A stretch of 64,000 nucleotides of DNA from assembly GCA_903832855.1 (NCBI GenBank), contig CAILDB010000017.1, forward strand, positions 4,992 to 68,991. The letters are read 5' to 3'. Source of the stretch: an uncultured bacterium (GTDB taxonomy: Bacteria; Patescibacteriota; Minisyncoccia; Phycocordibacterales; GWA1-40-21). Position numbers and translations under genes: made by a program. Positions within the stretch are counted from its first letter, which is position 1, and every line of letters starts with the position of its first letter. Of the stretch, positions 1-64,000 are shown one piece after another. Under the pieces are notes generated by a model. It did not search any database, was not told the origin of the DNA, and was given only the letters and a program-made list of their open reading frames with translations.

Positions 1-317
1 CAGAAAGAACAAAAGAAATTGGTTTGCGAAAGGCTCTTGGTGCAACAGACAAAGATATTTTGACTCAATTCTTACTTGAAGCGACAATTCTTACGGCGAC
101 TGGTGGTGTCATTGGAATACTTTTGGGCTCATTACTATCTTTTTTGATATCATTAATTCTCAGAAATACTCTCGGACTGGACTGGCAATTTATTTTCCCT
201 TGGGGTGGGGCAGTACTTGGAATCGTTGTTTCCGGAATGATTGGATTAATTTTCGGAATTTATCCCGCTCGTCAGGCATCCAAAAAGAGTCCGATGGAGG
301 CGTTGCGTTATGAATAA
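1..317 (+). CDS. ABC transporter permease, FtsX-family (MacB/LolE-like), C-terminal fragment (5' end outside window)
   Basis: In-frame translation from nt 3 gives ...ERTKEIGLRKALGAT...; C-terminal TM helices with a PARQASKKSPMEAL tail typical of the FtsX domain. Confidence 0.6.
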   Translation, partial: ERTKEIGLRKALGATDKDILTQFLLEATILTATGGVIGILLGSLLSFLISLILRNTLGLDWQFIFPWGGAVLGIVVSGMIGLIFGIYPARQASKKSPMEALRYE

Positions 318-494
318 ATAAATTCCCCAAAAAACAAAAGAGTTTTTGTAAAAACCTCTCCACAAAAAACTTTTGAACTGCACGGATATTTTTTTGCTAA
401 AAAATTCCTCGTGCTCGCGCCAGTCGCGCTCCCAAGTCAGTTCAAAAGCATTTTGCTACGAGGTTATTTTTTTACAAAAACTCTTTTGTTTTTT

Positions 495-562
495 CTGTCA
501 TTCCCGTGAAGACAGGAATCCATCCCCTCTGTCTTTGCGAGGGTATTCCCGAAGCAATCCAG
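495..562. repeat. two hairpin repeat units
   Basis: ctgtcattcccgtgaagacaggaatccatc + ccctctgtctttgcgagggtattcccgaagcaatccag. Confidence 0.7.
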
Positions 563-625
563 AAATTTGATTACCTCACCTTTTTTTGCTAAACTATACT
601 TATTACTAAATTAAATAAAAAAACC

Positions 626-859
626 ATGGGCTTTTTCAAAAATCTTATATTAAAAACAACACTGAAGTCACAACTCAAAGGTCTTCCACCTGCACAACAA
701 GAAATGGTTCTAAAAGCTATCGAGGAAAATCCAGAATTTTTTGAAATGATTGCAAAAGAAATCGAGCAAAGACAAAAAGAAGGTAAAGACAAAATGTCCG
801 CAACTATGGAAGTAATGCGAAAACATCAAGGCGAACTTCAAAAGTTGATGATGAAATAA
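626..859 (+). CDS. hypothetical small protein
   Basis: 77-aa ORF, charged and helical, no recognisable family. Confidence 0.3.
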   Translation: MGFFKNLILKTTLKSQLKGLPPAQQEMVLKAIEENPEFFEMIAKEIEQRQKEGKDKMSATMEVMRKHQGELQKLMMK

Positions 860-871
860 TTCATTACAAAT

Positions 872-1183
872 ATGAATGAAAAGCTTTCAACAGAAACAAC
901 AAATGAAAGTGAGGATGAGCGCGAAGAGCGTCTAGTTCATACATTGCATTATCGAATGCGTTTTCAGCATTTGGTCTTTGAAATTCTCAATGTAAATAAA
1001 AATCTTGATGTAAATACGAGGATGGATGTAATAAAAAAATATAGCAAAATGATAAGTGATTATATTGATAATCCTATTAATAATCACATCCGAAAATTAA
1101 TATCAGATGAAAAATTTTCCGACGCTGCCGAAATTATGGTTGCTGAAATCCACCACCAGGAGTCCTGGCCAAAAGCCGCCTAA
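872..1183 (+). CDS. hypothetical protein
   Basis: 103-aa ORF directly after the previous ORF; no motif recognised. Confidence 0.3.
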   Translation: MNEKLSTETTNESEDEREERLVHTLHYRMRFQHLVFEILNVNKNLDVNTRMDVIKKYSKMISDYIDNPINNHIRKLISDEKFSDAAEIMVAEIHHQESWPKAA

Positions 1184-1216
1184 AATTTTACTTTTATCTA
1201 TTTTCGTATTAAAAAA

Positions 1217-1262
1217 GCGCGTGAGACCAGTGTTAGCTTTCGCTCTCACAGATACTCACGCG
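1217..1262. terminator. stem-loop between convergent genes (gcgcgtgag...ctcacgcgc)
   Basis: 9-bp GC-rich inverted repeat closing about 28 nt, lying between the 3' ends of the 872..1183 (+) and 1284..1892 (-) ORFs. Confidence 0.3.
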
Positions 1263-1283
1263 CCTCATACTCTCACTTTTTCT

Positions 1284-1892
1284 TCAGTGTGTCAGTCCAA
1301 CCATTGACGCCACAAAAGTCACGACCATTGCAATGATTGAGATGACCGCCCATGTTCCAAAAACGTCTTCATCGAGTTTCTCGTCCTTGATCATCGGAGG
1401 CATTCTCTCTTTGGTGACATTCCGATGCCACCAAGGTCCTTCTCGCTTGGTCATAATTACTCGACCCCAGCAAAGAATTTCGATTGTCCTTTTCAGTAAC
1501 CAACAAAAGACGAACAGAAGGATGAACCCGGCGGTTTTGTTGAATAGGCTAAGAGCGACTGTACCAATATCGCTGGCGAAAATTTTCCAACCGATGGAAA
1601 ACATCGCAAACTTGCCGACATCTGTCTTGGCAAATTCATTCACTCGGTCCGTTGTCACCTTGAGCCCACCGTCCATTGCCTGGACGAAGCCATTGAACGC
1701 TGTTCCCAGTTCCTTTCCGAAGCCAGCGAACTTGGAGATGAACTCTCCATCTTTCGCTTGCTGATCATTGAGCTTGGATTGCATCGCTGCAATCTGAGCT
1801 TTCAGTTCCGTGGGGCTTTGTGTCTGCTCCTGCGCAAACGCTGTCGCGCCGACGAAGATCGAAACCAATACTAACAGAATCATCTTTCTCAT
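1284..1892 (-). CDS. hypothetical secreted or membrane protein (N-terminal signal peptide)
   Basis: N-terminus MRKMILLVLVSIFVGATAFAQEQ is a classic signal peptide; C-terminal hydrophobic segment. Confidence 0.45.
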   Translation of the reverse strand: MRKMILLVLVSIFVGATAFAQEQTQSPTELKAQIAAMQSKLNDQQAKDGEFISKFAGFGKELGTAFNGFVQAMDGGLKVTTDRVNEFAKTDVGKFAMFSIGWKIFASDIGTVALSLFNKTAGFILLFVFCWLLKRTIEILCWGRVIMTKREGPWWHRNVTKERMPPMIKDEKLDEDVFGTWAVISIIAMVVTFVASMVGLTH

Positions 1893-2225
1893 TGCGTCGC
1901 TCCTTTTTTAGTTTAACCGTTTTTGGCCAACTTCAGTTTTGCTAGACTTCCGACCCACATATGGATCAGATCACAGCTTAGAAGAAACCTTGTAAAAAAT
2001 AGATTTACTCTAAGCTGTGAAGAAGCCTTGCAATAGTTCCATATAAAAGAACTCTATTTGGCTACTTTAAGTTTAGCACCTTTGATATTCTTTGTCAAGC
2101 ATTTTAGAAGCGAAACTGTAACTACCAAAAAACACTATAAAAAAGTGTTTTTTGAGGTTTCATAGTAAAAGTTATAAGTAATATTAGAATTATGAAAAAA
2201 AAGAAAAATCTGCTAGAATCACAGA

Positions 2226-3323
2226 ATGGAATTAAAAGTTGGAATTGTGGGGTTGCCAAACGTGGGGAAAAGCACGCTTTTTAATGCGCTTACAAAAAAA
2301 AGCGTGGCGTGTGAAAATTATCCTTTTTGTACTATTGATCCATCGGTAGGCGTAGTTGCTGTGCCTGATGAACGACTAGGGAAGCTTTCAACTTTTTCTA
2401 AATCAGCAAAAACAATTCCTGCAGCAGTGGAATTTGTGGACATTGCTGGACTTGTCAAAGGTGCTTCGGCAGGTGAGGGGCTTGGAAATAAATTTCTTAC
2501 AAATATTCGCGAGACAGACGCTATCGCTGAAATGGTGCGTATCTTTGAAGATGAAAATATTATTCATGTTGCAAATAAAATTGACCCGCTTTCTGATATT
2601 GAAGTCATAAATCTTGAGCTTATTCTCGCAGACATGCAGACAGTAACAAAAAGACTTGGAAGTATTTCAAGTGATATTAGAAGAGGTAGTAAGGACGCAG
2701 TGATAGAAAATGGTGCATTGGAAAAATTAAAAAAGATTCTTGAAGATGGAAAAATCGCAAAGGAAGCACATTTGGATGAAAAAGAAACTTTTCTCATAAA
2801 AAGCTTATGTCTTTTGACATTGAAACCTATTTTGTATGTTTTAAATAAAAAATCTGGCGGGAAAAATTTGGACGAAATGAATGATGAAAGATTTCAAAAA
2901 CTTTCTAAATTTTTCAAAGAAACAAATTCAAAATATGTGATAGTAGATGCAGGAATTGAAAATGAGCTCAAGGAACTTGATGGCGGAGACAAAAAAGAAA
3001 TGCGAGAAGGACTTGGTGTGAAAGATGACGGAATTGATAATCTCATCAAAGCTGGTTACGATTTACTTGGACTCATTACTTATTTTACAACTGGAGAAGA
3101 TGAAACCCGTGCTTGGACCATAAAAAGAGGCTGGACTGCTCCAGAGGCCGGTACCGCTATTCACAATGATTTTAAAGACAAATTCATCCGTGCTGAGGTA
3201 GTGTTTTGGAGTGATTTACTAGGTGCTGGCTCACACGGAAATGCTCGCGATAAAGGCCTTATTCGCACGGAAGGGAAGGAATATGTAGTGAAAGATGGAG
3301 ATGTAGTGGAGTTTAAAATATGA
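2226..3323 (+). CDS. ychF: ribosome-binding ATPase YchF (Obg-family GTPase)
   Basis: MELKVGIVGLPNVGKSTLFNALT P-loop, followed by a TGS-like C-terminus; 365 aa. Confidence 0.9.
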   Translation: MELKVGIVGLPNVGKSTLFNALTKKSVACENYPFCTIDPSVGVVAVPDERLGKLSTFSKSAKTIPAAVEFVDIAGLVKGASAGEGLGNKFLTNIRETDAIAEMVRIFEDENIIHVANKIDPLSDIEVINLELILADMQTVTKRLGSISSDIRRGSKDAVIENGALEKLKKILEDGKIAKEAHLDEKETFLIKSLCLLTLKPILYVLNKKSGGKNLDEMNDERFQKLSKFFKETNSKYVIVDAGIENELKELDGGDKKEMREGLGVKDDGIDNLIKAGYDLLGLITYFTTGEDETRAWTIKRGWTAPEAGTAIHNDFKDKFIRAEVVFWSDLLGAGSHGNARDKGLIRTEGKEYVVKDGDVVEFKI

Positions 3324-3367
3324 TATAATCAAGTTGTTGTCATTTATTAATAATTTAATCAAGAAAT

Positions 3368-3931
3368 ATGGAAAATACAATAAACGAACCGAAAAAATAT
3401 TCATCAGTAATAAAATGGTCATTAGTTGTCGGAATTGTTATCGTACTAAATTTATTTTTCAACTATTTAATTTCACTTGTTTATAAAGCTCCTGAATACA
3501 ATAATTTTTGCAAACAAGAACAGGTAATGCCAGTAGCAAATAATAGAGATGCTTGTCTTGCAAAAGGTGGACAATGGAGTGAATACAATCAATTTGATCA
3601 AAAGTCACCAACACCTACTCAAGTAATTGGAGTCACGGGATATTGTAACGCACAGTTCACATGCGGTAATAATTTTGATGTAGCGCGCAAAGCATATGAA
3701 AGGAATATTTTCGTGGCACTTGTGGTGATAGGTGTAATACTTTTGGCACTAAGTTTTGTCCTCGCATTCAATTGGATAATTTCAGTATCGTTTGCGATGG
3801 GTGGAATTTTATCTATCATTATTGCTTCAATCAGGTATTGGGAAAATGCAGATAATCTTATCCGAGTCCTTATCTTATTCTTTGCACTTGTTGCTCTTAT
3901 CTATTTTGCGATTAAGAAGTTTAAAAACTAA
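3368..3931 (+). CDS. hypothetical membrane protein
   Basis: 187 aa; N-terminal TM and two C-terminal TM helices with a Cys-containing extracytoplasmic segment. Confidence 0.5.
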   Translation: MENTINEPKKYSSVIKWSLVVGIVIVLNLFFNYLISLVYKAPEYNNFCKQEQVMPVANNRDACLAKGGQWSEYNQFDQKSPTPTQVIGVTGYCNAQFTCGNNFDVARKAYERNIFVALVVIGVILLALSFVLAFNWIISVSFAMGGILSIIIASIRYWENADNLIRVLILFFALVALIYFAIKKFKN

Positions 3932-3940
3932 ATAAAAATA

Positions 3941-3967
3941 AATCGCTACCTGGCATTGGTAGCGATT
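3941..3967. terminator. bidirectional rho-independent terminator hairpin (aatcgctacc/ggtagcgatt)
   Basis: 10-bp perfect stem followed by ttttg, between convergent genes. Confidence 0.5.
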
Positions 3968-3987
3968 TTGTGCGAACTGAGAGGCTT

Positions 3988-4221
3988 CTATGACATGATC
4001 TTGGTAACATCTTGTTCATCTCCAAATGATTCTTTGTCACCATCGTGGAGCCTGAGAGCGTTACTTATTACGAGTTTATCACCGCAAATGTTTATTCGTG
4101 TCTTCACATAGACAGCCTTAACGGTATCATAGTCACAAACCAAATCGTTTTTTGAGCTGTTCTCTCTGACACTCTGAGCTACGATGAACATGTCACCAAC
4201 TTTCAATTCGTTGAACTTCAT
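3988..4221 (-). CDS. hypothetical protein (77 aa)
   Basis: Start moved to MKFNELKVGDMF; GGGAGGA sits 3 nt upstream of this ATG on the minus strand; the longer 93-aa ORF lacks an RBS. Confidence 0.5.
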   Translation of the reverse strand: MKFNELKVGDMFIVAQSVRENSSKNDLVCDYDTVKAVYVKTRINICGDKLVISNALRLHDGDKESFGDEQDVTKIMS

Positions 4222-4290
4222 ATGTCCTCCCATGTGTTTGTAGTTTCGGCTCTGTTTGAAATAATACAAATTTAATGGTATAAAGTCAAT

Positions 4291-5373
4291 GTGTTAAATA
4301 AATTTGCTAATAAAAAAGTCTTTGTCGGAATGTCCGGCGGAGTAGATAGTTCGGTATCGGCGGCTCTTTTGAAAGAGGCGGGTTTTGATGTGACTGGGGT
4401 TTTTATTAAGGTCTGGCAACCGGATTTTGTGGAGTGCACTTGGCGAGAAGACAGGCTGGATGCGATGAGAGTTTGTGCAAAATTAAAAATTCCTTTTTTC
4501 ACTTTATATCTTGAAAAAGAATATAAGAGGGATGTCGCGGACTATATGATAAATGAGTACAAAGTAGGAAGAACTCCAAATCCAGATGTGATGTGCAATA
4601 AATATGTAAAGTTTGGCGCATTTTTTGACTTCGCAATAAAGCAGGGTGCGGATTTTGTAGCGACGGGGCATTATTCCAGAGTTCGCAAAACTGGCGAAAA
4701 ATCACCTGTTCTTTTGCTCACAGGAAACGATAGGAACAAAGACCAATCATATTTCCTTTGGACACTTACGCAAAGGGAACTTTCTAAAACTCTTTTTCCA
4801 ATTGGCAATATAGAAAAACCAGAGGTGAGAAGAATTGCAAAAAAGCTCGGACTTTCAACTGCAGAAAAAAAAGACAGTCAGGGCGTTTGTTTTCTTGGTA
4901 AGTTTGATATGAAAGATTTTCTTGCACATTACATCAAAGAAAAAGCTGGGAAAGTATTGAATGAAAAAGGTGAAGTCATTGGGACCCATAACGGTGCAAT
5001 TTTTCTTACGATAGGGCAGAGGCATGGTTTTGAGATTACAAAAAAGACGACAGATAGTAAACCACTTTTTGTTATCACTAAAGATTTAAAAAATAACACG
5101 ATTACTGTTTCGGAAAATTCTTTGCAAGACAAGGTGGAGTCCAAAGAAGTGGAAATCGGAAATGTAAACTGGACGGGAGGAGTGGAGCCAGACACGAAGA
5201 AAAAATATTCGGCTAGAATCAGATACCGACAACCACTTTTTTCCTGCAAAATAAAAAAGTTAGGCAAAGATTACTCAATTTTCTTTGACGGACCACAAAA
5301 AGCCATCTCATCTGGCCAATCTCTCGTCATCTACGACGGTGAAGTTTGTCTTGGTGGCGGAATTATAAAATAA
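4291..5373 (+). CDS. mnmA: tRNA-specific 2-thiouridylase MnmA
   Basis: VFVGMSGGVDSSVSAALL PP-loop, catalytic Cys motifs, 360 aa. Confidence 0.9.
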   Translation: MLNKFANKKVFVGMSGGVDSSVSAALLKEAGFDVTGVFIKVWQPDFVECTWREDRLDAMRVCAKLKIPFFTLYLEKEYKRDVADYMINEYKVGRTPNPDVMCNKYVKFGAFFDFAIKQGADFVATGHYSRVRKTGEKSPVLLLTGNDRNKDQSYFLWTLTQRELSKTLFPIGNIEKPEVRRIAKKLGLSTAEKKDSQGVCFLGKFDMKDFLAHYIKEKAGKVLNEKGEVIGTHNGAIFLTIGQRHGFEITKKTTDSKPLFVITKDLKNNTITVSENSLQDKVESKEVEIGNVNWTGGVEPDTKKKYSARIRYRQPLFSCKIKKLGKDYSIFFDGPQKAISSGQSLVIYDGEVCLGGGIIK

Positions 5374-5389
5374 TCTGTATAATGTATTT

Positions 5390-6265
5390 ATGCCCGATTT
5401 TTATGTAACAAAATATAATGGTGACAAGGAGCTTTTTGATCCGAGGAAACTTAAAACTAATCTTTTGAAAATTGGAACATCTCCAGATATAGCTGACCTC
5501 GTGATAGGAGAAGTCGCAAAAAGTGTGAAGGACGGCATAACCACGAGAGAAATTTACGGACTTGCATATTCACTTCTGAAAAAACACCAAAGACCTGTAG
5601 CTATCAGATATTCCCTGAAAAAAGCCATCGCTGATTTTGGTCCAACGGGATTTCCTTTTGAAAAATTCGTTGCAGAGATGTTTAAGGCACAAGGCTATAC
5701 TGTGGATACAGATAGAATTATAAAAGGAAAATGTGCCGAACATGAGGTGGATGTGATTGCATGGAACGACGAGAAATTAATTCTCGTAGAGGCAAAATTT
5801 CACACTGACTATGGTATGAAATCAGACCTGAAGGTTGCCCTTTATATAAAAGCACGATTTGATGATTTAGCAGATACAAAAATTATTATTGGCGGAAAGG
5901 AAAGAGTAATGACCGATGGCTGGCTGGTTACAAATACAAAATTTAGTCAGACAGCTATTCAATATGGAGAATGCCAGCGACTAAATATGGTTGGCTGGAA
6001 TTATCCTTATGGAAATAATTTACATAATATGATAGAAAAAGCAGAACTCATTCCTCTCACAGCACTTACTGTAATAAACTCTGCCGAAAAGAAAATGTTT
6101 TTGTCTAGAGGAATCGTATTATCAAAAAATCTTTTAGATGAAACATTATTAAGAAATCTCGGATTTGCTGATACTAAAATAAAAAATATCAAGAGAGAAG
6201 TTGATGACCTCTGCATGCATTGCCGTCGCTCAAGCGATTTACCAAGGTCCGACCTTGGTAAATAG
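5390..6265 (+). CDS. ATP-cone domain fused to an Mrr-like (PD-(D/E)xK) restriction-endonuclease domain
   Basis: N-terminus YVTKYNGDKELFDPRKLKTNLLKIG...GLAYSLLKK resembles an ATP-cone (NrdR-like); the middle FEKFVAEMFKAQGYTVDTD...HEVDVIAWNDEKLILVEAKFH resembles an Mrr_cat D..E.K core. Confidence 0.55.
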   Translation: MPDFYVTKYNGDKELFDPRKLKTNLLKIGTSPDIADLVIGEVAKSVKDGITTREIYGLAYSLLKKHQRPVAIRYSLKKAIADFGPTGFPFEKFVAEMFKAQGYTVDTDRIIKGKCAEHEVDVIAWNDEKLILVEAKFHTDYGMKSDLKVALYIKARFDDLADTKIIIGGKERVMTDGWLVTNTKFSQTAIQYGECQRLNMVGWNYPYGNNLHNMIEKAELIPLTALTVINSAEKKMFLSRGIVLSKNLLDETLLRNLGFADTKIKNIKREVDDLCMHCRRSSDLPRSDLGK

Positions 6266-6288
6266 GAGGGTGTGTTGTAATATATTTT

Positions 6289-6888
6289 ATGACTCAAAAC
6301 ATAAGAGGAAGTTTGATGCGAAAAATCAATGACGAAGTTTTGAATTTGAAAAATTCGCCTCTTTATAAATATCGTACAGAAAACAATTTTTTGCCTGTGA
6401 TAGGAGAGGGAAGTCAGACTGCAAAAATAATGTTTGTCGGCGAAGCACCCGGAAGAAACGAGGCAAAAACAGGCAGACCTTTTTGTGGAATGGCTGGGAA
6501 AATTCTTGATGAACTTTTGACCTCAATAAAACTTCCACGAGAAAATGTTTACATTACAAATATCGTAAAGGACCGTCCTCAAAATAATCGTGACCCTAAC
6601 CCAGAAGAGATAGAAATTTACGGTCCTTTTTTGGACAGACAAATAGAAATAATTAAACCTAAAATTATTGCGACTCTCGGCAGATATTCAATGGACTATA
6701 TTATGAAAAAATTTGATCTAAACTCGGAATTACAACCTATCGGTAGTGCCCACGGCAAAATGTTTGATGCAAAAGCTTCTTATGGCCCTATAAAAATAGC
6801 TGTTTTGTATCATCCATGCGTCGCCATCTATAACCGCTCAAAACTGCCCATTCTCAAAAAGGATTTAGAGATTTTGAAATATCATTAA
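6289..6888 (+). CDS. uracil-DNA glycosylase, family 4-like
   Basis: IMFVGEAPGRNEAKTGRPFCGMAGKILDELL is the GEAPG motif of family-4 UDG; HPCVAIYN near the C-terminus. Confidence 0.75.
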   Translation: MTQNIRGSLMRKINDEVLNLKNSPLYKYRTENNFLPVIGEGSQTAKIMFVGEAPGRNEAKTGRPFCGMAGKILDELLTSIKLPRENVYITNIVKDRPQNNRDPNPEEIEIYGPFLDRQIEIIKPKIIATLGRYSMDYIMKKFDLNSELQPIGSAHGKMFDAKASYGPIKIAVLYHPCVAIYNRSKLPILKKDLEILKYH

Positions 6889-6907
6889 AAAGTGTTATAT
6901 TTCTCTT

Positions 6908-8698
6908 ATGAAATCATCCGAGATTCGCGAGCGATATTTAAAATTTTTTGAGAAAAGGGGGCACAAAATTATTCCTTCGGCTTCTCTTGTGCCTGCTGAT
7001 TATATTATTCCAGACAAGGGCTCACTTTTTACAACCGCCGGAATGCAACCTCTTATTCCATATCTCCTCGGTACCAAACATCCCGCAGGAGCTAGAATAG
7101 TAGATGTGCAGAAATGTGTGCGAACCGGTGATATTGAAGATGTAGGTGACAATCGCCATCTGACTTTTTTTGAAATGATGGGTAACTGGTCTCTAGGAGA
7201 TTATTTTAAAAAGGAATCAATTGCGTGGAGTTTAGAATTTTTGACGAGCAAAGAAGAAGGCCTCGGACTTGATCCAAAGCGACTTTACATTACCGTTTTC
7301 AAAGGTGAAGATGGAATTCCACGAGATGAAGAATCCGTTGAAATTTGGAAAGAAAATTTTCTTAAACATGATATTACGACAGGAGTTACTGGAACAGATG
7401 AAATAATAAATGGCGATATTAGAATTGTTCCACTTGGCACGAAAGATAATTTTTGGATTGCAGGACAAGTAGGTCCTTGCGGAAGTGACACCGAAATGTT
7501 TTATGATGTCCGTCCGGAAAATGGCCCGATACTTGGAAAGTTTTCTGATTTGGTAGATGCCGGAAGAATTATTGAAATCTGGAACAATGTTTTTATGCAG
7601 TTCAATAAAACTGCGGATGGAAAGTATGAACCGCTTGCAAAACCAAATGTAGATACCGGAATGGGACTTGAAAGAACATCTGTCGTAATGCAAGGCAAAA
7701 ATAATGTTTTTGAAACGGATATTTTTGAGCCGATTATTTCATACATAAAATCAAATTCAAAAAAACCGGATGAAAAAGCGGTGAGGATTGTGGCGGACCA
7801 CATCCGCTCTGCTGTTTTTATAATTTCCGATGGAGTTGTTCCATCAAATACTGAAGGCGGGTATGTCTTGAGACGAATTTTACGAAGGACAATAAGATTT
7901 ATTGATATTTTGGAATTTCCAAAAGAGTCCATTTTTGAATTGGCAAAACTTGTGATAAATAATTTTTCTTATGCATATCCTGAATTAAAACAAAAAGAAA
8001 ATGAGATTTTAGAAGTTATAAAAAATGAGGATGAAAGATTTAGGCAAACTTTAGAAAAGGGTCTGAAGGAATTTGAGAAAGGAACGAGTGCATTTGACCT
8101 GTTCCAGTCATATGGTTTTCCGATAGAAATGACTATTGAGCTTGCAAAGGAAAAGGGTGTTGTTGTGAATATTGATGAGTTTAACGAAGCAATGAAAAAA
8201 CATCAGGAGATTTCCAAGGCCGGTTCAGAACAAAAATTTAAGGGCGGACTTGCCGGAACTGGAGAAATGGAAACTAAATATCACACTGCTACTCACTTAC
8301 TTTTGGCGTCACTTCGCAAAGTTCTTGGCGGAGAAATTGTGCAGAAGGGAAGCAACATTACTATCGAAAGAATGCGATTTGATTTTAATTGGCCAGAAAA
8401 AGTGACAGTAGAACAACTCAAAAAAATAGAAGATTTAGTAAATGAAAAAATCGCCGAGAAAATTCCCGTTGAACTTCTAGAAATTCCAAAAGAAGAAGCA
8501 AAAAAACTCATCACAACACTTTCTTTTGACCTATCTAAATACGGCGACATAGTAAAAGTTTACAAAATCGGCGACTTCAGTGTTGAATTCTGCGGCGGGC
8601 CACACGTTTCAAACACCTCCGAACTCGGTCATTTCAAAATCACAAAAGAAGAAGCATCTTCTGCTGGTGTTCGCAGAATTAAGGCGGTTTTGGAATAA
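6908..8698 (+). CDS. alaS: alanyl-tRNA synthetase, short form (596 aa)
   Basis: N-terminus SSEIRERYLKFFEKRGHKIIPSASLVP; class II motifs; editing-type HTATHLLLASL motif; lacks the long C-terminal extension. Confidence 0.85.
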   Translation: MKSSEIRERYLKFFEKRGHKIIPSASLVPADYIIPDKGSLFTTAGMQPLIPYLLGTKHPAGARIVDVQKCVRTGDIEDVGDNRHLTFFEMMGNWSLGDYFKKESIAWSLEFLTSKEEGLGLDPKRLYITVFKGEDGIPRDEESVEIWKENFLKHDITTGVTGTDEIINGDIRIVPLGTKDNFWIAGQVGPCGSDTEMFYDVRPENGPILGKFSDLVDAGRIIEIWNNVFMQFNKTADGKYEPLAKPNVDTGMGLERTSVVMQGKNNVFETDIFEPIISYIKSNSKKPDEKAVRIVADHIRSAVFIISDGVVPSNTEGGYVLRRILRRTIRFIDILEFPKESIFELAKLVINNFSYAYPELKQKENEILEVIKNEDERFRQTLEKGLKEFEKGTSAFDLFQSYGFPIEMTIELAKEKGVVVNIDEFNEAMKKHQEISKAGSEQKFKGGLAGTGEMETKYHTATHLLLASLRKVLGGEIVQKGSNITIERMRFDFNWPEKVTVEQLKKIEDLVNEKIAEKIPVELLEIPKEEAKKLITTLSFDLSKYGDIVKVYKIGDFSVEFCGGPHVSNTSELGHFKITKEEASSAGVRRIKAVLE

Positions 8699-8734
8699 AA
8701 TTCCACCAGAAACATTCCCGCAACAAAATGATTT

Positions 8735-8775
8735 AAAGTGTCCCTGACCGGACTTGGGACACTTTAGGTCGTTTT
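8735..8775 (+). terminator. rho-independent terminator after alaS (aaagtgtccc...gggacacttt)
   Basis: 9-bp stem, 11-nt loop, T-rich tail. Confidence 0.45.
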
Positions 8776-8784
8776 GTGTAGGGG

Positions 8785-10044
8785 ATGTTCGTCGTAAAAT
8801 TTGCGACTACGAATGATTTGTATTATAATTACCTCATGTCGTTCTTTTCTTTTTCAAAAAAAAATACGCAAAAGTTTTCATTGCTTTTTGATATAAGAGG
8901 GGACTCGGTGGTTTCGGCTATTGTTAAAACCTCTAGCACGGATAAGCCAGAAATAATCTACTCAAATAATATTCCGGTGGTGATGAGAGAGGAAGTGGAT
9001 CCAGAAAGATATACGGGGTTTATTTTGAAGGGACTCGGAGCGTGCGTAGATGACGCTTACAAAAATGGCGTAGTTAAAACGCTCAAGACTCTAGACAAAA
9101 GCGCCAAAATAGAAGACATCCACATCATTCTTTCTTCACCTTGGGTTTTGTCACAAAGCAAGGACATTACTATCAAAAAAGACAAGGATTTTAGAATTGA
9201 CCAAAATCTTTTGAAGAAAGTTCTACTTGACGAAGAGTCAGATATTTCATCATCCGATATTTTTTCTCAAAAAGAATCAGGCAAAAAGAATGGCACAGAA
9301 GTAATTGAGGAAAAAATAATTCAGTCGAAAATAAATGGTTATAAGATTGATTCTATTTTTCAGAAAAGTGCAAACGAATTAAATCTCAATCTTCTCATCT
9401 CTGCCTCAAACACATCTTTTATAAAAAGTGTAAAGACTGCTATTGGAAAAATGTTTGGTCAAAACAAAATCTCTTTCCATTCGTTTCTACTTTGTGGTTT
9501 CTCAGTTATCAGAGATATTTATCCTCACAAAAATGATTTCATATTTGTGGACATTAGTGCAGAGACTACAGATGTCTGTGTGGTGACAGATGATGTCATT
9601 CACAAAATTTACAGCTATTCTCTCGGCAAAAACGACATAATTAGAAAAATTTCAGAAAAAACGGGCAACCCATACGATATGGTCGTTTCACTTTTAAATT
9701 TGCAATGCAATGGTAACTGTGATGAAAAGTTAGTAGGAAGAAATGAAACAGCTCTAACCGAGGTCATTTTAGAGTGGACTGTAGAGCTATACAAAATATT
9801 TGATACAGTTATTTCCAGAAACAATATTCCGAAGGATATCTTTTTTTCCGTGGATGATGATATAATAAATATTATTGGTAAAAAAATGCAGGTATATAAG
9901 ACCGCTCACTCAATATTAAATAATGATTTTATTATCAATTTGATAAATGACGGAGCATTCAACAATTATATAAATAAGGGGAAAACTATAGTGAGGGATG
10001 CTCGTCTAAAAGAATGCGCTCTTTTTTTGAACAAATTAAAATAA
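8785..10044 (+). CDS. hypothetical actin-fold ATPase (PilM/FtsA-like)
   Basis: FSLLFDIRGDSVVSAIVK resembles phosphate-1 and FIFVDISAETTDVCVV resembles the phosphate-2 DxGxxTTD motif of PilM/FtsA; otherwise divergent; real start may be at MSFFSF. Confidence 0.35.
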   Translation: MFVVKFATTNDLYYNYLMSFFSFSKKNTQKFSLLFDIRGDSVVSAIVKTSSTDKPEIIYSNNIPVVMREEVDPERYTGFILKGLGACVDDAYKNGVVKTLKTLDKSAKIEDIHIILSSPWVLSQSKDITIKKDKDFRIDQNLLKKVLLDEESDISSSDIFSQKESGKKNGTEVIEEKIIQSKINGYKIDSIFQKSANELNLNLLISASNTSFIKSVKTAIGKMFGQNKISFHSFLLCGFSVIRDIYPHKNDFIFVDISAETTDVCVVTDDVIHKIYSYSLGKNDIIRKISEKTGNPYDMVVSLLNLQCNGNCDEKLVGRNETALTEVILEWTVELYKIFDTVISRNNIPKDIFFSVDDDIINIIGKKMQVYKTAHSILNNDFIINLINDGAFNNYINKGKTIVRDARLKECALFLNKLK

Positions 10045-10050
10045 TTAAAA

Positions 10051-11433
10051 ATGACAAAAAAATTAATACAAGATATTACAGTTAAAAAGAAAAGAATTGG
10101 AATCAAAAAGAGTTCACAGGTTGTTCCTATTCAAAATATTTATGTTTCAAAAGAAGAAAAAATTTCTGAAACAAGCACAAAAGACACAGTAGAAATAGAC
10201 AGAGATATAGAAGAAAAAGTTAGAATATTTACAAAAAGAGAAGAAAGATCAGACGAACCACAGAAAATTCACAAAAACGGACAAAGATTTATGTGGCTAC
10301 TGATGGTCGCTTCTCTCATTGCGGTTGTATTTATTGTAGGTTCATATTTTGCTTCCGCGACAGTTTTTATCACACCCAAAACGGTTGAAATAAACGCGAC
10401 CTCAACTCTAAGCATTTCTACGAGTTCTCCTCAGCTTGGATTGCAATATCAGCTTCTTATCTTGGATAGCGAAACGTCCCAATCAATAACTGCAGATAGT
10501 AATCAAAATGTTCAAAGAAAAGCAATGGGAAAAATTACCATTTACAATGCTTATGGAAAGACCACCCAAAGACTTACAAACAATACCAGATTTGAAGCAA
10601 CTGACGGGAAAATTTACAGAATTCGTGAATCAGTAGATGTTCCAGGATATACTATTGTAGGTGGACAAAAAGTTCCGGGAAGTATCGAGACAGATGTCAT
10701 CGCAGATGTGGCAGGTGTGGAATACAATATGAAAATTTCTGACCTGAAAGGTGATTTTAAAATTCCCGGTTTCAAAGGCTCACTCAAATACGACTCATTT
10801 TATGGAAGAATTTCCTCGGATATTACAGGTGGATTTGTTGGCTCAGAAAAAGTTGTCTCCGCCGATAAACTCACAAAAGCAAGACAGGACTTGGAAGATA
10901 AATTAAAGACAGAACTTTTAGTCAAAGCAACAGAATCAAAACCGTCCGGATATGACCTTCTCCCCGGATCATATTTCTATGAAATAATAAATGAAGACGA
11001 CAATAGTGCACAAGTAGAAAATTATTTAGTTAAAACAAAAGCGACACTGCGTGTCTTTCTGTTCAAAAATTCTGATTTAGCGACATACCTTGCAACAAAA
11101 AAAATAAAGGACTTTGTAAGTAGCACAAACAATGTTTTTGTAATATGGGAAAGTGACTATGGTGTGAAAATAAATGGCCAGACAGATAGACCATGGGAGG
11201 AAAAAGTCATAAAAATGGATACATTTGGAACTGCCAAAATTATTTGGGACATTGATGAAGATATTCTAAAATCAGCTATTTCAGGACTTAATAAAAAGGA
11301 TATTCTTGCTGTTATCAAAAACACATTCACCGATACGATTTCCAATGTTACCTTTGTCATACGACCACAATGGAATTCCACTTTTCCAAAAGATGTCAAT
11401 AAAATAAAAGTTGAAAATACAATAATAAAATAA
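10051..11433 (+). CDS. hypothetical bitopic membrane protein (partner of the upstream actin-like protein)
   Basis: Single TM (FMWLLMVASLIAVVFIVGSYF) after a charged N-terminus, followed by a ~350-aa beta-rich extracytoplasmic domain. Confidence 0.45.
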   Translation: MTKKLIQDITVKKKRIGIKKSSQVVPIQNIYVSKEEKISETSTKDTVEIDRDIEEKVRIFTKREERSDEPQKIHKNGQRFMWLLMVASLIAVVFIVGSYFASATVFITPKTVEINATSTLSISTSSPQLGLQYQLLILDSETSQSITADSNQNVQRKAMGKITIYNAYGKTTQRLTNNTRFEATDGKIYRIRESVDVPGYTIVGGQKVPGSIETDVIADVAGVEYNMKISDLKGDFKIPGFKGSLKYDSFYGRISSDITGGFVGSEKVVSADKLTKARQDLEDKLKTELLVKATESKPSGYDLLPGSYFYEIINEDDNSAQVENYLVKTKATLRVFLFKNSDLATYLATKKIKDFVSSTNNVFVIWESDYGVKINGQTDRPWEEKVIKMDTFGTAKIIWDIDEDILKSAISGLNKKDILAVIKNTFTDTISNVTFVIRPQWNSTFPKDVNKIKVENTIIK

Positions 11434-11447
11434 TGTGGAAATTTTGC

Positions 11448-11475
11448 TTGACTATTATTTAGTTTTTGTTATGAT
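11448..11475 (+). promoter_or_regulatory. sigma70-like promoter TTGACT-16-TATGAT upstream of infA
   Basis: Consensus-like -35 and -10 elements about 20 nt upstream of the infA ATG. Confidence 0.4.
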
Positions 11476-11493
11476 AGAATTTCTCGTTTAATA

Positions 11494-11715
11494 ATGAAGG
11501 AAAAAGATAAAAATAAAACATTCATCGTAGGCACAGTTACCGAGGCATTTCCCAATACTCTTTTTAAGGTTAAGCCTGACGGAGAGGGTGAAGAATTCCT
11601 CACTTTTTTGGCTGGTAAAATGCGACTACACAGAATAAGAATTCTCATCGGAGATAGAGTAGAAGTAGAGATAGACCCATACGGAGGTAAGGGCAAAATA
11701 ATAAAAAGATTATAA
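11494..11715 (+). CDS. infA: translation initiation factor IF-1
   Basis: [51 protein letters not shown] is the S1-like fold. Confidence 0.9.
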
Positions 11716-11719
11716 TTTT

Positions 11720-11836
11720 ATGCAAGTAAAAGCATCAGTAAAAAAGATTTGTGCCAAATGTATTTCCGTTCGCAGGAAAGGCCGTGTTCATATTGTCTGC
11801 AAAGCCAATCCAAAGCACAAACAAAGACAAGGGTAA
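11720..11836 (+). CDS. rpmJ: 50S ribosomal protein L36
   Basis: [38 protein letters not shown] (38 aa; below the ORF-track cutoff, found by eye). Confidence 0.85.
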
Positions 11837-11841
11837 GACAG

Positions 11842-11870
11842 TTGATTATTTTTTAAAAAGGTGCTATCAT
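11842..11870 (+). promoter_or_regulatory. possible internal promoter TTGATT-17-TATCAT upstream of rpsM
   Basis: Sequence match only. Confidence 0.3.
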
Positions 11871-11889
11871 AGCAACTCATAAATTTATT

Positions 11890-12270
11890 ATGCGTATAGT
11901 AGGAATAAACATACCGGAAAACAAAAAATTGAAAATCGGGCTTACGGTTCTTTATGGGATCGGTTCTTCGCTAGCTTTGATCATCTTAAAAGAGGCAAAA
12001 GTTGACGGTGAGAAAAAGCCAACTGAGATGACTGCCGATGAGGAAAACAGAATCAAAAAAATAATTGAAAAAAGAAAAATAGAGGGTGATCTCAAAAGAG
12101 AAGTTGGCGGAAATATCAAAAGACTTAAAGATATCAAATGTTACAGAGGTATAAGGCATATGAAGAAGCTCCCGGGAAGAGGTCAAAGAACAAAGACGAA
12201 TTCTAGGACACTCAGAGGTAACACCAGAAAGACAATGGGAACAGGCAGAAAGATAGCAGATAAAAAATAA
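11890..12270 (+). CDS. rpsM: 30S ribosomal protein S13
   Basis: MRIVGINIPENKKLKIGLTVLYGIG. Confidence 0.9.
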   Translation: MRIVGINIPENKKLKIGLTVLYGIGSSLALIILKEAKVDGEKKPTEMTADEENRIKKIIEKRKIEGDLKREVGGNIKRLKDIKCYRGIRHMKKLPGRGQRTKTNSRTLRGNTRKTMGTGRKIADKK

Positions 12271-12271
12271 A

Positions 12272-12700
12272 ATGGGTAAAAAACGAATTGTCACAACAGG
12301 TACAAAAGAGACAGAAGGAAAGGAATCTTCTGTCAAAACAGTCTCAAAGAAAAAACTTGAGGTTGGTATTTTGTTTGTCCAATCAACCTACAACAATACA
12401 AAAGTTATGCTTGCCGATACAAAAGGCAATGCAGTACTTTGGTCATCTAGCGGTTCACTAGGATTTAAAGGTGCAAAGAAAGGCACTCCTTTTGCAGCTG
12501 CAAAAGTTGGTGAGCTTCTCGCAGACAAAGCCGCACTTCTAGGAATGAAGGAAGTCGCTGTCATTATAAACGGCGTGGGCTCAGGTAGAGAGTCAGCAGT
12601 CCGAGGTTTTACATCAAAAGGTATAAATATCACAAGTATCAAGGATGTCACACCAGTTCCTCACAACGGACCAAAGCCACCTAAACCAAGAAGAGTATAA
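12272..12700 (+). CDS. rpsK: 30S ribosomal protein S11
   Basis: GILFVQSTYNNTKVMLADTKGNAVLWSSSGSLGFKGAKKGTPFAA. Confidence 0.9.
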   Translation: MGKKRIVTTGTKETEGKESSVKTVSKKKLEVGILFVQSTYNNTKVMLADTKGNAVLWSSSGSLGFKGAKKGTPFAAAKVGELLADKAALLGMKEVAVIINGVGSGRESAVRGFTSKGINITSIKDVTPVPHNGPKPPKPRRV

Positions 12701-12707
12701 AAAAAAT

Positions 12708-13328
12708 ATGAAATTCGGACCAAAATATAAAATAGCAAGAAGACTCGGACCAAATGTTTTTGACAAAACAGAAACACCTAAATTTGCTTTACGTGCAAAA
12801 GCAAAGGAAATGAAAAAGTCCCGTTCAAAGATGAAGCCAAAAGCTAAGTCCGACTTTGGATTACAACTTTTAGAAAAACAAAAAGCAAAAGTAACTTACG
12901 GAATAAGCGAGAAGAAATTTTATAATTATGTTCACGCAATTCTTTCACAAAGAGGTGCAAACAGCCAAGACGAATTAATTCAAGATCTAGAATTACGACT
13001 AGACAACGTCATCTACAGAATCGGTTTTACAAAATCACGACAAGCCTCAAGACAAATGGTAAATCACGGTCATATAGATGTAAACGGTATGAGAATAAAT
13101 ATTCCTTCCTATAAAGTCAAATTAGGTGATGTCATTTCAATAAGAGAAAGAAGCAAAGCAAAACCACTTTTCAAAGCGCTTGATGAGGGCTTGAAAGACA
13201 CCGTCTGCCCATCTTGGATTTCATTTGATAAATCCACAAAGATAGCAAAAATTCAAGGTATGCCAAAGCTCTCACCAGCAGAAGTCAAGTTTGATATTTC
13301 CGCAATTTTTCAATATTACAGTAGATAA
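12708..13328 (+). CDS. rpsD: 30S ribosomal protein S4
   Basis: MKFGPKYKIARRLG start and S4-domain NHGHIDVNGMRINIPSYKVKLGDVI; the longer track ORF from 12645 overlaps rpsK and is rejected. Confidence 0.9.
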   Translation: MKFGPKYKIARRLGPNVFDKTETPKFALRAKAKEMKKSRSKMKPKAKSDFGLQLLEKQKAKVTYGISEKKFYNYVHAILSQRGANSQDELIQDLELRLDNVIYRIGFTKSRQASRQMVNHGHIDVNGMRINIPSYKVKLGDVISIRERSKAKPLFKALDEGLKDTVCPSWISFDKSTKIAKIQGMPKLSPAEVKFDISAIFQYYSR

Positions 13329-13369
13329 AATTATTTTTATTAGCTTTATTAATTATTAATATATTTTTT

Positions 13370-14338
13370 ATGTCCGAAAAAAATAAAATATTAGTGCCTT
13401 CAAAGCCAAGAATTGTCAAAGAGGAAGACTTTTCTGGTGTCTATGAAATTGACGGTCTTTATCCTGGGTACGGTCACACTCTTGGAAACTCTCTCAGAAG
13501 AATTATTCTCTCTTCTATGCCTGGATGTGCTATCACCTCCGTCAAAATTGACGGCGTGGATCATGAATTTTCTACTTTAAGCGGAGTAAAGGAAGATGTT
13601 ATCAACATTATTCTCAATTTGAAAAAGGTCAGAGTCAAAATTCTTACCAATGAAGCACAAAAGATTGAACTCAAAATCAAAGGCATCAAGGAAGTCACCG
13701 CCGGAGATATCAAAGTTCCTGGACAAGTTGAAATATTAAATCCAGAGCAACATATCGCTACTATTACAGACAAAAACACTGAGCTTAATATTGAGATGAC
13801 TGTAGAAACAGGCCTCGGATATGTTCCAAAAGAAGCTCTCCAGCAAGACAGAGTTGAGATCGGTACTATTGCACTTGATGCCATTTTCACACCTATCAGA
13901 AGAGTAAACTACGAAGTAGAAAATATGCGTGTTGGAGACAGAACAGATTTTAATAAATTGAGAATTTCGATTACGACAGATGGTACTGTCACTCCACACG
14001 AGACACTTGAAAGATCAATTCATATAATGATTGAACAGCTCAAAGCCATTGTCGGTTTTGTAGAAAAAGAGGAAGTAAAGGAGGTCAAAAAAGAAAAGGA
14101 AACAAAAGTTGAAAAAGAAGGTAATGAAGTTGACCCAGAATTTTTGAAAACAAGAATAGAGACTCTTGAAATGTCTGTTAGAACTGTAAACGCTCTCACA
14201 AACGCAAACATCAGAACAATCGGTGGACTTGCAAGAAAGAAAGAAAGTGATTTACTTGACATTGAAGGTCTTGGCTCAAAAGGAATTCAAGAGATAAAGA
14301 AGTCACTGGGTGATTTTGGTATAACATTAAAAGATTAA
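13370..14338 (+). CDS. rpoA: DNA-directed RNA polymerase alpha subunit
   Basis: N-terminal dimerisation domain VKIDGVDHEFSTLSGVKEDV; C-terminal HhH EMSVRTVNAL. Confidence 0.9.
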   Translation: MSEKNKILVPSKPRIVKEEDFSGVYEIDGLYPGYGHTLGNSLRRIILSSMPGCAITSVKIDGVDHEFSTLSGVKEDVINIILNLKKVRVKILTNEAQKIELKIKGIKEVTAGDIKVPGQVEILNPEQHIATITDKNTELNIEMTVETGLGYVPKEALQQDRVEIGTIALDAIFTPIRRVNYEVENMRVGDRTDFNKLRISITTDGTVTPHETLERSIHIMIEQLKAIVGFVEKEEVKEVKKEKETKVEKEGNEVDPEFLKTRIETLEMSVRTVNALTNANIRTIGGLARKKESDLLDIEGLGSKGIQEIKKSLGDFGITLKD

Positions 14339-14342
14339 TAAG

Positions 14343-14690
14343 ATGAATCACGGAAATAAAAACAAAGAATTGGGAAGAGAGAGAAATCAAAGAAATGCTT
14401 TGATAAAATCTTTGATTACCTCACTTGTAAGAGATGGCAAAATTCAGACAACTGAAACAAGAGCAAAAGTTATCAAGCCAAGAATTGAAAAGATGATTAC
14501 AAAGGCAAAAGTTCCAACTATTTCAATAGAAAGAGCTTTGGCTTCATCAATCGGCGAGGTTAGTGCACACAAAATAATCAAAGAAATCGCACCAAAGTAT
14601 GTAAAGAGAACTGGTGGATATCTGAGAATTATTAAAATGAATCCAAGACTTAGCGACGGAGCAAGAATGGCTCAAATTGAATTTGTATAA
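14343..14690 (+). CDS. rplQ: 50S ribosomal protein L17
   Basis: NHGNKNKELGRERNQRNALIKSLITSLVRDGKIQTTETRAK. Confidence 0.9.
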   Translation: MNHGNKNKELGRERNQRNALIKSLITSLVRDGKIQTTETRAKVIKPRIEKMITKAKVPTISIERALASSIGEVSAHKIIKEIAPKYVKRTGGYLRIIKMNPRLSDGARMAQIEFV

Positions 14691-14694
14691 AATT

Positions 14695-15048
14695 ATGGAA
14701 AACAAAATTTACAAAATAGACGCAAGTGGTGAAAAGCTAGGAAGACTCGCAAGCAGAGTTGCTTCAATTCTCTTGGGTAAAAACCGAACCGATTTTGCCA
14801 AAAATACAATAGCTCCAGTAAAAGTTGAGGTCACAAATGCTTCAAAGTTGAATATTTCAGAAAAAAGATTGGATAAGAAAGTTTACACTTCATATTCCGG
14901 ATATCCAGGAGGCCTTATTGAAAAGAAAATGGACAAAGTTATTGCAGACAAAGGATATTCTGATGTTTTGAAAAGAGCAGTTTACAGAATGATTCCACCA
15001 AATAGACTTCGAGCAAAAATTATGCTTAATATTAAGATAACCGAATAA
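14695..15048 (+). CDS. rplM: 50S ribosomal protein L13
   Basis: MENKIYKIDASGEKLGRLASRVA; start taken at the ATG after the rplQ stop rather than the overlapping 14677 ATG. Confidence 0.85.
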   Translation: MENKIYKIDASGEKLGRLASRVASILLGKNRTDFAKNTIAPVKVEVTNASKLNISEKRLDKKVYTSYSGYPGGLIEKKMDKVIADKGYSDVLKRAVYRMIPPNRLRAKIMLNIKITE

Positions 15049-15052
15049 AAAT

Positions 15053-15457
15053 ATGACAGAAACCAAGAGATACATAGAGACAGTCGGAAGAAGAAAAACT
15101 TCCATCGCAAGAGTCAGAATCACACCTTCTGCAAAGAGTTCTTTTGCTATAAATGACGGAATGAGTGCAGTAGAATATTTCAAAACAGAAAAGCTCGCAA
15201 GAATCGCAACAGAAGCTTTGAAGAAATTTAGCGTTACTTCGGATTTTGTCGTCACAGTAAAAGTTTCCGGTGGGGGAGCCAATTCCCAAGCCGAAGCCGT
15301 AAGACACGGACTAGGCCGTGCACTCGTCGCATTTGATGCAACTCTCAGAAAAGATATCAAGAAAGCAGGTTTCCTAAAAAGAGATCCTCGCTCAAAGGAA
15401 AGAAGAAAATTCGGTCTCAAGAAAGCGAGGAAGGCGCCTCAATGGTCTAAAAGATAA
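15053..15457 (+). CDS. rpsI: 30S ribosomal protein S9
   Basis: C-terminal RRKFGLKKARKAPQWSKR. Confidence 0.9.
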   Translation: MTETKRYIETVGRRKTSIARVRITPSAKSSFAINDGMSAVEYFKTEKLARIATEALKKFSVTSDFVVTVKVSGGGANSQAEAVRHGLGRALVAFDATLRKDIKKAGFLKRDPRSKERRKFGLKKARKAPQWSKR

Positions 15458-15593
15458 CCTAATAATAATTTGCAAGGAATACTCGGGATTACTTCTCGAG
15501 TTTTTCTTTAGTCGCGCCTGACGATGTCCCGTAGCAAGCTTGCTTTGCTACTGGGACAAGAAAAGCTCCACAGTGGTCAAAGAGATAATTCAA

Positions 15594-15628
15594 AAGGCCC
15601 GCGATAAGAATCGCGGGCCTTTTATTTT
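15594..15628 (+). terminator. rho-independent terminator (ggcccgcgat aagaa tcgcgggcc + TTTTATTTT)
   Basis: 10-bp GC stem plus U-tract downstream of rpsI. Confidence 0.6.
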
Positions 15629-15656
15629 CCCTCAAATATGTTAAAATAGCCATCAA

Positions 15657-16262
15657 ATGGCTAAAGATAAAGACAAAAATGAAGACGAGATTGTCTATGA
15701 AGACAATACAAAAAAACCAGCCACAAAGCTGGATTCTGATGATGTTGTTGCAGACGAAGAAAACGAATCAGCAGAAAATTTGGCAAAAAAACTTCGTGAA
15801 AAATTAAAAATTTGCGAAAAAGAAAAGCAAGAATACATGAACGGCTGGCAGAGAGAACGCGCCGACTTCATCAACTTCAAAGCCCGCTCCGAGGAAGAAA
15901 AAAGAGAATACATTAAATTCGCAAATGAAAATTTGCTAGAAGAAATGCTCACCGTTCTCGAAAGTTTTGATATGGCATTTATGAACAAAGAGCAGTGGAA
16001 TTCCGTACCGGAAAATTGGCGTGTGGGTGTGGAATATATTCATTCACAGCTTGTAAAAATTCTTGACGACAACGGCCTGAAAGAATTTATTCCAAAAGTA
16101 GGCGACAAATTTGACCCGACACTTCATATTGCCGAAGAAATGATCCCCGTCAAAACGGAATCCGAAGATAATAAAATTATTGAAGTGAAAAAGAAGGGTT
16201 ACACAATGAACGGTAAAATAATAATTGCACCGAGGGTGATGGTGGGGGAGTTTAAAAAATAA
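15657..16262 (+). CDS. grpE: nucleotide exchange factor GrpE
   Basis: RERADFINFKARSEEEKRE coiled coil and C-terminal GYTMNGKIIIAPRVMVGEF. Confidence 0.85.
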   Translation: MAKDKDKNEDEIVYEDNTKKPATKLDSDDVVADEENESAENLAKKLREKLKICEKEKQEYMNGWQRERADFINFKARSEEEKREYIKFANENLLEEMLTVLESFDMAFMNKEQWNSVPENWRVGVEYIHSQLVKILDDNGLKEFIPKVGDKFDPTLHIAEEMIPVKTESEDNKIIEVKKKGYTMNGKIIIAPRVMVGEFKK

Positions 16263-16264
16263 AA

Positions 16265-16290
16265 AAGTGGCAAGGTCTGACCTTGCCACG
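16265..16290. terminator. bidirectional terminator hairpin gtggcaaggtc/gaccttgccac
   Basis: 11-bp perfect stem between grpE (+) and the 16305..16598 (-) gene. Confidence 0.55.
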
Positions 16291-16304
16291 CGAGTCGATT
16301 CATC

Positions 16305-16598
16305 CTATTCAGTGACTTTTTCATCAGACCATTTTTGAGAACTGAGGCCCAGATTATCTGAAAAAACACCAATTTTTTCACGCTCAGGGGGACTACATCC
16401 ACTAAGCTTACATCCATGTTTTGAAATATCTCCATTCTCCAAAACTGGATGATAAAGAGTGTGACATCCATCAAACAAGGCAACAAAGAAGATCCTGCCA
16501 CTACCGTCCTTTCTCCGAAAAACAATTCCGTCGCAGACGGCTACCGCTAGAACCGTTTCAAAAATATCTCCATCAAATACTTTCATTTGTTTGGCCAT
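16305..16598 (-). CDS. hypothetical Cys/His-containing small protein (97 aa)
   Basis: AAGGAGG RBS 6 nt before the MAKQMKVF start; CDG...GCHTLYH...HGCKLSGC may bind metal. Confidence 0.45.
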   Translation of the reverse strand: MAKQMKVFDGDIFETVLAVAVCDGIVFRRKDGSGRIFFVALFDGCHTLYHPVLENGDISKHGCKLSGCSPPEREKIGVFSDNLGLSSQKWSDEKVTE

Positions 16599-16665
16599 GT
16601 CTAGCCTCCTTTCTTTTGTACAATTCCTAAACACAATATCACTTTAGAAAAATATGTCAACTAAT

Positions 16666-16692
16666 TTGACTTTACCATAAATATGCTATAAT
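16666..16692 (+). promoter_or_regulatory. sigma70-like promoter TTGACT-15-(tgc)TATAAT
   Basis: Extended -10 about 7 nt upstream of the 16699 ATG (possibly leaderless or short leader). Confidence 0.4.
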
Positions 16693-16698
16693 ACCCCT

Positions 16699-16998
16699 AT
16701 GTTAGCCATTCAAAAACAACCAAAATACATTCAAAAGGTCTGCAAAATGCCAGATGGGCGATTTGCTGTGGTGTTTTTTGAGGTGTGCGAAATTGGCGGA
16801 CATTACAAGGCAAAAGCCGTATTCTGGAAAGCACTAGACGAACAAACTATACCAAAAACTGAAGTTGTAGCTTTGCCGGCATATTTTGAAAGACAAGCGA
16901 TTACACCGGTGCTCAGTCCGTTTTTTGCTGAAGCAGAAAAACTTTTAAAAGATTTAGCATTTATTGTGAGCCAGCCAACTAGAGCTCCGGCTTTTTAA
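16699..16998 (+). CDS. hypothetical protein
   Basis: 99-aa ORF between grpE and dnaK; no family recognised. Confidence 0.4.
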   Translation: MLAIQKQPKYIQKVCKMPDGRFAVVFFEVCEIGGHYKAKAVFWKALDEQTIPKTEVVALPAYFERQAITPVLSPFFAEAEKLLKDLAFIVSQPTRAPAF

Positions 16999-17006
16999 TA
17001 ATTTAC

Positions 17007-17159
17007 TCTGTCATTGCGAATGCGAAGCATGAAGCAATCCAGAGTTTTTTTAGTGTTTTAGATTGCTTCGGAATACCTCGCAAAGACATAAAAGATGGAT
17101 CCCGTTCTTCAACGGGATGACCCCAGTAGTAAAGAACTCAGAAGTTCTTACTACGGGGC
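17007..17159. repeat. array of hairpin repeat units upstream of dnaK
   Basis: Four units: ctctgtcattgcgaatgcgaagcatgaagcaatccag; gattgcttcggaatacctcgcaaagac; gatggatcccgttcttcaacgggatgac; ccccagtagtaaagaactcagaagttcttactacgggg. Confidence 0.7.
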
Positions 17160-17200
17160 AGACAGAAAAAAAATTATTAAATTTTAATTAAATAAAAAAT

Positions 17201-19099
17201 ATGAGTAAAGTAATAGGAATAGATCTTGGAACTACATTTTCTGCGGTTGCGGTGATGGAAGGTGATAGCCCAAAGATAATTGAAAATGCAGAGGGTGCGA
17301 GAACCACTCCATCCATTGTCGCTACCTCAAAAACAGGTGAACGACTTGTGGGACTTCTCGCCAGACGCCAAGCAGTTACAAATCCAAAAAATACTGTCTT
17401 TCAGGTCAAACGATTTATGGGTCACCTTTACGATGATGCTGGAGTTCAAAAAGACAAAGCATCCGTGTCATTTGATGTACTCAAATCAGCAAATGGAGGA
17501 GTTGAACTCGCAATGGGAGGCAAAAATTATAGACCAGAAGAAGTTTCTGCTATGATTCTTCAAAAATTGAAAAATGATGCAGAGGCACGACTCGGAGAAA
17601 AAATTACAGATGCAGTCATTACTGTGCCGGCATATTTTAACGATTCACAAAGACAAGCCACAAAAGATGCAGGACAAATTGCAGGATTAAATGTTTTGAG
17701 AATTATAAACGAGCCGACAGCAGCCGCTCTTGCATACGGTCTCAACAAAAATAAAAACGAAAAGATTGCTGTGTACGACTTTGGAGGTGGAACATTTGAT
17801 ATTTCCATTCTTGAAGTTGGGGATAGCGTCGTGGAAGTAAAATCAACAGACGGAGATAGTCACCTTGGCGGACGCGATATTGATAAAAGAATTGTGGATT
17901 GGCTTGCAGAACAATTCCAAAAAGAAAGTGGAATTGATGTCCGCAAAGATCCGCTTGCACTTCAGCGTCTAGATGAATCAGCAGAAAAAGCAAAAATAGA
18001 ACTTTCAACCGCGATGGAAACGGAAGTAAATATTCCGTTTATCACTTCCGGTGCCGATGGACCCAAACATCTTTTGATTAAATTCACCAGAGCAAATTTG
18101 GAAAATCTAGTAAAGGATTTGATTGACCGCTCAATGGAAATTACAAAAAGAGCGATGAACGCTTCACCATTTAAAGTAGGCGAACTAAACGAAATAATAA
18201 TGGTTGGAGGACAGACCAGAATGCCTGCGATTCTAAAAGCCGTGAAGGAATATTTCGGCAAAGAACCAAACCTTTCTGTAAATCCTGATGAAGTTGTGGC
18301 ACTCGGTGCCGCAGTGCAAGGAGGAATTCTCCGTGGAGATGTGAAGGATGTTCTTTTGCTAGATGTCATTCCACTATCACTTGGTATTGAGACTATGGGT
18401 GGCGTTGCGACGCATCTTATTGAAAAAAATACGACAATTCCAACATCCAAAAGTCAGGTTTTTTCCACCGCAGCCGACAATCAAACATCTGTGGAAATTC
18501 ATATCGTGCAAGGAGAAAGATCAATGGCAAGCGATAACAAAAGCTTGGGTAAATTTATCCTAGACGGTATTCCACCAGCGCCTCGAGGTATGCCACAAGT
18601 AGAAGTGGGCTTTGATGTGGATGCAAACGGAATATTGAATGTAAAAGCAAAAGATAAAGCCACGGGCAAAGAGCAATCAATCAGAATTGAGGCAAAGTCA
18701 GGACTTACAGATGAGGATATAAAGAAAATGCAAGCCGATGCTACCGCTCACGAAGCAGATGACAAAAAGAAAAAAGAAGAAGTTGAAATAAAAAATATTG
18801 CCGAGCAAATGGTTTACACCGCCGAAAAAGCTATCAAAGATAATGGCGCAAAAATCGCACCTGAAATTGTAAAAGGTGTGGAAGATAAAATTGCAGATGT
18901 TAAAAAAGCAAAAGAAGGAACCGACATTATTGCAATTAAAAATGCAACTGACGCTCTCTCAACCGAAATGCAAAAAATAGGTGAAGCGATGGCAAAAGCA
19001 CAAAAAGAAAATCCTGCAGGTCAAAGCGAACCAAAAAAAGAAGGCGAAGAAAATGTGAAGGATGCGGATTTCAAAGAGAAGGGAACTGACGGAAAATAA
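17201..19099 (+). CDS. dnaK: chaperone DnaK (Hsp70)
   Basis: [21 protein letters not shown], full 632-aa Hsp70. Confidence 0.95.
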
Positions 19100-19154
19100 G
19101 ACAAAAGAAAAGGCGCGTCCGAAACGGACGCGCCGACGACCGATCTGATAATGT

Positions 19155-19382
19155 CTACTTGGGAATCACAAGCAAGATGACATTATCATTGAACTGTGCA
19201 AGGTAGGAAAAATCCCTGTATTCCTCCGCGGTATAGTGCTCTGGAATCCTTCGAAACATTTGCCGACTGACACCGTGACGAAGGATTTGCTCAACCGACA
19301 GATTATCTGGTGTTACACCAATGACTGTATAACACATACGGTCTTTACCAGAAAAGACCCCCTTAATAACTGTTACTTTCAT
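19155..19382 (-). CDS. hypothetical small protein (75 aa)
   Basis: AAGGAG RBS 6 nt upstream of the ATG on the minus strand; no family recognised. Confidence 0.5.
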   Translation of the reverse strand: MKVTVIKGVFSGKDRMCYTVIGVTPDNLSVEQILRHGVSRQMFRRIPEHYTAEEYRDFSYLAQFNDNVILLVIPK

Positions 19383-19459
19383 TACTTGCTCCTTTCATCT
19401 TCATCATTATTGCCAAACAACTCCAAATGTCATATTATAACATTTAACAAAAAAGTCAA

Positions 19460-20557
19460 ATGAACAAAGATTACTACAAAACCCTTGGCGTCTCAAAATC
19501 CGCCTCAAAGGATGAAATAAAAAAGGCTTTCTACAAGCTTGCCCACGAATATCATCCAGACAAGGCGGGTGGAAATGAAGCCAAATTCAAAGAGGCGAGT
19601 GAGGCCTACAATACACTTTCCGATGACAAAAAACGTTCGCAATACGACAACTTCGGAAGCGGTTTTCAGGGAAATGCTGGCGGACAATATCAAGGTGGCT
19701 TTGGCGGATTTGACGCTTCGCAAGGTTTTGACTTTAGCGGTTTTCAAAACGGCCAAGGTTTTGAATTTGACCTTGGAGATATTTTCGGTGACTTTTTTGG
19801 CGGAGGCGGTGGTGGCAGAGGACGAGCGAAAGCAAAAAAAGGTAGAGACATTTCTGTGGACCTAAATCTCACATTTGCCGAATCAATCTTTGGCGTCAAA
19901 AAATCAATCTTCCTTACCAAGACCTCAAAATGTTCCGAATGCGGTGGAAGCGGTTCTAGAAAAGGTACAGAGCAAGTTACTTGCCCCACCTGCAACGGCC
20001 GTGGAAAAATAAAAGAAGTTAGAAAATCTTTCTTTGGAACATTCGCCACGGAAAGAGTTTGTGATGAATGTCTCGGCGCAGGAAATGTGCCAAAAGAAAA
20101 ATGTCCAAAATGTCACGGCGCAGGCATCCTGCAAAAAGAAGACGAAATAGAAGTAAATATTCCGGCTGATGTAAACACAGGAGAATCAATCCGACTTACC
20201 GGCGCAGGCGAATCCGTCAAAGGCGGTTCTTCCGGTGACCTTTACATCAAACTTCATATTGAAAAAAGCAATCTCTTTGTGAAAGAAGGCAAAAATCTCA
20301 TCACGGAATTGAATATAAAAATGACAGACGCAGTGCTCGGCGGAAATTATAAGATGGCGACACTTGATGGCGAAATTGAACTCAAAATCCCCGAAGGCAC
20401 AAGTCCCGAAGATGTCCTGCGAATTCGTGGCAAAGGCGTGCCATATGGCAACAGCCAGCGTGGCGATATTCTCGTAAAAATAAAAATCAAAACTCCATCT
20501 CGTCTTTCTGGCAAAGCCAAAAAGATTTTTGAGGATCTAAAAAAAGAAGGGCTCTAA
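19460..20557 (+). CDS. dnaJ: chaperone DnaJ
   Basis: J-domain YHPDK, G/F-rich linker, four CxxCxGxG zinc-finger repeats. Confidence 0.95.
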   Translation: MNKDYYKTLGVSKSASKDEIKKAFYKLAHEYHPDKAGGNEAKFKEASEAYNTLSDDKKRSQYDNFGSGFQGNAGGQYQGGFGGFDASQGFDFSGFQNGQGFEFDLGDIFGDFFGGGGGGRGRAKAKKGRDISVDLNLTFAESIFGVKKSIFLTKTSKCSECGGSGSRKGTEQVTCPTCNGRGKIKEVRKSFFGTFATERVCDECLGAGNVPKEKCPKCHGAGILQKEDEIEVNIPADVNTGESIRLTGAGESVKGGSSGDLYIKLHIEKSNLFVKEGKNLITELNIKMTDAVLGGNYKMATLDGEIELKIPEGTSPEDVLRIRGKGVPYGNSQRGDILVKIKIKTPSRLSGKAKKIFEDLKKEGL

Positions 20558-20569
20558 AGAAATACAAAA

Positions 20570-20611
20570 CAACCCGCCCCCGAAATCAGATTTCGGGGGC
20601 GGGTTGTTTTT
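20570..20611 (+). terminator. rho-independent terminator (cccgcccccgaaatc agatttcgggggcggg + T-tract)
   Basis: 15-bp perfect stem after dnaJ; the core is duplicated at 35393. Confidence 0.65.
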
Positions 20612-20646
20612 CTCTTTGTATTTGATACAATAAAATTGTAAAAAAA

Positions 20647-21576
20647 ATGCAAGAATCACCACAAAAACAAGTAGACTTGGAGGAACAAATTAGGCTAGCA
20701 ACGGAAAATGCGAAAAATGGCATTACAGCTGATTTAATTAGAAGTTTAGATTTGTCTACTGAAGATAGTGTAGAAATATTAAGACAAACGCTATCTCCAT
20801 TCTCAAAAGTAAAACATAAAATTTTAGACAAGAATGGAAATGATGTTTTCTCGTTTAAAACTTCATCTCAAGACCTTCCTGCAGAATATTTTTTGAACCA
20901 AATATTGTACCGCTTTTCTTTACTCTCTACATGTATTAGAGATAGTTCACATTTATTAAATGAATTTGATTTATTTGGACATGAGTTAATCAAAATAGGT
21001 TCTGAAGGGTTGTCCCGACTAAGACTTTCAGGTGATGAGTACCCCGTTTTTTCATTAAAAGCCGAATATTCAAATCAAGACAGATTTTTGTCAACTCTTG
21101 AGATAATTTCAGATTTTACTGCTACTAGTTTAAACGATGGGTTACCAGGTGCTTTTCTAGGAACATTATTTAACATAGCTAGAAAAAAAGAAATATCAGA
21201 AGAATTTATGAAAAATCATCCAAACTATTCTAAGATTGAAGAATTAAAAACAAAAGCATATAAATTGTTTGACACGCTCAGAGAAGTATTTACTAAATAT
21301 TTATCGAATATTATTTATAATCCAGATTATCTAATCCAAGTAGATAATCCTTCAATTGATATTTCTCAACTTGACGCAGATTATAAAATAATATTACCCA
21401 TGATGTTGAAAGATGAAGCTTCACATTTTCGTAATTTATCAAAAGAAGCAAAAGAACCTAAAATTCAGCCAGAAGTTGAAGCACAAACAAGGATGTTTAT
21501 TGAAAGAATAGATGAATATCAAAAGGCATTAGATTTTTATAATAGTCACTTAACTTACGCAAGACCACAAAGTTAA
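20647..21576 (+). CDS. hypothetical protein (309 aa, no TM)
   Basis: Long ORF with noticeably AT-rich codon usage; no motif recognised. Confidence 0.5.
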   Translation: MQESPQKQVDLEEQIRLATENAKNGITADLIRSLDLSTEDSVEILRQTLSPFSKVKHKILDKNGNDVFSFKTSSQDLPAEYFLNQILYRFSLLSTCIRDSSHLLNEFDLFGHELIKIGSEGLSRLRLSGDEYPVFSLKAEYSNQDRFLSTLEIISDFTATSLNDGLPGAFLGTLFNIARKKEISEEFMKNHPNYSKIEELKTKAYKLFDTLREVFTKYLSNIIYNPDYLIQVDNPSIDISQLDADYKIILPMMLKDEASHFRNLSKEAKEPKIQPEVEAQTRMFIERIDEYQKALDFYNSHLTYARPQS

Positions 21577-21628
21577 ATCACATCCTAGCTATTTCACTTT
21601 TTCCAAATTTCTGCTATTATTTAATCAA

Positions 21629-22612
21629 ATGAAAAAGATTTTATTATCAGGCGTCAAACCCACTGGCCGAGTGCATCTCGGGAATTATTTTGGGGCGATG
21701 AAGCAGTTTTTGGATTTGCAGGATAAGTTTGAGAGTTACATTTTTATTGCCGACTATCATGCAATGACGACTGTGCAAAATAGGGAAGAGCTTTCGCAGG
21801 GAATTATTGATGTCGCACTGGACTATCTCGCCATCGGTCTTGACCCGAAAAAAGTTTGTCTTTTTAAACAGTCCGACATTCCTGAAGTTCACGAGCTGAC
21901 TTGGATTTTTAATTGTATTACGACTGTGCCATACCTCATGCGCGCGCACGCATTCAAAGATGCCGAAGCAAAAAACAAAGAAATAAATGTTGGAATTTTT
22001 GATTACCCGATTTTGATGGCGTCGGATATTTTGATGCAAGATGCGGATGTGGTGCCTGTCGGTCAGGACCAGAAACAACATGTGGAATACGCTCGCGATA
22101 CAGCGCAAAAGTTTAATAGAATTTTCGGCAAAGGCGAGGATGTTTTTAAAATGCCTGAACCATTTATTTTAAAAGAAGTTGAGACAATTCCCGGAACTGA
22201 CGGCAAAAAAATGAGCAAAAGTAATGGAAATGTAATTCCTCTTTTTGCGACGAGCGAAGAAATCAAGAAAGCTGTGATGAGTATTCCTACAGATTCCAAA
22301 GGCGTTGACGAGCCAAAAAACCCCTCAGAATCGCTTATTTTTGCCATCCATAAACTGCTCCTAGAAGGCCCTAAATTGGCCGATTTGAGGACAAAATACG
22401 AGAAAGGCGGACTTGGCTACAAGCAGGCCAAAGAGCTACTTATAGCCGATTTGGAGGCATTTATAGCCCCTTTAAGAGCCAAAAGAGATGCCCTAGCTCG
22501 TGACCTATCTGCCGTAAAGGAAATACTAAAAAAAGGAGGTGAAAAAGCCCGCTCCCGCGCCTCTGCAAAAATGAATGTCGTGAGAGAAAAAGTCGGGGTG
22601 GAAGTGAAATAA
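21629..22612 (+). CDS. trpS: tryptophanyl-tRNA synthetase
   Basis: PTGRVHLGNYFG (HIGH motif) and KMSKS; 327 aa. Confidence 0.9.
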   Translation: MKKILLSGVKPTGRVHLGNYFGAMKQFLDLQDKFESYIFIADYHAMTTVQNREELSQGIIDVALDYLAIGLDPKKVCLFKQSDIPEVHELTWIFNCITTVPYLMRAHAFKDAEAKNKEINVGIFDYPILMASDILMQDADVVPVGQDQKQHVEYARDTAQKFNRIFGKGEDVFKMPEPFILKEVETIPGTDGKKMSKSNGNVIPLFATSEEIKKAVMSIPTDSKGVDEPKNPSESLIFAIHKLLLEGPKLADLRTKYEKGGLGYKQAKELLIADLEAFIAPLRAKRDALARDLSAVKEILKKGGEKARSRASAKMNVVREKVGVEVK

Positions 22613-22701
22613 GAAACTTCCACCGGCCGGAGGCTGACGAGCCGAGGCGGGCTCGGCGCAACTTTTCAGCAGAAAAGTATGTGTGAGTGGAAATTTAAAT
22701 A

Positions 22702-22730
22702 ATAAAAAGCCACCAGATTTCTCTGGTGGC
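22702..22730 (-). terminator. rho-independent terminator for the minus-strand Zn-ribbon gene (gccaccag agaaat ctggtggc + U-tract)
   Basis: 8-bp stem with a T-run on the minus strand immediately 3' of the 22745 stop. Confidence 0.45.
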
Positions 22731-22744
22731 ACCCTGACCGAAAA

Positions 22745-22936
22745 TTATGCCCTGGCATTTTTTGGGAGACAAAATCTGCACCTGCAGACCACCTTCCTTT
22801 TACGTTTATAATCCTTGTCCCGTAATTCCCAACCAACTTTGCAAAATAAGCAGTAGTGGGGAATCTTCATTGGACCAAAGTTTTCAATACGTTTTCCTTT
22901 ACCATGGCAGTATCTGCATACTTCTTTTTTAGCCAT
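22745..22936 (-). CDS. small Cys-rich zinc-ribbon protein (63 aa)
   Basis: CRYCHGKG...CLFCKVG...CRCRFC; AAAGGAG RBS 5 nt upstream on the minus strand. Confidence 0.55.
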   Translation of the reverse strand: MAKKEVCRYCHGKGKRIENFGPMKIPHYCLFCKVGWELRDKDYKRKRKVVCRCRFCLPKNARA

Positions 22937-23120
22937 TTGTGCTCCTTTTTATGACCCTGTGCGTTTGTACCTGTAGAGAAGAATAGGTTAAAATGCACTA
23001 GTTGTCAACACTTGCTTTGTCGCGTGATTATTATAGAATAGTGAGATAAGCAATGATACCGCAAACACGGTCTCGGCCTAAACCATTAAAATGGTCGGCC
23101 AAGCTTGGGGAAGAAATTTT

Positions 23121-23150
23121 CTGTCATTCCTGCGAAGGCAGGAATCCAGG
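23121..23150. repeat. hairpin repeat unit (ctgtcattcctgcgaaggcaggaatccag)
   Basis: Member of the window-wide family. Confidence 0.7.
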
Positions 23151-23246
23151 ATTTAGTAGAACCCCTTAAATGAGTAGCCCGTCAAAATTTTTTAAAGCAA
23201 AATTTTCTTCGGGCAAGCAAGTGAGGTGGCACCGCGAACTCGTTCA

Positions 23247-23296
23247 CCCTCGCAAAAAATTAAAACGGTTTCGTTTAATTTTTTGCGAGGGCGTTT
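23247..23296 (+). terminator. long perfect palindrome (20-bp arms) with a T-rich tail; terminator or regulatory hairpin
   Basis: ccctcgcaaaaaattaaaac ggttt cgtttaattttttgcgaggg then cgtttt; no plus-strand gene upstream. Confidence 0.35.
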
Positions 23297-23309
23297 TAAA
23301 TTTTAAAAA

Positions 23310-23576
23310 ATGCAAAAAGAAAATTCAATAATAATATACGAGGACAAGAAAACGGGAATTAAGCTTGAAACTCATTTAGAGAACGAGGATATTTGGCTTA
23401 CACAGGAACAAATCGGAAAAATTTTCGGTGTTAAAAAAGCCGCTGTTTCTAAACATCTAAAAAATATATTTGAGTCGGGAGAATTAGAGGAAAAACCAAC
23501 TGTTTCCAAAACAGAAACAGTTCAAAAAGTGAGAAAATTTAAATTCAACCTGTTCCATTATGGAACATGTTGCTGA
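23310..23576 (+). pseudogene. truncated RhuM-family gene (N-terminal ~75 aa only)
   Basis: EDIWLTQEQIGKIFGVKKAAVSKHLKNIFESGELEE is near-identical to the N-terminus of the full-length 339-aa RhuM-like gene at 55071..56090; ends in unrelated sequence. Confidence 0.55.
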
Positions 23577-23714
23577 AAATAATGAGCAATGTGCAATATT
23601 TGCACATACCATTTTAAAAAGTAGCGAGCATATGTTTATATTCTATATAATATCTCAGTTATTAAGGAATTCCTAATAACTAGTTTTTGTGCTATATTTT
23701 AAATGTATAATAAC

Positions 23715-23867
23715 ATGGCGATTAAACCAAAATGTAACAAATGTAAAAAAGAACTTAAAGAGTTTGGTGGAATATTACTTAGCCCGCCAAACAAAAATGA
23801 TGAAGTCAAAAAATATCATCTGTGCAAAAAGTGTTTTGAGGAAATAAAATCAAGTTTAAAAAATTAA
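23715..23867 (+). CDS. putative small zinc-ribbon protein (50 aa)
   Basis: MAIKPKCNKCKKELKEF...HLCKKCFEEIK; two CxxC pairs; not in the ORF track (<60 aa). Confidence 0.35.
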   Translation: MAIKPKCNKCKKELKEFGGILLSPPNKNDEVKKYHLCKKCFEEIKSSLKN

Positions 23868-23878
23868 TAATAAAAAAT

Positions 23879-25276
23879 ATGCAAAGAACATATATAAAAG
23901 AATTGGCGGGGAAGGTGGGGGAGGAGGTGCTTGTGAAGGGCTGGGTAGATGTGAGACGCGACCACGGTAAACTTATTTTTATTGACCTTCGCGATATGTC
24001 GGGAAAGGTGCAGATGGTAGCTTTGCCAAATCACGCGGAGGCGCATGAGATTGCAAATACTGTTAGACCGGAATGGGTGGTGGAAGTGACGGGGAAGGTG
24101 AATGCTCGGCCGGAGAAAATGGTGAACAAAAACGAGGAGAATGGCGCTGTTGAAATTGAAATGCTTTCAATGAGTGTTTTAAACCAAGCGGAAACCCCTG
24201 CAATAGATGTGCGAGGTGACGGTATGGATGTTGGCGAGGAAGCTAGACTTAAATACAGATATTTGGATTTACGAAGGCCAAGAATGCAAAAAAATATCAG
24301 AAACAGAAATAAAGTGATGCTTCTTGTCAGAAATATTTTGGAAAAAGAAGGATTTTGCGAAGTTGAAACGCCAAGTTTGACTGTGGCGACAGCCGAAGGG
24401 TCCAGAGATTTTATTGTGCCATCCAGAATTGAACCAGGGAGTTTTTATGCACTTCCGCAGTCACCTCAACAATACAAACAGCTTTTGATGTCCGCGGGTT
24501 TTGAAAAATATTTCCAATTTGCTAGATGTTATAGAGACGAAGATTCTCGTGGTGACAGACAGCCGGAATTTACGCAAATGGACTTGGAAATGAGTTTTGC
24601 AACCGAAGAAGACGTGCAAGCTGTAAACGAAAAAGCAATTATTGAAGTTGTGCAGAAACTTTATCCTCACAAAAAAATTCAAGAAATTCCTTTCCCAAAA
24701 ATTTCCTACAAAGATGCGATGGAAAAATATGGTACCAACAAGCCGGACCTTCGTACAGACAAAAATAATCCTGACCTACTCGCATTTGCTTGGATTGTGG
24801 ATTTTCCAATGTTTGAAAAAGGCGATGACGGAAAATGGACTTTCACACACAATCCTTTTTCAGGAACAAAGCCAGAATGTCTAGAAGATTTGATGAACAA
24901 GAAAAATATTGAAAAAATCGTCGCTTCACAATATGATATTGCACTCAACGGCTACGAAATGGGCGGTGGAAGTATTCGAAATCACAATCCCGAGGCACTC
25001 CGAAAAGTTCTTGAAATAATGGAATACAGCGAAGAAAAAATTGAGAGAGAATATGGCCATATGCTCCGCGCACTTGGCTCTGGTACCCCTCCACACGGTG
25101 GAATTGCTTGGGGGCTTGATAGAATGATAATGCTTCTTGAAAACGAACCAAACATTCGCGAGGTGATTGCTTTCTCAAAAAATGGTGAAGGCAAGGACCT
25201 GATGATGGGCGCTCCAGGGAAAGTTTCTCCAGAACAACTTCGTGATTTGAGAATCGAGGTCAAAGTTAAAAAATAA
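23879..25276 (+). CDS. aspS: aspartyl-tRNA synthetase (compact; possibly non-discriminating Asp/Asn type)
   Basis: N-terminal OB fold; ALPQSPQQYKQLLMSAGFEKYFQFARCYRDEDSRGDRQPEFTQMDLEMSF; class II motif 3 GGIAWGLDRMIMLL. Confidence 0.85.
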   Translation: MQRTYIKELAGKVGEEVLVKGWVDVRRDHGKLIFIDLRDMSGKVQMVALPNHAEAHEIANTVRPEWVVEVTGKVNARPEKMVNKNEENGAVEIEMLSMSVLNQAETPAIDVRGDGMDVGEEARLKYRYLDLRRPRMQKNIRNRNKVMLLVRNILEKEGFCEVETPSLTVATAEGSRDFIVPSRIEPGSFYALPQSPQQYKQLLMSAGFEKYFQFARCYRDEDSRGDRQPEFTQMDLEMSFATEEDVQAVNEKAIIEVVQKLYPHKKIQEIPFPKISYKDAMEKYGTNKPDLRTDKNNPDLLAFAWIVDFPMFEKGDDGKWTFTHNPFSGTKPECLEDLMNKKNIEKIVASQYDIALNGYEMGGGSIRNHNPEALRKVLEIMEYSEEKIEREYGHMLRALGSGTPPHGGIAWGLDRMIMLLENEPNIREVIAFSKNGEGKDLMMGAPGKVSPEQLRDLRIEVKVKK

Positions 25277-25281
25277 CCACT

Positions 25282-25349
25282 TGTCTTTGCGAGCGGAGCG
25301 AAGCAATCCAGTATAATAGATTGCTTCGGGATTACCCTCGCAAAGACAG
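25282..25349. repeat. composite palindromic hairpin-repeat element filling the aspS-HIT intergenic
   Basis: gtctttgcgagcggagcgaagcaatccag tataatag attgcttcgggattaccctcgcaaagacag. Confidence 0.7.
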
Positions 25350-25358
25350 AAAAATATT

Positions 25359-25745
25359 ATGGAAAATTGTATTTTTTGCAAAATAATAAGAGGTGAAATT
25401 CCTTGTGAAAAAATTTGGGAGGATGAGAAATATCTGGCATTTTTGGATATGGCACAAATAAACCCCGGTCACACCTTAGTAATTCCAAAGAAACATACGG
25501 ACTATCTTTTTGATATGGAGGATGGTGAATATTGTGAACTAATGTTAAAAGGAAAAGAAATTTCAAAAATTCTAAAACTGAAATTAAAACCCAAAAGAGT
25601 AGGCCTAGCCGTGGAGGGCTTTGGCGTTCCGCATGTTCACTTGCATTTAGTACCAATTAATAATGTGAATGAATTAAATCCGGAGAGAGCCACACATCCT
25701 AAAATAGAGGAGCTTCAAAAAATTGCTAAAATATTAAATGGGTGA
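25359..25745 (+). CDS. HIT-family (histidine triad) hydrolase
   Basis: CIFCKII...HVHLHLVP histidine triad. Confidence 0.85.
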   Translation: MENCIFCKIIRGEIPCEKIWEDEKYLAFLDMAQINPGHTLVIPKKHTDYLFDMEDGEYCELMLKGKEISKILKLKLKPKRVGLAVEGFGVPHVHLHLVPINNVNELNPERATHPKIEELQKIAKILNG

Positions 25746-26469
25746 AAATAATTTCAAAATCAAAACAGAAATTTTTGAGGGTCCGCTAGACCTACTTCTT
25801 TCTCTTATTGAGAAGAGGAAACTTCTGATAAATGATATTGCACTCTCCAAGGTTGCGGATGATTACATTATGTATTTGCAAAATCAGGAGAATTTTCCGA
25901 TGAAAGACACGGCGGATTTCCTAGTGATTGCTTCCACACTACTCTTGATAAAATCCCGTTCACTTTTGCCTTCAATGTTTATTACTGAAGAAGAGCAATA
26001 CGATATAAACGAGCTTGAGGCGCGATTGAAAATTTACAAAAGAATTAAGGAATTGAGCGCAAATATCAAAAATCTTTTTGGAAAACAAATTATTTTTATG
26101 CCGGAGCAGAGAAAGTTTGAGCCGGTCTTTTCACCTGACGAAAAAATGACAAAAGAAAATCTTTTTTCGGCGATGAAGGAAGTTATCAGAAATTTGCCGA
26201 AAGTGAATTTCATGCCGAAATTGAAAGTTACAAAAGTTGTGAGTTTGGAAGAAGTTGTAGAAAATCTTACTAAAAGAGTTCAAAATTGTCTAAAAATGAG
26301 CTTCAAAGATTTTTCAGGAATGGGAAAATCGGAAAGAATAAATGTGATTGTGAGCTTTCTTGCTATGTTAGAACTCGTAAAAAGAGGTATAATACACGCT
26401 AGCCAAGAAAAAGAATTTTCCGATATTCAAATGGAAAATAAAAGTTTAAATACACCAATTTATGGATAA
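25738..26469 (+). CDS. scpA: segregation and condensation protein A
   Basis: FEGPLDLLLSLIEKRKLLINDIALSKVADDY. Confidence 0.8.
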   Translation: MGENNFKIKTEIFEGPLDLLLSLIEKRKLLINDIALSKVADDYIMYLQNQENFPMKDTADFLVIASTLLLIKSRSLLPSMFITEEEQYDINELEARLKIYKRIKELSANIKNLFGKQIIFMPEQRKFEPVFSPDEKMTKENLFSAMKEVIRNLPKVNFMPKLKVTKVVSLEEVVENLTKRVQNCLKMSFKDFSGMGKSERINVIVSFLAMLELVKRGIIHASQEKEFSDIQMENKSLNTPIYG

Positions 26470-26516
26470 TGATTTAAATAATAAAGCTTGCCCCGTTAAG
26501 TGTTCAAATAAAAAAT

Positions 26517-27158
26517 ATGGAAGTAGATAATAAAAAACAAATAACAAAAGAAGAAAAACTTTCGAACGGGGTAGAGGCGGTGCTTTTTTGGAAAGGCGAG
26601 CCGATGAAAATTAAGAAGCTCGCGCAAATTTTTGCAAAAACAGAAGAAGAAATTTCTGCTGGGCTGAAAGAACTCGAAACGAAACTTGAGGGTAGGGGAG
26701 TGACTTTGATTTTTAAAGATGATGAAGTCGCACTTGGAACATCAAAGGATAATTCAGAAATTATTGAGCGACTTACAAAAGAAGAACTTGTCAGAGATCT
26801 TGGAAAAGCTGGGCTTGAGACACTTTCAATTGTAGTTTACATGGGACCAATTTCCAGAGCCGAAATAGACCTTATTCGTGGTGTGCAATCCACTTTTATT
26901 TTGAGAAACTTGAGTATCCGCGGACTTGTGGAAAGAATTCCAAATCCGAAAGATCAGAGAAGTTTCCTATACAAGCCGACTTTTGATCTCGTATCGTTTC
27001 TTGGAATTTCAAAGATAGAAGACATGCCAGAATATTTACAGGCGAAAATTGAGATTGAGAAATTCAAAAATGTAGAAAAAGAAAACACTGAAATTAAGAC
27101 CGGAGAAAGCCAAAATGAGGTTAATAAGGATGTTTTAAATGAACCAGAAGAAGTTTAA
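26517..27158 (+). CDS. scpB: segregation and condensation protein B
   Basis: VEAVLFWKGEPMKIKKLAQIF and two winged-helix repeats; follows scpA. Confidence 0.8.
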   Translation: MEVDNKKQITKEEKLSNGVEAVLFWKGEPMKIKKLAQIFAKTEEEISAGLKELETKLEGRGVTLIFKDDEVALGTSKDNSEIIERLTKEELVRDLGKAGLETLSIVVYMGPISRAEIDLIRGVQSTFILRNLSIRGLVERIPNPKDQRSFLYKPTFDLVSFLGISKIEDMPEYLQAKIEIEKFKNVEKENTEIKTGESQNEVNKDVLNEPEEV

Positions 27159-28083
27159 TATAACAGTTTTAATATTACTTATCATTTGCGCTGTGCTAGG
27201 CGCGATTTTTATTTTTGTAAAACCGGAATCATCAAAAAATTTCCCGATAATAAAATTTGGCGAACCTGTAAAAACTTTTTCACCACAGCTCAGTGAAAAT
27301 GTGCAGGATTTAGTTTTGACAACGGATTCTTTCATTTCTGTTTTTGTGGGTAAGGACAATAAGCAGAAAATTCTCATTCAACAAAATAAAGATAAACCGC
27401 TACGAATTGCAAGTATTACAAAACTTACTTCTGCTCTTGTGATAAAAGATAATGTTAAGGATGGTGATGTCATCACAATAAACAAAAGTAATATTTCAGA
27501 AGCAGAAGGAAACTCCGGAAATTTTCAAGAAAATGAAAACTTTTTTGCGATGGATTTGATGAGAGCAATGCTCATACCTTCCGACAATATTGCAGCAAAA
27601 GCATTTGCAGAAAGTATTGGCACAGAAAAATTTGTTTTGCTTATGAATGAAGAAGCAAAAAAAGTAGGCATGAAAAACTCCGCGTTTTTTAATCCATCCG
27701 GCCTCGATTATCTCCCTTACGATTCGGGCTTCAACTACAGCACCCCCGAAGACATTGCCATTGAAATGCTTTACATAAAAAATAAATATCCGGATATTTT
27801 TGCTTTGACTACATTAAAAAACACAGAAGTTTGCAATTACCGCGGACTCGCATGTCGCACTCTGATCTCAACCGACCAACTTCTAAATTCCGCCGACTTT
27901 CCATTCAAAATTCTCGGTGCAAAAACCGGCTCCACTCCACTCGCCGGCAAAAATCTCGCAATGATTATTGAGGCCCCCGAAGGGCAGGGAATTATTGTAA
28001 ATGTTGTCTTAAACTCTCTTGACCACTTCGCCGATATGAAGAAGTTAACAAATTGGGTGGCGGATTCCTATAGTTGGAAATAA
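27139..28083 (+). CDS. D-alanyl-D-alanine carboxypeptidase (serine-type, S11/PBP5-like), membrane-anchored
   Basis: SITK (SxxK), SDN and KTG motifs in the correct order; N-terminal TM. Confidence 0.8.
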   Translation: MNQKKFNITVLILLIICAVLGAIFIFVKPESSKNFPIIKFGEPVKTFSPQLSENVQDLVLTTDSFISVFVGKDNKQKILIQQNKDKPLRIASITKLTSALVIKDNVKDGDVITINKSNISEAEGNSGNFQENENFFAMDLMRAMLIPSDNIAAKAFAESIGTEKFVLLMNEEAKKVGMKNSAFFNPSGLDYLPYDSGFNYSTPEDIAIEMLYIKNKYPDIFALTTLKNTEVCNYRGLACRTLISTDQLLNSADFPFKILGAKTGSTPLAGKNLAMIIEAPEGQGIIVNVVLNSLDHFADMKKLTNWVADSYSWK

Positions 28084-28150
28084 AATCTCGCAATAAAAAA
28101 GCACGCATTCTTTCGTTTGCGTGCTGTCCTGATTATCGACTTCGTGTCGG

Positions 28151-28477
28151 TTAGCAGGAATGTGCCGGCTTCTCCACCTTCAGTCCTGCCTTGAGGCAAA
28201 TAGACTTGGCAATCCAGACGGCGCTCTTGGTTGCGAAGTAGAACAGGGCCATCGCCACAGCCCCCACAAAGGCGGCTATGATTGCCATAAAGATGGTGCT
28301 TATTGCCCACGCAAAATATAGCTCGATGGAGTTCATGTTTACAAACGTCGTTGTATAGTCGCTGGCATACAACATATGTCCAGATTTAACTGACATGGAC
28401 TGGAGAGCGAGAAGAGCCCCCACAGCAACGGCGATACCTTGCTTGAAACAGATTTTCAAAAGACTATTCATTCTCAA
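28151..28477 (-). CDS. hypothetical membrane protein
   Basis: 108 aa, three hydrophobic helices. Confidence 0.45.
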   Translation of the reverse strand: MRMNSLLKICFKQGIAVAVGALLALQSMSVKSGHMLYASDYTTTFVNMNSIELYFAWAISTIFMAIIAAFVGAVAMALFYFATKSAVWIAKSICLKAGLKVEKPAHSC

Positions 28478-28626
28478 TTCCTTTCAGTTTGAATTTTACA
28501 CTCTCAATACTTGGCGCAATGCCAAATTATGAGTCTTTTACTATGATAGCATATCTAGGTTTAAAAGTCAAGCATTTTTAGCAAAAACTGAAAATAGCTT
28601 GGAAAATATAGCTCTTTTACCTTGCT

Positions 28627-28695
28627 TCTGTCATTCCTGCGAAGGCAAGAATCCAGAGAATCGGGGATGGATCCCGGCCTGCGCCGGGATGACAG
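28627..28695. repeat. two tandem hairpin repeat units
   Basis: tctgtcattcctgcgaaggcaagaatccagag + gatggatcccggcctgcgccgggatgacag. Confidence 0.7.
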
Positions 28696-28707
28696 AGAGG
28701 AGTAAGC

Positions 28708-28955
28708 GGAAAATAAAAAGCTAAAATTTTGTTAAATAAAACAAAACGAGCCAGTATTGTCATATTTTTGCGTCCGCAGGCGAGCTTGCAAGGCGCGATG
28801 TGGTGTAATTTTGTCGAAAGTATTCTTGAGACAAAACTATACCACAGCGCAAGCCGCCGAGGATTAAGAAATTTTCCGGCTGGGGAAAATTTCTGCACAA
28901 AAATATGACAATACTGGCTCGTTTTTATTTAACAAAATTTTAGCTTTTTATTTTC
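28708..28955. repeat. ~250-bp element with ~60-bp near-perfect terminal inverted repeats (MITE-like, or a long-hairpin RNA)
   Basis: Left arm gaaaataaaaagctaaaattttgttaaataaaacaaaacgagccagtattgtcatattttt; right arm is its reverse complement with one 4-nt indel; the core holds a second imperfect 28-bp hairpin. Confidence 0.5.
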
Positions 28956-28981
28956 ACAAAATTTTGCTATAATCACAAGAA

Positions 28982-29010
28982 CTGGATTCCCGTATTCACG
29001 GGAATGACAG
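28982..29010. repeat. hairpin repeat unit in the mraY 5' leader (ctggattcccgtattcacgggaatgacag)
   Basis: 11 nt upstream of the mraY ATG. Confidence 0.7.
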
Positions 29011-29020
29011 AGCGAATATT

Positions 29021-30088
29021 ATGACCACACTTAGTTTATTAAAAATATTTCTTCCGGCACTTATTTCTTTTTTGATTGGTATTTTTTCTGCGCCAGTACT
29101 CGCCGATTTTCTTTACAAAAATAAAATGTGGAAGAAAAAAGCAAAGACGGTTGCACTAGATGGCTCCGGCACACCAATTTTCAATTCACTTCACGCAATC
29201 CGCGAAACAAACACGCCGAGAATGGGCGGGGTTTTGATTTGGAGTTCGGCGGTCATCACAGTTATCATTTTCTGGCTTTTGGCGCACTTCATTCCGGAAA
29301 TTGCAAAAATAGATTTCCTAAGCAGAAGCCAAACATGGATTCCAATTTCAACTTTGCTTCTCGGCGCAATTATCGGACTTGTGGACGACTATCTAGAAAT
29401 TAACGGAGGTGGTGGCGCACTTGCCGGCGGGCTTTCTCTCAGGAAACGCCTCCTTCTCGTCGGAATAATTTCTTTTTTTGTAGCGCTATGGTTTTATTTC
29501 AAACTCGATGTTACAGGAATTGGAATGCCATTTGGTTTTCCAATCTTTGAACTCGGCTGGTTCTTTGTTCCTTTCTTTGTGCTAGTCGCACTCGCAATTT
29601 ATTCTGGAGGTGTAATAGATGGCATTGATGGACTTGCCGGAGGAATTTTTGCTTCAATTTTTTCCGGTTACGCAATCATCGCATTCATTCAAAATCAAAT
29701 AGATATTTCTGCTTTTTGTGCGGTGCTCGTCGGAGGAATTCTTGCATTTCTTTGGTACAATATCCCGCCAGCGAGATTTTATATGTCAGAGACAGGAAGT
29801 ATGGCACTTACCATCACCCTTGTCGTTATCGCCTTTATGACCGATGTGCGAGGTGAAGGTCACGGAGTAATTACACTTCTTATCATCGGTTTTCCACTTA
29901 TCGCCACAAGTTTGTCTGTTATTATTCAACTTCTTTCCAAAAAAATTCGTGGAAAAAAGATTTTTCTTGTCGCACCACTCCATCATCATTTTGAAGCAAT
30001 CGGCTGGCCTGCAAGCAAAGTTACAATGAGATACTGGGTGGTTGGTATTATTCTCACACTTGTCGGAGTAATTTTCGCTTTTTTGTAA
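29021..30088 (+). CDS. mraY: phospho-N-acetylmuramoyl-pentapeptide transferase
   Basis: VDDYLEING and APLHHHFE motifs; 10 TM. Confidence 0.9.
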   Translation: MTTLSLLKIFLPALISFLIGIFSAPVLADFLYKNKMWKKKAKTVALDGSGTPIFNSLHAIRETNTPRMGGVLIWSSAVITVIIFWLLAHFIPEIAKIDFLSRSQTWIPISTLLLGAIIGLVDDYLEINGGGGALAGGLSLRKRLLLVGIISFFVALWFYFKLDVTGIGMPFGFPIFELGWFFVPFFVLVALAIYSGGVIDGIDGLAGGIFASIFSGYAIIAFIQNQIDISAFCAVLVGGILAFLWYNIPPARFYMSETGSMALTITLVVIAFMTDVRGEGHGVITLLIIGFPLIATSLSVIIQLLSKKIRGKKIFLVAPLHHHFEAIGWPASKVTMRYWVVGIILTLVGVIFAFL

Positions 30089-30089
30089 A

Positions 30090-31208
30090 ATGTCAAAAGG
30101 GAATATAGATAAGTTTTTTCTTTTTACTTTTATCGGGCTTTTGGCTTTGGGCCTTTTGGCTTTTTTCTCTGCATCAATGGGTATTTATTCAAGTGATCCT
30201 ACACAATTTTGGAGAATAACTCTCAGCCATATTTCATTTGGTCTTATTGCTGGTATCATTGCTTGTTTTATTGCTTCAAAAATTAATTACAAATACTGGA
30301 GAAAATCTTCTCTCTATATTTTCATAATCTCAATCATTTTTGCCTGTCTCGTATTTGTACCACATATTGGTGTCTCAATAAACGGTGCAAAAAGATGGAT
30401 TGATGTTTTTGGTTTTTCAATACAGCCAATGGAATTTTTTAAAATTGGAATTTTAATTTTTTGGGCAACATGGCTATCGTTTGTAAAGGATAAAGTTTCC
30501 GAAATAAAATATGGTGTGCTTCCTTTTATTATTTTATCTGGAATTGTAGGAGCTATTGCACTTCTTCAGCCGGACACCGATTCCTTCGTTTTAATTATCG
30601 GCACAGCTTTTGCAATGTTTATGATTGCTGGAATTAAATGGAAGGATTTTATTATTTTGGCAATACTTGGCTCTGTTTTTATTTTAGGATTTATGTACAC
30701 AAAGCCGTATTTGCGAGACAGGGTTATGACCTTTTTCAACCCGACAGAAAACAGCCAGACGACAGGGTATCAGGTGCAACAGTCACTTATTGCCATCGGT
30801 TCAGGACAAATCACAGGCAGGGGATTCGGACAGAGTATTCAGAAGTATAAATATTTGCCTGAGTCTGTGAGCGATTCTATTTTTGCAGTTTATGGTGAGG
30901 AATTCGGTTTTGTTGGAACGACTTTTCTCGTTTTACTTTTAAGTTTGTTCGCATTTTTGGGTCTTAAAATAGCCATCAATTCAAAAGACAATTTCGGTGG
31001 ACTTTTAGCATTCGGAATTGTTATACTTATAGTATCGCAATCTTTTGTAAATATTGCGTCAATGGTAGGTGTCATACCGCTTTCAGGACTTCCACTTGTT
31101 TTCTTTAGTCACGGAAGTTCGGCAATGCTTTCCGCAATGATTATGGTTGGAATAGTCTTAAATATTTCAAAATTTAAAAAGCCATTAAACACAGAAAATA
31201 AAAAATGA
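30090..31208 (+). CDS. ftsW: FtsW/RodA (SEDS) family peptidoglycan glycosyltransferase
   Basis: Polytopic membrane protein; position between mraY and murG. Confidence 0.85.
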   Translation: MSKGNIDKFFLFTFIGLLALGLLAFFSASMGIYSSDPTQFWRITLSHISFGLIAGIIACFIASKINYKYWRKSSLYIFIISIIFACLVFVPHIGVSINGAKRWIDVFGFSIQPMEFFKIGILIFWATWLSFVKDKVSEIKYGVLPFIILSGIVGAIALLQPDTDSFVLIIGTAFAMFMIAGIKWKDFIILAILGSVFILGFMYTKPYLRDRVMTFFNPTENSQTTGYQVQQSLIAIGSGQITGRGFGQSIQKYKYLPESVSDSIFAVYGEEFGFVGTTFLVLLLSLFAFLGLKIAINSKDNFGGLLAFGIVILIVSQSFVNIASMVGVIPLSGLPLVFFSHGSSAMLSAMIMVGIVLNISKFKKPLNTENKK

Positions 31209-32329
31209 AAATATTATTAACAGGAGGGGGTTCGGGAGGGCATTTTTATCCGCTTATTGCTGTGGCTGAAGAGATAAATGAATTGGTTAAAGAAAAAAAC
31301 TTGCTTGAAGCGGAGATTTTCTTTATGTCCGATTCTCCATATGACGGCGAGGCGTTAGCACAAAATAATATTACTTTTATCAAAAGTCCTGCGGGGAAAC
31401 TAAGAAGATATTTTTCTATATTAAACTTTTTCGATTTCTTTAAGACAGCTTGGGGCGTAGTGTCTTGTCTTGTCAAAGTTTTTAATCTTTACCCCGATGT
31501 TATTTTCAGTAAAGGCGGATATGCAAGTTTTCCAGTTCTTTTTGCCGGAAGACTTTTGAAAATCCCAGTAGTAATACACGAGTCGGATAGTGTCCCAGGG
31601 AAGACAAATCTTTGGGCAGGGAAGTTTGCAAAGAAAATAGCAGTTTCTTATCCCGAGGCCGTGGAATTTTTTGATAAAAAGAAGGTTGCTTACACGGGAA
31701 ATCCTATAAGAAAAAGTGTAGAAAATTTGTCAGTTTCTGCCAAAGAAGTGATAGGTCTTACAGAAAATATTCCAACAATTCTTATTCTTGGCGGTTCACT
31801 TGGAGCTCAGCTTATAAATGAGGAAATAATCCAGATTCTCGCAAAACTTGTAGAAAAATACTATGTCATTCATCAGACAGGAAAAGCGAATATTGAAGAA
31901 GCGGTCAAAATGTCAGCTGTAGTTCTTTATGATTCTAAGTTCAAAGAAAGATACCGACCATATGATTATCTAAATGATTTGAATTTGAGTGTTGCTGCGG
32001 GTGCATCAAATTTGATAATTTCAAGAGCCGGTTCAACTATTTTTGAAATTGCAAATTGGGGAATTCCAAGTATTATCATTCCTATCACAGAATCAAACGG
32101 TGATCATCAGAGAAGAAATGCTTTCAATTATGCAAGAAGCGGTGGAGCAATAGTTATTGAAGAAGAAAATCTGGAGCCAAATATTTTGCTTTCGGAAATT
32201 GAGCGACTTATCACAAATCCAGAGCTTTTGAAAAAGATGTCGGAAGGTGCAAAATCATTCGCCAAAAAAGACGCCGCAAAAGTAATTGCTGAAGAAATAA
32301 TAAACATCGGGCTAACACATGAAAAATAA
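31205..32329 (+). CDS. murG: UDP-GlcNAc:lipid I N-acetylglucosaminyltransferase MurG
   Basis: MKILLTGGGSGGHFYPLIAVAEE. Confidence 0.9.
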   Translation: MKILLTGGGSGGHFYPLIAVAEEINELVKEKNLLEAEIFFMSDSPYDGEALAQNNITFIKSPAGKLRRYFSILNFFDFFKTAWGVVSCLVKVFNLYPDVIFSKGGYASFPVLFAGRLLKIPVVIHESDSVPGKTNLWAGKFAKKIAVSYPEAVEFFDKKKVAYTGNPIRKSVENLSVSAKEVIGLTENIPTILILGGSLGAQLINEEIIQILAKLVEKYYVIHQTGKANIEEAVKMSAVVLYDSKFKERYRPYDYLNDLNLSVAAGASNLIISRAGSTIFEIANWGIPSIIIPITESNGDHQRRNAFNYARSGGAIVIEEENLEPNILLSEIERLITNPELLKKMSEGAKSFAKKDAAKVIAEEIINIGLTHEK

Positions 32330-33668
32330 TATAGATGAAAATTCAGTATTGAGATTTCCTCCGAGCCCGACGGGCAATTTTCATATTGGAAATGCAAAAA
32401 CGGCGCTTTTCAATTATTTTTTGGCTAAAAAGTATGGTGCAAAACTAAAATTTAGACTAGAAGATACTGACAAGGAAAGATCAAAGAAAGAATATGAGGA
32501 CGACATAATTGCCGGCATTAAATGGCTTGGAATGGACATTGATTTATCAAGTCCTTATAGACAAACAGAACATTCCGGAACTTATCAAAAATATTTGGAA
32601 AAAATAATTTCAGAAGGGAAGGCATATGTCTCAAAAGAAGAGGTTGTGGAAGAAGGTCAAAGAGCCGAAGTGATTCGTCTGAAAAATCCCGGCAAGGAAG
32701 TGGTTTTTAATGATTTGATAAAAGGAGAAATTAAAATAGATACCAAAGAGCTTGGAGACTTTGTAATTGCAAAAAGTATTTCTGAACCGATTTATCATTT
32801 TGCTGTGGTTGTGGATGATTTTGAAATGGGAGTTACACATATTGTTCGAGGAGAAGACGGGCTTTACAATACACCTCGCCAAATACTGATTCAGGAAGCT
32901 ATTGGTGCTACAAGACCTGTTTACGCGCACGTTCCTTTCTTATTAAATGAAGATAGGTCAAAGATGTCCAAAAGACAGCTCGGTGAGATGGTTTCTGTAA
33001 GTTATTACAAAAAAATGGGTTATCTTCCGGAAGCCCTCGTGAACTTTCTTGCTCTTACCGGCTGGCATCCTGATGGAGAAAAGGAAATAATGTCTCTGGA
33101 TGAAATAATTGCGTCTTTTGATATTAGCAAAGTGCAAAAAGGAGGAGCAATTTTTAATAAAGAAAAGCTCTTGTGGATAAATAAAGAATATTTAAAAAAA
33201 CTTCCGAGAGAAAGATTGCTTTCTGAAATAAGATCTCGATTGCCGGAAAAATATTCCGATTTAGAAAAAGTAGAAAAACTTTTACCAACTATTTTAGACA
33301 GAATAAGTATCTTCTCTGATGTTGATAAAATGGTAGAAGCGGGGGAGTTGAAATATTTTTTTGAGAAACCAGAATATGAAAAAGCAGGGCTTATTTGGAA
33401 AACCTCAAGTGAGGACGAAACAAAAGAAAATCTAAAAAAGGTCTTGGAAGTAATTGGACTAGTGGATGATTTTGAATTTACAGGAGATAAGGTCAAGGAA
33501 GTGCTCTGGCCTATTGCTGAAAAAGTGGGAAAAGGCCAAATCTTGTGGCCGACGAGATTTGCACTCTCAGGAAAAGACAAATCACCGGATCCTTTTACTC
33601 TTATTGATATTCTCGGCAAAAAAGAAACTACAGAAAGACTCGTTCTTGCGATTAATAAGCTAACTTAA
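32319..33668 (+). CDS. gltX: glutamyl-tRNA synthetase
   Basis: RFPPSPTGNFHIGNAKTALFNYF (HIGH) and KMSKR. Confidence 0.9.
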   Translation: MKNNIDENSVLRFPPSPTGNFHIGNAKTALFNYFLAKKYGAKLKFRLEDTDKERSKKEYEDDIIAGIKWLGMDIDLSSPYRQTEHSGTYQKYLEKIISEGKAYVSKEEVVEEGQRAEVIRLKNPGKEVVFNDLIKGEIKIDTKELGDFVIAKSISEPIYHFAVVVDDFEMGVTHIVRGEDGLYNTPRQILIQEAIGATRPVYAHVPFLLNEDRSKMSKRQLGEMVSVSYYKKMGYLPEALVNFLALTGWHPDGEKEIMSLDEIIASFDISKVQKGGAIFNKEKLLWINKEYLKKLPRERLLSEIRSRLPEKYSDLEKVEKLLPTILDRISIFSDVDKMVEAGELKYFFEKPEYEKAGLIWKTSSEDETKENLKKVLEVIGLVDDFEFTGDKVKEVLWPIAEKVGKGQILWPTRFALSGKDKSPDPFTLIDILGKKETTERLVLAINKLT

Positions 33669-34946
33669 ATGCTCAGTCGTTTTGAGAAAAAACTTGTATT
33701 GGTTCTCATACCATTTTTTGTTTTTATGATATTTGCTACCAATACTTTCTCCGCAACAGTAGATGAATTAAAACAAAAAATTGATGAGACGACTGCAAGT
33801 AAGAAGGCTTTGGAAGATGAAATTGCCCAGTATCAGGCCCAAATCAAAGATATTGCGAATCAGGCAAATACTTTGGCAAATGCATTGAAAACCTTGACTA
33901 CTAATGAGAAAAAGATAAACACCCAAATAAGTTTAACTAAAAAAAATATTAATTCAAAAACTTTAGAAATAAAAAATTTGGGTGTTGACATAGGACAAAA
34001 AGAATTAAATATTGAAAATAATATTTTGACGATAGGGGAGTCGCTTCGGGGAATAAATGATGCGGACTCGGAATCCTTGATAGAGAACCTCCTGAAATAC
34101 AACGATCTTTCTGAATTTTGGACAAAGATAGAATATGCTTCACAATTTCAAGAGAGTTTGAGAAAAAATATTATTGAAACTCGAAATATTAAAATTAGTT
34201 TGGAAAAAGATAAAAAGGCGAGTGAAGCCAGCAAAAAATCTCTCCTAGCATATCAAAGCGACCTAAATGACCAGAAGAAACTTCTTCAAATAAACAAGAC
34301 TGATACAAACACTCTTTTGGCTGATACAAAAAACAAGGAATCAAATTATAAAAAAATAATTGCAGAAAAACAGGCCTTGAGTGCTGCGTTTGACAAAGAA
34401 CTCACTCAGTTTGAAGCGGATTTGAAATTAGCGATTGACCCAAATAGTTTTCCTTCATCGGGAAAGGGGATCTTGTCTTGGCCTGTTGATGATGTTTATA
34501 TTACTCAAAAGTTTGGAGATACTGAATTTGCAAAGACTGGTGCCTACAATGGAGGAGGGCATAACGGAGTTGATTTTCGGGCTCCTGTTGGTACAAAAAT
34601 AAAAGCAGCTCTTGGTGGAACAGTAGAAGCAACTGGAAATACAGATACTGTTTGCCCTGGGGCGTCTTATGGTAAATGGGTATTTATAAGACACAGTAAT
34701 GGTCTTGCTACAATTTACGGACATCTTTCACTTATCAAGGTATCGGCAGGTCAAGAAGTCTTTACTGGCGATACAATCGGATATTCCGGAATGACTGGAT
34801 TTAGTACCGGGCCGCATCTTCACTTTGGAGTTTATGCAAGTCAGGGTGTAAAAGTTATGGCGAGAAAAAGTTCTGTATGTAAAGGAACTTATACAATTCC
34901 AGTTGCAGATTTAAAAGCATATCTTGATCCTCTTGTGTATTTATAA
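33669..34946 (+). CDS. M23-family peptidase with N-terminal coiled coil (EnvC-like)
   Basis: Signal/TM, long coiled coil, then GGGHNGVDFRAPVGTKIKAALGGTV ... GPHLHFGVY of the M23 domain. Confidence 0.8.
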   Translation: MLSRFEKKLVLVLIPFFVFMIFATNTFSATVDELKQKIDETTASKKALEDEIAQYQAQIKDIANQANTLANALKTLTTNEKKINTQISLTKKNINSKTLEIKNLGVDIGQKELNIENNILTIGESLRGINDADSESLIENLLKYNDLSEFWTKIEYASQFQESLRKNIIETRNIKISLEKDKKASEASKKSLLAYQSDLNDQKKLLQINKTDTNTLLADTKNKESNYKKIIAEKQALSAAFDKELTQFEADLKLAIDPNSFPSSGKGILSWPVDDVYITQKFGDTEFAKTGAYNGGGHNGVDFRAPVGTKIKAALGGTVEATGNTDTVCPGASYGKWVFIRHSNGLATIYGHLSLIKVSAGQEVFTGDTIGYSGMTGFSTGPHLHFGVYASQGVKVMARKSSVCKGTYTIPVADLKAYLDPLVYL

Positions 34947-34993
34947 AATTTTTTTTGTTATAATAGGGGAGTTAAAAGTAATTTAATAACTAT

Positions 34994-35251
34994 ATGAAAA
35001 ATATCAAACAAAGAGGTTTAATCAAGATGATCATCCTCATAGTCATCGCACTTATCGTTCTAGGAGCCCTAGGGTTCAATTTGAAGGACATAGTTAGCTC
35101 TGAAAAGGTACAGGCGAACCTAAACTATGTATGGGGTTTGGTGGTGCTTGTCTGGAATAATTATTTAGCCTTCCCATTTATTTGGATATGGAATAATATT
35201 GTTGTAGGAATAATTTGGCATCTTATTTTAATTGCTGTGGGTAAAGTATAA
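34994..35251 (+). CDS. hypothetical small membrane protein
   Basis: 85 aa, two hydrophobic helices. Confidence 0.4.
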   Translation: MKNIKQRGLIKMIILIVIALIVLGALGFNLKDIVSSEKVQANLNYVWGLVVLVWNNYLAFPFIWIWNNIVVGIIWHLILIAVGKV

Positions 35252-35392
35252 TATACGCAAAATAAATATAAAAATTAAAACAGGCGGGGGAGACCTCGTC
35301 TTTTTGATTGTTTGAATTCCTATAGGCATAGTGGACGCAAGATATATTGTGGGACACGGTATACAAGGGCGAAACCCCTTCTCCCCCATTCA

Positions 35393-35427
35393 AAAGGCCC
35401 CCGAAATCAGATTTCGGGGGCCTTTTG
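35393..35427. terminator. bidirectional terminator aaaaggcccccgaaatc agatttcgggggcctttt
   Basis: 13-bp perfect stem with A-tract and T-tract on either side; same core as the dnaJ terminator. Confidence 0.6.
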
Positions 35428-35450
35428 CTTCTTCTATAATCTCCTCTATC

Positions 35451-35849
35451 TTACTTATTCACCGCGAGTAGCCTATCCTGACTAATCCTATAAGCAATTG
35501 TCTTTTTCCAACAGCTTGATGAAGAAATCCACGGTTGCCCGCCTTCCTTCTCATAAAGCCATTTGGCATATTGCATATTTCCTTCAGGTGTTTCAAGATC
35601 AAATCCAAGTTCCACGGCCTTGTCGCCATGATACTTCTCATTGATTTGCATTAGTCCCACGTCAGCAGGATTTACTGCACCTCGAAGCACTGTACCATCT
35701 GTATCATAATGCCTGAAGCTTGATTCACATTGCGCGATAGCTAGTAAGACAGGGTCATTCTTAAATATCACAAAAGAAGTATAACAGTTGTTGTAAGTTC
35801 TATCATATAATAAAATCAGGTTTCCCTGATTTCCTATATATACTAGCAC
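35451..35849 (-). CDS. lytic transglycosylase (SLT/lysozyme-like domain) protein
   Basis: AIAQCESSFRHYD...GAVNPADVGLMQIN is the SLT catalytic E-S and GLMQ signature; N-terminus may extend with a non-ATG start. Confidence 0.55.
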   Translation of the reverse strand: MLVYIGNQGNLILLYDRTYNNCYTSFVIFKNDPVLLAIAQCESSFRHYDTDGTVLRGAVNPADVGLMQINEKYHGDKAVELGFDLETPEGNMQYAKWLYEKEGGQPWISSSSCWKKTIAYRISQDRLLAVNK

Positions 35850-35980
35850 CTTTCATCTTTTCTGTCAAGCTAAAACACATGATTTTAACCCCGTCAAACA
35901 CGCCAAAATGGCTCAGTTGAGCCACATTTTACTTGATATTATCCCCTATTTGTGGTCTAAAATTTGACCTGTTTTCTTGT

Positions 35981-36179
35981 CTGTCATTCCGTTGGAGAAC
36001 GGAATCCATCCCCTCCGTCATTGCGAGTGAAATGTGAGGAAGCAAAAGTATTTGCTTCTGCAAGACTCATTGAGGGCTTTTGTGAGCAAAGCGAAACAAA
36101 AGACCCAATGAGTGGACAGTTTCTGTAAGAAAGCAATCCAGAGAATCAAAGATGGATCCCGGCCTCCGCCGGGATGACA
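35981..36179. repeat. cluster of hairpin units including one split by a ~100-bp nested insertion
   Basis: ctgtcattccgttggagaacggaatccatcc; ccgtcattgcgag[~100 bp]gaaagcaatccagag; gatggatcccggcctccgccgggatgacac. Confidence 0.65.
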
Positions 36180-36188
36180 CGAGGCGCG

Positions 36189-36668
36189 TCATTTCAATCC
36201 TGCACAACCAGAAGCCGGGGTCAAACCTTTGGCTCTAGCTTCTTCTACAGTATTTAAATAAACTTTGTTCTCTTCTTTTATACGAGCGACACCAGAACAC
36301 CAAGTGTAATAATATTTTGTACCAGATTTTGAAGCAACGATACTTCCCTTCTCTGTCACAGTAGTTTGGGATGCTTGAGTCGAAGCAGACTGGATTCCCG
36401 TATTCACGGGAATGACAGATGTGGAGGAAGTTGGATCAATGCCGTTCCACTTATAATATTCCTCCGTCTTTGTCACCGTGATTGGCTCTTTTTGCTTTTC
36501 ATAAGTTGAAAGTCTGCCTAGTGCAAAGGCCAAAGTAGCGGTAAGTAAAAAAACTGCCAAAATAAAAACAACTTCAGGCATTTTGTTCATATCAAAATAG
36601 CTTTTTGCCCTATCAACAAAGTATTTCTTTTGCCACTTGATTTTTTCTTTTAAATCGTTTATACTCAT
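36189..36668 (-). CDS. membrane-anchored protein with a C-terminal domain weakly resembling the Ada N-terminal Zn-binding fold; carries an in-frame hairpin-repeat insertion
   Basis: TM near the N-terminus; C-terminal YYYTWCSGVARIKEENKVYLNTVEEARAKGLTPASGC vs Ada CRPSCRARHALRENVSFYANASEALAAGFRPCKRC; repeat-encoded SVIPVNTGIQ. Confidence 0.45.
   Translation of the reverse strand: MSINDLKEKIKWQKKYFVDRAKSYFDMNKMPEVVFILAVFLLTATLAFALGRLSTYEKQKEPITVTKTEEYYKWNGIDPTSSTSVIPVNTGIQSASTQASQTTVTEKGSIVASKSGTKYYYTWCSGVARIKEENKVYLNTVEEARAKGLTPASGCAGLK
36389..36417. repeat. hairpin repeat unit inside the 36189..36668 CDS
   Basis: ctggattcccgtattcacgggaatgacag; translated in frame as SVIPVNTGIQ on the minus strand. 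Confidence 0.7.
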
Positions 36669-36722
36669 AACTCATTAATCATTGTAGCAAATCCGCCCGA
36701 AAAGCGGAATAATTAAAATAAT

Positions 36723-37001
36723 ATGGCACATAAAAAAGCGGCAGGTTCCACACAAAACGGTAGAGATTCAAATCCACGATATCTTGGAGTCAAGGTAAGC
36801 AACGGACAGTCAATCAAAACTGGACAAATAATTTTGAGACAAATCGGCAGAGATACTCTCGCTGGTAAGAATGTTTCTGTAGGCAAAGACCACACACTTT
36901 TTGCTTCCAAGGACGGTGTTGTTGAATTTAAAACAGCCAGAAAAACTAATTTTGATAGAAGTATTACGAGGAGAGGAATTGTGAACGTGAAGTTGGCCTA
37001 A
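36723..37001 (+). CDS. rpmA: 50S ribosomal protein L27
   Basis: [24 protein letters not shown]. Confidence 0.9.
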
Positions 37002-37017
37002 AATAAATTAAATTTAA

Positions 37018-37050
37018 AAACCGCCCCGACATCTGATGTCGTGGCGGTTT
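37018..37050. terminator. bidirectional terminator between rpmA and rplI (ccgccccgacatc tgatgtcgtggcgg)
   Basis: 13-bp stem with one mismatch, T-tract. Confidence 0.55.
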
Positions 37051-37055
37051 TGTTT

Positions 37056-37502
37056 TTATTTAGTTCCTTTTATTTCAACAACAAGTTCAAGGTTTTTGTC
37101 TCCTACTGAAATTTTAAGTTTATGCTCCCCTATTTCTTTGATTGGTTTTTCTAGGTCCATCGATTCTTCGGAAATTTCTAAACCAGAAACTTTTTTGAAT
37201 TCTGCAATCACCTGCTCTTTGTGAACTCCAGCAAAAAGGTGACCTTTTTCATTTGTCTTCCCTTCTATTACAAGTCTTCCATCCTTAAGTCCTGCCAAAG
37301 CTTTTGCTGTCGCCTCTTGAATCATTTTTGTATCAGTCAAACTATTTTTATTTTTTTCCTCAACCATTTTAATATTTCCCGCAGTCGCCTGAAGCGCAAG
37401 TCCCATAGGAATAAGTCTATTGAGTGCAAGTCCATCCGCCACATCTTTGACATCCATCTTTCTGCCAATCTTTTTTACATCTTTTAATAAAATAACTTTC
37501 AT
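37056..37502 (-). CDS. rplI: 50S ribosomal protein L9
   Basis: MKVILLKDVKKIGRKMDVKDVADGLALNRLIP. Confidence 0.9.
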   Translation of the reverse strand: MKVILLKDVKKIGRKMDVKDVADGLALNRLIPMGLALQATAGNIKMVEEKNKNSLTDTKMIQEATAKALAGLKDGRLVIEGKTNEKGHLFAGVHKEQVIAEFKKVSGLEISEESMDLEKPIKEIGEHKLKISVGDKNLELVVEIKGTK

Positions 37503-37592
37503 TCATAAATAATAGCTTTAAATAGGCCTGAAATATAGCTTGACAAAAAATATATCATTTGTTATGATAGTAAATAGAAGAGGAGGTGGAAA

Positions 37593-37778
37593 ATGAAAGA
37601 ACCATTCTTTAGTATGTCGTTGCTGTTAGCCGTGTTGGCTGGGATTACATGGGATGCCCATTTAATGAAAACTAGCCTTTCAGGTATTGCAATCACATCT
37701 GGGTTGGTTGCGATAATAACAGCCATCGTTTCTGCAACACTCAAAATTTGCGAAGCGATCAGAGAATCCAAAAAGTAG
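37593..37778 (+). CDS. hypothetical small membrane protein (61 aa)
   Basis: AGGAGGTGG RBS 5 nt upstream; hydrophobic; strong terminator immediately after. Confidence 0.5.
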   Translation: MKEPFFSMSLLLAVLAGITWDAHLMKTSLSGIAITSGLVAIITAIVSATLKICEAIRESKK

Positions 37779-37787
37779 TTCAGAGCC

Positions 37788-37822
37788 CAGCCCCGCGTGT
37801 CCGCACGCGGGGCTATTTCTTT
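37788..37822 (+). terminator. rho-independent terminator (gccccgcgtg tccg cacgcggggc + tatttctttg)
   Basis: 10-bp GC stem with a U-rich tail. Confidence 0.6.
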
Positions 37823-37828
37823 GTCCTC

Positions 37829-37896
37829 TCTGTCATTCCGTTGAAGAACGGAATCCAAAGAATCAGGGATGGATCCCGGCCTACGCCGGGATGACA
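37829..37896. repeat. two tandem hairpin units
   Basis: tctgtcattccgttgaagaacggaatccaaag + gatggatcccggcctacgccgggatgacat. Confidence 0.7.
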
Positions 37897-37906
37897 TTCA
37901 GAAATG

Positions 37907-39190
37907 TCACTTCAATATCTCAATTGCCTTCAACTCCTGCAAATCCAAATTTTTAGGATTATTTACTGCATTGTCCACTTTGTAATCCGGAGTAAGTCCC
38001 CCATCAGAGATTGAAATGCCATTTGGCGTGAGCCATTTTGCGACAGTAACTTTGAGCGATGTGTTGCTCGTGACTGGCAAAAGTTCCTGAACCGAGCCCT
38101 TACCAAATGATTGAGTACCGACAAGTTTAACCCCATTATTTTCCTGAAGTGCACCAGCGAGAATTTCTGATGCAGATGCGGAACCCTTGTCTATCAAAAT
38201 CGCCATTTTCAAATTTTCTGTAAACACAGCATAACCTTTGCTTCTGTAAATAATATTATCTACCTTTCCGCCAAAATCCTCTGTGACGATAGTTTTACCA
38301 AGTGGCAAGAAATAGCTCGCCATATCTACGGCAGCGTCCAAGTATCCACCAGGATTTCCTCTAAGATCAATAATTAGCTTTGCCTTTCCAGACGAAACAA
38401 AATCTCGGAGTGCATTTCTAAATAAGTCTGGTGAATTTGCGTAAAAATTATACAAACGAAGAATAAATACGTCACCCTTTATTTCAGTTTCAACTGTCGG
38501 AATATTAATGATCTGTCTTGTAACTTTTATTTCTTTATAATCTTTAAGACCATCTCTGAAAATTTTAAAAGTAACTTCTGTTCCGGCTTTTCCTCGGATA
38601 ATGCCTACGGCTTTGTCTACGCTCATTCCTTCTGTTGATGTGCCGTTGATTGAAATAATTACATCTCCTGCTTTTATACCAGCATTGTATGCGGGAGTAC
38701 CTTTAAGTGGAGCCACGACTGTAAGTGAGCTATCCTTGATAGCAATTTCCATTCCTACACCTTCAAAATTGCCACTAATGTCGCTATTGAACATCTTACT
38801 TTCCGCCGGTGGCATAAATACAGTATAAGGATCACCAAAGGCATTTGTCAGGCCCTGTATTGCACCGTAAATTTTTTCATCCGTAGTTATTTTCTTATCC
38901 GTTTTACTTACAAATCTTGCATCAAGTGTCTTCCAAACCTGCCAGAAAGCATCCAAATTTACATTTTCAACTGTGCTAGTTGGGCTCGTAGAATCAATCA
39001 AACTAACTGTATTTTGACTATTTGCCCTTGAACCAAAACCAGTAAAAAAACCGAAGAGAAAAAATGCAACAGAAAAAACAATAACAATCCCTGTAAATTT
39101 ATATTTAGAAAAATTCTCTTTGCTCATATTGTTACTATTGTCGCAAAAAAAAGGTATTTCGTCAAACCCTGTAGTGAATTTTGATGACAA
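37907..39190 (-). CDS. ctpA: C-terminal processing (tail-specific) peptidase, S41 family
   Basis: PDZ domain plus LIIDLRGNPGGYLDAAVDMASYF catalytic region. Confidence 0.85.
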   Translation of the reverse strand: MSSKFTTGFDEIPFFCDNSNNMSKENFSKYKFTGIVIVFSVAFFLFGFFTGFGSRANSQNTVSLIDSTSPTSTVENVNLDAFWQVWKTLDARFVSKTDKKITTDEKIYGAIQGLTNAFGDPYTVFMPPAESKMFNSDISGNFEGVGMEIAIKDSSLTVVAPLKGTPAYNAGIKAGDVIISINGTSTEGMSVDKAVGIIRGKAGTEVTFKIFRDGLKDYKEIKVTRQIINIPTVETEIKGDVFILRLYNFYANSPDLFRNALRDFVSSGKAKLIIDLRGNPGGYLDAAVDMASYFLPLGKTIVTEDFGGKVDNIIYRSKGYAVFTENLKMAILIDKGSASASEILAGALQENNGVKLVGTQSFGKGSVQELLPVTSNTSLKVTVAKWLTPNGISISDGGLTPDYKVDNAVNNPKNLDLQELKAIEILK

Positions 39191-39209
39191 AATCTACTAC
39201 GGGGTCAAA

Positions 39210-39566
39210 CTAAAGTGCGAGTTTTTTCAAAAGAAGATTGAAAAGTGCATAGAAGGCCTGCTGGGTCTCTGTCTGACTTTTGGCATTAGTAAAGTTTGTC
39301 CAAGAGGTGAAAATATCTTTGTCATTTAAGGCCCGGACAGAATTTTCCAATTGCAATCTATCATCAAAAGAAACCACAGATGACCCCTGAAGGACCTTCG
39401 TCATAAAAAGCTCCGTGAAAGATAAAACATTTTTATTTATTTGCTGTTTTTGAGTTGCGTCTGCTAAAGCTCGTGTATTTTTCAAATACATATAAGCAAA
39501 AAACGCATTGCTAATGACAAGCGCGACGAGCAACACGGCTACCAAAATTTTAGATTTATTTTGCAT
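39210..39566 (-). CDS. hypothetical membrane-anchored protein
   Basis: Start taken at MQNKSKILVAVLLVALV; the upstream extension MRGSSIKK is encoded by a hairpin repeat unit. Confidence 0.4.
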   Translation of the reverse strand: MQNKSKILVAVLLVALVISNAFFAYMYLKNTRALADATQKQQINKNVLSFTELFMTKVLQGSSVVSFDDRLQLENSVRALNDKDIFTSWTNFTNAKSQTETQQAFYALFNLLLKKLAL

Positions 39567-39576
39567 TTTTTTAATA

Positions 39577-39606
39577 CTGGATCCCCGCATTCGCGAGGAT
39601 GACAGA
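39577..39606. repeat. hairpin repeat unit (ctggatccccgcattcgcgaggatgacag)
   Basis: Sits between the stop of the giant gene and the start of the 39210 gene. Confidence 0.7.
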
Positions 39607-39610
39607 GTAA

Positions 39611-42600
39611 TTATACCAATAATTTATCTTTTTTACCACGACGAATAGTAAAAATAAATATAAGATAAATGAGTGCAAGAAAGATTCCGCCGAGCAAAAT
39701 CGTCTGAAAATTAAGCAACCCTAGCAAGCTTGTCTTCGCTTTGAGTTCAATATTGATAAACACACCTTTACCTTCATCCACTTTAAATGGAGCGCCCACA
39801 TAATCAGAGTATGAGTTTGAAATAACTTTGAGCTTGTATGTGCCGACTGGAACAAGGAAAGCATATCTTCCCGTCACATCTGTCGTCTGTGGATTTTGTT
39901 GTCTAAAGTCACTTGACGGCCAGAGTTCATAAGCATTTGTCGCAGGATTTAACCAATCAATAGAAACCAAAGCATTGCTAATGCGTGTCTCCTCTCCATT
40001 ATTTATTTTGTAAACATACCCCTCCGGATCCACAACCACCACCATACTGATTGTTTTTGGTGCAATGTTTGCTTTGTAATTTATAATAGTCCTAAGTTCA
40101 TATGTTCCCAGAGCAAGAGGTGATGCAACTTCCGCAGTCCAAACACCATTTCCGGAATCAATATAATTAAATTTATTTAAAACGAGATCGGTTTGGCTGG
40201 TTGGATAACTACCAACTGTTGTGCCAGAAATTGTCGGGTTATTTTCCATTGCAAAGGCAACGGAAGCGGTCTGAGAAAGACTGGATTGCTTCGCCTTGCT
40301 CGCAATGACAGAAGAAGAAACAGAAGAGACAGAACTGGATTTAAATATCATATAACCCTGCACCGTGCTTGCCTTCCCTTCTGGCTTCACAACAAATTTA
40401 AGTGGCTGACCCTGAATAGTATTGAGAGTTTGTAGAGCAAGCCCAGCGTCTGTAACTGGTAATCCAACAGTATTCACACTCTTTAAATTAATTCCTGCAT
40501 TTGCAATTGATAATTTGACACCCAAATCAATACTTCCATCTGCTGTCTGTGCAAAAATCACATCCGTCGGTATTTGATTAATTTGTTTTTGTGAAAAGTT
40601 TGTCACTGCCACACTTTGTCCTTTTTGCAAACCGGCTATTTCAGAAAGTCCCGGCAATGAAATATTTCCTACGCCACTAAGTTGCGAAACATCACTCATT
40701 TTAGTAATGCCAATTTTTTGTAAAGTTGTAGCAACCACTGGAAATTTATTTACAATGTTTTGAAAATCACTTGGCAGACCTTCAAAAACAAAATTATTTA
40801 TATTATTTGCTATAACTGTCGGCCATTTATTCTGAAATGCAACAGGAGTAACTTGTGGGACAGATTGTGTGATAGGAGGATATGTTACATTCTCATCTTG
40901 ACCTTGTGGTATGACATTTGTAATAATTTTGGTTATTGTGTCTGTTATTGTATTTGTCACTTGTCCTGTCACAGCTTTCGTATTATCTATAACTTCAGTA
41001 ATAAGTGGCACAGCATTTAAAGTAATATTTTGTGAATAAGCAGGAGTCGCTACACCAGAAGGTGAAAGAAATTTTGTGTAAATTGTGTAATTTGCATCAG
41101 GGCAAACAGATTGTCCTTGGCAAAGATTATATTGATAAGTAGAGGTGACATATGGGATGGTCGTAATGTTTGAAAAGTCAGGATTTGTGGACACCACAAC
41201 TGCAGAAGCAGTCCCATATGGGTTTGCAGAGAATTGCAAATTAACCACTCTTTGATCTGTTGAGCCAGCTCCGTTATTTATTGAAAAGGAATATGTTGAA
41301 GTAGCGACTGGTGTAGATGAACCACCTCCCTTACTAACACTGCCATGATGAACGGCTGGAATAGTATATGTCAAATGTGTCGCAGTTCCTGAAGTATCTT
41401 TATTTCCATAAGCATCTTCACAGGCCAAATAAATATTCTTTGTTCCGGCACCTCCAAGGTCAGGTGATGTGCAAGAAATCAAAATGCTATCAGTTACAGA
41501 ACAGCTCGTGTCCCCTGACATCCCGTCATATGATTTTGCTGTAGCACTAGGCGAATATGCCAAACGACAATCCCCTGCTTCACTTAGTGTAAATGTAACA
41601 ACTTGATTATTTGAAATTCTTGAACCATCTACTGGAAGAATATTTGAAATAGTTGGCGCAACAGTTGACCATGTTAGATTGAAAGTGCTTGAAGCAGAGT
41701 TGCTAGCGAGATCAGTAGTAGTGAGAGCAATAACATATGCTCCGTCATCAGTGCCGGCTGATATTGTGGTACTTACGGCAGTGGCTGAACCAAAATTAAT
41801 TGTTCCTGGGCCAGAAACTTTTGACCACAAGTAACTTGCAATACCACTTCCACCATCAGTCGCAGAACCTGTTTGTGTAAATGTCGCTTTCTTGGACTGG
41901 TCTGCACCGGCACTTACAGAAGGCGCCGTCGTATCCCAAGTCAAATTAAATGTGCTTGAAGCGGAATTGCCGGCGAGATCTGTAGCTGTAAGAGAGATGA
42001 GATATGCTCCATCTTGATTTGCTGAAATATTTACGGTCGGCAAAGTTGTGGAACTAAAACTAACTGCTCCCGGTCCAGAAAGTTTGGACCACAAATAGCT
42101 TGCTACTTCGGAAGTAATGTCCGTAGCGGAACCTGTCTGAGAAAATAGTGCATTTTTGACCTTGTCTGCTCCTGCACTGACACTTGGCACGGTATTATCT
42201 ACAGTCACTGTAATAATAGACGAGGTCGCCTGATTTCCTGTACCATCTCGTGCGACAGCAGTGATCTCGTGATTTCCATCGTCAAGAGATGTGGTATCTA
42301 AAGTCGTAGTGTAAGGCGCAATTAGATCTTCTCCACCGATATTTGTACTCCCATCCAGTTTAAATTGAACTCCAGAAACAGATACATCATCAACGGCATT
42401 TGCCGAAACAGTCACAGAATTTCCTCTGACTTTTGCATTATTAGCCGGAGCTGTTACGGAAACCGTTGGAGCTGTAATATCTGCTTGCACAGTGAAAGAT
42501 ATTGTAAATTCGTCACTATTGACATTGCCCACTGCATCACTGCACTTGACATAATATAGATAGGAACCGCCGTTTGAAAGTTCGGAAATAATTGAAGAGT

Positions 42601-45600
42601 GCGTCGTTGTGGCTGTTGTGGTACTAAATAATGTCATACTTGCATATGAAATATTTGTAGCAGAATATTTACAAGTTGCTGGTTCATTTGTAGTCAAAGA
42701 TATCGTGGTTGAAGAAGTATTTAATGCAAGTGTTCCACCTGGTGCTCCACCCGAGCGAACCGGCGGGGAAATATCAATGAGCATAGAAGCAGAGCAAGAA
42801 GAAGTGGCTTGATTGGTTGCCGTATCAATACTTACAATTTTGTATGAATATGTGAGAGCGTCATTTCCGGTAAAATCTCTCGTCTGCAAAGAGTTTGACG
42901 CGAGGTCAATCATACTACCAGATATAGTGTCGCAAGTAGCACCCGTGTAAAATAGAATTTTTTGGTCGGCTAAGTCACCCGAATTGGACTTCGTCCACGA
43001 AGCAGTAACCGCAGTAGTACTAGCTGGAGATGTTTGGGACCAAACAAGAGATGTCGCAGTATTTGGAGCAGTCGTATCCAAAATAAAGTTACCCATACTT
43101 GTCCAAGATGAAGTGGCGACGCCATCATTGTTTTGAGCACACCAATAATATGTGGCATCACTTCCGATAGATGAGCTAGGTGTCCAAGTAGTAGTGGCGT
43201 TGTTAGAAGCAGTTTCTGCAGATGTACCACTATCTACAACCGTGCCACCTGTACAATTTACTGCACTTGATGCAATTCTATAATTAGTAGTACCTACATC
43301 AGCAGTATCTGGGTCAGAATAAATGGCTGATAAAGTGGGCGTGGTGTCTGTGGTATATGAAGCGGTCGTAGGCGAAACCAAAGTCGGAGCATTTGGTGCA
43401 GTGTTAAAATTCCAGTTTGTGTTATTGCCTCCGTTTGTGGAATTGGTTTGGGAAATTAAAGTTCCGCCCGAGGCGTTGGAATAAGCGGCGTTAACATAGC
43501 TGGCCGAGGCAGTGCCGGCGACATTTAGATACCAAGCACTTGCCGGATTCAAAGTCAGTAAAGCTCCGCTGTGTCCCGATGCCGAGAAATTTCCGCCGAC
43601 GGTGATGGTGCTGCCGATGAAGCCGGAGGCGGTCACATTGGCGACGGTGGCGGTGCCAGTATAGTTTGTGTCTGGTGCATAAGAACCCGAAATTGTAGCC
43701 GGAAAACCTCCTGACTTCCACCAGTCGTTACCCGTTGCCACTCCCGGAACCGGAGTAATAATAAATGATAAAGTATCATTTGATACATACCAGTTATCAC
43801 TTCCCCGACGATACTCTGGAATACCATTTCTTAACCCCACATAAGTATACGTCCCTATCGCGTTAGGGTTTAGCGTTCCGCTCACCGTCACTTGGTTATA
43901 ATAAGTGCCGGAAGTATTAGCCAGTCCCGAAGCGGTAATTAAAGCGCCGTCAGAGATGGTGAGATTTCTGGCGCCTGTGGTAGTGATGTTTTTCCCGCCG
44001 GCAGAAAGTGTCCCTGCTGTTACTGCAACGCTCCCCGATGCCACCAAATTATCCTGCAAAGTCCACGCTCCACCCGTCCCATTAAATGTCAGATTATTAA
44101 ATTTAGAATTCGTCGCCCCGCTCGTAATTGTTTTTCCTGTTGCAGTTGAATTAAAAATCACCGTAGAATTATCCGCCACAAACTGCGAAGGTGCGGTGCC
44201 TGTGCCGTAGTTTAGCCAGTTACCGCCGACGGTAACAGTGGAAGTTCTTCCACCTGCCCCCGTGGCGTCCAATTTCTTGAGGGCGGTGTCAGCCCCAACG
44301 CCAATGGTAATGTTACCGCCGATGGTGAGATTATAGCCGTCGGTTTTATAACCAAGTGCTCTTCCTGCTCCACCAGAAATAAAATACATGGATTTTGTTG
44401 TATTAAGGGTAACATTACCAGTTTGAGTTAATATCCCTCCGGGGACATCCACATAGATATCACTACTATAACCATTTACGAGTGCTGGAATTGATTGTGA
44501 TGCAGTTTGTCCATAAAAATAAAGCGACGGTACAGATAGTGTAGAAGCCGCATCAAAACTTAACGGAGTTGCTCCTTTCAAATACATATTACCCGATCCA
44601 GTCAGGATACCAGAACCAATCGTTACATTTGATATTATGCAAATATGTGAAGCCAAAGTTACTGTGTTACCACTTTGTCCAACTGTAAGATTATTAAATC
44701 CGTTATCCCAATAAGTTGGATTATTCCCATACGTCAGCGTATTCGTCCCATTCAGTACTAAGCTCGCCGAGTTGTATTGCGTGGAATCCAGTGTCCCATT
44801 CGCCGTAAATGTCCCATTGCCATTGACGGTGATGGTAGCGGTGCTGGCATTGAAGCGTGAAGTGATAGATGACTGGTCAAAGTTGCCCGATGATAATGTA
44901 ACTTTTGATGCACCTGTTGCCGTTACCACTCCGCCTGCCCCGACTGTCAGTCCTGCGGTAGTCCATCCAGTGTTCCCTGAAATGCCGATAGTGGTAGTGG
45001 CTCCGGTGACAGTAGAAGAACCAGTAACTGTGAGGTCGTTTGTTCCTATTGCAAATGTTCCACCTGAGACCGAGAGATTTCCTCCGACAGATATTGCAGT
45101 CGAGTTTGTAAACGAACCGCCATCTTGAGTGTAATTACCGGAAAGTGTAAATGTTCCGCCAGAAATTGTGCTGTGATTGATAACACTGCCAGTAAATGTT
45201 CCGCCAGAAATAGTGCCGTTATTTGTAACAGTCCCCGCAGAGCAAGTGCCAGATGACGGATAAGTGGCTAAACTGGCCGGGATTTCCGCTGTATAACTGG
45301 CGCTTCCGCAAGGATAACTGCCTGTCCAGTTGGCTCTGTTGGTCAAAACGCCATCTGCTGAACCGTTCCATGTACCATTGCCATCACCAAGTGTCTGCCC
45401 TTCCGAGCCAGCGCCGTTGTTGTAAAGAGTTAAAACATCATCAGCACTTAGGGCGGTGTTGTATATACGGACATCGTCAATGGAGCCAGTGAACCGATAC
45501 AAATTTTTACCTCCAACATATAAATTAGAATTTGAAATCATTTGGCTACTTGGCTGTGCAGCAGTAGCCGTTCCAGAAGGAGTGCCATCAATATAGAACC

Positions 45601-48600
45601 TCATCATATCCGCGTTTGTAGTCCCATTCCACGCAACTGTTATTAGATGCCATCCAGTAGATGTGATTGAATCGCTTGAGAAGTTGTCAATGCTACCGAA
45701 CACACCAGCATTAAATCCAAAGTATATTTTATTATTAGACCATAATCCAAAATCAAAATCGGATTCACCATTATACGTGGCCTCAGCTTTTGATAAGACA
45801 GCACCTAAATGACCCAAGCTTGCAGGATTAACCCAAACTGATAAAGTTAATGCCTTTCCAATCATATTGAGGGAATCCGAGTTTGCCACCACAACCTTAT
45901 CCCCCGTCCCATTAAAACTCATCGCCTTGCCTATTTTCGCAGTAGCCAAAAGGTCTGTGTTTCGTTGAGCTGTTCCTGTGTGTCCGCCAATGCTGTCTGC
46001 CACAGTCGTATTTGTTGAATCATCATTCATCTTGTAATGAGCCACAAGACCAGTTCCCAAAGCCCCTGCTTCACTTTCTGTCCCTGCTCCACTGGCGTAA
46101 AGTGCGTCAATAGCTGTTTGGTCTAAGGCGGTGTTGTAGATACGGACATCATCGATGGAGCCGGGGAAATAATCACCACCAGGGTTTGTTGCACGACCAA
46201 TGGTAAAATTCGCGGCATTAACAATATTCCCGGCAGTATCTACGACTGTGCCACTGCTTATCCCATTAATATAAAACTTGTATAATCCTCCAGTTCTAAC
46301 AAGCGTCACATAATTCCAAGCATTTTTAGTGACCACACTCGTACTATAGCCATAAGGGTTGAAAGTTCCATCATAAGTTTCTACATACAATTGGTTTCCT
46401 CCTCCTGCATTTATATAAGCGAATATGTATCCTGTACCGCCTGATGTAGAAATAATTGCTCTTTTGTATACATCTGCATCAACACTAGGTTTAATCCAAG
46501 CCGATAAAGAAAAATCCCCTGTCCCAAATTGCAAAGAAGAAGGATTCCCAGCATCCACATAATCACTCGTCCCATTAAAACTCAAAGCACTGCCGATTTT
46601 TGAGGTAGTCATAATAGAAGTGTTTGTCGCCGATGTTCCTGTATTTGAACCAACGCTATCTGCAACAACAAGCGAAGCTGCGTCATCATTCATTGTGTAA
46701 TGAGCCACAAGACCGCTCCCCAAATTCGCCGGAGTTAAATAGCGGACAATCACGATACCGGAACCGCCGTTTCCGCCAGGAAAACCATTCCACATTCCGC
46801 CGCCGCCGCCGCCCGTGTTGGGAGTGCCAGCCGTCCCGCCATAATCTCCTCCTGCTCCGCCCCCGCCGAGTCCTCCGCTACCGGGAGTCGTTTGCCCTGC
46901 ACCGCCGCCACCGCCTCCGTATACGGCAGATATGCCGGACAATTGATTGGACATCCCTGCTCCGCCGTTGCCACCGACTTGGGACGTGCTTGCAGTATCT
47001 CCGTTGGTAGATGCCCCACCACCGCCGCCGCCTTTCTGTGCATAATTGTTGTTTCCGCCAGCAAAACCCTGCCCATTTGTTGCACTGCCACCAACCGTGT
47101 TGCCGCCCCACGACCCACCAGCTCCACCACCCGAACCTCCTGGAAATCCGTTACCATTCTTTCCACCCGCACCACCCCCAAAGGCAGTAAGACCCGCAAA
47201 AACAGAGTTGGAACCGTCGCTCGCGTCTACGGGACTACTTAGCCAGCCCCTTCCCCCTGCGCCGACAATAACTGGATATTCTCCCGTCACCGCCAAACTG
47301 CCTGTCAGTACCCCGCCTCCACCACCGCCTCCTACACTACCTCCACCGCCACCCGCCACCACCAACACATCAGCAGAAGTAACTCCTGTTGGCAGAGTTA
47401 ATGTTGTAGTTCCAACAGTTGTATATGTACAAACAGTGTAAAGCGGGTCGTCGGGCGCGGTAGCGCAAACCGGGTCAACAATATAGTCAATGTCTACGTT
47501 GCCTGAGATTTTTAAATCAAAAACATCTGTGGGAGTTTGTAAATTTTGTAAAAGTATTCGGTATTTGCCGTCTTCAGAAATATTTTCAAAAGTTGGATTT
47601 GTGCCGTCGGAAACTGTTTCCAGCATTTGACCTTGGGTTTGATTTCCATCTTCATCGGTATAAACAGGATAAACCTCAACACTTGCTGATTGACCATTAT
47701 TTGTTGATTTTGCGTAAACCGTAATATCTTTTGTCTCATCCAAAATCTTTTGGAAAGTAACACGAACATAGTTTCCATTTGGTACAGTGGCATAATCTTT
47801 GTCTTGTGTTGCAACTATGTCATAAATATCATTAATAATTTCTTTGTTTTGGTCTAACTCAAAGGCTTTTGAAATAAAGATAATTTCAAAAGTTTGTGTT
47901 GAGAGGTGCGGGACAGTCCATTCTACATAGTCCAGTTTGCCATTGCTGTTGAGGTCATAGGCGTGGAATGTAACATTCTGGTCGCCATTATTTGTCCATT
48001 TAATTTTGATTTTTGATTCTTGACCTACTTTGTAAATTTCGGGGATGTTGGTAAAGGCGAGGACATTGGTGAGGTGCTCGGGTCCCGAGGTTGCCGAGGG
48101 ACCAGCTATTTCTGGTGCAGAAACCTGAACTATTTTTCCTGTGTCTGTGTTTGCTTCTGCAATAGTTGGAGCTGGGGTTTCGTATGATACAAGGACGGTG
48201 GAAGATGAAACGGATTCGGAAGGAGTTGAAGAGGACTGGATTGCTTCGCTTGTGCTCGCAATGACAGAAGAAGAAACAGAGGAAGTCGAAGAGGGATGGA
48301 TCCCGACCTCCGTCGGGATGACAGAATCAGAAGAGGAAGCAGAGGAAGTCCCCGCTCCCGTATTGTCATTCCGTTGAAGAACGGAATCCATCCCCGATTC
48401 CTGTGATGATGTTGCAGATGAAGTAGAAACAAATGAAGAGATATCGAGATTTAGAATTGGGAGTGATGTGGCCTGCCCCGTTAGAAGTAGGCTACTTGTA
48501 GCCGTTAGTTCTAATGGGGTGGAGGAAAATTGATCTGTAGAAGAAGATGGGGAGGACTGGATTCCTGCCTCCGCAGGAATGACAGAGGAGTCCTTGTCCT

Positions 48601-49270
48601 TCTTTTCTGTCTTGTCTGCTTTTTCTACTTTATCTTTTTTGTTTGAATCCTTTGATAAAGTGTCGGAGGACTGGATTGCTTCGTCTTCACTCGCAATGAC
48701 GGAAGAGTCGGGTATCTGCGTACTGAGGTCTATGATGACAGTATCGGGAGCTTGGTCACCTGAAAGTGCTTCGTCAACAGTTGCAAACATTTTTCCCATT
48801 TTTGAAAAGATATTTTGAAAGAAAGCAAAAAAACCTTTTGCATTTTTTTGCTTGATTGATTTTGCAAGTGCAAGAGATGCTGATGAGCTGGCTCTCTGAC
48901 TCGCGAGTTCTGATAATTTTATTCTGTCTGCGTTTGTGAGATTCCCCGACTTGGACATGGCATGTCCAAGTGCAGTGGTTGTGGAAATTTTTACATTATC
49001 TGCAACTTTCGGAATTACTAAAAGATGCTGATTTGAATTTATGCTAACTGTCTTTACCCATTTTATTGGCTCTCCGGGGACTGACGGAAGCTGACTTGTA
49101 ATAGTGCCTTTGACGAGAGCAACATTATTATCTTGAGAATTATTTGAAAGGCTTGAAAAATCAGATATCTTGTAGACAGCAAAAATCAAAGCCACCAATA
49201 CCACAGCGACACCCAAAACCACTAGAGTTTTTTTGAGACCAGATTTTTTATAAATTTCCTCTTGCTCCAT
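39611..49270 (-). CDS. giant (3219 aa) cell-surface protein
   Basis: Single 9.66-kb ORF with TM anchors at both ends. In N-to-C order: Ser-rich linker carrying hairpin-repeat insertions; Gly-rich domain; two laminin-G/ConA-like domains (DDVRIYNTAL x2); beta-helix-like T/S/G/N-rich region; Ig-like domains; two tandem PKD domains (SAGADQ...SYLWSK.SGPG); CarboxypepD_reg-like domain. Confidence 0.85.
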   Translation of the reverse strand: MEQEEIYKKSGLKKTLVVLGVAVVLVALIFAVYKISDFSSLSNNSQDNNVALVKGTITSQLPSVPGEPIKWVKTVSINSNQHLLVIPKVADNVKISTTTALGHAMSKSGNLTNADRIKLSELASQRASSSASLALAKSIKQKNAKGFFAFFQNIFSKMGKMFATVDEALSGDQAPDTVIIDLSTQIPDSSVIASEDEAIQSSDTLSKDSNKKDKVEKADKTEKKDKDSSVIPAEAGIQSSPSSSTDQFSSTPLELTATSSLLLTGQATSLPILNLDISSFVSTSSATSSQESGMDSVLQRNDNTGAGTSSASSSDSVIPTEVGIHPSSTSSVSSSVIASTSEAIQSSSTPSESVSSSTVLVSYETPAPTIAEANTDTGKIVQVSAPEIAGPSATSGPEHLTNVLAFTNIPEIYKVGQESKIKIKWTNNGDQNVTFHAYDLNSNGKLDYVEWTVPHLSTQTFEIIFISKAFELDQNKEIINDIYDIVATQDKDYATVPNGNYVRVTFQKILDETKDITVYAKSTNNGQSASVEVYPVYTDEDGNQTQGQMLETVSDGTNPTFENISEDGKYRILLQNLQTPTDVFDLKISGNVDIDYIVDPVCATAPDDPLYTVCTYTTVGTTTLTLPTGVTSADVLVVAGGGGGSVGGGGGGGVLTGSLAVTGEYPVIVGAGGRGWLSSPVDASDGSNSVFAGLTAFGGGAGGKNGNGFPGGSGGGAGGSWGGNTVGGSATNGQGFAGGNNNYAQKGGGGGGASTNGDTASTSQVGGNGGAGMSNQLSGISAVYGGGGGGAGQTTPGSGGLGGGGAGGDYGGTAGTPNTGGGGGGMWNGFPGGNGGSGIVIVRYLTPANLGSGLVAHYTMNDDAASLVVADSVGSNTGTSATNTSIMTTSKIGSALSFNGTSDYVDAGNPSSLQFGTGDFSLSAWIKPSVDADVYKRAIISTSGGTGYIFAYINAGGGNQLYVETYDGTFNPYGYSTSVVTKNAWNYVTLVRTGGLYKFYINGISSGTVVDTAGNIVNAANFTIGRATNPGGDYFPGSIDDVRIYNTALDQTAIDALYASGAGTESEAGALGTGLVAHYKMNDDSTNTTVADSIGGHTGTAQRNTDLLATAKIGKAMSFNGTGDKVVVANSDSLNMIGKALTLSVWVNPASLGHLGAVLSKAEATYNGESDFDFGLWSNNKIYFGFNAGVFGSIDNFSSDSITSTGWHLITVAWNGTTNADMMRFYIDGTPSGTATAAQPSSQMISNSNLYVGGKNLYRFTGSIDDVRIYNTALSADDVLTLYNNGAGSEGQTLGDGNGTWNGSADGVLTNRANWTGSYPCGSASYTAEIPASLATYPSSGTCSAGTVTNNGTISGGTFTGSVINHSTISGGTFTLSGNYTQDGGSFTNSTAISVGGNLSVSGGTFAIGTNDLTVTGSSTVTGATTTIGISGNTGWTTAGLTVGAGGVVTATGASKVTLSSGNFDQSSITSRFNASTATITVNGNGTFTANGTLDSTQYNSASLVLNGTNTLTYGNNPTYWDNGFNNLTVGQSGNTVTLASHICIISNVTIGSGILTGSGNMYLKGATPLSFDAASTLSVPSLYFYGQTASQSIPALVNGYSSDIYVDVPGGILTQTGNVTLNTTKSMYFISGGAGRALGYKTDGYNLTIGGNITIGVGADTALKKLDATGAGGRTSTVTVGGNWLNYGTGTAPSQFVADNSTVIFNSTATGKTITSGATNSKFNNLTFNGTGGAWTLQDNLVASGSVAVTAGTLSAGGKNITTTGARNLTISDGALITASGLANTSGTYYNQVTVSGTLNPNAIGTYTYVGLRNGIPEYRRGSDNWYVSNDTLSFIITPVPGVATGNDWWKSGGFPATISGSYAPDTNYTGTATVANVTASGFIGSTITVGGNFSASGHSGALLTLNPASAWYLNVAGTASASYVNAAYSNASGGTLISQTNSTNGGNNTNWNFNTAPNAPTLVSPTTASYTTDTTPTLSAIYSDPDTADVGTTNYRIASSAVNCTGGTVVDSGTSAETASNNATTTWTPSSSIGSDATYYWCAQNNDGVATSSWTSMGNFILDTTAPNTATSLVWSQTSPASTTAVTASWTKSNSGDLADQKILFYTGATCDTISGSMIDLASNSLQTRDFTGNDALTYSYKIVSIDTATNQATSSCSASMLIDISPPVRSGGAPGGTLALNTSSTTISLTTNEPATCKYSATNISYASMTLFSTTTATTTHSSIISELSNGGSYLYYVKCSDAVGNVNSDEFTISFTVQADITAPTVSVTAPANNAKVRGNSVTVSANAVDDVSVSGVQFKLDGSTNIGGEDLIAPYTTTLDTTSLDDGNHEITAVARDGTGNQATSSIITVTVDNTVPSVSAGADKVKNALFSQTGSATDITSEVASYLWSKLSGPGAVSFSSTTLPTVNISANQDGAYLISLTATDLAGNSASSTFNLTWDTTAPSVSAGADQSKKATFTQTGSATDGGSGIASYLWSKVSGPGTINFGSATAVSTTISAGTDDGAYVIALTTTDLASNSASSTFNLTWSTVAPTISNILPVDGSRISNNQVVTFTLSEAGDCRLAYSPSATAKSYDGMSGDTSCSVTDSILISCTSPDLGGAGTKNIYLACEDAYGNKDTSGTATHLTYTIPAVHHGSVSKGGGSSTPVATSTYSFSINNGAGSTDQRVVNLQFSANPYGTASAVVVSTNPDFSNITTIPYVTSTYQYNLCQGQSVCPDANYTIYTKFLSPSGVATPAYSQNITLNAVPLITEVIDNTKAVTGQVTNTITDTITKIITNVIPQGQDENVTYPPITQSVPQVTPVAFQNKWPTVIANNINNFVFEGLPSDFQNIVNKFPVVATTLQKIGITKMSDVSQLSGVGNISLPGLSEIAGLQKGQSVAVTNFSQKQINQIPTDVIFAQTADGSIDLGVKLSIANAGINLKSVNTVGLPVTDAGLALQTLNTIQGQPLKFVVKPEGKASTVQGYMIFKSSSVSSVSSSVIASKAKQSSLSQTASVAFAMENNPTISGTTVGSYPTSQTDLVLNKFNYIDSGNGVWTAEVASPLALGTYELRTIINYKANIAPKTISMVVVVDPEGYVYKINNGEETRISNALVSIDWLNPATNAYELWPSSDFRQQNPQTTDVTGRYAFLVPVGTYKLKVISNSYSDYVGAPFKVDEGKGVFINIELKAKTSLLGLLNFQTILLGGIFLALIYLIFIFTIRRGKKDKLLV
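40281..40312. repeat. hairpin repeat unit inside the giant gene (C-terminal region)
   Basis: ctggattgcttcgccttgctcgcaatgacag, giving SVIASKAKQS in frame. Confidence 0.7.
48236..48395. repeat. array of four hairpin units inside the giant gene N-terminal linker
   Basis: Encodes SVIASTSEAIQ, SVIPTEVGIH and, in inverse orientation, MDSVLQRND, all in frame. Confidence 0.7.
48557..48585. repeat. hairpin unit inside the giant gene
   Basis: ctggattcctgcctccgcaggaatgacag, giving SVIPAEAGIQ. Confidence 0.7.
48671..48700. repeat. hairpin unit inside the giant gene
   Basis: ctggattgcttcgtcttcactcgcaatgac, giving SVIASEDEAIQ. Confidence 0.7.
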
Positions 49271-49415
49271 TTTTGTATGCTTCTATTTTATAAAGAAATA
49301 AACAGCAAGTCAACCATTTTTTACCAAATTTACCCCTAAGTAATTATCCACAGTTTTTTCGCTTGACAATGTTCCGAGGTTTGCTATACTTGCACTATCA
49401 CGACGAAAGAGGTTC

Positions 49416-49943
49416 TCAAAGGGTTCCATCCCGACGAGAGCCTTTTTCATTTATATATTCTATTTTATTCTTCTGTTCAGAAACAAAGGTAAGTATATTA
49501 TTGTCAACACTACCTAACTTTTTGAATAAAGCTGAATAATTTTTATTTGGGACAAGTAATTGTTCTAATTTATTATTTTTTATCAAATATTCAACTAAGC
49601 AGTAAAAATCTCCATCTCCAGAGACAATAACCGCTTTATCAAAATTATTAAACTCAATCATTGTGTGCAAAACTAACTCGGCATCAACATTACCTTTAAC
49701 CTTCCCATTTAATAATTCTAAAGTCGGTTTAAAAACACAGATGTAACCAGCATCTTGGAGAAATGAATATAAAGATTCGTTACCTAGTTTGTATCCAATA
49801 AATAAATACGCTTTTGAAACAGAATATTTATCTTTCATGAAGATCCTTAGTTTTCTCCAATCAATTTTCCAACCCAAAGATTTAATTCCTAGGTTAAGAT
49901 TTTGACTATCTATAAAAGCATAATTATTTTCTTTCGATTTCAT
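49416..49943 (-). CDS. NYN-domain (LabA-like, PIN-like) putative ribonuclease
   Basis: AFIDSQNL ... KAYLFIG ... IVSGDGDFYCLVEYL conserved acidic motifs of the NYN fold. Confidence 0.65.
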   Translation of the reverse strand: MKSKENNYAFIDSQNLNLGIKSLGWKIDWRKLRIFMKDKYSVSKAYLFIGYKLGNESLYSFLQDAGYICVFKPTLELLNGKVKGNVDAELVLHTMIEFNNFDKAVIVSGDGDFYCLVEYLIKNNKLEQLLVPNKNYSALFKKLGSVDNNILTFVSEQKNKIEYINEKGSRRDGTL

Positions 49944-50032
49944 AATTGTATTCTACCAAAGTGTTATCAAAAAACCAAACTTGGACTTGTGGAAATTATA
50001 TTAAATAGATATAATTAGAGCAATAGAAAAAT

Positions 50033-50947
50033 ATGCAAAGTAAATATAGCTACAAAAATATCACATGGACGGATTCTTTGTGTCCAACGACGCAGGAAGT
50101 GGAATTATTGATGACAGAATACAAGCTCCATCCGAAAGTCGCAAGAGATCTGGCTTTGCCGACATATAAGGATCGGGTTACTTTATATGACAATTATATT
50201 TATTTAATTTTGCACTTCCCTGCCATCAGACATTCTCACGGCGATGATATTTCTCAAGAAATTGATTTTATTATTGGCAAAAATTTTATAATTACAAATA
50301 GATACGAGATGATAGATGTGCTGGAACAATTTGCAAAAGAATTTGAAGTGAATAGTATTTTGGAAAAAAGATTGATGAAGGACCACGCTGGATATGTTTT
50401 TTATTATATTATGAAGGATTTGTATATGTCTTTGTCTGATGAGCTTGAGTCACTCGGTGATCAAATAAAAGAGGTGGAAGGAAATATTTTTAATGGAAAA
50501 GAAAAAGAAATGGTTGGCGATATTTCAAAAATAAGTAGAGACCTGATGAATTTTGAACACACTATTAAAACACACAAAAATGTTTTAGAAACATTTGAAG
50601 GTTATAGTAAGAAATTTTTCAAAGATGATTTCGCTGAAAATGTAAGAAAACTTATAGACGAATATGAAAAAATTAATACCATTCTCGGTGATGAAATTGA
50701 TTCAATGAAAGAAATGCGAGATACAAATGACTCACTTCTTTCATCCAAACAAAACGAAATAATGAAAATTCTCACAATTTTTACCGTTTTTGCACTTCCC
50801 TTTTCTATCATCACTGGTTTTTTCCAAATGAATACTAGGCTGACTCCAATTGTAAATAATCCATATGCATGGCCTCTTATTGTGGGTGTTGAAATCATTA
50901 TTACTGTCTCGCTGTTTCTCCTCGCTAAAAATAAAAAATGGTTTTAA
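50033..50947 (+). CDS. corA: CorA-family divalent-cation transporter
   Basis: Cytoplasmic helical domain plus two C-terminal TM helices linked by GFFQMN (a variant of the GMN motif). Confidence 0.7.
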   Translation: MQSKYSYKNITWTDSLCPTTQEVELLMTEYKLHPKVARDLALPTYKDRVTLYDNYIYLILHFPAIRHSHGDDISQEIDFIIGKNFIITNRYEMIDVLEQFAKEFEVNSILEKRLMKDHAGYVFYYIMKDLYMSLSDELESLGDQIKEVEGNIFNGKEKEMVGDISKISRDLMNFEHTIKTHKNVLETFEGYSKKFFKDDFAENVRKLIDEYEKINTILGDEIDSMKEMRDTNDSLLSSKQNEIMKILTIFTVFALPFSIITGFFQMNTRLTPIVNNPYAWPLIVGVEIIITVSLFLLAKNKKWF

Positions 50948-50978
50948 ATTAACCCTTTAAAGTTTTTACTGATACATT

Positions 50979-51233
50979 ATGCAATATGTCTATGTGTTAC
51001 AAAGTAAAATGGATGGTGGTTTATACACTGGTTGCACGAATAACTTGAAAAGTAGGTTCATATTGCATAATGCGAAAAAAGTTGATTCTACTGCAAAACG
51101 AACTCCATTTGTGCTAATATACTATGAAGCATACATAAATAGTCACGATGCATATAACCGCGAGAAGTATATGAAGACACAATATGGCAAGAATTATTTG
51201 AAAAAGGTTTTGTCCAACTTTTTTAATCAGTAA
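50979..51233 (+). CDS. GIY-YIG nuclease-family small protein
   Basis: YVYVLQSKMDGGLYTGCTNNLKSRFILHN is the GIY-YIG core; 84 aa. Confidence 0.7.
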   Translation: MQYVYVLQSKMDGGLYTGCTNNLKSRFILHNAKKVDSTAKRTPFVLIYYEAYINSHDAYNREKYMKTQYGKNYLKKVLSNFFNQ

Positions 51234-51249
51234 AAATTTTTTAGGGTAA

Positions 51250-52770
51250 ATGTTTAACTTTCTCAAATCTAAAAAAGTTGTCTTTCTCTATAATACTCTT
51301 TCCAGAAAAAAAGAGGTTTTTAGACCTATTAAAAAAGGTCAGGTGAAATTTTATCAATGTGGACCGACAGTTTATTGGACTCAACATATTGGCAACATGC
51401 GTGCATTTGTTTTGTCTGATTTTATGCGTCGTTCTCTTTCATATCTTGGATACAAAGTAACTTTTATAAGAAATTATACTGATGTCGGACATCTGACTTC
51501 CGATAGTGATGTGGGCGAAGACAAAATGGAAAAAGCCGTAAAAAGAGAAGGTGGAAGTCCAAAGGAAATTGCCGATAAATACACAAAGATTTTTGAAAGT
51601 GATACAAATGATTTGAATATTTTAGAGCCGGATTTCAAACCTCGTGCTACAGAATTTGTTGCAGATATTATTGATTCAGTTGGAATTTTAATTAAAAAAG
51701 GATTCGCCTACCCTACCGATCTTGCAATTTATTTTGATATTTCAAAAGCAAAAGATTACACCAAACTTTCCGGACAAAATCTGGAAGAAAATAAAAGTGG
51801 CGCAGGAAATGCTGAAGTTGAAGATAAACAGAAAAGAAATCCTGCCGATTTTGCTCTGTGGTTTTTCAAAGCAGGAAAGCACGCAAATGCTTTGCAATTT
51901 TGGCCATCACCTTTTACTTCTTCACTTGTTAAAAACGGCGAAGGTTTCCCTGGCTGGCACATAGAATGTTCTGTAATGGTCAAAAAACTTCTTGGAAATA
52001 CGATAGATATTCATATGGGCGGAGTAGAACACATTCCTGTTCATCACACAAATGAAATAGCTCAAAGCGAAGCACTCAATGGTGTTACTTTTGTAAATTA
52101 TTGGCTACATAATGAATGGCTTATGGCAGATGGCGGAAAAATATCTAAATCAGTTGGCACAGCATTTAGTTTATCCGATTTGAAGGAAAAAAGTTTTAAT
52201 CCTCTGGTCTTGCGATATTTCTTTATGCAGGCACATTATCGTTCCAAACAAAACTTTACTTGGGAGGCACTTGAAGGTGCGAGGAACGGTTACGAACATT
52301 TGATAAATCAAATCTCTGTCATTGCGAGCAAAGCGAAGCAATCCAGTCTTCTTCTGTCATCCCGGCGCAGGCCGGGATCCATCTCCTCCTCTGTCATTGC
52401 GAGTGAAACGAAGCAATCCATCGGCCATACTGACCCCACTTTCAAAACCAAATTTTCTAAAATAATCGGTGATGACTTTGGTATTTCCCAAGCACTCGCA
52501 CTTCTTCAGGAAGTCTTGAAATCAGACATTCCAAAAGAAAATAAACTTGCGACTATTTACGATTTTGATAAAGTTCTTGGACTGGATTTACAAAAGGCCG
52601 CCGAACTTTCTGAAAATATTCCCGACGAAATCATAAAACTTGCAGAAGAAAGAAAACTCGCCCGCTCCGACAAAAACTGGTCAAAATCCGACGAACTCCG
52701 CGACAAAATAGCATCTCTTGGTTATGAAATCAAAGATTCTTCTGCTGGATACGAAATTTCTAAAAAGTAG
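51250..52770 (+). CDS. cysS: cysteinyl-tRNA synthetase (with a 39-aa repeat-derived in-frame insertion)
   Basis: YQCGPTVYWTQHIGNMR (HIGH) and KISKSVG (KMSKS); 506 aa including the SVIASKAKQSSLLLSSRRRPGSISSSVIASETKQSI insert. Confidence 0.9.
   Translation: MFNFLKSKKVVFLYNTLSRKKEVFRPIKKGQVKFYQCGPTVYWTQHIGNMRAFVLSDFMRRSLSYLGYKVTFIRNYTDVGHLTSDSDVGEDKMEKAVKREGGSPKEIADKYTKIFESDTNDLNILEPDFKPRATEFVADIIDSVGILIKKGFAYPTDLAIYFDISKAKDYTKLSGQNLEENKSGAGNAEVEDKQKRNPADFALWFFKAGKHANALQFWPSPFTSSLVKNGEGFPGWHIECSVMVKKLLGNTIDIHMGGVEHIPVHHTNEIAQSEALNGVTFVNYWLHNEWLMADGGKISKSVGTAFSLSDLKEKSFNPLVLRYFFMQAHYRSKQNFTWEALEGARNGYEHLINQISVIASKAKQSSLLLSSRRRPGSISSSVIASETKQSIGHTDPTFKTKFSKIIGDDFGISQALALLQEVLKSDIPKENKLATIYDFDKVLGLDLQKAAELSENIPDEIIKLAEERKLARSDKNWSKSDELRDKIASLGYEIKDSSAGYEISKK
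52314..52430. repeat. three tandem hairpin units inside cysS
   Basis: ctctgtcattgcgagcaaagcgaagcaatccag + tcttcttctgtcatcccggcgcaggccgggatccatc + tcctcctctgtcattgcgagtgaaacgaagcaatccatc. Confidence 0.75.
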
Positions 52771-52996
52771 GAAAATCATGAGGAAAAGAGGAAACACTTT
52801 TCGAACGCTCTGGCGGAGCAGTCAGAAAATCAACGAAATTTTTAGAAAAACGAGACTGTTTGACGAGTCTGCGAGGAGTTTCGAGTTTTTCGCCCGCGAA
52901 GACACGCTTTCCTAAGCGTGCGAGCGGGAAAAGAAAATTGAGTATGATTTTCTAGATTGCGGAGCCTTTAGTGAGAAAAGTGTCTCCTCTTTTCCC

Positions 52997-53611
52997 CTAT
53001 TTCCTATTTCCTATCGCGCTTTTGATAGTGTCAGAGTCGGAGTATTCGAGCTCGGTGCCGGTGGAGAGGCCGCGGCCGAGCGTGGTTATTTTGAGGGCAA
53101 ATTTTGTAGCGAGGGGCGTAAGAGTTCGTTTGATGTATTCTTCGGTGTATTCGCCTTCGGTATTTGCATCCAAACCAAGAATTATTTCTTTCAGACCGTT
53201 TTGAGACATTTTTTCCGCGTGAGCGAGAAGTTCTTTTATTCTAATCCTATGTTCCGGTTCCTTATCCAGAATCGGAATTGTTCCACCGACTACAAAATAC
53301 CTCCCTTTGTATCCTCCACTCCTTTCTACATTTTCAAAGTCAACATCACGAGAAACCACAAGAAGTTCAGAAATATCTCTGTTTTTATTTCCACAAATTT
53401 TGCAGATTTTTTCATCTGTCTCCGAATTAAAATATCTAAAACATTCGCTGCAAATTTTTGTCTGTCTCTTCAAATCAGCAAAAAGCTTTGAAATTTCCTC
53501 AACATAACCTCTAGGCCGAGTAAGTAAAAAATAAACGAACCTTTTTGCCTGTTTCGGTCCTATCCCCGGAAATTCAGAAAATATTTTAATAAGTTTTTGT
53601 GATGGGTCCAT
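52997..53611 (-). CDS. recR: recombination protein RecR
   Basis: HhH FPGIGPKQAKRF, C4 zinc finger CSECFRYFNSETDEKICKIC, Toprim domain; start taken at MDPSQKL (the track ORF is extended into dnaB). Confidence 0.85.
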   Translation of the reverse strand: MDPSQKLIKIFSEFPGIGPKQAKRFVYFLLTRPRGYVEEISKLFADLKRQTKICSECFRYFNSETDEKICKICGNKNRDISELLVVSRDVDFENVERSGGYKGRYFVVGGTIPILDKEPEHRIRIKELLAHAEKMSQNGLKEIILGLDANTEGEYTEEYIKRTLTPLATKFALKITTLGRGLSTGTELEYSDSDTIKSAIGNRK

Positions 53612-53618
53612 ATCAATA

Positions 53619-54998
53619 TTATTCAATCTTGCCGAAATCACCAAAGTCGCCTGCATTTTTATCCATACTCAAAAAGCTTGATTTATTTTGGTCAAAGAAT
53701 AGCTCAATAGAACCAGTCGGACCATTTCTGTGTTTTTCTATCATAATTTCAGCAACACCTGGCTTATCAGAATTATCATTATATTTATCATCTCGGTGAA
53801 TAAACATCACCACATCTGCATCCTGCTCAATAGAACCAGAATCTCGAAGGTCCGAAAGTCTTGGTTTGCCACCTCTTTGTTCCACGGCTCTTGAAAGCTG
53901 GGAAAGCGCAATCACAGGAACCTCAAATTCTCTGGCAAGCTGTTTTAGAGACCTAGAAATTTCAGTAACTTGTTGAACAACATTATCCGAATTTCTACTA
54001 TTTGTTGGAACCATAAGTTGTAAGTAATCAATAATTACAAGTCCAAGTTTCTTGTCATTTTTTAATTTACGCACAACTGAACGCATTTTCATAATATTAT
54101 TTGCAGGCTGATCGTCCACAAAAATAGGCGCTTTTGAAAGTGGCTCAAGAGAATTCCTAATTTTTTCAAATTCGCTATCAAGAGTAAGAGCCCCAGTTCT
54201 AAGTTTCCATGCATCCACTCGTGACTCGGCAGCGAGCATTCTGTCTACGAGTTGCTGAGTGTTCATTTCAAGAGAAAATATTGCAACCGGAACATTGTGG
54301 CGGATGGCTGCGTTTCTCGCGATATCCAGTGCAAGAGATGTCTTTCCCATGGAAGGTCGAGCAGCAAGAATAATAAGGTCTGATTTTTGAAATCCTGAAA
54401 GTTTAGTATCCAAATCTTTAAATCCAGATGAAACACCTCGAAGCCCGCCTTTTGTCTTGTGAAGAAGTTCAAGTCTGTCCCACGCTTCACCGAGGGCATC
54501 CTTCATTTCAATATATTTATTTGAAGTGGAAGTATTTGTAACTTCGTAAATTTTCTTTTCTGCCTTATCCAAAATTTCTTCGATGTCATGCTCTTCTTGA
54601 TAACCAAGCGAGACAATATGTTCTGCCGCTTCTATCAGTCGACGCATTGTGTATTTTTTCTGAACAATTTCTGCATAGTGTTCGGCATTTGCGGAAGATG
54701 GAACGGCGTTTACAATTTCAGTCAGGTAACTCATCCCGCCGATTTGGTCCAAACGACTATTTTCTTTTAGTTTTGATGAAATGGTAAGCAAGTCAATCGG
54801 ATCACTTTTTGAAAACAAATCCGACATTGTAGAAAAAATAGTTTTGTGTCGGTCCATATAAAAAGCTTCCGGCTTTATGATATCCATAATTTCGGAGAGT
54901 GCTTCCGGACGAAGCATAATAGAACCGAGCAATGCTTTTTCCGACTCAGTATTCTGAGGTGGAATTCTCTGCGTGTATTTTTTAATTTCTCCTGCCAT
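53619..54998 (-). CDS. dnaB: replicative DNA helicase DnaB
   Basis: PPQNTESEKALLGSIML N-terminus; Walker A ARPSMGKTSLAL; 459 aa. Confidence 0.9.
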   Translation of the reverse strand: MAGEIKKYTQRIPPQNTESEKALLGSIMLRPEALSEIMDIIKPEAFYMDRHKTIFSTMSDLFSKSDPIDLLTISSKLKENSRLDQIGGMSYLTEIVNAVPSSANAEHYAEIVQKKYTMRRLIEAAEHIVSLGYQEEHDIEEILDKAEKKIYEVTNTSTSNKYIEMKDALGEAWDRLELLHKTKGGLRGVSSGFKDLDTKLSGFQKSDLIILAARPSMGKTSLALDIARNAAIRHNVPVAIFSLEMNTQQLVDRMLAAESRVDAWKLRTGALTLDSEFEKIRNSLEPLSKAPIFVDDQPANNIMKMRSVVRKLKNDKKLGLVIIDYLQLMVPTNSRNSDNVVQQVTEISRSLKQLAREFEVPVIALSQLSRAVEQRGGKPRLSDLRDSGSIEQDADVVMFIHRDDKYNDNSDKPGVAEIMIEKHRNGPTGSIELFFDQNKSSFLSMDKNAGDFGDFGKIE

Positions 54999-55070
54999 CT
55001 CTTGATTTTAACATGCAAAAGAAAAAAGAAGCAATGCCAAAAGCTTTATAAGCTGTGAGTAAGATGTTGA

Positions 55071-56090
55071 TTAATTCTTTAAAAGCTTTTTTACTTCCCT
55101 GTCAAAATCAGAAATATAATTTTTGTCCTGTAGAACGCGGTATTTTTCATATTCGTTCTCCGCTAATGCAATCGCTATATCATGAGAAATTTTTCCATTA
55201 TCTTCTAAAATCTCTCTTTCATTGAACTTCAAAAAGACATCTAATTTTTTCACCCAATCCTTCATCTTCATCGCTATTCCTTTTTGTGCCTGCATCTCCG
55301 CGTAATCAAGATACATCGTCACAATTCTATTGAGTCCATCCAATTCTTTTTCATCCAAATAATTCTTGGCAATCGTCACATCGGTAATTCTGATTGCACC
55401 TTTGGGAGAATTCTTCCAGTTTGTCAATCCCAGATTCGGCTTCGCACTGCCGACCCTTTTATAAATAATTTCCGCAGCGGTTTGACCGGATATGGCAAAG
55501 TGTAATTTATTCTGCACTGTGGCAAAAAATTGTTTAGTGATTTCCTCGTTTGGATCATAATCAGTACTACATTGCATATAAATATCTGTAACTTTTTGAT
55601 AAAATCTCCTCTCACTGGAACGAATATTCCTGATTCTTGCCAGTTGTTCCTCAAAATAATCTTTACCAAAAATATTATAAGGGTCTTTCAATTTCTCGTC
55701 ATTCATTGCAAAACCTTTGATGATATATTCTTTCAATCTTTCAGTCGCCCAAATGCGAAATTGTGTAGCTTGAGTGCTATTCACTCTGTATCCGACTGAA
55801 ATAATCGCATCGAGGTTATAATATCGTGTTTTATAAATCTTTCCATCACTGGCAGTTGTTTCCATAATGGAAATAACTGAATCTTCTTGTAATTCTCCGC
55901 TCTCAAAGATATTCTTAAGGTGTTTATTCACAGCTGGTATACCAACACCGAAAAGTTCCGAGATTTTAGCCTGAGTCAGCCAAATATTTTCATTATGAAG
56001 AAATATCTCAACTTTTACTTTTCCATTTGGCGTCGTATATAGCAAAAATTCCGTAAAACTATTTTGTTTGATAATTTTATTATTTTTCAT
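55071..56090 (-). CDS. RhuM-family (virulence-protein RhuM-like) protein
   Basis: NIWLTQAKISELFGVGIPAVNKHLKNIFESGEL and full 339-aa length. Confidence 0.7.
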   Translation of the reverse strand: MKNNKIIKQNSFTEFLLYTTPNGKVKVEIFLHNENIWLTQAKISELFGVGIPAVNKHLKNIFESGELQEDSVISIMETTASDGKIYKTRYYNLDAIISVGYRVNSTQATQFRIWATERLKEYIIKGFAMNDEKLKDPYNIFGKDYFEEQLARIRNIRSSERRFYQKVTDIYMQCSTDYDPNEEITKQFFATVQNKLHFAISGQTAAEIIYKRVGSAKPNLGLTNWKNSPKGAIRITDVTIAKNYLDEKELDGLNRIVTMYLDYAEMQAQKGIAMKMKDWVKKLDVFLKFNEREILEDNGKISHDIAIALAENEYEKYRVLQDKNYISDFDREVKKLLKN

Positions 56091-56097
56091 AATGGGT

Positions 56098-56697
56098 TTA
56101 TTTTATCATATTAAACTTTTTGAGGATTTTCTTGCGGAAAATGATAATAAGAACTAAAACTACGACAACAAAAATCAAAAGTAACAAGTTTTTCGGGCTC
56201 ATGAATAGATAATTAAAATAACTGTCTAAATTGTAACCGAGAAAAAATATAAATGGGACATAGATAAAGACTGCGAGAGTATTTAGCAGAAAAAACTTTT
56301 TCCAGTGGACATTCAAAGTCCCGGCAATGGAAGGCCCTGCCATTCGCAAAAAAGGAATAAATCTAGAAAAGAAAATTATTCTGCCAATATGATGAGAGAC
56401 AAAATCCTGATCCTTCATAAAACCCCTCAGGAAAAACTTATTTACAAAACGAATTACGAATTTGCTACCGATTTTTGCGAGGTGAAACAGAAGATTATCG
56501 CCAAGAATTATGGCCAAAATAGATACAATAATAGCCGGAATAACCTTTATGAGTCCGGCGCTTGCCATGTATCCTGCAATAAAAATTATTACTTCCTCTG
56601 GCATAGGAAACAGGTATCCGGCACAAAGTAATATTAAAAAAATCGCTCCATAAGCGAACTGATCTACAAGTGATACAAATAAAAATGTGTAATCCAT
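56098..56697 (-). CDS. DedA-family (VTT domain) membrane protein
   Basis: YGAIFLILLCAGYLFPMPEEVII ... ILGDNLLFHLAKIG ... FFSRFIPFLRMAGPSIAG match the DedA signature. Confidence 0.6.
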   Translation of the reverse strand: MDYTFLFVSLVDQFAYGAIFLILLCAGYLFPMPEEVIIFIAGYMASAGLIKVIPAIIVSILAIILGDNLLFHLAKIGSKFVIRFVNKFFLRGFMKDQDFVSHHIGRIIFFSRFIPFLRMAGPSIAGTLNVHWKKFFLLNTLAVFIYVPFIFFLGYNLDSYFNYLFMSPKNLLLLIFVVVVLVLIIIFRKKILKKFNMIK

Positions 56698-56780
56698 CTG
56701 AACTAGTATTATAACATCCAGTCAAAAAATATGGAAATTAAAATTGGCCCCGCGGAGTACGCGGGGCCAAAAAAACGCTA

Positions 56781-57452
56781 CTATTTCAACAAAAAGTACT
56801 GCGACAGGCGACAACCTATCGTTGGGTCATAATGGAAGGGGTTCACTAAACGCATATTGAGCTCACCACCTTTGCCCCCTATCCAGTTTCCGCAAAGGAT
56901 TTCCTTGCCAACCATTGAGCCAGGCAGATATGTGCTACAAAATCTGTCCGGATGATTGGCCCTGCCAATCCTGTGGAAGACAAAATAGTCATACAACGTC
57001 AGTCTTTCGTTATTCGGGATTGCGGGCCACGCCGAGCGCCCGATAGTTTTATTCAGGAGTGGCACATTACGCATATCCGGTTCGCTGTGAAGAAGGACAA
57101 TGTGCGATTGAACATCTGTCATGGTTTCCCAGATTTGCTCTGGCTCAAAACCATGATAAGTGAGCTTATAGTCTTGCAACATCGTTTCGATATTGTTCCT
57201 CCATAAATGGATTGGCAAACCAAGAATAAAAAGATCGAAACCTTTTGCAAAAACAGCCTCGAGGATTTCTTTCTGGTTCGCTGTCCATATACGACGAAAA
57301 ACCTGTGAAAAATTTGGTAAAAGGTTGATTCCAGCCGCCGTGTAAATTGATCCGAAAAAGCCAATGAGCACATCGATGTCAAACACGACAGTCTCTTTTC
57401 CTGACCCATCAATTTTCACAATTCGACCATCTTTTAATTCATAGCGGTCCAT
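56781..57452 (-). CDS. hypothetical protein (223 aa)
   Basis: Soluble, His/Asp-rich (HIVLLHSEPD, FHRIGRANHPDRF); no family recognised. Confidence 0.45.
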   Translation of the reverse strand: MDRYELKDGRIVKIDGSGKETVVFDIDVLIGFFGSIYTAAGINLLPNFSQVFRRIWTANQKEILEAVFAKGFDLFILGLPIHLWRNNIETMLQDYKLTYHGFEPEQIWETMTDVQSHIVLLHSEPDMRNVPLLNKTIGRSAWPAIPNNERLTLYDYFVFHRIGRANHPDRFCSTYLPGSMVGKEILCGNWIGGKGGELNMRLVNPFHYDPTIGCRLSQYFLLK

Positions 57453-57619
57453 CTCTTGCCTCTTTCCTTTGTTGTTTATTCGAGTCTTCTAGAACCCAAA
57501 TGTGTACATATACTCTGAAAATTATATTAGACGTTAAAGCTTGTTTTGTCAAGGCAGTTTGCATTTAATCTATAAGAATGTAAACTGGTGTGATGGACAA
57601 TAAAAAGGCGGAATTTCCG

Positions 57620-58303
57620 ATGAGAATAAACAAATATCTTGCAGGAAAAGGTATTTCTACGAGAAAAGGTGTGGATAAGCTTGTCGAACAAGGCAAGGTT
57701 TTTATCAATGGCAGAAAAGCTGTTTTGGGAGATAAAGTTCTTGAGACTGACAAGGTGGAAGTGACTCAAAAGGTGAATAAAGGTCAGTATCATTATTTTG
57801 CATACTATAAACCAAGGCAAATCATCACTCACAGTGCGCAAAGGGGAGAAAAAGAAATTAAAAATATTTCCGGAATTTCAGGACTCTTCCCTATCGGCAG
57901 ACTTGATAAAGATTCCGAAGGTTTAATTATTTTAACAAATGACGGTAGAATTACCGAGCGACTTCTTTCACCAGACAAAGAGCACGAAAAAGAATATCAA
58001 ATAAAAACTGCTAATAATATAAAACCACTTTTTATTTCAAAAGCAAAAACTGGAATTGATATTGGTGATTTTATTACAAAGCCAGCCGAGGTCTTTCAAA
58101 AAGATATAAAGAATTTTAATATTATTTTAAAAGAAGGTAAAAAACATCAGATTCGCAGAATGACTGATGCTTATGGTATTGCTATTGAATCATTGAAAAG
58201 AATTCGTATTATGAATATCGTAATTGGAAATCTAAAACCAAATGAACACCGAGAAATTGTCGGCGAAGAACTTGAAACTTTTTTGAAGAGTCTAGGTTTG
58301 TAA
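57620..58303 (+). CDS. RsuA/RluB-family pseudouridine synthase
   Basis: S4 domain MRINKYLAGKGISTRKG and catalytic GRLDKDSEGLIILTNDG; start taken at MRINKYL (track ORF starts 30 nt earlier). Confidence 0.8.
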   Translation: MRINKYLAGKGISTRKGVDKLVEQGKVFINGRKAVLGDKVLETDKVEVTQKVNKGQYHYFAYYKPRQIITHSAQRGEKEIKNISGISGLFPIGRLDKDSEGLIILTNDGRITERLLSPDKEHEKEYQIKTANNIKPLFISKAKTGIDIGDFITKPAEVFQKDIKNFNIILKEGKKHQIRRMTDAYGIAIESLKRIRIMNIVIGNLKPNEHREIVGEELETFLKSLGL

Positions 58304-58305
58304 AA

Positions 58306-58800
58306 CTACAAAAATCTTTGCAAGAGATAGGCACCTAAGAAAATTAGAACAACGAAAACTTGAGTAAGGATACCGTAAATAAAACTGGAAGGTTTTGGAG
58401 CGTGAATTTTTTCGTGAAATTTCTGCACACTTATCATCGGTCCTTTTTTATATAAATGATAAATCAATTGTAAAAAGTCGGGTAAAATTCCTCCGGCAAT
58501 ACCGACAAGTGTAATAAAAATTGTTGCAGGATTAGTAAAAAATATTATTGAGCATAAAATAACGGAAAGGATTATGTCCAAAGACATCGCAAAAATTTGC
58601 GAAAAAAGTCTGTAGTTATGAAAAATATAATGTGTCGGCTCTGAATTTCTATCTAAAAAATAATAATGTCCATAGTCTCTATGTGGTATTGCATCTATTA
58701 AATAATGGCTAGCAAAAGAAGCTCCGAATGCCAATGCCGGATTGAATGACAATAAATTTGCAACCGAAGCGCCGACAAGTGCGTGTGTTAATAAAATCAT
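58306..58800 (-). CDS. putative membrane-bound metal-dependent hydrolase (YdjM/DUF457-like)
   Basis: MILLTHALVGASV...SHYLIDAIPHRDYGH pattern plus TM helices. Confidence 0.4.
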   Translation of the reverse strand: MILLTHALVGASVANLLSFNPALAFGASFASHYLIDAIPHRDYGHYYFLDRNSEPTHYIFHNYRLFSQIFAMSLDIILSVILCSIIFFTNPATIFITLVGIAGGILPDFLQLIYHLYKKGPMISVQKFHEKIHAPKPSSFIYGILTQVFVVLIFLGAYLLQRFL

Positions 58801-59963
58801 TTTATTGAACCTATACAGGTATTATAACTTCTAACTTGTGCATTATAATTATCTGTGAGTGTTTTAATATCTGCATAAAGTGCATCAACCTGTTTGACGA
58901 GAGAATTATACTCCGAAACTTTTAAATTGTAACTAGAAGAATCAATACTGAGCTCGGCTTCCATTGCATTCATTTCTGCCAACTTATTTTTTGCTGTCAC
59001 AATAAGTGTATTTACTTGAGCTGTTTTGGCCTCAAGTTTTGTCTTTGTTGTCGTGTCCGGATATGGGCAAGAAGATGTGGGCCTACCGAAAATTTGCACA
59101 CCGATAATCATATTTGAACCATTATAATTTCCACTCTGTGCATACACACCGATTTCTGTAAATGATGAATTTAAAATATTTGCTCTGTGTCCCTCACTAT
59201 TCATCCACGCAGTTACCAGATTCGCGCCTGATGAGAATTTTCCAAGAGCAATATTTTCTCCTATTAAAAGATATCCGTAGCCGACAGTCTTCGCAATATC
59301 TGAAGCAGAAATGCCCTGTGGAGAAGTATGTTCAAAATATCCTTTTTCAAACATATCTTCAAGTCTTTCCTTGGCAATTTCATCTAGTAATGCATTTTCT
59401 TTCAAATTTTTGTCACCTACTTTTTGTCGCTCAATATTTGTCAGACTGATAATATCTGAAGCATAAAGTCCTCCACTTACCACAGGTACAGTTGGGATAA
59501 CTATAATTGAGCTTGAAGATGTAGCCGCTACAATGGGATTATTAGAAATTATTTTAGGATAAATCTTATTGATAATTTCAACACTAAGTGAATTGAGAAA
59601 ATTATTTTTTGCTTTTGTGGATGATGCAGTGGATAAGCTTGAAGTTGATATTGAATTTGAAAGTGGTGTTTCCAATTTTCCGGAATTTTGAATTTTTGCG
59701 TTTTTAACATCTCCGCATGCCTTTATCGCAACATTTGTTCTGTAGCTATTATCCGGCCATTTTGTCTTATCATTTGCCGATGAAATGTAATTTCCACAGA
59801 CTCCTTCTTTTAAATTCAAAACGACTGTATCATTTATATATTCAAAAAAAGACAGAACTCCTGTTTTTACAGTATTTGCAAAAGCCGATGAAAAAAGAAA
59901 GAAAAGTAAAATAATTAGGAATATGACTGGAAATATGAATAATAATAACTTCTTCTTGTCCAT
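58797..59963 (-). CDS. secreted CAP/SCP (YkwD-like) domain protein with a C-terminal coiled coil
   Basis: N-terminal TM/signal; GYFEHTSPQG...GENIALG...GHRANILNSSFTEIGVY are CAP-domain motifs; 4-nt overlap with the downstream gene. Confidence 0.6.
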   Translation of the reverse strand: MDKKKLLLFIFPVIFLIILLFFLFSSAFANTVKTGVLSFFEYINDTVVLNLKEGVCGNYISSANDKTKWPDNSYRTNVAIKACGDVKNAKIQNSGKLETPLSNSISTSSLSTASSTKAKNNFLNSLSVEIINKIYPKIISNNPIVAATSSSSIIVIPTVPVVSGGLYASDIISLTNIERQKVGDKNLKENALLDEIAKERLEDMFEKGYFEHTSPQGISASDIAKTVGYGYLLIGENIALGKFSSGANLVTAWMNSEGHRANILNSSFTEIGVYAQSGNYNGSNMIIGVQIFGRPTSSCPYPDTTTKTKLEAKTAQVNTLIVTAKNKLAEMNAMEAELSIDSSSYNLKVSEYNSLVKQVDALYADIKTLTDNYNAQVRSYNTCIGSIK

Positions 59964-60018
59964 GCCACTATTTTACCATAAAACTAAAAGTCCTGTAACA
60001 AAATGCTTTTGAAATACA

Positions 60019-60564
60019 TTGCACAGGCCGACTGGGCCGAGCATAGCAAAAAGCCAGCAGGCTTTTATGCGCGTATTTCAAAAGTTTTTTGTGGAAGGAC
60101 ATTTAGCTATGGGTGTATTTCAAAAGCATTTTGCTACGGTACTTTTTATTCTGTGGTATAATTACCTTATGAAATTTTTGAGAGTATTGTTCGGCTACAT
60201 AAAATGGCATTATGGTAGAGCGATTATTTCTTTGACTATTGTTTGGAAAAATCTTGCTGTATTTTTATTTAATTATTTTTCAATCAAATCGCTTACTTTA
60301 AACTTTTTTTCTCAGTGGAAAAGAAAGGGCGAAACACATTTGAAAAAATCCGGAATGGCGGACTGGTTTGAAACTATTATTATAAATACGCTAATGAGAA
60401 TTGTTGGAATAATAATCAGAACTATTGTCATCTTGATCGGTCTTATTGTTTGGATTATTTTTATCATACTCTTCCCTATCGCCCTCGCATTTTGGCTTTT
60501 CATTTTTCCAGCAGTTTTGTATGTTTTACTCTATGGAATAATAATTTTCTTTACAATAAAATGA
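60019..60564 (+). CDS. hypothetical polytopic membrane protein (true start may be the 60169 ATG)
   Basis: Hydrophobic C-terminal half; extended -10 tgGTATAAT at 60154..60162 lies 6 nt before the 60169 ATG (MKFLRVLF), suggesting a leaderless transcript. Confidence 0.4.
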   Translation: MHRPTGPSIAKSQQAFMRVFQKFFVEGHLAMGVFQKHFATVLFILWYNYLMKFLRVLFGYIKWHYGRAIISLTIVWKNLAVFLFNYFSIKSLTLNFFSQWKRKGETHLKKSGMADWFETIIINTLMRIVGIIIRTIVILIGLIVWIIFIILFPIALAFWLFIFPAVLYVLLYGIIIFFTIK

Positions 60565-63026
60565 ACAAAATAAAAACATTTTTAAAACAAAGTCCTCTCT
60601 ATAATGTTCTTTCTACTGAGTCATACATATCAGAAGAACATCGAGAAATTGTAAAAAGAATAACCCGTTGGATAATTATTATTTTACTTTTAGTTCTTAT
60701 CTATCCTCTTTTTTCAAAGTCAGGAACAATTGCAAAATTTGCCACAGCTATGGAGCCGAGATTTGTAGGAATTATCCTGATAAGTATCTCCATTTATGTA
60801 TTTATGGAATTACTTAAATTATATTATTCTTCCACATTTTATTTCGAGAGGGTTGCTCAAAACAAATACAAAAAACACGAAAATTACACATTTTCTGCAG
60901 GCAGAATTCTTTATGCCGGTAGAAATCTAGATGTCGTACACGGTTTCTTTTATTCAAAATTAGGCGGGGAAATTTTGACAAGATTGGGAATAGACAAAAA
61001 TGATGCTTACAATTTCATAAAATCGCAAGAAATAATTCAAAATGAAGATGTCCCGGCATTTCGAGATGGCCTTCTGAAAGTCGCGGATATTATAAATTAT
61101 TTAATGTTAAGTAATACCAATTTTGTTAATTTTTTAAAATCAAAAGCTATAAATTCAGCAGATATAAAAGGAGCTTCGGAATGGGTAATTTATCAAATTG
61201 AATCCGAAGCATACAATATGCAATGGTGGAGACCCGAAACGCTCGCAAGAATGGGAAATATCGGCAAGGGCTGGTCCTTCGGCGAGACATATATTTTGGA
61301 CAAATACAGTCACGATATTTTGAACGACGAGCAGATATCCTCTGAAGCGATGGACTTTTCTTATAGGCAGAAAGAAACATTCCAATTAGAAAATGCTCTT
61401 CTGAAATCAAGTGGCTCAAACGCAATTATTGTAGGAGAGCCGGGTGAGCAAAAAATGCATATTGTCTGGTGTCTCGCGAGAGATATTCGAGACCAAAATA
61501 CCTCTCTTGTGATTACACAAAAAAGACCAATTTTATTTTCTGTAAATTCTATTTTGAGTGTTTGCAAAGATAAAAATTCTCTAGAAAATGAATTGATAAG
61601 ATGCCTAAATGAAGCACACGGTTCAGGAAATATTATTTTGGTAATAGACAATTTGCCTGAGCTCATTTCAATGGCTCTACAGTACGGCTGTGATATTTAC
61701 AATTTATTTGATACATATTTGAAGAGTCCTGAAATACACATTATCGGTCTTGCCAATACAAACGAATTTCATGAAAAAATTGAACCGAACAAAGGATTTG
61801 CAACTAATTTTGAAATAATAAATGCCGAGCCACTTTCTGCAGAGGAAACAGCAAAAATAATTTCAAGCGCTTGCTTGGAAATGGAAAAAATATTTAAGGT
61901 CACTTTTACCTATCAAGCAATTAGAGAAGTTGCAGAAAGTGCTGAATACTACTTCCCTAGCGGTGTTTCCTATGATAGAGCAGAAAATATTTTAAAGGAA
62001 ATTCTTCCTTGGGCAAAAGTAAATGGATACAAAGTAATTGGCAAGGATGAAGTACTTGAATACATTGAGCAGAAAACAAATATTCCAACAAGTGGAAAAA
62101 TAAATGAGTTAGAAAAGGAAAAGCTAATGGGTCTAGAAATTTTGATTGGGCAAAGAGTTATCGGTCAAAAAGATGCAATTGCTGGAATAAGTAATGCTGT
62201 GAGAAGAGCAAGATCAGGAATTAGAAATACAAAAAAACCGATCGGCTCATTCCTATTTTTAGGGCCTACTGGTGTAGGAAAAACAGAGACAGCCAAGGCC
62301 CTAGCACAGGTTTTCTTTAATAGTGAAGAAAATATGATGCGTCTAGATATGTCTGAATATCAAGACGACAATTCTGTTGAAAAACTTATTGGTTCATTTA
62401 AAACAGATAAACCAGGAATTTTCTCAAGTATGCTTCGCGACAAACCATTTGGAGTGGTATTGCTAGATGAATTTGAAAAAACAAATAAAGATGTTTTGAA
62501 TTTATTTTTACAGATTTTAGATGAAGGAGTATTTTCGGATGCGAAAGGAGAAAAAGTAAGCACAAGAAATATTATTTTTATTGCTACATCAAACGCTGGT
62601 GCAGACAAAATCTACGATATGGTAGAAAAGGGTGGAAACCCAAAAGATGCTCAAGAAGAAATACTCGCAGATATTATTTCTCGCGGACTTTTCAAACCAG
62701 AGCTCATAAATAGATTTGATGGAACAATTATTTTTAGTCCTCTCACAAAAGATGATTTGCAAAAAATTGCCGAGATAATGCTCAAAAAAGTTGCATCACG
62801 ACTCGTAGAAAAAGGCATTACTATGAAAATAACTCCAGAAATTATTGATTTTGTCTCTACAAACGGCGCAAACAGGGCCTTTGGTGCAAGACCAATGAAT
62901 CGCTTTATTCAGGATACCGTGGAAAAAGAAATTGCCGAACTCATCATCAAAAATGAAATTTCCGCCGGCACTGTACTATCTTTTGAAATTAGTGGTAAAG
63001 AAATTAAACCAATAATTCTAAAATAG
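60561..63026 (+). CDS. membrane-anchored Clp/Hsp100-family AAA+ ATPase with a degenerate first nucleotide-binding domain
   Basis: N-terminal TM helices; D1 has GEPGEQKM in place of GEPGVGKT and ILVIDNL in place of the Walker B; D2 is intact (GPTGVGKTE, VVLLDEFEK, ATSNAG); start taken at MNKIKTF with an ATGA overlap to the upstream gene. Confidence 0.7.
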   Translation: MNKIKTFLKQSPLYNVLSTESYISEEHREIVKRITRWIIIILLLVLIYPLFSKSGTIAKFATAMEPRFVGIILISISIYVFMELLKLYYSSTFYFERVAQNKYKKHENYTFSAGRILYAGRNLDVVHGFFYSKLGGEILTRLGIDKNDAYNFIKSQEIIQNEDVPAFRDGLLKVADIINYLMLSNTNFVNFLKSKAINSADIKGASEWVIYQIESEAYNMQWWRPETLARMGNIGKGWSFGETYILDKYSHDILNDEQISSEAMDFSYRQKETFQLENALLKSSGSNAIIVGEPGEQKMHIVWCLARDIRDQNTSLVITQKRPILFSVNSILSVCKDKNSLENELIRCLNEAHGSGNIILVIDNLPELISMALQYGCDIYNLFDTYLKSPEIHIIGLANTNEFHEKIEPNKGFATNFEIINAEPLSAEETAKIISSACLEMEKIFKVTFTYQAIREVAESAEYYFPSGVSYDRAENILKEILPWAKVNGYKVIGKDEVLEYIEQKTNIPTSGKINELEKEKLMGLEILIGQRVIGQKDAIAGISNAVRRARSGIRNTKKPIGSFLFLGPTGVGKTETAKALAQVFFNSEENMMRLDMSEYQDDNSVEKLIGSFKTDKPGIFSSMLRDKPFGVVLLDEFEKTNKDVLNLFLQILDEGVFSDAKGEKVSTRNIIFIATSNAGADKIYDMVEKGGNPKDAQEEILADIISRGLFKPELINRFDGTIIFSPLTKDDLQKIAEIMLKKVASRLVEKGITMKITPEIIDFVSTNGANRAFGARPMNRFIQDTVEKEIAELIIKNEISAGTVLSFEISGKEIKPIILK

Positions 63027-63087
63027 AATATGCATAAATGATTCTATAGGAGTCCCTTTACAAAAAAGGACCCCAAAGAGTTATCTA

Positions 63088-63306
63088 CTACATTGTCATA
63101 GAAGACTTGTCCCCTTTTGCAAGTAAATAAATTACCCACAAAGCACTGAGCCCTACTAGAGCATAAACTACTCTAGATGCTCCACTCATATCTCCAAGAA
63201 TTGCTCCAACCAGATTCCAGTTGAAAAATCCAACAAGGCCCCAGTTCAAAGCTCCAACAACGGTAAGGACCATTGTGATCCATCCCATTACTCCGAGTTT
63301 TGCCAT
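63088..63306 (-). CDS. DUF378-family small membrane protein
   Basis: ALNWGLVGFFNWNLVGAILG ... VYALVGLSALW. Confidence 0.6.
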   Translation of the reverse strand: MAKLGVMGWITMVLTVVGALNWGLVGFFNWNLVGAILGDMSGASRVVYALVGLSALWVIYLLAKGDKSSMTM

Positions 63307-63429
63307 AAATTAAAATCAATTTTTAATAATAATAAATAACGACCTACTTATATTATATCACTTGGCCATATTTTTAAAAGCAAGTCATTTTCCAAACAGC
63401 CTCTAAAAGAGTATAATTAAACTTTAAAT

Positions 63430-64000
63430 ATGAGTTTAGATTTAGCCATACAATACATTGATACCTACAAATACTTAGCGCTTTTTGCACTAGCATTTTT
63501 TGAAGGACCTTTGATTTGTTTATTTGCGGGATTTCTCGTCTATTCTGGAACCTTGAGCCTTGTTCCCACTTATATCACCCTTGTACTCGGAGATTTTATC
63601 CCTGATGTCATTTATTACTACGTCGGAATTTTGGGAGACAAAACTAGATTTATAAAAAAGTTCAGACTAAAATTTAATTTTATTAATAATAAAATTGAGC
63701 TTTTATCAAAACTTTGGCACGAGCATGGCAGAAAGACGATGTTTTTCAGCAAACTCGCATATGGCCTCTCTACCCCATTTCTTATCAGTGCCGGCCTTGT
63801 AAAAATGAAAATTGAAAGATTCGTGAGTTTATGTCTTCCAATTACTTTAATTCAACATGCCATAATTTTAACAATCGGGTTTTATTTGGGACATTCATAT
63901 GTCGTTGCAGAAAAATATTTTAAATTTGGATACATTGGAGTTGCTGTCGTGCTTTTGATAGTGATTGCTTTGTATGTCATTTTTGCTAAGTATGCCCAAA
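63430..64000 (+). CDS. DedA-family membrane protein (3' end outside window)
   Basis: YKYLALFALAFFEGPLICLFAGFLV ... LVLGDFIPDVIYYYVG; second DedA paralogue in the window. Confidence 0.55.
   Translation, partial: MSLDLAIQYIDTYKYLALFALAFFEGPLICLFAGFLVYSGTLSLVPTYITLVLGDFIPDVIYYYVGILGDKTRFIKKFRLKFNFINNKIELLSKLWHEHGRKTMFFSKLAYGLSTPFLISAGLVKMKIERFVSLCLPITLIQHAIILTIGFYLGHSYVVAEKYFKFGYIGVAVVLLIVIALYVIFAKYAQ

Follow-up and report, generated by a model that had tools for sequence, protein, structure and literature searches.

CGTC-1-type hairpin repeats in a Patescibacteria genome, with a candidate GIY-YIG nuclease partner

Rickettsia palindromic elements (RPEs), reportedly described by Ogata et al. in 2000, are said to be selfish-looking palindromic repeats that lie in frame within protein-coding genes of a host-associated bacterium with a small genome. 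At about 100–150 bp, the classical RPE-1 is longer than the units described here (27–33 nt) and unrelated to them in sequence.

CGTC REPs were surveyed in five phyla by Di Nocera, De Gregorio and Rocco (2013, BMC Genomics 14:522; PMC3733652). In the accessible part of that survey, CGTC-1 is defined by a TGTC or CGTC tag (TGTC being a stated variant), a stem of 8 bp whose first bases are AT, a loop of 4 nt and a CCA tail, and it is equated with Neisseria dRS3 and Rickettsia RPE-6; CGTC-4 is equated with RPE-4. CGTC REPs are judged there to have no dedicated transposase, and many REPs are said to be transcribed and to lie just 3' of ORFs. Patescibacteria, to which the present host belongs, are not among the phyla named in that part.

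The same hairpin is also known as NTS or as the Ssn-related motif (SRM), the target of small single-domain GIY-YIG nucleases called Ssn (Chenal et al. 2025, Nat Commun 16:2388; PMC11893778). Ssn binds it solely as ssDNA, on the tagged strand only, and cuts a few nucleotides 5' of the hairpin. Cutting is controlled by the tag, and binding depends on the stem together with the C that follows it; Ssn is inactive on RNA. GTAG REPs and REPINs, too, are short hairpins with a tag; they often form inverted pairs and are thought to act as ssDNA. They differ from the units studied here in the tag (GTAG instead of CGTC/TGTC) and in having an HUH tyrosine transposase (RAYT), of which we saw no gene.

Census and structure of the hairpin units

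The window (the whole 64-kb stretch of DNA analysed) contains 20 exact matches to the core pattern TGTCAT-N12-22-ATCCA, compared with 0.37 ± 0.58 expected from shuffles, none of which reached 20. By hand, 27 units were counted, 16 of type A and 11 with a bipartite stem (7 type B, 4 type C; Table 1). The initial annotation had claimed at least 20 copies of one hairpin frame, arranged in arrays and in both orientations. This was borne out: a unit is present at all 15 positions listed there, and the arrays are groups of 2–3 units, the densest stretch having five in 465 nt (48237–48701).

Type A consists of YTCTGTCAT, an 8-bp stem, a 4-nt GNAK loop and ATCCAK. Types B (TGTCATTGC-GA-inner hairpin-GAA-GCAATCCA) and C (TGTCTTTGC-GA-GGGTAATCCC-GAA-GCAATCY) share the tag, the first stem pairs and the tail with type A. 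Their stem is divided into an outer WTTGC/GCAAT part and a variable inner hairpin, separated by a GA/GAA internal loop. The arms vary while complementarity is kept, as had been noticed earlier: 98.4% of the stem cells are paired, changes on both sides occur in 4 of the 8 stem pairs, and the covariation score was equalled in 0 of 500 shuffles. Folding of units had been proposed as a check in the same annotation; done here as DNA, it gave hairpins of -8.2 and -9.7 kcal/mol for type A units (z about -4). As single-strand hairpins, the units have an orientation, given by an unpaired tag (YTC-TGTC) on the 5' side, an AT-initial stem and an unpaired CCA(G/T) tail on the 3' side.

Table 1. Hairpin units and associated genes in the window
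Feature	Position	Strand	Remarks
Type A TGTCATTCCCGTGAAGACAGGAATCCA	496..522	+	intergenic; first member of head-to-tail pair
Type C TGTCTTTGCGAGGGTATTCCCGAAGCAATCCA	530..561	+	
Type B	17009..17041	+	inner stem ATGC/GCAT; upstream of dnaK
Type C	17059..17088	-	
Type A, head GGTC	17096..17122	-	
Type A	23122..23148	+	in leader, directly 5' of conserved T-box-like motif; no unit at orthologous place in relative
Type C/B hybrid	25282..25310	+	tail-to-tail with 25317..25348; both fill 82-nt spacer after class II aaRS gene
Type C	25317..25348	-	tail-to-tail with 25282..25310
Type A	28629..28655	+	
Type A	28668..28694	-	fits published SRM search string
Type A	28983..29009	-	just upstream of mraY; fits SRM string; 24/28 identity to Neisseria NTS consensus
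Type A	35982..36008	+	first in 223-nt cluster 35966-36188, absent from relative
Type B, head CGTC	36016..36140	+	~95 nt of nested hairpins inserted in loop
Type A	36153..36179	-	last in cluster 35966-36188
Type A	36391..36417	-	in frame SVIPVNTGIQS, conserved ORF 36189..36668; 30-nt gap here in relative
Type A	37831..37857	+	within 408-nt stretch 37503-37910, only 12 nt in relative
Type A	37870..37896	-	tail-to-tail with 37831..37857; fits SRM string
Type A	39578..39604	-	between 126-aa ORF and giant gene 3' end; fits SRM string
3219-aa surface-type protein gene	39611..49270	-	six units inside
Type B	40282..40310	-	in frame SVIASKAKQSS; ~aa 2987 of 3219-aa protein
Type B	48237..48266	-	in frame SVIASTSEAIQS; ~aa 335 of giant protein
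Type A	48297..48323	-	in frame SVIPTEVGIH; ~aa 316 of giant protein
Type A	48364..48390	+	antisense to giant gene; reads DSVLQRND, ~aa 294
Type A	48558..48584	-	in frame SVIPAEAGIQS; ~aa 229 of giant protein
Type B, head CGTC	48672..48701	-	in frame SVIASEDEAIQS; ~aa 190 of giant protein
84-aa single-domain GIY-YIG nuclease gene	50979..51233	+	candidate Ssn-type partner
cysS (CysRS, 506 aa)	51250..52770	+	host gene; three units = +29 aa in linker before anticodon-binding domain
Type B	52317..52345	+	in cysS; reads SVIASKAKQS
Type A	52355..52381	+	in cysS, other frame: LSSRRRPGS; fits SRM string
Type B	52392..52420	+	in cysS; reads SVIASETKQS

Membership in the CGTC-1 family

Type A units belong to the CGTC-1 REP family, which has also been described as Neisseria dRS3, Rickettsia RPE-6 and the NTS/SRM motif. 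Tag, stem, loop and tail are the same as in CGTC-1. As in the window, the survey reports copies that are scattered singly, in pairs or in groups, as well as in-frame intragenic ones reading VIPAKAGI, SFPRKRES, CHSRESGNP, DSRFRGND or WIPAFAGMT, tRNA synthetase genes included (PMC3733652). The peptides VIPAKAGI, SSRRRPGS, DPGLRRDD and WIPAFAGMT encoded by the units appear in identical form in the published CGTC-1 tables (Rickettsia, Sphingomonas, Coxiella). Because CGTC-1 is equated with RPE-6, the resemblance to RPEs is literal membership and not convergence. The in-frame residence that the initial annotation saw as RPE-like stands, with identity of the family in place of analogy.

A type A pattern with 22 specified bases matched at least 120 loci, compared with about one expected by our own arithmetic. 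Among the matches listed were Pseudomonadota, Nitrospirota, Planctomycetota, Cyanobacteria, Chloroflexota, Bacteroidota, Legionella, Rickettsiales, Patescibacteria/Saccharibacteria and others; B-like units accompanied A units in 10 of the 120 listed loci, in other phyla. The published SRM search string had six matches in the window and 0.13 in shuffles (an enrichment of about 46-fold), fitting only 6 of the 16 type A units and none of types B and C. In hairpin and flanks alike, the units come close to the oriented NTS consensus CGTCATTCCCGCGMAVGCGGGAATCYRG, with which the 28983 unit shares 24 of 28 positions. NTS cluster at Neisseria surface-protein genes (PMC11893778), and window units likewise lie at a large surface-protein gene.

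There are also differences. The conserved tag is longer than in CGTC-1 (YTCTGTC), and 11 of the 27 units are bipartite. Pairs in the window are mostly tail-to-tail or head-to-tail, whereas head-to-head pairs are said to predominate in CGTC-1 (PMC3733652). About 10 of the 27 units (~37%) lie inside coding sequence, compared with 2% in N. meningitidis (PMC11893778).

Since the repeats belong to an already described pan-bacterial family, this is a new host lineage and not a new system. The initial annotation had taken them for an undescribed system without equivalent description for this kind of genome. The family, its intragenic copies, their peptides and its aaRS hosts had in fact been tabulated, though Patescibacteria are a new host. 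A lack of further copies elsewhere had been named as a sign against that reading; the opposite was found, with copies in many phyla.

Lineage-specific insertion and residence within genes

A syntenic relative with ~75% nucleotide identity has no units in 41 kb, so the unit clusters are lineage-specific insertions. Discrete gaps lie opposite the units in its DNA, and the window is longer by 87 nt in cysS and by 30 nt in the conserved ORF 36189..36668. In the orthologue alignment proposed in the initial annotation, the CysRS segments were missing from 18 other aligned sequences, including orthologues with 78% identity. The units are real, recently inserted and lineage-specific. In the protein model, the cysS insert forms a loop of low confidence, flanked by domains that are modelled well. 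An identical 506-aa CysRS was found on 56 contigs; the insert is therefore fixed in the population.

Judged by their reading frames, some units appear to be read in frame within genes, as RPEs are and as had been proposed. The accompanying claim that the frame is always S-V-I or the inverse D-S-V-L-Q-R-N-D was too strong: among the ten copies in credible genes, eight read (S)VI..., one reads DSVLQRND and the middle cysS unit reads LSSRRRPGS. The absence of stops, also stressed there, carries little information, since 121 of 156 unit-by-frame combinations have none. Five of six frames are normally open, and the sole regularly closed one is that in which ATGAC contributes a TGA codon.

A candidate nuclease partner and alternative explanations

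The GIY-YIG gene beside cysS sits in a ~307-bp mobile cassette (50946–51252) adjoining the cysS start codon. Its product matches Pfam GIY-YIG at 5e-14, and Y5, Y16, G18, R26, H30 and E62 do not vary in the alignment. It is the putative partner of the units, the window having no other candidate. As with SsnA and NTS (PMC11893778), a small single-domain GIY-YIG gene has units nearby, on either side of it and within 5 kb (48237–48701 and 52317–52420). Unlike SsnA, the local protein belongs to a divergent Patescibacteria clade, and its gene has terminal inverted repeats of its own and no directly flanking units. Homologues in four loci of other phyla have inverted type A units on both sides, 5–35 nt away, reproducing the published SRM-ssn-SRM layout; the local protein is just 28–35% identical to them (pairwise E 5e-12) and only a candidate for cd10448, the Ssn-defining clade. 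The relative has an intact copy (87% identity) yet no units in its 41 kb; having the gene is therefore no predictor of units. A second Patescibacteria locus with the gene showed no units in 20 kb.

We favor, with a probability of about 75%, the explanation that these are CGTC-1 units in a Patescibacteria genome, that they have a presumed Ssn-type GIY-YIG partner and that their number has grown recently in this lineage. The identity of the repeat family, its structure and phylum-wide distribution, the lineage-specific insertion and the in-frame residence come from the present analysis, and ssDNA binding and cleavage by Ssn from the literature. By extension from the studied systems, a protein-hairpin pair of the Ssn kind would operate here, and units may have spread by ssDNA-based copying started by the nuclease. 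In the recent multiplication, they came to lie between genes, in leaders and in permissive linkers of proteins. The peptide of the commonest frame, (S)VIPxxxGIQ(S), is short and innocuous; this and the open frames would explain why units persist inside genes.

Alternatively, the units could serve the host as RNA or DNA structures (mRNA 3'-end stabilizers, leader attenuators or nucleoid-protein sites, as proposed for REPs), their spread being incidental. Most intergenic copies lie near gene ends between co-directional genes, as in the filled spacer 25277–25358, one leader unit adjoins the T-box-like motif, and the transcription of REPs mentioned above points the same way. However, the relative has the same genes in the same order without units, showing that they are dispensable for those genes. 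The hairpins are not followed by a T-run and are thus not classical terminators. The intragenic copies and the inactivity of published Ssn on RNA also argue against this explanation, which we consider unlikely; a host-serving role is compatible with the favored explanation, and the two can coexist.

The units could also be REP-type miniature elements moved by an enzyme whose gene lies in another part of the genome, of which 64 kb were examined: a RAYT, an IS200/IS605-type tyrosine (HUH) transposase or an IS110-type enzyme. GTAG REPs are associated with RAYTs, and recognition of a hairpin plus tag on ssDNA is the IS200/IS605 mode. No transposase or RAYT gene was found in the window, nor such a gene in the 41 kb of the relative, the tag is not GTAG, and CGTC REPs are judged to lack a dedicated transposase. 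We regard such movement as quite improbable.

The chance that the units are an independent selfish repeat of this genome type, RPE-like by convergence, is very slim in view of the many phyla matched, the B-like units found there, the CGTC-1 features, the published peptides and the identity with RPE-6. On its side, our literature search found no paper linking REPs to Patescibacteria, the Ssn paper (PMC11893778) does not mention the phylum, and the accessible parts of the literature examined contain no description of the bipartite form or of the tag extended to YTC-TGTC. An ancestral origin of the peptide segments, as conserved portions of the host proteins, has next to no chance: no supporting evidence was found, and the gaps in the relative (at both intragenic sites tested) and in the orthologues refute it for cysS and ORF 36189..36668.

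For CGTC-1 units with a putative Ssn-type partner, what is new here is Patescibacteria as the host, the density of the units and the bipartite variant.

Number, shape and pairing of the hairpin units

The pattern TGTCAT-N12-22-ATCCA matched the 64-kb window 20 times, versus 0.37 matches expected from dinucleotide-preserving shuffles. Looser scans and direct inspection of loci added further copies, giving a total of 27 units in three forms (see the table). All 15 coordinates at which the initial annotation had placed units carry one. In types B and C, the outer stem ([AT]TTGC/GCAAT) is separated by an internal loop (GA/GAA) from an inner hairpin that varies between units (GC/GC, GT/AC, ATGC/GCAT, or GGG/CCC), and minimum-energy folds reproduced this bipartite layout exactly. 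When type A was folded as DNA, energies of -8.2 and -9.7 kcal/mol were obtained (z about -4).

In the 16 type A stems, pairing is kept in 98.4% of the cells, and both partners have changed in four of the eight pairs. Their covariation score was matched by none of 500 shuffles, and pairing fell to 37-56% when the partner column was slid by one. These statistics show that the repeat family and the selected hairpin are real. The units are an oriented hairpin family under selection for pairing. The type B unit at 36016-36140 looks like a unit inserted into a unit: its loop holds ~95 nt of nested hairpins (GAAGCAAA-AGTA-TTTGCTTC, and CTCATTGAGGGCTTTTGT ... ACAAAAGACCCAATGAG), which surround a second copy of the B core GAGCAAAGCGAA.

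Tandem Repeats Finder missed the arrays in the window, as the units diverge too strongly and alternate with spacers. Neither Rfam (gathering thresholds) nor ARAGORN gave a match in the window, ruling out that the units are a curated RNA family or tRNA-derived. Units also bracket a different element of 247 bp (28709-28955; units 28629/28668 on the left and 28983 on the right). Its inverted arms of ~62 bp (28709-28770 and 28898-28955) are near-perfect and enclose a 127-nt core; the element is MITE-like, or possibly a structured RNA gene.

Hairpin units, unit-bearing features and GIY-YIG cassettes (L-numbers are loci from the pattern scan or homologue search; L125 lies in the relative)
Feature	Position	Strand	Units	Window or description	Relative
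Type A			16	YTC-TGTC-AT[TC]CCnnn-GNAK-nnnGG[AG]AT-CCA[GT]; 8-bp stem + tetraloop	
Type B			7	Head and tail as type A; bipartite stem	
Type C			4	Head and tail as type A; bipartite stem	
Cluster	35966-36188			223 nt	about 0 nt
Stretch	37503-37910			408 nt	12 nt
Conserved 159-aa ORF	36189..36668	-	1	Unit present	30-nt gap opposite unit
Giant gene (3219-aa surface-type protein)	39611..49270	-	6		
cysS	51250..52770	+	3	87 extra nt; predicted CysRS junction peptides, e.g., HLINQISVIASK, QSSLLLSSR	Extra nt absent
84-aa GIY-YIG ORF	50979..51233			Between corA and cysS; Pfam GIY-YIG, E = 5e-14, residues 2-72	
Cassette copy	Window 50946-51252				
Cassette copy	L125 9968-10273				
Cassette remnant	L122 9858-10001				
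Cassette copies	L128 9979-10271 and 12047-12339				
Cassette copies	L129 about 7300-7593 and 9979-10271				
Cassette copy	L131 9979-10271				

Recent multiplication and insertion into genes

Between 9.5 and 63 kb, the window is syntenic with a contig of a different metagenome (ERZ27247363 k141_1348458), the nucleotide identity being 66-83%. In 41 kb of this relative, none of the units' signature words occurred, and unit-bearing stretches of the window are missing or reduced there. Therefore, the expansion is later than the split of the two ~75%-identical genomes, showing that the units recently multiplied in this lineage. The comparison bears on the view that the units are purely host-serving RNA elements. 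Such a role may coexist with our main reading (see below), but nothing calls for it, as the relative has none of the units.

For mobilization by RAYT or IS110, we saw nothing in the sequence: neither a Y1 transposase nor a transposase of any other kind was found in the window. GTAG REPs of the REPIN-RAYT system differ from the units in their tag (GTAG versus TGTC here) and in the associated RAYT gene. The units, single hairpins of 27-33 nt, also differ from MITEs, which have the terminal inverted repeats of a parent IS and a target-site duplication. No such duplication was visible at the insertion junctions, which are blurred at 75% identity.

The two contigs differ in other respects. A 10.8-kb block (39191-50026) with a 126-aa ORF, the 3219-aa Big/Laminin_G/PKD surface protein and a NYN-domain protein is missing from the relative, where corA directly follows the S41 protease gene; 7 of the 27 units lie within this block. 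Positions 55071-56090 represent a local gene replacement, with a RhuM-family gene between dnaB and a VTT-domain gene in the window and a SIMPL-domain gene there in the relative. The region 23155-23236 (L125 16837-16964) is 92.7% identical between the contigs, and its flanking genes about 75-80%. A class II aaRS gene (23879..25276) follows downstream, and the region itself contains GAGGTGGCACCGCG, which resembles the T-box sequence; the Rfam T-box match (18.4 bits, E 0.16) is far under threshold. The CCCGTCAAAATTTTTTAAAACAAAATTTTCTTCGGG hairpin has two copies in the relative.

Ten of the 27 units lie within credible genes. The initial annotation had them always in one frame, which is wrong: eight are translated as (S)VIxxxxx(I/A)(Q/H)S, but one is antisense and yields DSVLQRND, and the middle cysS unit uses a third frame (LSSRRRPGS). 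That the units never bring in a stop is a weak test, since 121 of 156 unit-by-frame combinations are open anyway; the sole regularly closed frame is the one taking ...ATGAC... as TGA.

The CysRS segment had been proposed to be an insertion, and the alignment bears this out: it is missing from the closest orthologues (477 aa, 78% identity in the alignment) and from all others aligned. In-frame palindromic insertions absent from orthologues were found in both cysS and ORF 36189..36668, a property shared with Rickettsia palindromic elements. The idea that the peptide segments are an ancestral protein motif is thereby refuted for two of the three host genes. The CysRS insert sits in a linker where five other Patescibacteria orthologues hold unrelated inserts. 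In an AlphaFold model (mean pLDDT 84), confidence drops to 52 and 43 in the insert, with 90 and 92 in the flanking blocks. The identical 506-aa CysRS was present on 56 contigs, indicating that the insertion is fixed in the population. A 461-aa cluster member was considered as an insert-free allele and rejected, as it is merely truncated at a contig end. Together, these data show that units are tolerated in frame within genes.

The aligned orthologues with unrelated CysRS inserts are P0108, P0105, P0094, P0119, P0084 and P0101. Some linker inserts appear repeat-derived (e.g., PSFAKASEGK, PLTPLYRGELG and LPALPTGQAGRAG), and the catalytic domain of P0101 contains a Cys-rich insert of 50 aa. In another Patescibacteria genome, a B-like unit (GTCATTGCGAGCGGAGCGTGGCAAACCAG; L129 17627-17655 and L130 14740-14768) lies inside the NAD-dependent DNA ligase gene and is translated in the SLRAERGKP frame.

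Membership in a known repeat family

The repeats had been put forward as an undescribed system. This is not borne out: the family was described in 2013 and its partner nuclease in 2025. 'CGTC-tagged REPs' were defined by Di Nocera et al. (2013, PMC3733652). Their family CGTC-1 is marked by the tag CGTC (often TGTC), a stem of 8 bp that opens with AT, a 4-nt loop and a CCA tail; they equate it with dRS3 of Neisseria and RPE-6 of Rickettsia conorii. The same paper tabulates intragenic CGTC-1 peptides (Additional file 3: VIPAKAGI, SFPRKRES, CHSRESGNP, DSRFRGND, WIPAFAGMT, SSRRRPGS, DPGLRRDD), which are the peptides encoded by the window units, and names glycyl- and isoleucyl-tRNA synthetase genes among the hosts. 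With RPE-6 equated to CGTC-1 as in that text, the R. conorii peptides VIPAKAGI and WIPAFTGMT also match translations of window units.

The sequence features agree. The tag is TGTC in 15 and GGTC in one of the 16 type A units, and TGTC or CGTC in types B and C. The first two pairs are A-T and T-A in all 16 type A stems, their 4-nt loops are GAAG, GCAG, GGAG, GTAG or GAAT, and the tail is invariant in the type A alignment (C28, C29, A30). In contrast, the 4-nt loop is absent from types B and C with their bipartite stem. Head-to-head dimers, which predominate in the published description of CGTC-1, are represented in the window by one pair only (48297/48364). The other pairs are arranged tail to tail (28629/28668, 37831/37870, 25282/25317) or head to tail (496/530, 52317-52420). 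Dimer orientation is a tendency in organization and does not define the family by sequence.

Roughly half of all dRS3 copies correspond to a longer oriented motif, NTS (CGTCATTCCCGCGMAVGCGGGAATCYRG; Chenal et al., 2025, PMC11893778), and the same paper places NTS-like 'Ssn-related motifs' (SRM) in many phyla. The published SRM search string, HGTCWYN(0-2)YYVSBRHN(0-5)WNVSBRGN(0-2)RNCYNB, matched the window six times (0.13 expected; at most 2 in 100 dinucleotide shuffles). The 10 remaining type A units are near misses, and types B and C gave no match. The bases that proved critical in that study, GTC ahead of the stem and C behind it, coincide with the invariant columns of the type A alignment.

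We also scanned one genome per species with the type A pattern (22 specified bases). At least 120 loci were obtained, versus about one match expected by our own arithmetic. The loci listed belong to Pseudomonadota, Nitrospirota, Planctomycetota, Verrucomicrobiota, Cyanobacteria, Chloroflexota, Bacteroidota, Bdellovibrionota, Myxococcota, Elusimicrobiota, Omnitrophota, Cloacimonadota, Legionella, Rickettsiales, and several Patescibacteria and Saccharibacteria; in 10 of the 120 listed, B-like units occur alongside A units. The repeat is not special to Patescibacteria, and this spread contradicts a new CPR-specific family. The units are a member, in a new phylum, of a repeat family known since 2013, and the bipartite B/C form is a variant of it. 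New here are the Patescibacteria host, the unusual density and the bipartite variant.

The type A pattern was also present in 59 IMG/VR viral or proviral contigs (L132-L190), several of them with two or three copies. One exact match lies on a 3.8-kb contig binned as DPANN (L006, Nanoarchaeota archaeon MAG JAHIPG010000372.1), and could be genuine or a binning error.

A candidate nuclease in a mobile cassette

SsnA is a 94-aa single-domain GIY-YIG protein (CDD cd10448) that binds the hairpin as ssDNA only and on one strand only, and cuts a few nucleotides upstream; cleavage is governed by the three bases before the palindrome and binding by the C after it (PMC11893778). Neisseria Ssn nucleases restrict incoming transforming ssDNA, and the authors speculated that SRM-ssn-SRM is a domesticated IS-like element behind repeat expansion (PMC11893778). 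The 84-aa protein encoded between corA and cysS keeps Tyr5, Tyr16, Gly18, Arg26, His30 and Glu62 in the alignment, with the catalytic Tyr, Tyr, Arg and Glu conserved. A GIY-YIG homologue was found in 6 of the 120 other-phyla loci listed. At four loci in other phyla (L110, L018, L027 and L028), two type A units in inverted orientation enclose a 95-97-aa homologue at a distance of 5-35 nt, which is the published SRM-ssn-SRM layout (PMC11893778). The 84-aa protein shares 28-35% identity with these homologues (pairwise E = 5e-12) and scores 43 bits against them, versus 21 bits against the UPF0213 proteins, closer than which the PDB holds no relative. In NCBIfam, the ORF had only a sub-threshold match to a group I intron endonuclease. 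The organism belongs to the Patescibacteria, as judged by the names attached to its closest CysRS and GIY-YIG homologues: Paceibacterota, Patescibacteria group, Falkowbacteria, Taylorbacteria and Pacebacteria.

In the published analysis, SRM copies were counted as flanking within 5 kb on each side of ssn (PMC11893778). Units at 48237-48701 (2.3-2.7 kb upstream) and 52317-52420 (1.1 kb downstream) fall within this distance of the window gene. In the four loci, however, units are directly beside the gene, whereas in the window they are not immediately adjacent. We therefore only infer that the 84-aa protein is the nuclease partner of the units. Three further points have the same effect: the gene in Patescibacteria sits in its own cassette with its own inverted repeats, the relative has an intact copy and yet no units in 41 kb, and at other Patescibacteria loci with the gene, 40 kb contained 5 units and 20 kb contained none. 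Unit numbers on gene-bearing Patescibacteria contigs are thus mixed (27/64 kb, 0/41 kb, 5/40 kb, 0/20 kb), a comparison without a proper control.

The cassette is ~307 bp long and is bounded by imperfect inverted repeats of about 21-23 bp, with covariation between their core pentamers (ACCCT/AGGGT, ATCCG/CGGAT, ACCCG/CGGGT). In every case it points the same way as the gene that follows and directly adjoins that gene's start codon (TAA-ATG); the genes that follow are cysS, dnaJ, pilB-like, T2SSF (twice), pilin and RNase H-like. The relative has an intact gene copy (87% identity) upstream of dnaJ and a deleted remnant at corA-cysS. The cassette thus occupies different loci in two ~75%-identical genomes, with internally deleted remnants left behind. 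One 733-kb Patescibacteria contig carries two identical intact cassettes and degraded ones. Between window and relative, the GIY-YIG protein is more conserved than CysRS (87% versus 78%). The cassette end is single copy in the window and occurs several times in another CPR genome; we considered that these ends may be the nuclease's own cognate repeat.

In Flavobacteriaceae bacterium GF1 (L014, AP035880.1, 6901-8000), four type A units recur with an exact period of ~300 bp (6901, 7200, 7501, 7802), and a GIY-YIG fragment (7833-8000) adjoins this array. It may be a tandem array of unit-plus-nuclease-gene modules.

In our main reading, a GIY-YIG protein of the Ssn kind would recognize the units in this genome, and nuclease-initiated events on ssDNA would underlie their spread. 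A more novel reading, to which we give a chance of about one in five, is that Patescibacteria carry their own version of the Ssn-hairpin pair, consisting of an expanded hairpin family (type A plus the bipartite B/C form) and a divergent 84-89-aa GIY-YIG nuclease that would serve it from a mobile cassette of ~307 bp abutting start codons.

The finding reveals no new kind of system; greater novelty lies in the mobile GIY-YIG mini-cassette and in how the window differs from its unit-free relative. It would extend the recently characterized SRM/Ssn repeat-nuclease pairing to the Candidate Phyla Radiation. The density of ~0.4 units per kb is high for such small genomes, and these presumed episymbionts agree with a published remark that most SRM-rich genomes belong to symbionts. 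For annotation, the many short CPR 'hypothetical proteins' and odd low-complexity inserts with VIPxxAGIQ, SSRRRPGS, DPGLRRDD or VIASxxKQS are repeat-derived. In cysS, an essential single-copy gene accommodates three units that are read in two frames, and the clean pair of a unit-rich genome and a syntenic unit-free relative dates the expansion. If the nuclease copies hairpins, 27 units in 64 kb versus the unit-free relative would be a natural before-and-after pair. If this is true, the pair could show how CGTC/SRM repeats spread and enter essential genes of ultra-small episymbiont genomes.

What the first reader, a model, noticed from the sequence alone, without database searches (positions are those of the whole stretch)
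28708..28955. 250-bp element with ~60-bp perfect terminal inverted repeats and a nested inner hairpin upstream of mraY
Left arm gaaaataaaaagctaaaattttgttaaataaaacaaaacgagccagtattgtcatattttt (28708..28770) and right arm 28898..28955 are reverse complements apart from one 4-nt indel. The ~125-bp core contains a second imperfect 28-bp inverted repeat (gcgcgatgtggtgtaattttgtcgaaag / cttgagacaaaactataccacagcgc). No protein-coding potential; the track ORF 28617..28898 is spurious. Candidates are a MITE, a very long hairpin ncRNA or antisense regulator, or a recombination/attachment site. It sits just upstream of the cell-wall operon and next to hairpin-unit copies, so this looks like an insertion hotspot.
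Basis: seen in the sequence. Interest (0 to 1): 0.55.

Follow-up and report, generated by a model that had tools for sequence, protein, structure and literature searches.

The report
Repeated palindromic mobile-like element near mraY
The 250-bp palindrome upstream of mraY is real and is not unique: it is one of at least three copies of a non-coding, hairpin-forming repeat in a freshwater CPR bacterium, and it looks most like a small non-autonomous mobile element that also drives recombination.

Summary
Arms 28709-28770 and 28898-28955 are perfect complements apart from a 4-nt bulge, and they enclose a 127-nt core with two hairpins (fold z about -16).

The element (E1) is not an isolated palindrome. 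What is very probably the same genome (Minisyncoccia/Paceibacterota, lake metagenomes) carries two more copies. E2 lies directly after ftsQ and is about 93% identical to E1. E3 lies 3 nt after ftsA. E3 has only the inner 18-nt inverted repeats and is flanked by a perfect 8-bp direct repeat.

Five relatives with the same gene order have 66-90 bp between dac and mraY, against 937 bp here.

A sister species carries the ftsQ copy in the opposite orientation. That copy is 94% identical, while the neighbouring genes are 83-84% identical.

Two independent contigs join ftsQ to E1 through the 71 nt that E1 and E2 share.

No transposase, recombinase, promoter in the core, Rfam family, phage match or plasmid match was found.

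Best reading: a MITE-like palindromic repeat family, new for CPR bacteria, that also serves as a recombination substrate (confidence about 0.55).

Two features are left unexplained. The tip of hairpin 1 is hypervariable yet covarying, and all three copies sit next to cell-division or cell-wall genes. Both leave room for a functional structured element.

The parts
28709..28955 (.). Whole palindrome (copy E1 of the repeat family plus its copy-specific outer extension)
28709..28770 (.). Left arm, 62 nt. It carries the 4-nt bulge CAAA. E2 and the sister-species copy have a bulge at the same place.
28898..28955 (.). Right arm, 58 nt
28709..28722 (.). Copy-specific outer inverted repeat GAAAATAAAAAGCT. 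It is the inverted duplicate of the native promoter flank at 28942-28955 and is not shared with E2 or E3.
28942..28955 (+). AGCTTTTTATTTTC: outer end of the right arm. It is homologous to the conserved GCTTTTGGTTTTT upstream part of the mraY promoter in relatives that lack the element.
28723..28730 (.). Self-complementary octamer AAAATTTT at the left end of the unit shared by E1 and E2. Its partner is at 28934-28941. It is either the tip of the terminal repeat or an 8-bp duplication of a palindromic target. Relative L005 has AAAATTTT at the empty site.
28934..28941 (.). Right-hand AAAATTTT octamer
28755..28770 (.). Inner inverted repeat TATTGTCATATTTTTG. Its partner is at 28898-28913. This is the only part of the arms shared with copy E3.
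28771..28897 (.). Core, 127 nt. Outside the hairpin tip, 107-108 of 110 positions are identical among E1, E2 and E3.
28793..28850 (.). It has a G.U pair and an A/C mismatch that are conserved in all copies.
28814..28831 (.). Hypervariable tip of hairpin 1. The 3-bp stem covaries (AAG/CTT here, GTG/CAC in E2, GCG/CGC in E3) above a conserved GA/GA internal loop.
28867..28894 (.). Hairpin 2: 11-bp perfect stem with loop GGCTGG. It is identical in E1 and E2. Its position on one side of the core gives the element its orientation.
28847..28917 (.). 71-nt stretch identical between E1 and E2. The crossover in hybrid contigs L012 and L013 lies within it.
28945..28973 (+). mraY promoter: TTTTTA, 17-nt spacer, TGcTATAAT. 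It is conserved in relatives. The 23-nt tandem repeat 28922-28944/28945-28967 overlaps it.
28629..28694 (.). Pair of REP-like hairpin units in inverted orientation (28629-28654 and 28669-28694). They belong to a separate repeat family.
28984..29009 (-). Hairpin unit inserted between the mraY -10 box and the start codon
28151..28471 (-). 106-aa ORFan membrane-like gene (P0121). It has its own promoter (28543-28571) and a terminator hairpin (about 28098-28130). It is part of the roughly 850-870 bp (937-bp spacer against 66-90 bp) that relatives lack.
28084..29020 (.). dac-mraY spacer: 937 bp here, against 66-90 bp in five relatives

Best explanation
E1 is one copy of a small, non-coding, palindromic repeat family. 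The shared unit is about 175 nt: 18-24-nt inner inverted repeats around a 127-nt two-hairpin core. E1 and E2 extend this to about 220 nt with AT-rich outer arms. The family behaves like a non-autonomous transposable element (MITE-like). I infer that it is copied to new intergenic sites by a transposase encoded elsewhere, probably one that makes 8-bp target duplications. Once present, the near-identical copies and their inverted arms act as substrates for recombination. That accounts for the flipped copy in the sister species and for the E1xE2 hybrid contigs. The near-perfect 60-bp arms of E1 are partly secondary, because the outermost 14 nt are an inverted duplicate of the adjacent native promoter DNA. 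I attribute that duplicate to hairpin-templated strand switching during replication. Shown: multiple copies, inverted repeats, absence from relatives, one 8-bp direct repeat, the orientation flip, the hybrid junctions. Inferred: transposition in trans, the mechanism of palindrome extension, and that all loci belong to one genome.
For: A second copy, E2, lies after ftsQ (L020 4742-4985) and is 92.8% identical to E1 over 221 nt.
A third copy, E3, lies 3 nt after the ftsA stop codon (L026 10734-10909; nhmmer E = 1e-57). It has 18-nt inner repeats and a perfect 8-bp direct repeat, CTCATTCG, at both ends.
That makes three copies in about 79 kb of sampled genome.
Relatives with 79-81% MraY identity and the same gene order have a dac-mraY spacer of only 66-90 bp. 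The relative L024 has a 73-bp hairpin between ftsQ and the next gene.
nhmmer finds no copy in any locus from the relatives.
L005 has AAAATTTT exactly where E1 abuts the native promoter.
The element is non-coding.
Short contigs end inside the element or in the adjacent hairpin-unit repeat, as expected of repeated DNA.
Hybrid contigs L012 and L013 come from two different assemblies and samples. They join ftsQ and the E2 arm to the E1 core, the 106-aa gene and dac.
The sister species L023 has the element after ftsQ in the reverse orientation.
Against: No transposase or recombinase was found among window ORFs of at least 130 aa or in the 15 kb of L026.
No parent element was found. The one arm 20-mer searched gave only chance hits in GTDB species genomes and JGI metagenomes. 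That 20-mer does not match E2 or E3, so those searches were insensitive.
The target duplication is clear only for E3. E1 and E2 end in the self-complementary AAAATTTT, which is ambiguous. E3's 8-mer resembles the corresponding E1/E2 arm segment at 5 of 8 positions, so it may be arm sequence rather than target.
The tips of E1/E2 and of E3 differ, which is awkward for a single transposase.
The element is more conserved between sister species (94%) than the flanking genes (83-84%). It also shows covariation in an internal hairpin. Either could indicate selection for a function rather than selfish spread.
The dac-mraY insertion is about 850-870 bp of mixed content, so a clean empty site for E1 alone cannot be shown.
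Confidence: 0.55

Rival explanations
1. The element is a selected, structured cis-acting element (RNA or single-stranded DNA) tied to cell-division and cell-wall genes. Examples would be a long hairpin that ends or insulates transcription units, or one that is cut by RNase III or bound by a protein. The variable tip of hairpin 1 would act as a specificity determinant.
For: All three copies lie next to dcw-type genes: upstream of mraY, and directly after the stop codons of ftsQ and ftsA.
Identity between sister species is 94%, against 83-84% for neighbouring coding DNA, and other intergenic DNA cannot be aligned.
Seven of 68 pairs show compensatory changes; 0 of 500 shuffles reach the observed covariation score and 1 of 500 the count of such pairs. 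Slid controls give 0-1.
Variable columns are concentrated in the hairpin-1 tip (9 of 18, against 4 of 110 in the rest of the core; Fisher p = 1.4e-6), while pairing and a non-complementary GA/GA loop are kept.
In E1 and E2 the stem CTGGCTCG is followed by TTTTTATTT on both strands, as in a bidirectional terminator.
The relative L024 has an ordinary terminator hairpin in the place of E2.
Against: Orientation relative to the neighbouring gene is not conserved: E2 is flipped between L020 and L023.
E3 has no U-tract after its stem.
There is no Rfam match.
No promoter was detected in or aimed at the element.
Only three sequences are available, and in a DNA palindrome compensatory changes can arise by template switching without selection.
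The association with dcw genes is biased, because E2 was found through E1 and E3 lies 5.5 kb from E2.
The element is absent from relatives that carry the same genes.
Confidence: 0.2
2. The element is an invertible DNA switch (inverton). A recombinase flips the core between the inverted arms to change expression of mraY or of the divergent 106-aa gene.
For: Long near-identical inverted repeats flank a short asymmetric core right next to a promoter.
The ftsQ copy is found in both orientations across two species.
The arms of E1 are kept perfect, as repeated flipping would do.
Against: Every contig of this species that reaches the E1 core reads it in the same orientation (window, L010, L011, L012, L013, L014, L015), as do L020, L021 and L022 for E2.
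The scans found no promoter-like site in the core.
No recombinase gene was found in the 64-kb window or in L026.
The conserved mraY promoter lies outside the invertible part.
E3 has only 18-nt arms.
Confidence: 0.07
3. The palindrome is a one-off local inverted duplication made by a replication error next to the mraY promoter, with no family and no function.
For: The outer 14 nt of the left arm is an inverted copy of native promoter DNA.
A 23-nt tandem repeat lies at the same place.
E2 likewise has its own copy-specific outer inverted repeat, which copies the T-run of the neighbouring terminator.
Against: The core and most of the arms recur at two other loci and in a sister species. The bulk of the palindrome is therefore inherited family sequence, and only its outermost extension can be local.
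Confidence: 0.03

Closest known systems
Bacterial MITEs and palindromic intergenic repeats (Correia/NEMIS of Neisseria, ERIC/IRU of enterobacteria, RUP of pneumococcus); comparison made from general knowledge
   Same: It is short and non-coding, with terminal inverted repeats that let the whole unit fold into one long hairpin. It is intergenic, present in several copies per genome, absent from orthologous sites in relatives, and placed beside promoters and gene ends. One copy is flanked by a direct repeat. The copies act as recombination substrates.
   Different: There is no sequence similarity to any of them and no matching insertion sequence. The arms are unusually long (up to 48 nt shared, 60 nt with the local extension). 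The core is itself a nested pair of hairpins with a hypervariable, covarying tip. The copy-specific inverted (not direct) duplication of flanking DNA is, to my knowledge, not described for these families. The host is a CPR bacterium, and two full-text searches found no description of such elements there.
REP/REPIN elements
   Same: The neighbouring 26-nt hairpin units (TGTCATYCC...GGRATCC), single or as inverted doublets, look like REP/REPIN sequences. Like them, E is a hairpin-forming intergenic repeat.
   Different: E is five to ten times longer and shares no sequence with the hairpin units beyond a TGTCAT motif. No RAYT-type gene was seen.
Invertons (invertible promoters)
   Same: Inverted repeats flank a short segment beside a promoter, and opposite orientations were seen at an orthologous site.
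   Different: No promoter was found in the core, no recombinase nearby, and no orientation mixture within the species. The element also exists as dispersed copies.
Bidirectional intrinsic terminators
   Same: E1 and E2 have an A-tract, a stem ending in a G+C-rich segment, and a T-tract on both strands. E2 and E3 sit directly after stop codons. E2 takes the place of an ordinary terminator hairpin found in a relative.
   Different: The 'loop' is 127 nt long and structured. E3 has no T-tract. E1 lies upstream of a promoter between divergent genes.

Membership tests
MITE | Short (under about 500 bp) and without coding capacity | tested here: met
   The copies are 175-247 bp. There is no Pfam match. 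The frame has stop codons in E2. No gene was called there.
MITE | Terminal inverted repeats | tested here: met
   E1 has 58/62-nt arms. E2 has arms about 88% complementary. E3 has 18-nt arms with one mismatch.
MITE | Several dispersed copies in one genome | tested here: met
   E1 is in the window. E2 and E3 are on contig k141_313808. That these belong to the same genome is inferred from the hybrid contigs, the shared hairpin-unit family, and a relative MAG that holds both loci.
MITE | Target-site duplication (direct repeat) at the ends | tested here: inconclusive
   E3 has a perfect 8-bp CTCATTCG on both sides. E1 and E2 end in the self-complementary AAAATTTT, which fits either a repeat tip or an 8-bp duplication. 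Beyond that octamer the flanks are inverted repeats, not direct repeats.
MITE | Empty orthologous sites in related genomes | tested here: inconclusive
   Relatives lack the element at both loci. However, the extra DNA also includes ORFan genes and hairpin units, so no clean excision-size difference can be shown.
MITE | Autonomous parent element with the same ends and a transposase | tested here: not met
   None was found in the window, in L026 or in any fetched locus. Collection scans with one arm 20-mer gave only chance hits. The rest of the genome could not be searched.
Inverton | Both orientations present within one population | tested here: not met
   All contigs of this species show one orientation per locus. 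The opposite orientation was seen only in a sister species. Read-level data were not available.
Inverton | Promoter inside the invertible segment | tested here: not met
   No promoter-like site was found in the core of E1, E2 or E3. There is only a TGgTATAGT motif without a -35 box (read from the sequence).
Inverton | Site-specific recombinase encoded nearby | tested here: not met
   Pfam scans of 30 of the window's ORFs of at least 130 aa and the gene table of L026 show none.
Rfam RNA families | Match to a curated covariance model | tested here: not met
   There were no hits at gathering thresholds in the window. Only sub-threshold noise appeared in 28050-29100.
Intrinsic terminator | G+C-rich stem immediately followed by a U-tract | tested here: inconclusive
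   This is present on both strands of E1 and E2 (CTGGCTCG then TTTTTATTT). It is absent in E3. The scanner cannot score a 127-nt loop.

The most novel reading that the evidence does not exclude
The element is not selfish DNA. It is a conserved structured RNA or DNA module that marks cell-division and cell-wall transcription units (mraY, ftsQ, ftsA) in this CPR lineage. Its hypervariable, covarying hairpin tip acts as a copy-specific address, and its inverted arms allow orientation switching. That would be a previously undescribed cis-regulatory or recombinational system coordinating division genes in a reduced genome.
Probability: 0.12. Interest if true: 0.7.

Novelty: new member of a known kind. 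Interest (0 to 1): 0.42.

Why it matters
CPR/Patescibacteria genomes are small, streamlined and thought to be poor in mobile DNA. A hairpin repeat family that sits at promoters and gene ends of essential division genes would show that repeat-driven genome plasticity operates in these organisms too. This family is better conserved than the genes around it. It flips between species, and it apparently recombines between copies to rearrange the chromosome. It also gives a concrete cause for the contig breaks and hybrid contigs seen in metagenome assemblies of this species. The inverted duplication of flanking DNA at two copies is an unusual signature and may be worth a mechanistic look. If the conservation and the dcw association reflect function, the element would be a new regulatory device.

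Tried and rejected
1. Exact 20-mer of the E1 arm in GTDB species genomes and JGI metagenomes. There was one hit in each, both inside unrelated sequence and both by chance. In hindsight a core 20-mer would have been the better probe, because E2 and E3 do not carry that arm 20-mer.
2. Viral contigs (three patterns), and phage and plasmid collections by blastn: nothing.
3. Rfam at gathering and permissive thresholds: nothing meaningful.
4. Search of 1.84 billion protein representatives with the open frame across E1, hoping to catch spurious ORFs called on other copies. The only hits were two translations of unrelated tandem repeats.
5. Looking for a nearby recombinase or transposase: none.
6. Fetching the rest of the 85-kb source contig via the ClpB-like ORF. 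The ORF as I delimited it is not on record.
7. A TA or other short target duplication for E1 and E2: not present.
8. Fold-back origin of the E1 left arm from its right arm. Rejected because the 3-4-nt bulge in the left arm is shared with E2 and the sister-species copy.
9. Assembly artefact. Rejected because several independent assemblies agree.
10. Literature searches for MITEs or palindromic repeats in CPR bacteria: nothing relevant.

Full report
**Observation.** The sequence is as described. The left arm (28709-28770, 62 nt) and right arm (28898-28955, 58 nt) are exact reverse complements except for four extra bases (CAAA) in the left arm. The 127-nt core holds an extended imperfect hairpin (hairpin 1, 28793-28850) and a perfect 11-bp hairpin (hairpin 2, 28867-28894). 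The 266-nt stretch folds at -133.6 kcal/mol on the + strand and -130.2 on the - strand. The z-scores are -16 and -19, and no shuffle folds as well. Nothing else in the 64-kb window resembles the arms or the core. The ORF 28617-28898 is not a gene. It has no family match, the public assembly does not call it, and its frame contains stops in the paralogous copy.

**Source and setting.** The window is part of an 85-kb scaffold from a lake metagenome (ENA ERZ18667579). The closest named MraY homologues come from Minisyncoccia/Paceibacterota MAGs, that is CPR bacteria. The window is ordinary chromosome, with aminoacyl-tRNA synthetases, dnaK, dnaB, rpoA and similar genes, and no recombinase or transposase among the 30 ORFs of at least 130 aa that were scanned.

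The local gene order is aspS, HIT, scpA, scpB, dac, then mraY, ftsW, murG, gltX. Five loci from relatives with 79-81% MraY identity have the same order. Their dac-mraY spacer is only 66-90 bp and contains a conserved promoter, GCTTTTGGTTTTTATATTATTTTGyTATAATCA, ending 7 nt before the ATG. Here the spacer is 937 bp. The extra DNA holds four things:
- A divergently oriented 106-aa ORFan with its own promoter, ribosome-binding site and terminator.
- A doublet of REP-like hairpin units.
- The palindrome itself.
- A further hairpin unit between the -10 box and the mraY start codon.

**The palindrome is partly native DNA.** Aligning the promoter region with the relatives shows homology beginning at about 28938. 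The outermost 14-18 nt of the right arm (TTTTAGCTTTTTATTTTC) is thus the upstream part of the mraY promoter, which is present in species that lack the element. The matching outer end of the left arm (GAAAATAAAAAGCT) must be an inverted duplicate of that native flank.

**More copies.** The 106-aa ORFan is on record (P0121), and looking up its contigs gave ten places. Most match the window. Two independent contigs, L012 and L013, come from different samples (the megahit-style name k141_ of L013 suggests a different assembler). They follow the window from dac through the whole palindrome to 28941, and then continue into serS and ftsQ instead of mraY.

The normal serS-ftsQ locus (L020, L021, L022, L026) explains this. 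Directly after the ftsQ stop codon lies a second copy, E2. It is 92.8% identical to E1 over 221 nt, and its arms are only about 88% complementary. L012 is identical to L020 for its first 1800 nt or more and 99.9% identical to the window afterwards. The switch lies inside a 71-nt stretch (28847-28917) that E1 and E2 share exactly.

An HMM of E1 and E2 then found a third copy, E3, on the same contig, 3 nt after the stop codon of the ftsA-like gene (E = 1e-57). E3 has the full core but only 18-nt inner inverted repeats (TATTGCCATATTTCAGTG / CACTGAAATATGGCAACA). It lacks the AT-rich outer arms and is bracketed by a perfect 8-bp direct repeat, CTCATTCG.

That makes three copies in about 79 kb of sampled sequence. 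None was found in about 40 kb of loci from relatives.

**Sister species.** A contig with 82% FtsQ identity (L023) also has the element right after ftsQ. The contig ends inside hairpin 1 of the element. The 98 nt present are 94% identical to E2 but in the opposite orientation, while the surrounding coding DNA is 83-84% identical and other intergenic DNA does not align. There are two possible readings. Either the element was inherited and flipped by recombination between its arms, or it inserted independently at the same spot. The far junction is missing, so I cannot tell which.

**Internal conservation pattern.** Outside the tip of hairpin 1, the core is identical at 107-108 of 110 positions among the copies. 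In the 18-nt tip, half the columns vary (9 of 18 against 4 of 110; p = 1.4e-6). The tip keeps its shape nonetheless. The 3-bp stem is AAG/CTT, GTG/CAC or GCG/CGC, closing a TATT or TAAT loop, above a non-complementary GA/GA internal loop that is kept in E1 and E3 and is GAA/GA in E2. E3's inner arms differ from E1's by three compensated changes. Overall, 7 of 68 pairs show double changes, 97.5% of cells are paired, 0 of 500 shuffles reach the observed covariation score (1 of 500 for the count of such pairs), and slid controls give 0-1. With only three related sequences, and with a DNA palindrome that can correct itself by template switching, this is suggestive of structural constraint but does not prove it.

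**Ends of the unit.** E1 and E2 share sequence out to the self-complementary octamer AAAATTTT on both sides. Beyond it, each copy has its own 12-14-nt inverted repeat:
- E1 has GAAAATAAAAAGCT / AGCTTTTTATTTTC. The second half is native promoter DNA.
- E2 has GTTTTCTTTTAC / GCAAAAGAAAAAC. The second half reads on the other strand as the U-tract of what looks like the terminator hairpin of the neighbouring 84-aa gene (read from the sequence; the scanner did not flag it).

In each case one half has an evident native role and the other is its inverted copy. L023 lacks this extension on the ftsQ side.

I read this as secondary outward growth of the palindrome by hairpin-templated strand switching (inference). 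An alternative is insertion into pre-existing AT-rich palindromes centred on AAAATTTT. L005 does have AAAATTTT at the empty site, which would make the octamer an 8-bp target duplication, matching the 8 bp of E3.

**Mechanism.** The best-supported account is a MITE-like, non-autonomous mobile repeat whose copies also recombine. The evidence for it:
- It is short and non-coding.
- It has inverted ends.
- It is dispersed in several copies.
- It is absent from relatives.
- One copy has a clear 8-bp direct repeat.

The evidence against it, or still missing:
- No transposase or parent element was found.
- The ends of E1/E2 are ambiguous.
- The tips of the long and short forms differ.
- Conservation is higher than that of the flanking genes.

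I put this account at about 0.55.

A selected structural or regulatory element is the main rival, at about 0.2. All three copies touch division or cell-wall genes, E2 and E3 sit at stop codons, E1 and E2 look like oversized bidirectional terminators, and the tip covaries. Against this, orientation is not conserved, E3 has no U-tract, there is no Rfam match, and no promoter was found.

A true inverton gets about 0.07. It lacks a core promoter, a recombinase, and any orientation mixture among the contigs.

A unique local duplication is refuted, except as the origin of the outer extension.

**Comparison and novelty.** The element works like Correia-, ERIC- or RUP-type palindromic repeats (from general knowledge), but it shares no sequence with them. 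Full MITE membership fails on the missing parent element and is unresolved on target duplications. Searches of viral, phage and plasmid collections found nothing. Two literature searches found no description of such elements in CPR bacteria. I rate it a new member of a known kind and moderately interesting. Its unusual features are the nested-hairpin core with a hypervariable covarying tip, the inverted duplication of flanks, and the apparent role in rearrangements between the mraY and ftsQ loci.

Noticed in passing
window 496-521, 23122-23147, 28629-28694, 28984-29009, 35982-36417, 37831-37896, 39579-39604, 48298-48584, 52355-52380; L026 7754-7779, 11314-11339: There is a separate family of 26-nt REP-like hairpin units, TGTCATYCC-(stem/loop)-GGRATCC, with compensatory stem variation. 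A related TGTCATTGCGAG...GCAATCC type also occurs. The window has at least 15 copies. Some form inverted doublets with a conserved spacer (REPIN-like). From memory, they resemble the Neisseria dRS3 motif ATTCCC-N8-GGGAAT.
   Followed up: partly
window 39611-49270 (- strand), especially 48298-48584: A 3219-aa ORF reads straight through about five hairpin units in frame in its Ser-rich N-terminal part (peptides such as SSVIPAEAGIQSS, DSVIPTEVGIHPS, SSVIASEDEAIQSS). This recalls the Rickettsia palindromic elements that insert into coding sequence.
   Followed up: partly
window 28968-29023: In relatives the mraY -10 box ends 7 nt before the ATG, which suggests a leaderless mRNA. Here a 30-nt hairpin unit has been inserted between the -10 box and the ATG. 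That creates a structured 47-nt leader without an obvious Shine-Dalgarno sequence.
   Followed up: no
window 28151-28471 (- strand); L026 5288-5542 (- strand): Two lineage-specific small ORFan genes sit next to copies of the element. One is a 106-aa membrane-like protein beside E1, whose only database match is itself. The other is an 84-aa protein beside E2, with a perfect TTGACA-16-TATAAT promoter. Relatives lack both genes.
   Followed up: partly
L012 and L013 (whole contigs); window 28847-28917: The hybrid contigs join serS-ftsQ to the 106-aa gene and dac through the 71 nt shared by E1 and E2. Both contigs start at the same base inside serS (L020 position 3044). They represent either a real minority rearrangement or a recurrent assembly chimera.
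   Followed up: partly
L026 4999-5242 and 10734-10909: E2 and E3 lie in the same orientation 5.5 kb apart. They bracket the 84-aa, 633-aa, 138-aa, murA and ftsA genes. Recombination between them would delete or duplicate essential genes.
   Followed up: no
L026 10960-11215: Downstream of E3 lies an uncalled 61-aa ORF rich in Arg and Cys (CxxC...CxxC, zinc-ribbon-like). It has its own ribosome-binding site and a strong intrinsic terminator.
   Followed up: no
window 28914-28921 versus L026 5032-5039 and 10734-10741/10902-10909: The 4-8 nt just outside the inner repeat appears 'flipped' in some arms. E1's right arm has CTCG where E2's has CGAG, and E3 has CTCATTCG as a direct rather than inverted repeat. 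This is unexplained. It may be a relic of an 8-bp target duplication that was partly converted to a palindrome.
   Followed up: partly

What the first reader, a model, noticed from the sequence alone, without database searches (positions are those of the whole stretch)
39611..49270. 3219-aa two-ended membrane-anchored surface protein with Gly-rich, LamG, beta-helix, Ig/PKD and CarboxypepD_reg-like modules
A single uninterrupted 9.66-kb ORF (15% of the window) with an N-terminal TM and a C-terminal TM plus basic tail, but no LPXTG. It holds two laminin-G/ConA-like lectin domains (each ending DDVRIYNTAL), a ~200-aa Gly-rich domain, a long T/S/G/N-rich probable parallel beta-helix, several Ig-like domains, two tandem PKD domains, and a C-terminal transthyretin/CarboxypepD_reg-like fold. 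Giant adhesin-like proteins are typical of episymbiotic reduced-genome bacteria and probably mediate host attachment. The gene is much more GC-rich than its surroundings because of Gly/Ala/Pro codons, which produces many antisense shadow ORFs.
Basis: partly seen in the sequence, partly recalled or inferred. Interest (0 to 1): 0.6.

Follow-up and report, generated by a model that had tools for sequence, protein, structure and literature searches.

The report
Giant modular surface protein of Patescibacteria
This is a real, intact 3219-residue gene for a giant membrane-anchored, lectin-rich surface protein of an ultra-small (CPR/Patescibacteria) bacterium; the kind is already known, but the gene sits in a recently inserted island and carries six small hairpin DNA repeats inside its reading frame.

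Summary
A single 9,660-nt ORF (39611-49270, minus strand, 3219 aa) is intact, and a second public assembly has it with one amino-acid change. Supported domain calls: Gly_rich_2, two Laminin_G_3, Big_7, two K319L-type PKD, and a C-terminal transthyretin/CarboxypepD_reg-like domain. The ends are hydrophobic helices and there is no LPXTG. The proposed beta-helix could not be confirmed. That 665-aa module is an unannotated cassette, also found on a protein with a type IV prepilin leader.

A highly conserved N-terminal domain (aa 359-600; 2,116 cluster representatives; not in Pfam or NCBIfam) and a conserved C-terminal module flank a variable middle. Shorter relatives with the same N-terminal part are targets of diversity-generating retroelements.

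The organism is a Minisyncoccia/Paceibacteria-type patescibacterium. Close relatives have corA directly beside the S41 protease, so NYN + giant gene + a small ORF form a ~10.8-kb lineage-specific island. Six copies of a 26-29-nt hairpin repeat lie in frame within the gene, and three more within cysS.

Most likely function: a surface display or adhesion protein binding glycans or proteins on host cells or particles. This is inferred, not shown. It is a new member of a known kind.

The parts
39611..49270 (-). Whole ORF, 3219 aa, giant surface protein
   Evidence: The same ORF is in independent assembly L001 with one aa change.
49285..49313 (-). Promoter-like site (TTGACT-17-TAAAAT), 15 nt upstream of the ATG
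   Evidence: This is a consensus match only; the number of such sites in the region is not above the shuffles.
49160..49228 (-). N-terminal hydrophobic helix (aa 15-37), preceded by KKSGLKK; probable signal anchor
   Evidence: Hydropathy 2.9 at aa 15. Most relatives also have an N-terminal TM. Whether it is cleaved was not testable.
48761..49138 (-). N1 region (aa 45-170): conserved VKG..Q.P.VPG.PI.W segment, then an amphipathic aromatic helix (GFFAFFQNIFSKMGKMF)
   Evidence: Shared by 27-39 of 103 relatives and by the short DGR-target relatives. No Pfam hit.
48197..48760 (-). Ser/Thr-rich disordered linker (aa 171-358), largely built from five in-frame hairpin repeats
47471..48196 (-). Conserved N-domain ('Ndom', aa 359-600): two beta-sandwich subdomains. 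Contains the EF-hand-like loop DLNSNGKLDYVE (aa 439-450, window 47921-47956).
   Evidence: - 77 of 103 relatives share it at 50-68% identity.
- Alignment A1 has invariant D, L, D, E in the loop.
- AF2 model pLDDT 87.
- Only weak PDB matches, to CBM/APC10/discoidin-type jelly rolls.
- 2,116 cluster representatives at E<=1e-3.
- No Pfam or NCBIfam hit.
46739..47422 (-). Gly_rich_2 domain (aa 617-844)
   Evidence: Pfam PF21722, 77.8 bits. PHROG 2295, E 6e-42.
46091..46711 (-). LamG/ConA-like lectin domain 1 (aa ~854-1060)
   Evidence: Pfam Laminin_G_3, best stretch 899-1054.
45398..46048 (-). LamG/ConA-like lectin domain 2 (aa ~1075-1291)
   Evidence: Second Laminin_G_3 stretch; Laminin_G_2 at 1179-1269. 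Partial TafC match at 1078-1291, far below its cut-off.
43403..45397 (-). Central T/S/G/N-rich module (aa 1292-1956), an unannotated cassette; fold untested
   Evidence: - 62-64% identical to P0202 and to the C-terminal part of P0203, which has a type IV prepilin leader.
- Also present in Omnitrophica proteins.
- No Pfam, PDB or hhalign match.
42479..43402 (-). About three Ig/FN3-like units (aa 1957-2264) with no Pfam hit above threshold
   Evidence: Sequence pattern only. PDB sequence hit 3pdd_A covers 2212-2353.
42257..42469 (-). Big_7 bacterial Ig domain (aa 2268-2338)
   Evidence: Pfam, 63 bits.
41669..42196 (-). Two tandem K319L-like PKD domains (aa 2359-2534)
   Evidence: Pfam, 2 stretches. 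PDB hits 6nz0_Z and 2yrl_A. DNA direct repeat D7 at 41669-41746 / 41936-42013.
40994..41668 (-). Further Ig-like units (aa 2535-2759), unassigned
   Evidence: Sequence pattern only; shared with about 20 relatives.
40031..40993 (-). Conserved C-module, first part (aa 2760-3080): amphipathic helix, small helical region, and an Ig-like sandwich split by a disordered loop
   Evidence: 41 relatives. AF2 model pLDDT 68 with a low-confidence loop at aa 2981-3026.
39731..40030 (-). Transthyretin/CarboxypepD_reg-like domain (aa 3081-3180)
   Evidence: Pfam PF13620, E 7e-5 and 23.5 bits, below the 32.3 cut-off; 16 of 17 relatives match. Foldseek 5aq0_B, TM 0.78, prob 1.00.
39614..39715 (-). C-terminal TM helix plus basic tail RRGKKDKLLV (aa 3186-3219), preceded by the conserved NIELK.K motif
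48672..48700 (-). Hairpin repeat in frame (peptide SVIASEDEAIQS, aa ~190)
48558..48583 (-). Hairpin repeat in frame (SVIPAEAGIQS, aa ~229)
48365..48390 (+). Hairpin repeat in frame, opposite orientation (MDSVLQRNDN, aa ~294)
48297..48322 (-). Hairpin repeat in frame (SVIPTEVGIHPS, aa ~316)
48237..48265 (-). Hairpin repeat in frame (SVIASTSEAIQS, aa ~335)
40282..40309 (-). Hairpin repeat in frame within the C-module loop (SVIASKAKQS, aa ~2987); the same peptide as in CysS
   Evidence: It lies in the AF2 low-confidence loop.
39191..50032 (.). Lineage-specific island: NYN gene (49416-49943), giant gene, and a 126-aa TM protein (39210-39590), inserted between corA and the S41 protease gene
   Evidence: Relatives with 91-92% identical DnaB (L081, L083) have corA directly adjacent to the S41 peptidase gene.

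Best explanation
The gene encodes a giant cell-surface display or adhesion protein of a Patescibacteria (Minisyncoccia/Paceibacteria-type) bacterium.

Shown:
- It is an intact ORF.
- It is built from a conserved N-terminal 'chassis' (TM helix, N1 region, Ser/Thr-rich linker, Ndom), a variable middle, and a conserved C-terminal module.
- The middle holds a Gly-rich domain, two LamG lectin domains, a 665-aa cassette also found on a protein with a type IV prepilin leader, Ig/FN3-like units, Big_7 and two PKD domains.
- The C-terminal module holds helices, an Ig-like sandwich, a transthyretin-like domain, a TM helix and a basic tail.
- The chassis is shared by thousands of proteins, often several per genome. 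These include short proteins whose C-terminal lectin-fold tip is mutagenised by a diversity-generating retroelement.

Inferred:
- The N-terminal helix acts as a Sec signal anchor. The roughly 3,150 residues between the helices lie outside the cell, and the C-terminal helix returns the chain to the membrane. Both ends obey the positive-inside rule, giving a long loop or stalk.
- The disordered linker crosses the wall.
- Ndom, with its DxNxNG...E loop that probably binds Ca2+, serves a conserved anchoring or assembly role.
- The lectin, PKD and cassette modules bind glycans or proteins on a host cell or on particles.
- Diversity arises by cassette exchange and island gain or loss, not by a DGR in this copy.
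For: Integrity.

Domains.

Topology features.

Conserved ends and variable middle:
- The coverage map shows 77 of 103 relatives sharing aa 350-600 at 50-68% identity and 41 sharing aa 2750-3219. Only 1-9 share aa 650-850 and most of aa 1300-1950.
- Family size is 2,116 representatives, with the domain nearly always 100-600 aa from the N-terminus in the listed full-length proteins.
- All but three of the named hits are Patescibacteria, and several genomes carry 2-4 copies.

Outward-facing binding role of the family:
- In 8 loci, short Ndom proteins (735-978 aa; seven with a clear N-terminal TM, none with a C-terminal TM) end in a variable repeat. It is matched by a template repeat in which 72-100% of mismatches fall at template A positions (e.g. 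23/23, 17/18, 21/22). bAvd and a reverse transcriptase lie next to them.
- The central cassette is 62% identical to part of P0203, which begins MFKNKGFSLIELLLVVAIAAG, a type IV prepilin leader. Modular pilins present adhesive modules (PMC8179133).

Accessory status: relatives with 91-92% identical DnaB lack the gene at this locus. One of those genomes has a different Ndom protein elsewhere (L007).

Literature: giant membrane proteins with adhesion-type domains are described in CPR epibionts and proposed as host-attachment factors.
Against: - No experiment or expression data exist, and no ligand is known.
- The topology rests on hydropathy and the positive-inside rule; no signal-peptide predictor was available.
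- The most conserved part (Ndom) has no informative structural match, so its role is a guess.
- No conserved neighbouring gene points to a partner or export system.
- The host or lifestyle of this organism is not known from the window.
- The central module's fold is untested.
Confidence: 0.6

Rival explanations
1. Same protein but different topology. The N-terminal helix is a cleaved signal peptide, so the protein is a type I membrane protein held only by its C-terminal TM helix. The conserved N-terminal domains then sit at the distal tip.
For: The N-terminus has the n-region/h-region layout of a signal peptide. The C-terminal TM plus basic tail is conserved in the subfamily.
Against: The hydrophobic stretch is about 19-23 residues, long for a cleaved signal peptide, and no AXA-like site follows it. 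Short DGR-target relatives have the same N-terminal helix but no C-terminal TM, so in them the N-terminal helix must be the anchor and the variable tip is C-terminal. Some relatives end in an amphipathic WW..W.F tail instead of a TM.
Confidence: 0.2
2. It is a structural envelope protein (S-layer-like coat or wall scaffold), not a ligand-binding adhesin.
For: The conserved ends, the many Ig-like spacers, the probable Ca2+ loop and the multiple paralogues per genome would also suit a coat protein. Giant proteins were linked to the fibrous surface of Vampirococcus.
Against: The gene is absent from the same locus in close relatives. The middle is not conserved between family members. Family members are DGR targets and share a cassette with a pilin-like protein. 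All of this fits variable ligand binding better than a core structural role.
Confidence: 0.12
3. It is phage-derived (tail-fibre-like) or part of a prophage or mobile element.
For: The Gly-rich domain matches PHROG 2295 and LamG matches PHROG 14220. The gene lies in an inserted island beside an NYN nuclease gene.
Against: The window has no capsid, terminase, portal or integrase neighbours, and the flanks are housekeeping genes. Membrane anchors at both ends are not a virion feature. The N- and C-modules belong to a large cellular family.
Confidence: 0.04
4. It is a decaying or chimeric gene: an assembly artefact or pseudogene kept open by chance.
For: The gene carries six repeat insertions. 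The other assembly breaks at a repeat just past the gene.
Against: The 9.66-kb frame is open in two assemblies, with one substitution and no indels. The conserved domains are full length. The repeats sit only in disordered linkers.
Confidence: 0.03

Closest known systems
Giant membrane proteins of CPR epibionts (Vampirococcus lugosii; Absconditicoccaceae)
   Same: They are proteins of more than 1,400-4,000 aa with TM or signal regions and PKD, ConA/LamG or FN3-type domains, in reduced-genome Patescibacteria. They are proposed to mediate host recognition and attachment (PMC8080830, PMC13059738).
   Different: They belong to another class of Patescibacteria. No sequence relationship was tested. 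The conserved Ndom and C-module described here are not mentioned in the passages read.
LamG/PKD surface proteins and giant 'SPEARE' proteins of Nanohaloarchaeota (DPANN)
   Same: They are strain-specific giant or multi-LamG surface proteins of an ultra-small episymbiont, thought to bind host glycans (PMC10266531). An Ndom relative also lies on a DPANN contig next to ribosomal protein L15e (L080).
   Different: SPEARE proteins carry a VirB4/TraG-like ATPase and are proposed secretion devices. No ATPase or enzyme domain was found here.
Modular type IV pilins (PilB/PilC of Streptococcus sanguinis and many CPR examples)
   Same: An adhesive module is grafted onto a carrier. PilC carries a ConA-like lectin module (PMC8179133). 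The central cassette here is 62% identical to part of P0203, which has a prepilin leader.
   Different: The giant protein itself has no prepilin leader (G/FxLxE). Its carrier is a TM-anchored chassis, not a pilin.
Targets of diversity-generating retroelements in CPR bacteria
   Same: Short family members share the TM-N1-Ndom chassis and end in a lectin-fold variable repeat mutated from template adenines.
   Different: The window has no reverse transcriptase, Avd or TR/VR pair. This copy varies by cassette content. Roux et al. wrote that CPR targets typically lack recognisable TM or conserved domains (PMC8144416).
Sortase-anchored (LPXTG) and RTX/Bap-type giant adhesins (e.g. SiiE)
   Same: They are long strings of Ig-like units with lectin-type tips and Ca2+ sites. 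SiiE appears among weak structural matches to the C-module.
   Different: There is no LPXTG, and no RTX or type I secretion signal was seen. The protein is anchored by TM helices at both ends.
Rickettsia palindromic elements (RPEs), for the in-frame repeats
   Same: They are short palindromic elements inserted in frame into unrelated genes, including essential ones, and are tolerated in surface loops (PMC10969869).
   Different: RPEs are about 150 bp. These repeats are 26-29 nt with conserved GTCAT...ATCCA flanks and a covarying 8-bp stem, closer in size to REP elements. No associated transposase was found in the window.

Membership tests
Pfam Laminin_G_3 (PF13385) | Score above the gathering cut-off (27.6 bits) | tested here: met
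   161.9 bits, two stretches.
Pfam Gly_rich_2 (PF21722) | Score above the cut-off (24.3 bits) | tested here: met
   77.8 bits, aa 617-844, full profile 1-225/226.
Pfam Big_7 (PF17957) | Score above the cut-off (24.1 bits) | tested here: met
   63 bits, aa 2268-2338.
Pfam K319L-like_PKD (PF22352) | Score above the cut-off (27 bits) | tested here: met
   49 bits, two stretches. PDB hit to the KIAA0319-like protein.
Pfam CarboxypepD_reg (PF13620), by sequence | Sequence score above the cut-off (32.3 bits) | tested here: not met
   23.5 bits, E 7.4e-5 for the C-terminal segment; 16 of 17 relatives match at E<=0.01.
Transthyretin-like fold of carboxypeptidase D, by structure | Structural superposition on a solved transthyretin-like domain | tested here: met
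   Foldseek 5aq0_B: TM (target) 0.78, rmsd 4.2, prob 1.00. 3mn8 also matches. The model has pLDDT 76-91 in that domain.
Right-handed parallel beta-helix (Pfam Beta_helix/NosD/PATR) | Profile match or rung periodicity | tested here: not met
   No Pfam hit at E<=1, no PDB profile hit, and hhalign probability 0.1% against the Beta_helix/NosD protein P0034. No clear periodicity. The fold itself was not modelled.
NCBIfam TafC fimbrial protein (NF052521) | Equivalog cut-off of 410 bits | tested here: not met
   123.8 bits, covering only the LamG part. TafC is a haloarchaeal Tat-fimbria subunit.
Sortase substrate | LPXTG-type motif before the C-terminal TM helix and basic tail | tested here: not met
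   No LP.T[GASN], NP.TG or related motif anywhere in the protein.
Type IV pilin / modular pilin | N-terminal prepilin leader (G/FxLxE) and hydrophobic alpha1-N | tested here: not met
   The N-terminus reads MEQEEIYKKSGLKKTLVV.... The relative P0203 does have the leader.
DGR target protein | VR/TR pair with A-specific mismatches, plus a nearby RT and Avd | tested here: not met
   No RT or Avd homologue in the window by tblastn. The feature is met in 8 loci with short family members.
Unnamed 'Ndom' family of Patescibacteria surface proteins | N-terminal TM, then the conserved ~245-aa domain with the DxNxNG..LD..EW loop, 200-600 aa from the N-terminus | tested here: met
   50-68% identity to 77 relatives. 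Profile search found 2,116 representatives.
Giant CPR surface adhesins (functional class) | Demonstrated surface location and binding to a host or substrate | not testable with these tools
   Only sequence and predicted structure are available.

The most novel reading that the evidence does not exclude
The conserved N-terminal chassis (TM helix, N1, Ser/Thr linker, and Ndom with a probable Ca2+ loop) may be a dedicated, so far undescribed surface-display anchor of Patescibacteria. Some DPANN archaea may share it. It would play the role that LPXTG/sortase or SLH domains play elsewhere. Interchangeable payloads would be grafted onto it: DGR-diversified lectin tips, giant lectin/Ig arrays such as this one, and cassettes shared with modular pilins. 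That would explain why Ndom stays 50-68% identical between paralogues whose remaining sequence is unrelated.
Probability: 0.4. Interest if true: 0.65.

Novelty: new member of a known kind. Interest (0 to 1): 0.45.

Why it matters
Patescibacteria are thought to live attached to other cells, but the molecules that make contact are mostly unknown. This gene is a clear example of a very large family (over 2,000 sequence clusters) with a fixed N-terminal part and exchangeable binding modules. The link to DGR targets and to a pilin-like protein gives independent support that the family faces outward and binds variable ligands. Roux et al. wrote that CPR DGR targets typically have no recognisable TM or conserved domain; at least a subset share this TM-Ndom chassis. 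The conserved domain is a concrete target for structural and binding studies and a useful marker for finding such proteins. The in-frame hairpin repeats, present in both the giant gene and the essential cysS, show that a small mobile element is reshaping proteins in this lineage.

Tried and rejected
- Beta-helix test. Pfam at E<=1, a profile of 22 relatives against PDB sequences, hhalign against a Beta_helix/NosD-bearing relative, and residue autocorrelation all gave nothing. Both structure-prediction jobs had already gone to the two conserved modules, so the fold was not modelled.
- Conserved neighbours. ORFs of 79 related loci were clustered and no partner gene recurred in more than 10 loci. 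The S41 protease next to the giant gene is present in relatives that lack the giant gene, so no functional link is inferred.
- Prophage or phage-protein reading: rejected on context.
- TafC fimbrial protein: rejected, a LamG-only match far below the cut-off.
- DGR in this window: none found.
- RAYT/IS200-like transposase as the driver of the hairpin repeats: none in the window, though such genes occur in some related loci.
- Rfam and tRNA scans of the window: no hits.
- Literature searches found no description of the Ndom family or of these hairpin repeats in Patescibacteria. The library does not cover subscription journals.
Full report
OBSERVATION. The window contains one uninterrupted ORF at 39611-49270 on the minus strand, starting with ATG and encoding 3219 aa. 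An independently assembled public contig (L001, ENA ERZ27313580, 15.9 kb) matches the window at 99.92% over 15,803 nt without gaps. It carries the same ORF with a single substitution, M161L. That contig ends about 20 nt before the stop codon, just short of the hairpin repeat beyond it, which explains its slightly different predicted C-terminus. GC rises to 0.45-0.47 across 42-48 kb, against 0.33-0.40 around it. The gene is overlain by 100-149-aa shadow ORFs, five antisense and three on the coding strand in other frames. The GC excess is chiefly at codon position 2 (0.514 against 0.339 in 19 other genes) and reflects 12.5% Thr, 12.2% Ser, 11.4% Gly and 8.9% Ala. Pro is not enriched. GC3 is only slightly raised overall (0.343 against 0.298) but reaches 0.45 and 0.42 in the Gly-rich and central modules.

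DOMAIN CALLS. Four Pfam families pass their cut-offs:
- Laminin_G_3, two copies, 161.9 bits.
- Gly_rich_2, aa 617-844, 77.8 bits.
- Big_7, aa 2268-2338, 63 bits.
- K319L-like_PKD, two copies, 49 bits.

PDB sequence hits agree for the PKD and Ig region. The Gly-rich domain also matches PHROG 2295, a phage family of unknown function. The NCBIfam TafC match covers only a LamG domain and scores 123.8 bits against a cut-off of 410, so it is not membership. TafC is a subunit of haloarchaeal Tat-fimbriae.

The C-terminal CarboxypepD_reg call is below the Pfam cut-off for this protein (23.5 against 32.3 bits), but 16 of 17 relatives match. An AlphaFold model of aa 2760-3219 places a beta-sandwich there that superposes on the transthyretin-like domain of human carboxypeptidase D (5aq0_B, TM 0.78, prob 1.00). 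Both ends have strongly hydrophobic helices. Basic residues precede the first helix (KKSGLKK) and follow the last (RRGKKDK). No LPXTG-like motif exists.

The 'probable parallel beta-helix' (aa ~1292-1956) could not be confirmed. It has no Pfam hit at E<=1. A profile of 22 relatives finds nothing in the PDB. hhalign finds no similarity to a relative that does carry Beta_helix/NosD domains. No rung periodicity shows.

The homologue search found no full-length orthologue other than the identical copy; the best is 41-45% identity over about 30% of the length. I mapped which parts the 103 relatives share:
- 77 share aa ~350-600 at 50-68% identity.
- 27-39 share aa 1-200.
- 41 share aa ~2750-3219.
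- Only 1-9 share aa 650-850 (most of the Gly-rich domain) and most of the central module.

The family therefore has conserved ends and an exchangeable middle.

THE N-DOMAIN. The N-domain ('Ndom', aa 359-600) has no Pfam or NCBIfam match. Its alignment (A1, 28 sequences) has 32 invariant columns. These include the loop D-L-N-S-N-G-K-L-D-Y-V-E (aa 439-450). Its invariant D1, L8, D9 and E12 and near-invariant G6 fit the canonical 12-residue EF-hand/DxDxDG Ca2+ loop (the motif assignment is from general knowledge and is an inference). AlphaFold gives a confident all-beta, two-subdomain model (pLDDT 87). Foldseek finds only weak resemblance to jelly-roll carbohydrate-binding, APC10 and discoidin-type domains (TM 0.3-0.46 on the target). 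An exhaustive profile search of 1.84 billion cluster representatives finds 2,116 proteins at E<=1e-3 and 882 at E<=1e-30. Among the listed full-length proteins, which reach 5,673 aa, the domain nearly always lies 100-600 residues from the N-terminus.

TAXONOMIC SPREAD. In one-genome-per-species contigs, all but three of the named hits are Patescibacteria: Staskawicz-, Nomura-, Vogel- and Buchananbacteria, Paceibacterota and Minisyncoccia. Several genomes carry 2-4 copies. Two hits are in DPANN bins. One of them (L080) has archaeal ribosomal protein L15e about 1.7 kb upstream of the match, so it looks genuinely archaeal.

THE C-MODULE. This module (A2) is modelled less confidently (pLDDT 68). 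It comprises an amphipathic helix, a small helical region, an Ig-like sandwich interrupted by a disordered loop, the transthyretin-like domain, the motif NIELK.K and the TM helix. Some relatives replace the TM helix with a short Trp-rich amphipathic tail.

INDEPENDENT CLUES TO FUNCTION FROM RELATIVES.
(i) DGR targets. In about 10 of 79 related loci, an Ndom protein lies directly upstream of a bAvd gene and a reverse transcriptase; in the eight loci examined it is short (735-978 aa). In all eight, its last ~185 nt matches a downstream template repeat at 84-96% identity. Between 72% and 100% of the mismatches fall at template adenines (e.g. 23/23, 17/18, 21/22), the hallmark of a diversity-generating retroelement. 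Seven of the eight have a clear N-terminal TM helix, most show the N1 motif, and none has a C-terminal TM. In them the N-terminal part must be the anchor and the diversified lectin-fold tip is distal. Roux et al. noted that CPR DGR targets typically show no recognisable TM or conserved domain (PMC8144416). These loci show that at least a subset share this chassis.
(ii) A pilin-like relative. The central cassette of the giant protein is 62-64% identical to P0202 and to the C-terminal part of P0203. P0203 begins with a canonical type IV prepilin leader (MFKNKGFSLIELLLVVAIAAG). Related sequences also occur in Omnitrophica proteins. Modular pilins present adhesive modules on pili (PMC8179133).

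Both clues indicate outward-facing ligand binding.

GENOMIC CONTEXT. Neighbouring genes are housekeeping: L9, an S41 C-terminal protease, CorA, CysS, RecR and DnaB. DnaB places the organism among Minisyncoccia/Paceibacteria-type Patescibacteria. Two relatives whose DnaB is 91-92% identical keep the order DnaB-RecR-...-CysS-CorA-S41(-L9). In them corA lies directly beside the S41 gene (L081, L083). In the window, a NYN-domain gene, the giant gene and a 126-aa TM protein lie between those two genes. Window ~39.2-50.0 kb is therefore a ~10.8-kb lineage-specific island. One of those relatives carries a different Ndom protein on another contig (L007). A sigma-70-like site lies 15 nt upstream of the ATG, but such sites are not enriched in the region. 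No gene recurs next to family members across loci.

IN-FRAME HAIRPIN REPEATS. The pattern GTCAT-N15-19-ATCCA occurs 21 times in the window, against 0.7 expected. Across 26 distinct 26-nt copies from the window and other Patescibacteria loci, the flanks are invariant. An 8-bp stem is paired in 98.6% of cells, with 43 double (compensatory) changes against 14 in shuffles (0 of 500 shuffles reach this), and slid controls collapse.

Six copies lie inside the giant ORF. Five are in the Ser/Thr-rich linker (aa ~190-345), encoding SVIASEDEAIQS, SVIPAEAGIQS, MDSVLQRNDN, SVIPTEVGIHPS and SVIASTSEAIQS. One is in the disordered loop of the C-module, encoding SVIASKAKQS.

The same element, read in the same frame, occurs in CysS. 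There, three tandem copies form a 29-aa insertion that is absent from a 79%-identical CysS of a close relative. Elements of the same design sit in the corresponding linkers of Ndom proteins in other genomes. This behaviour resembles Rickettsia palindromic elements (PMC10969869), but the repeats are REP-sized. No Y1 transposase is present in the window.

MECHANISM (best explanation, confidence about 0.6). What is shown is the architecture, the family structure, the accessory location, and the link to DGR targets and a pilin-like protein. The rest is inferred, as follows. Export uses Sec through the N-terminal signal anchor. Both termini are cytoplasmic and about 3,150 residues lie outside the cell. 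The linker crosses the wall. Ndom, with a probable Ca2+ site, has a conserved anchoring or assembly role. The Gly-rich, LamG, cassette and PKD modules bind glycans or proteins of a host cell or particle.

RIVALS.
- A cleaved signal peptide, with anchoring only at the C-terminus (0.2).
- A structural coat protein (0.12).
- A phage origin (0.04).
- An artefact or pseudogene (0.03).

COMPARISON AND NOVELTY. Giant membrane proteins with PKD, ConA or FN3-type domains are already described in CPR epibionts and proposed as attachment factors (PMC8080830, PMC13059738). Analogous LamG/PKD proteins are described in DPANN (PMC10266531). This gene is therefore a new member of a known kind. In the searchable literature I found no description of four details:
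- the conserved chassis and its use by DGR targets;
- the cassette shared with a pilin-like protein;
- the island insertion;
- the in-frame hairpin repeats.

Interest is moderate (0.45). The most novel reading not excluded is that the chassis is a dedicated surface-display anchor of Patescibacteria (probability about 0.4).

Noticed in passing
window-wide: 497-522, 17096-17121, 23123-23148, 25283-25310, 28630-28693, 28983-29008, 35983-36178, 36391-36416, 37832-37895, 39578-39603, 40282-40309, 48237-48700, 52318-52420: A family of 26-29-nt hairpin repeats (GTCAT, an 8-bp covarying stem, a 4-nt loop, ATCCA). There are 21 exact-pattern copies against 0.7 expected. The stem is 98.6% paired, with 43 compensatory changes against 14 in shuffles. 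Copies of the same design occur in other Patescibacteria loci. No Rfam hit and no transposase in the window.
   Followed up: yes
window 52314-52420 (cysS, 51250-52770 +): Three tandem hairpin repeats form a 29-aa in-frame insertion (SVIASKAKQSSLLLSSRRRPGSISSSVIASETKQS) between the catalytic and anticodon-binding parts of cysteinyl-tRNA synthetase. The insertion is absent from a 79%-identical CysS of a close relative.
   Followed up: yes
window ~39191-50032: The NYN nuclease gene, the giant gene and a 126-aa TM protein form a ~10.8-kb insertion relative to two close relatives, in which corA abuts the S41 protease gene.
   Followed up: yes
L022, L024, L028, L029, L034, L036, L041, L078 (also L044, L067): Short proteins with the same N-terminal chassis are followed by bAvd and a reverse transcriptase. 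Their TR/VR pairs have mismatches mostly or entirely at template adenines (72-100%). These are DGRs diversifying the C-terminal lectin-fold tip.
   Followed up: yes
L080 6001-6657 (Nanoarchaeota MAG); L075 (Pacearchaeota MAG): The conserved N-domain also occurs on DPANN archaeal contigs. In L080, ribosomal protein L15e and a TrmB regulator lie 1.7-3 kb upstream, so this looks like real sharing between CPR bacteria and DPANN archaea rather than mis-binning.
   Followed up: partly
proteins P0203, P0202, P0204, P0205 (relatives of window 43403-45433): The 665-aa central cassette recurs at 55-64% identity in much shorter proteins. These include one with a type IV prepilin leader and two from Omnitrophica. 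No member has any Pfam annotation over the cassette.
   Followed up: partly
window 37503-37906 (ORF 37562-37897) and ORF 36189-36668: The 111-aa ORF between the S41 protease gene and rplI is partly made of hairpin repeats (MSSRRRPGSIPDSLDSVLQRNDRE...). It fills a ~400-nt gap that is 4 nt in relative L081, so it is probably not a real gene. The 159-aa ORF at 36189-36668 also contains a repeat.
   Followed up: partly
window ~50979-51233, between corA and cysS: The near-identical contig L001 has an 84-aa free-standing GIY-YIG gene called here. In relative L081, cysS and corA are 12 nt apart, so this small nuclease gene is another lineage-specific insertion.
   Followed up: no
window ~40660-40710 (aa ~2924-2940): The C-module has a 17-aa insertion (INLKSVNTVGLPVTDAG) absent from all aligned relatives. 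It looks like a local duplication of the neighbouring GLALQTLNT segment.
   Followed up: no
L001 end / window 39603-39630: The independent assembly breaks about 20 nt before the giant gene's stop codon, close to the hairpin repeat just beyond it (39578-39603). These repeats may therefore fragment short-read assemblies.
   Followed up: no
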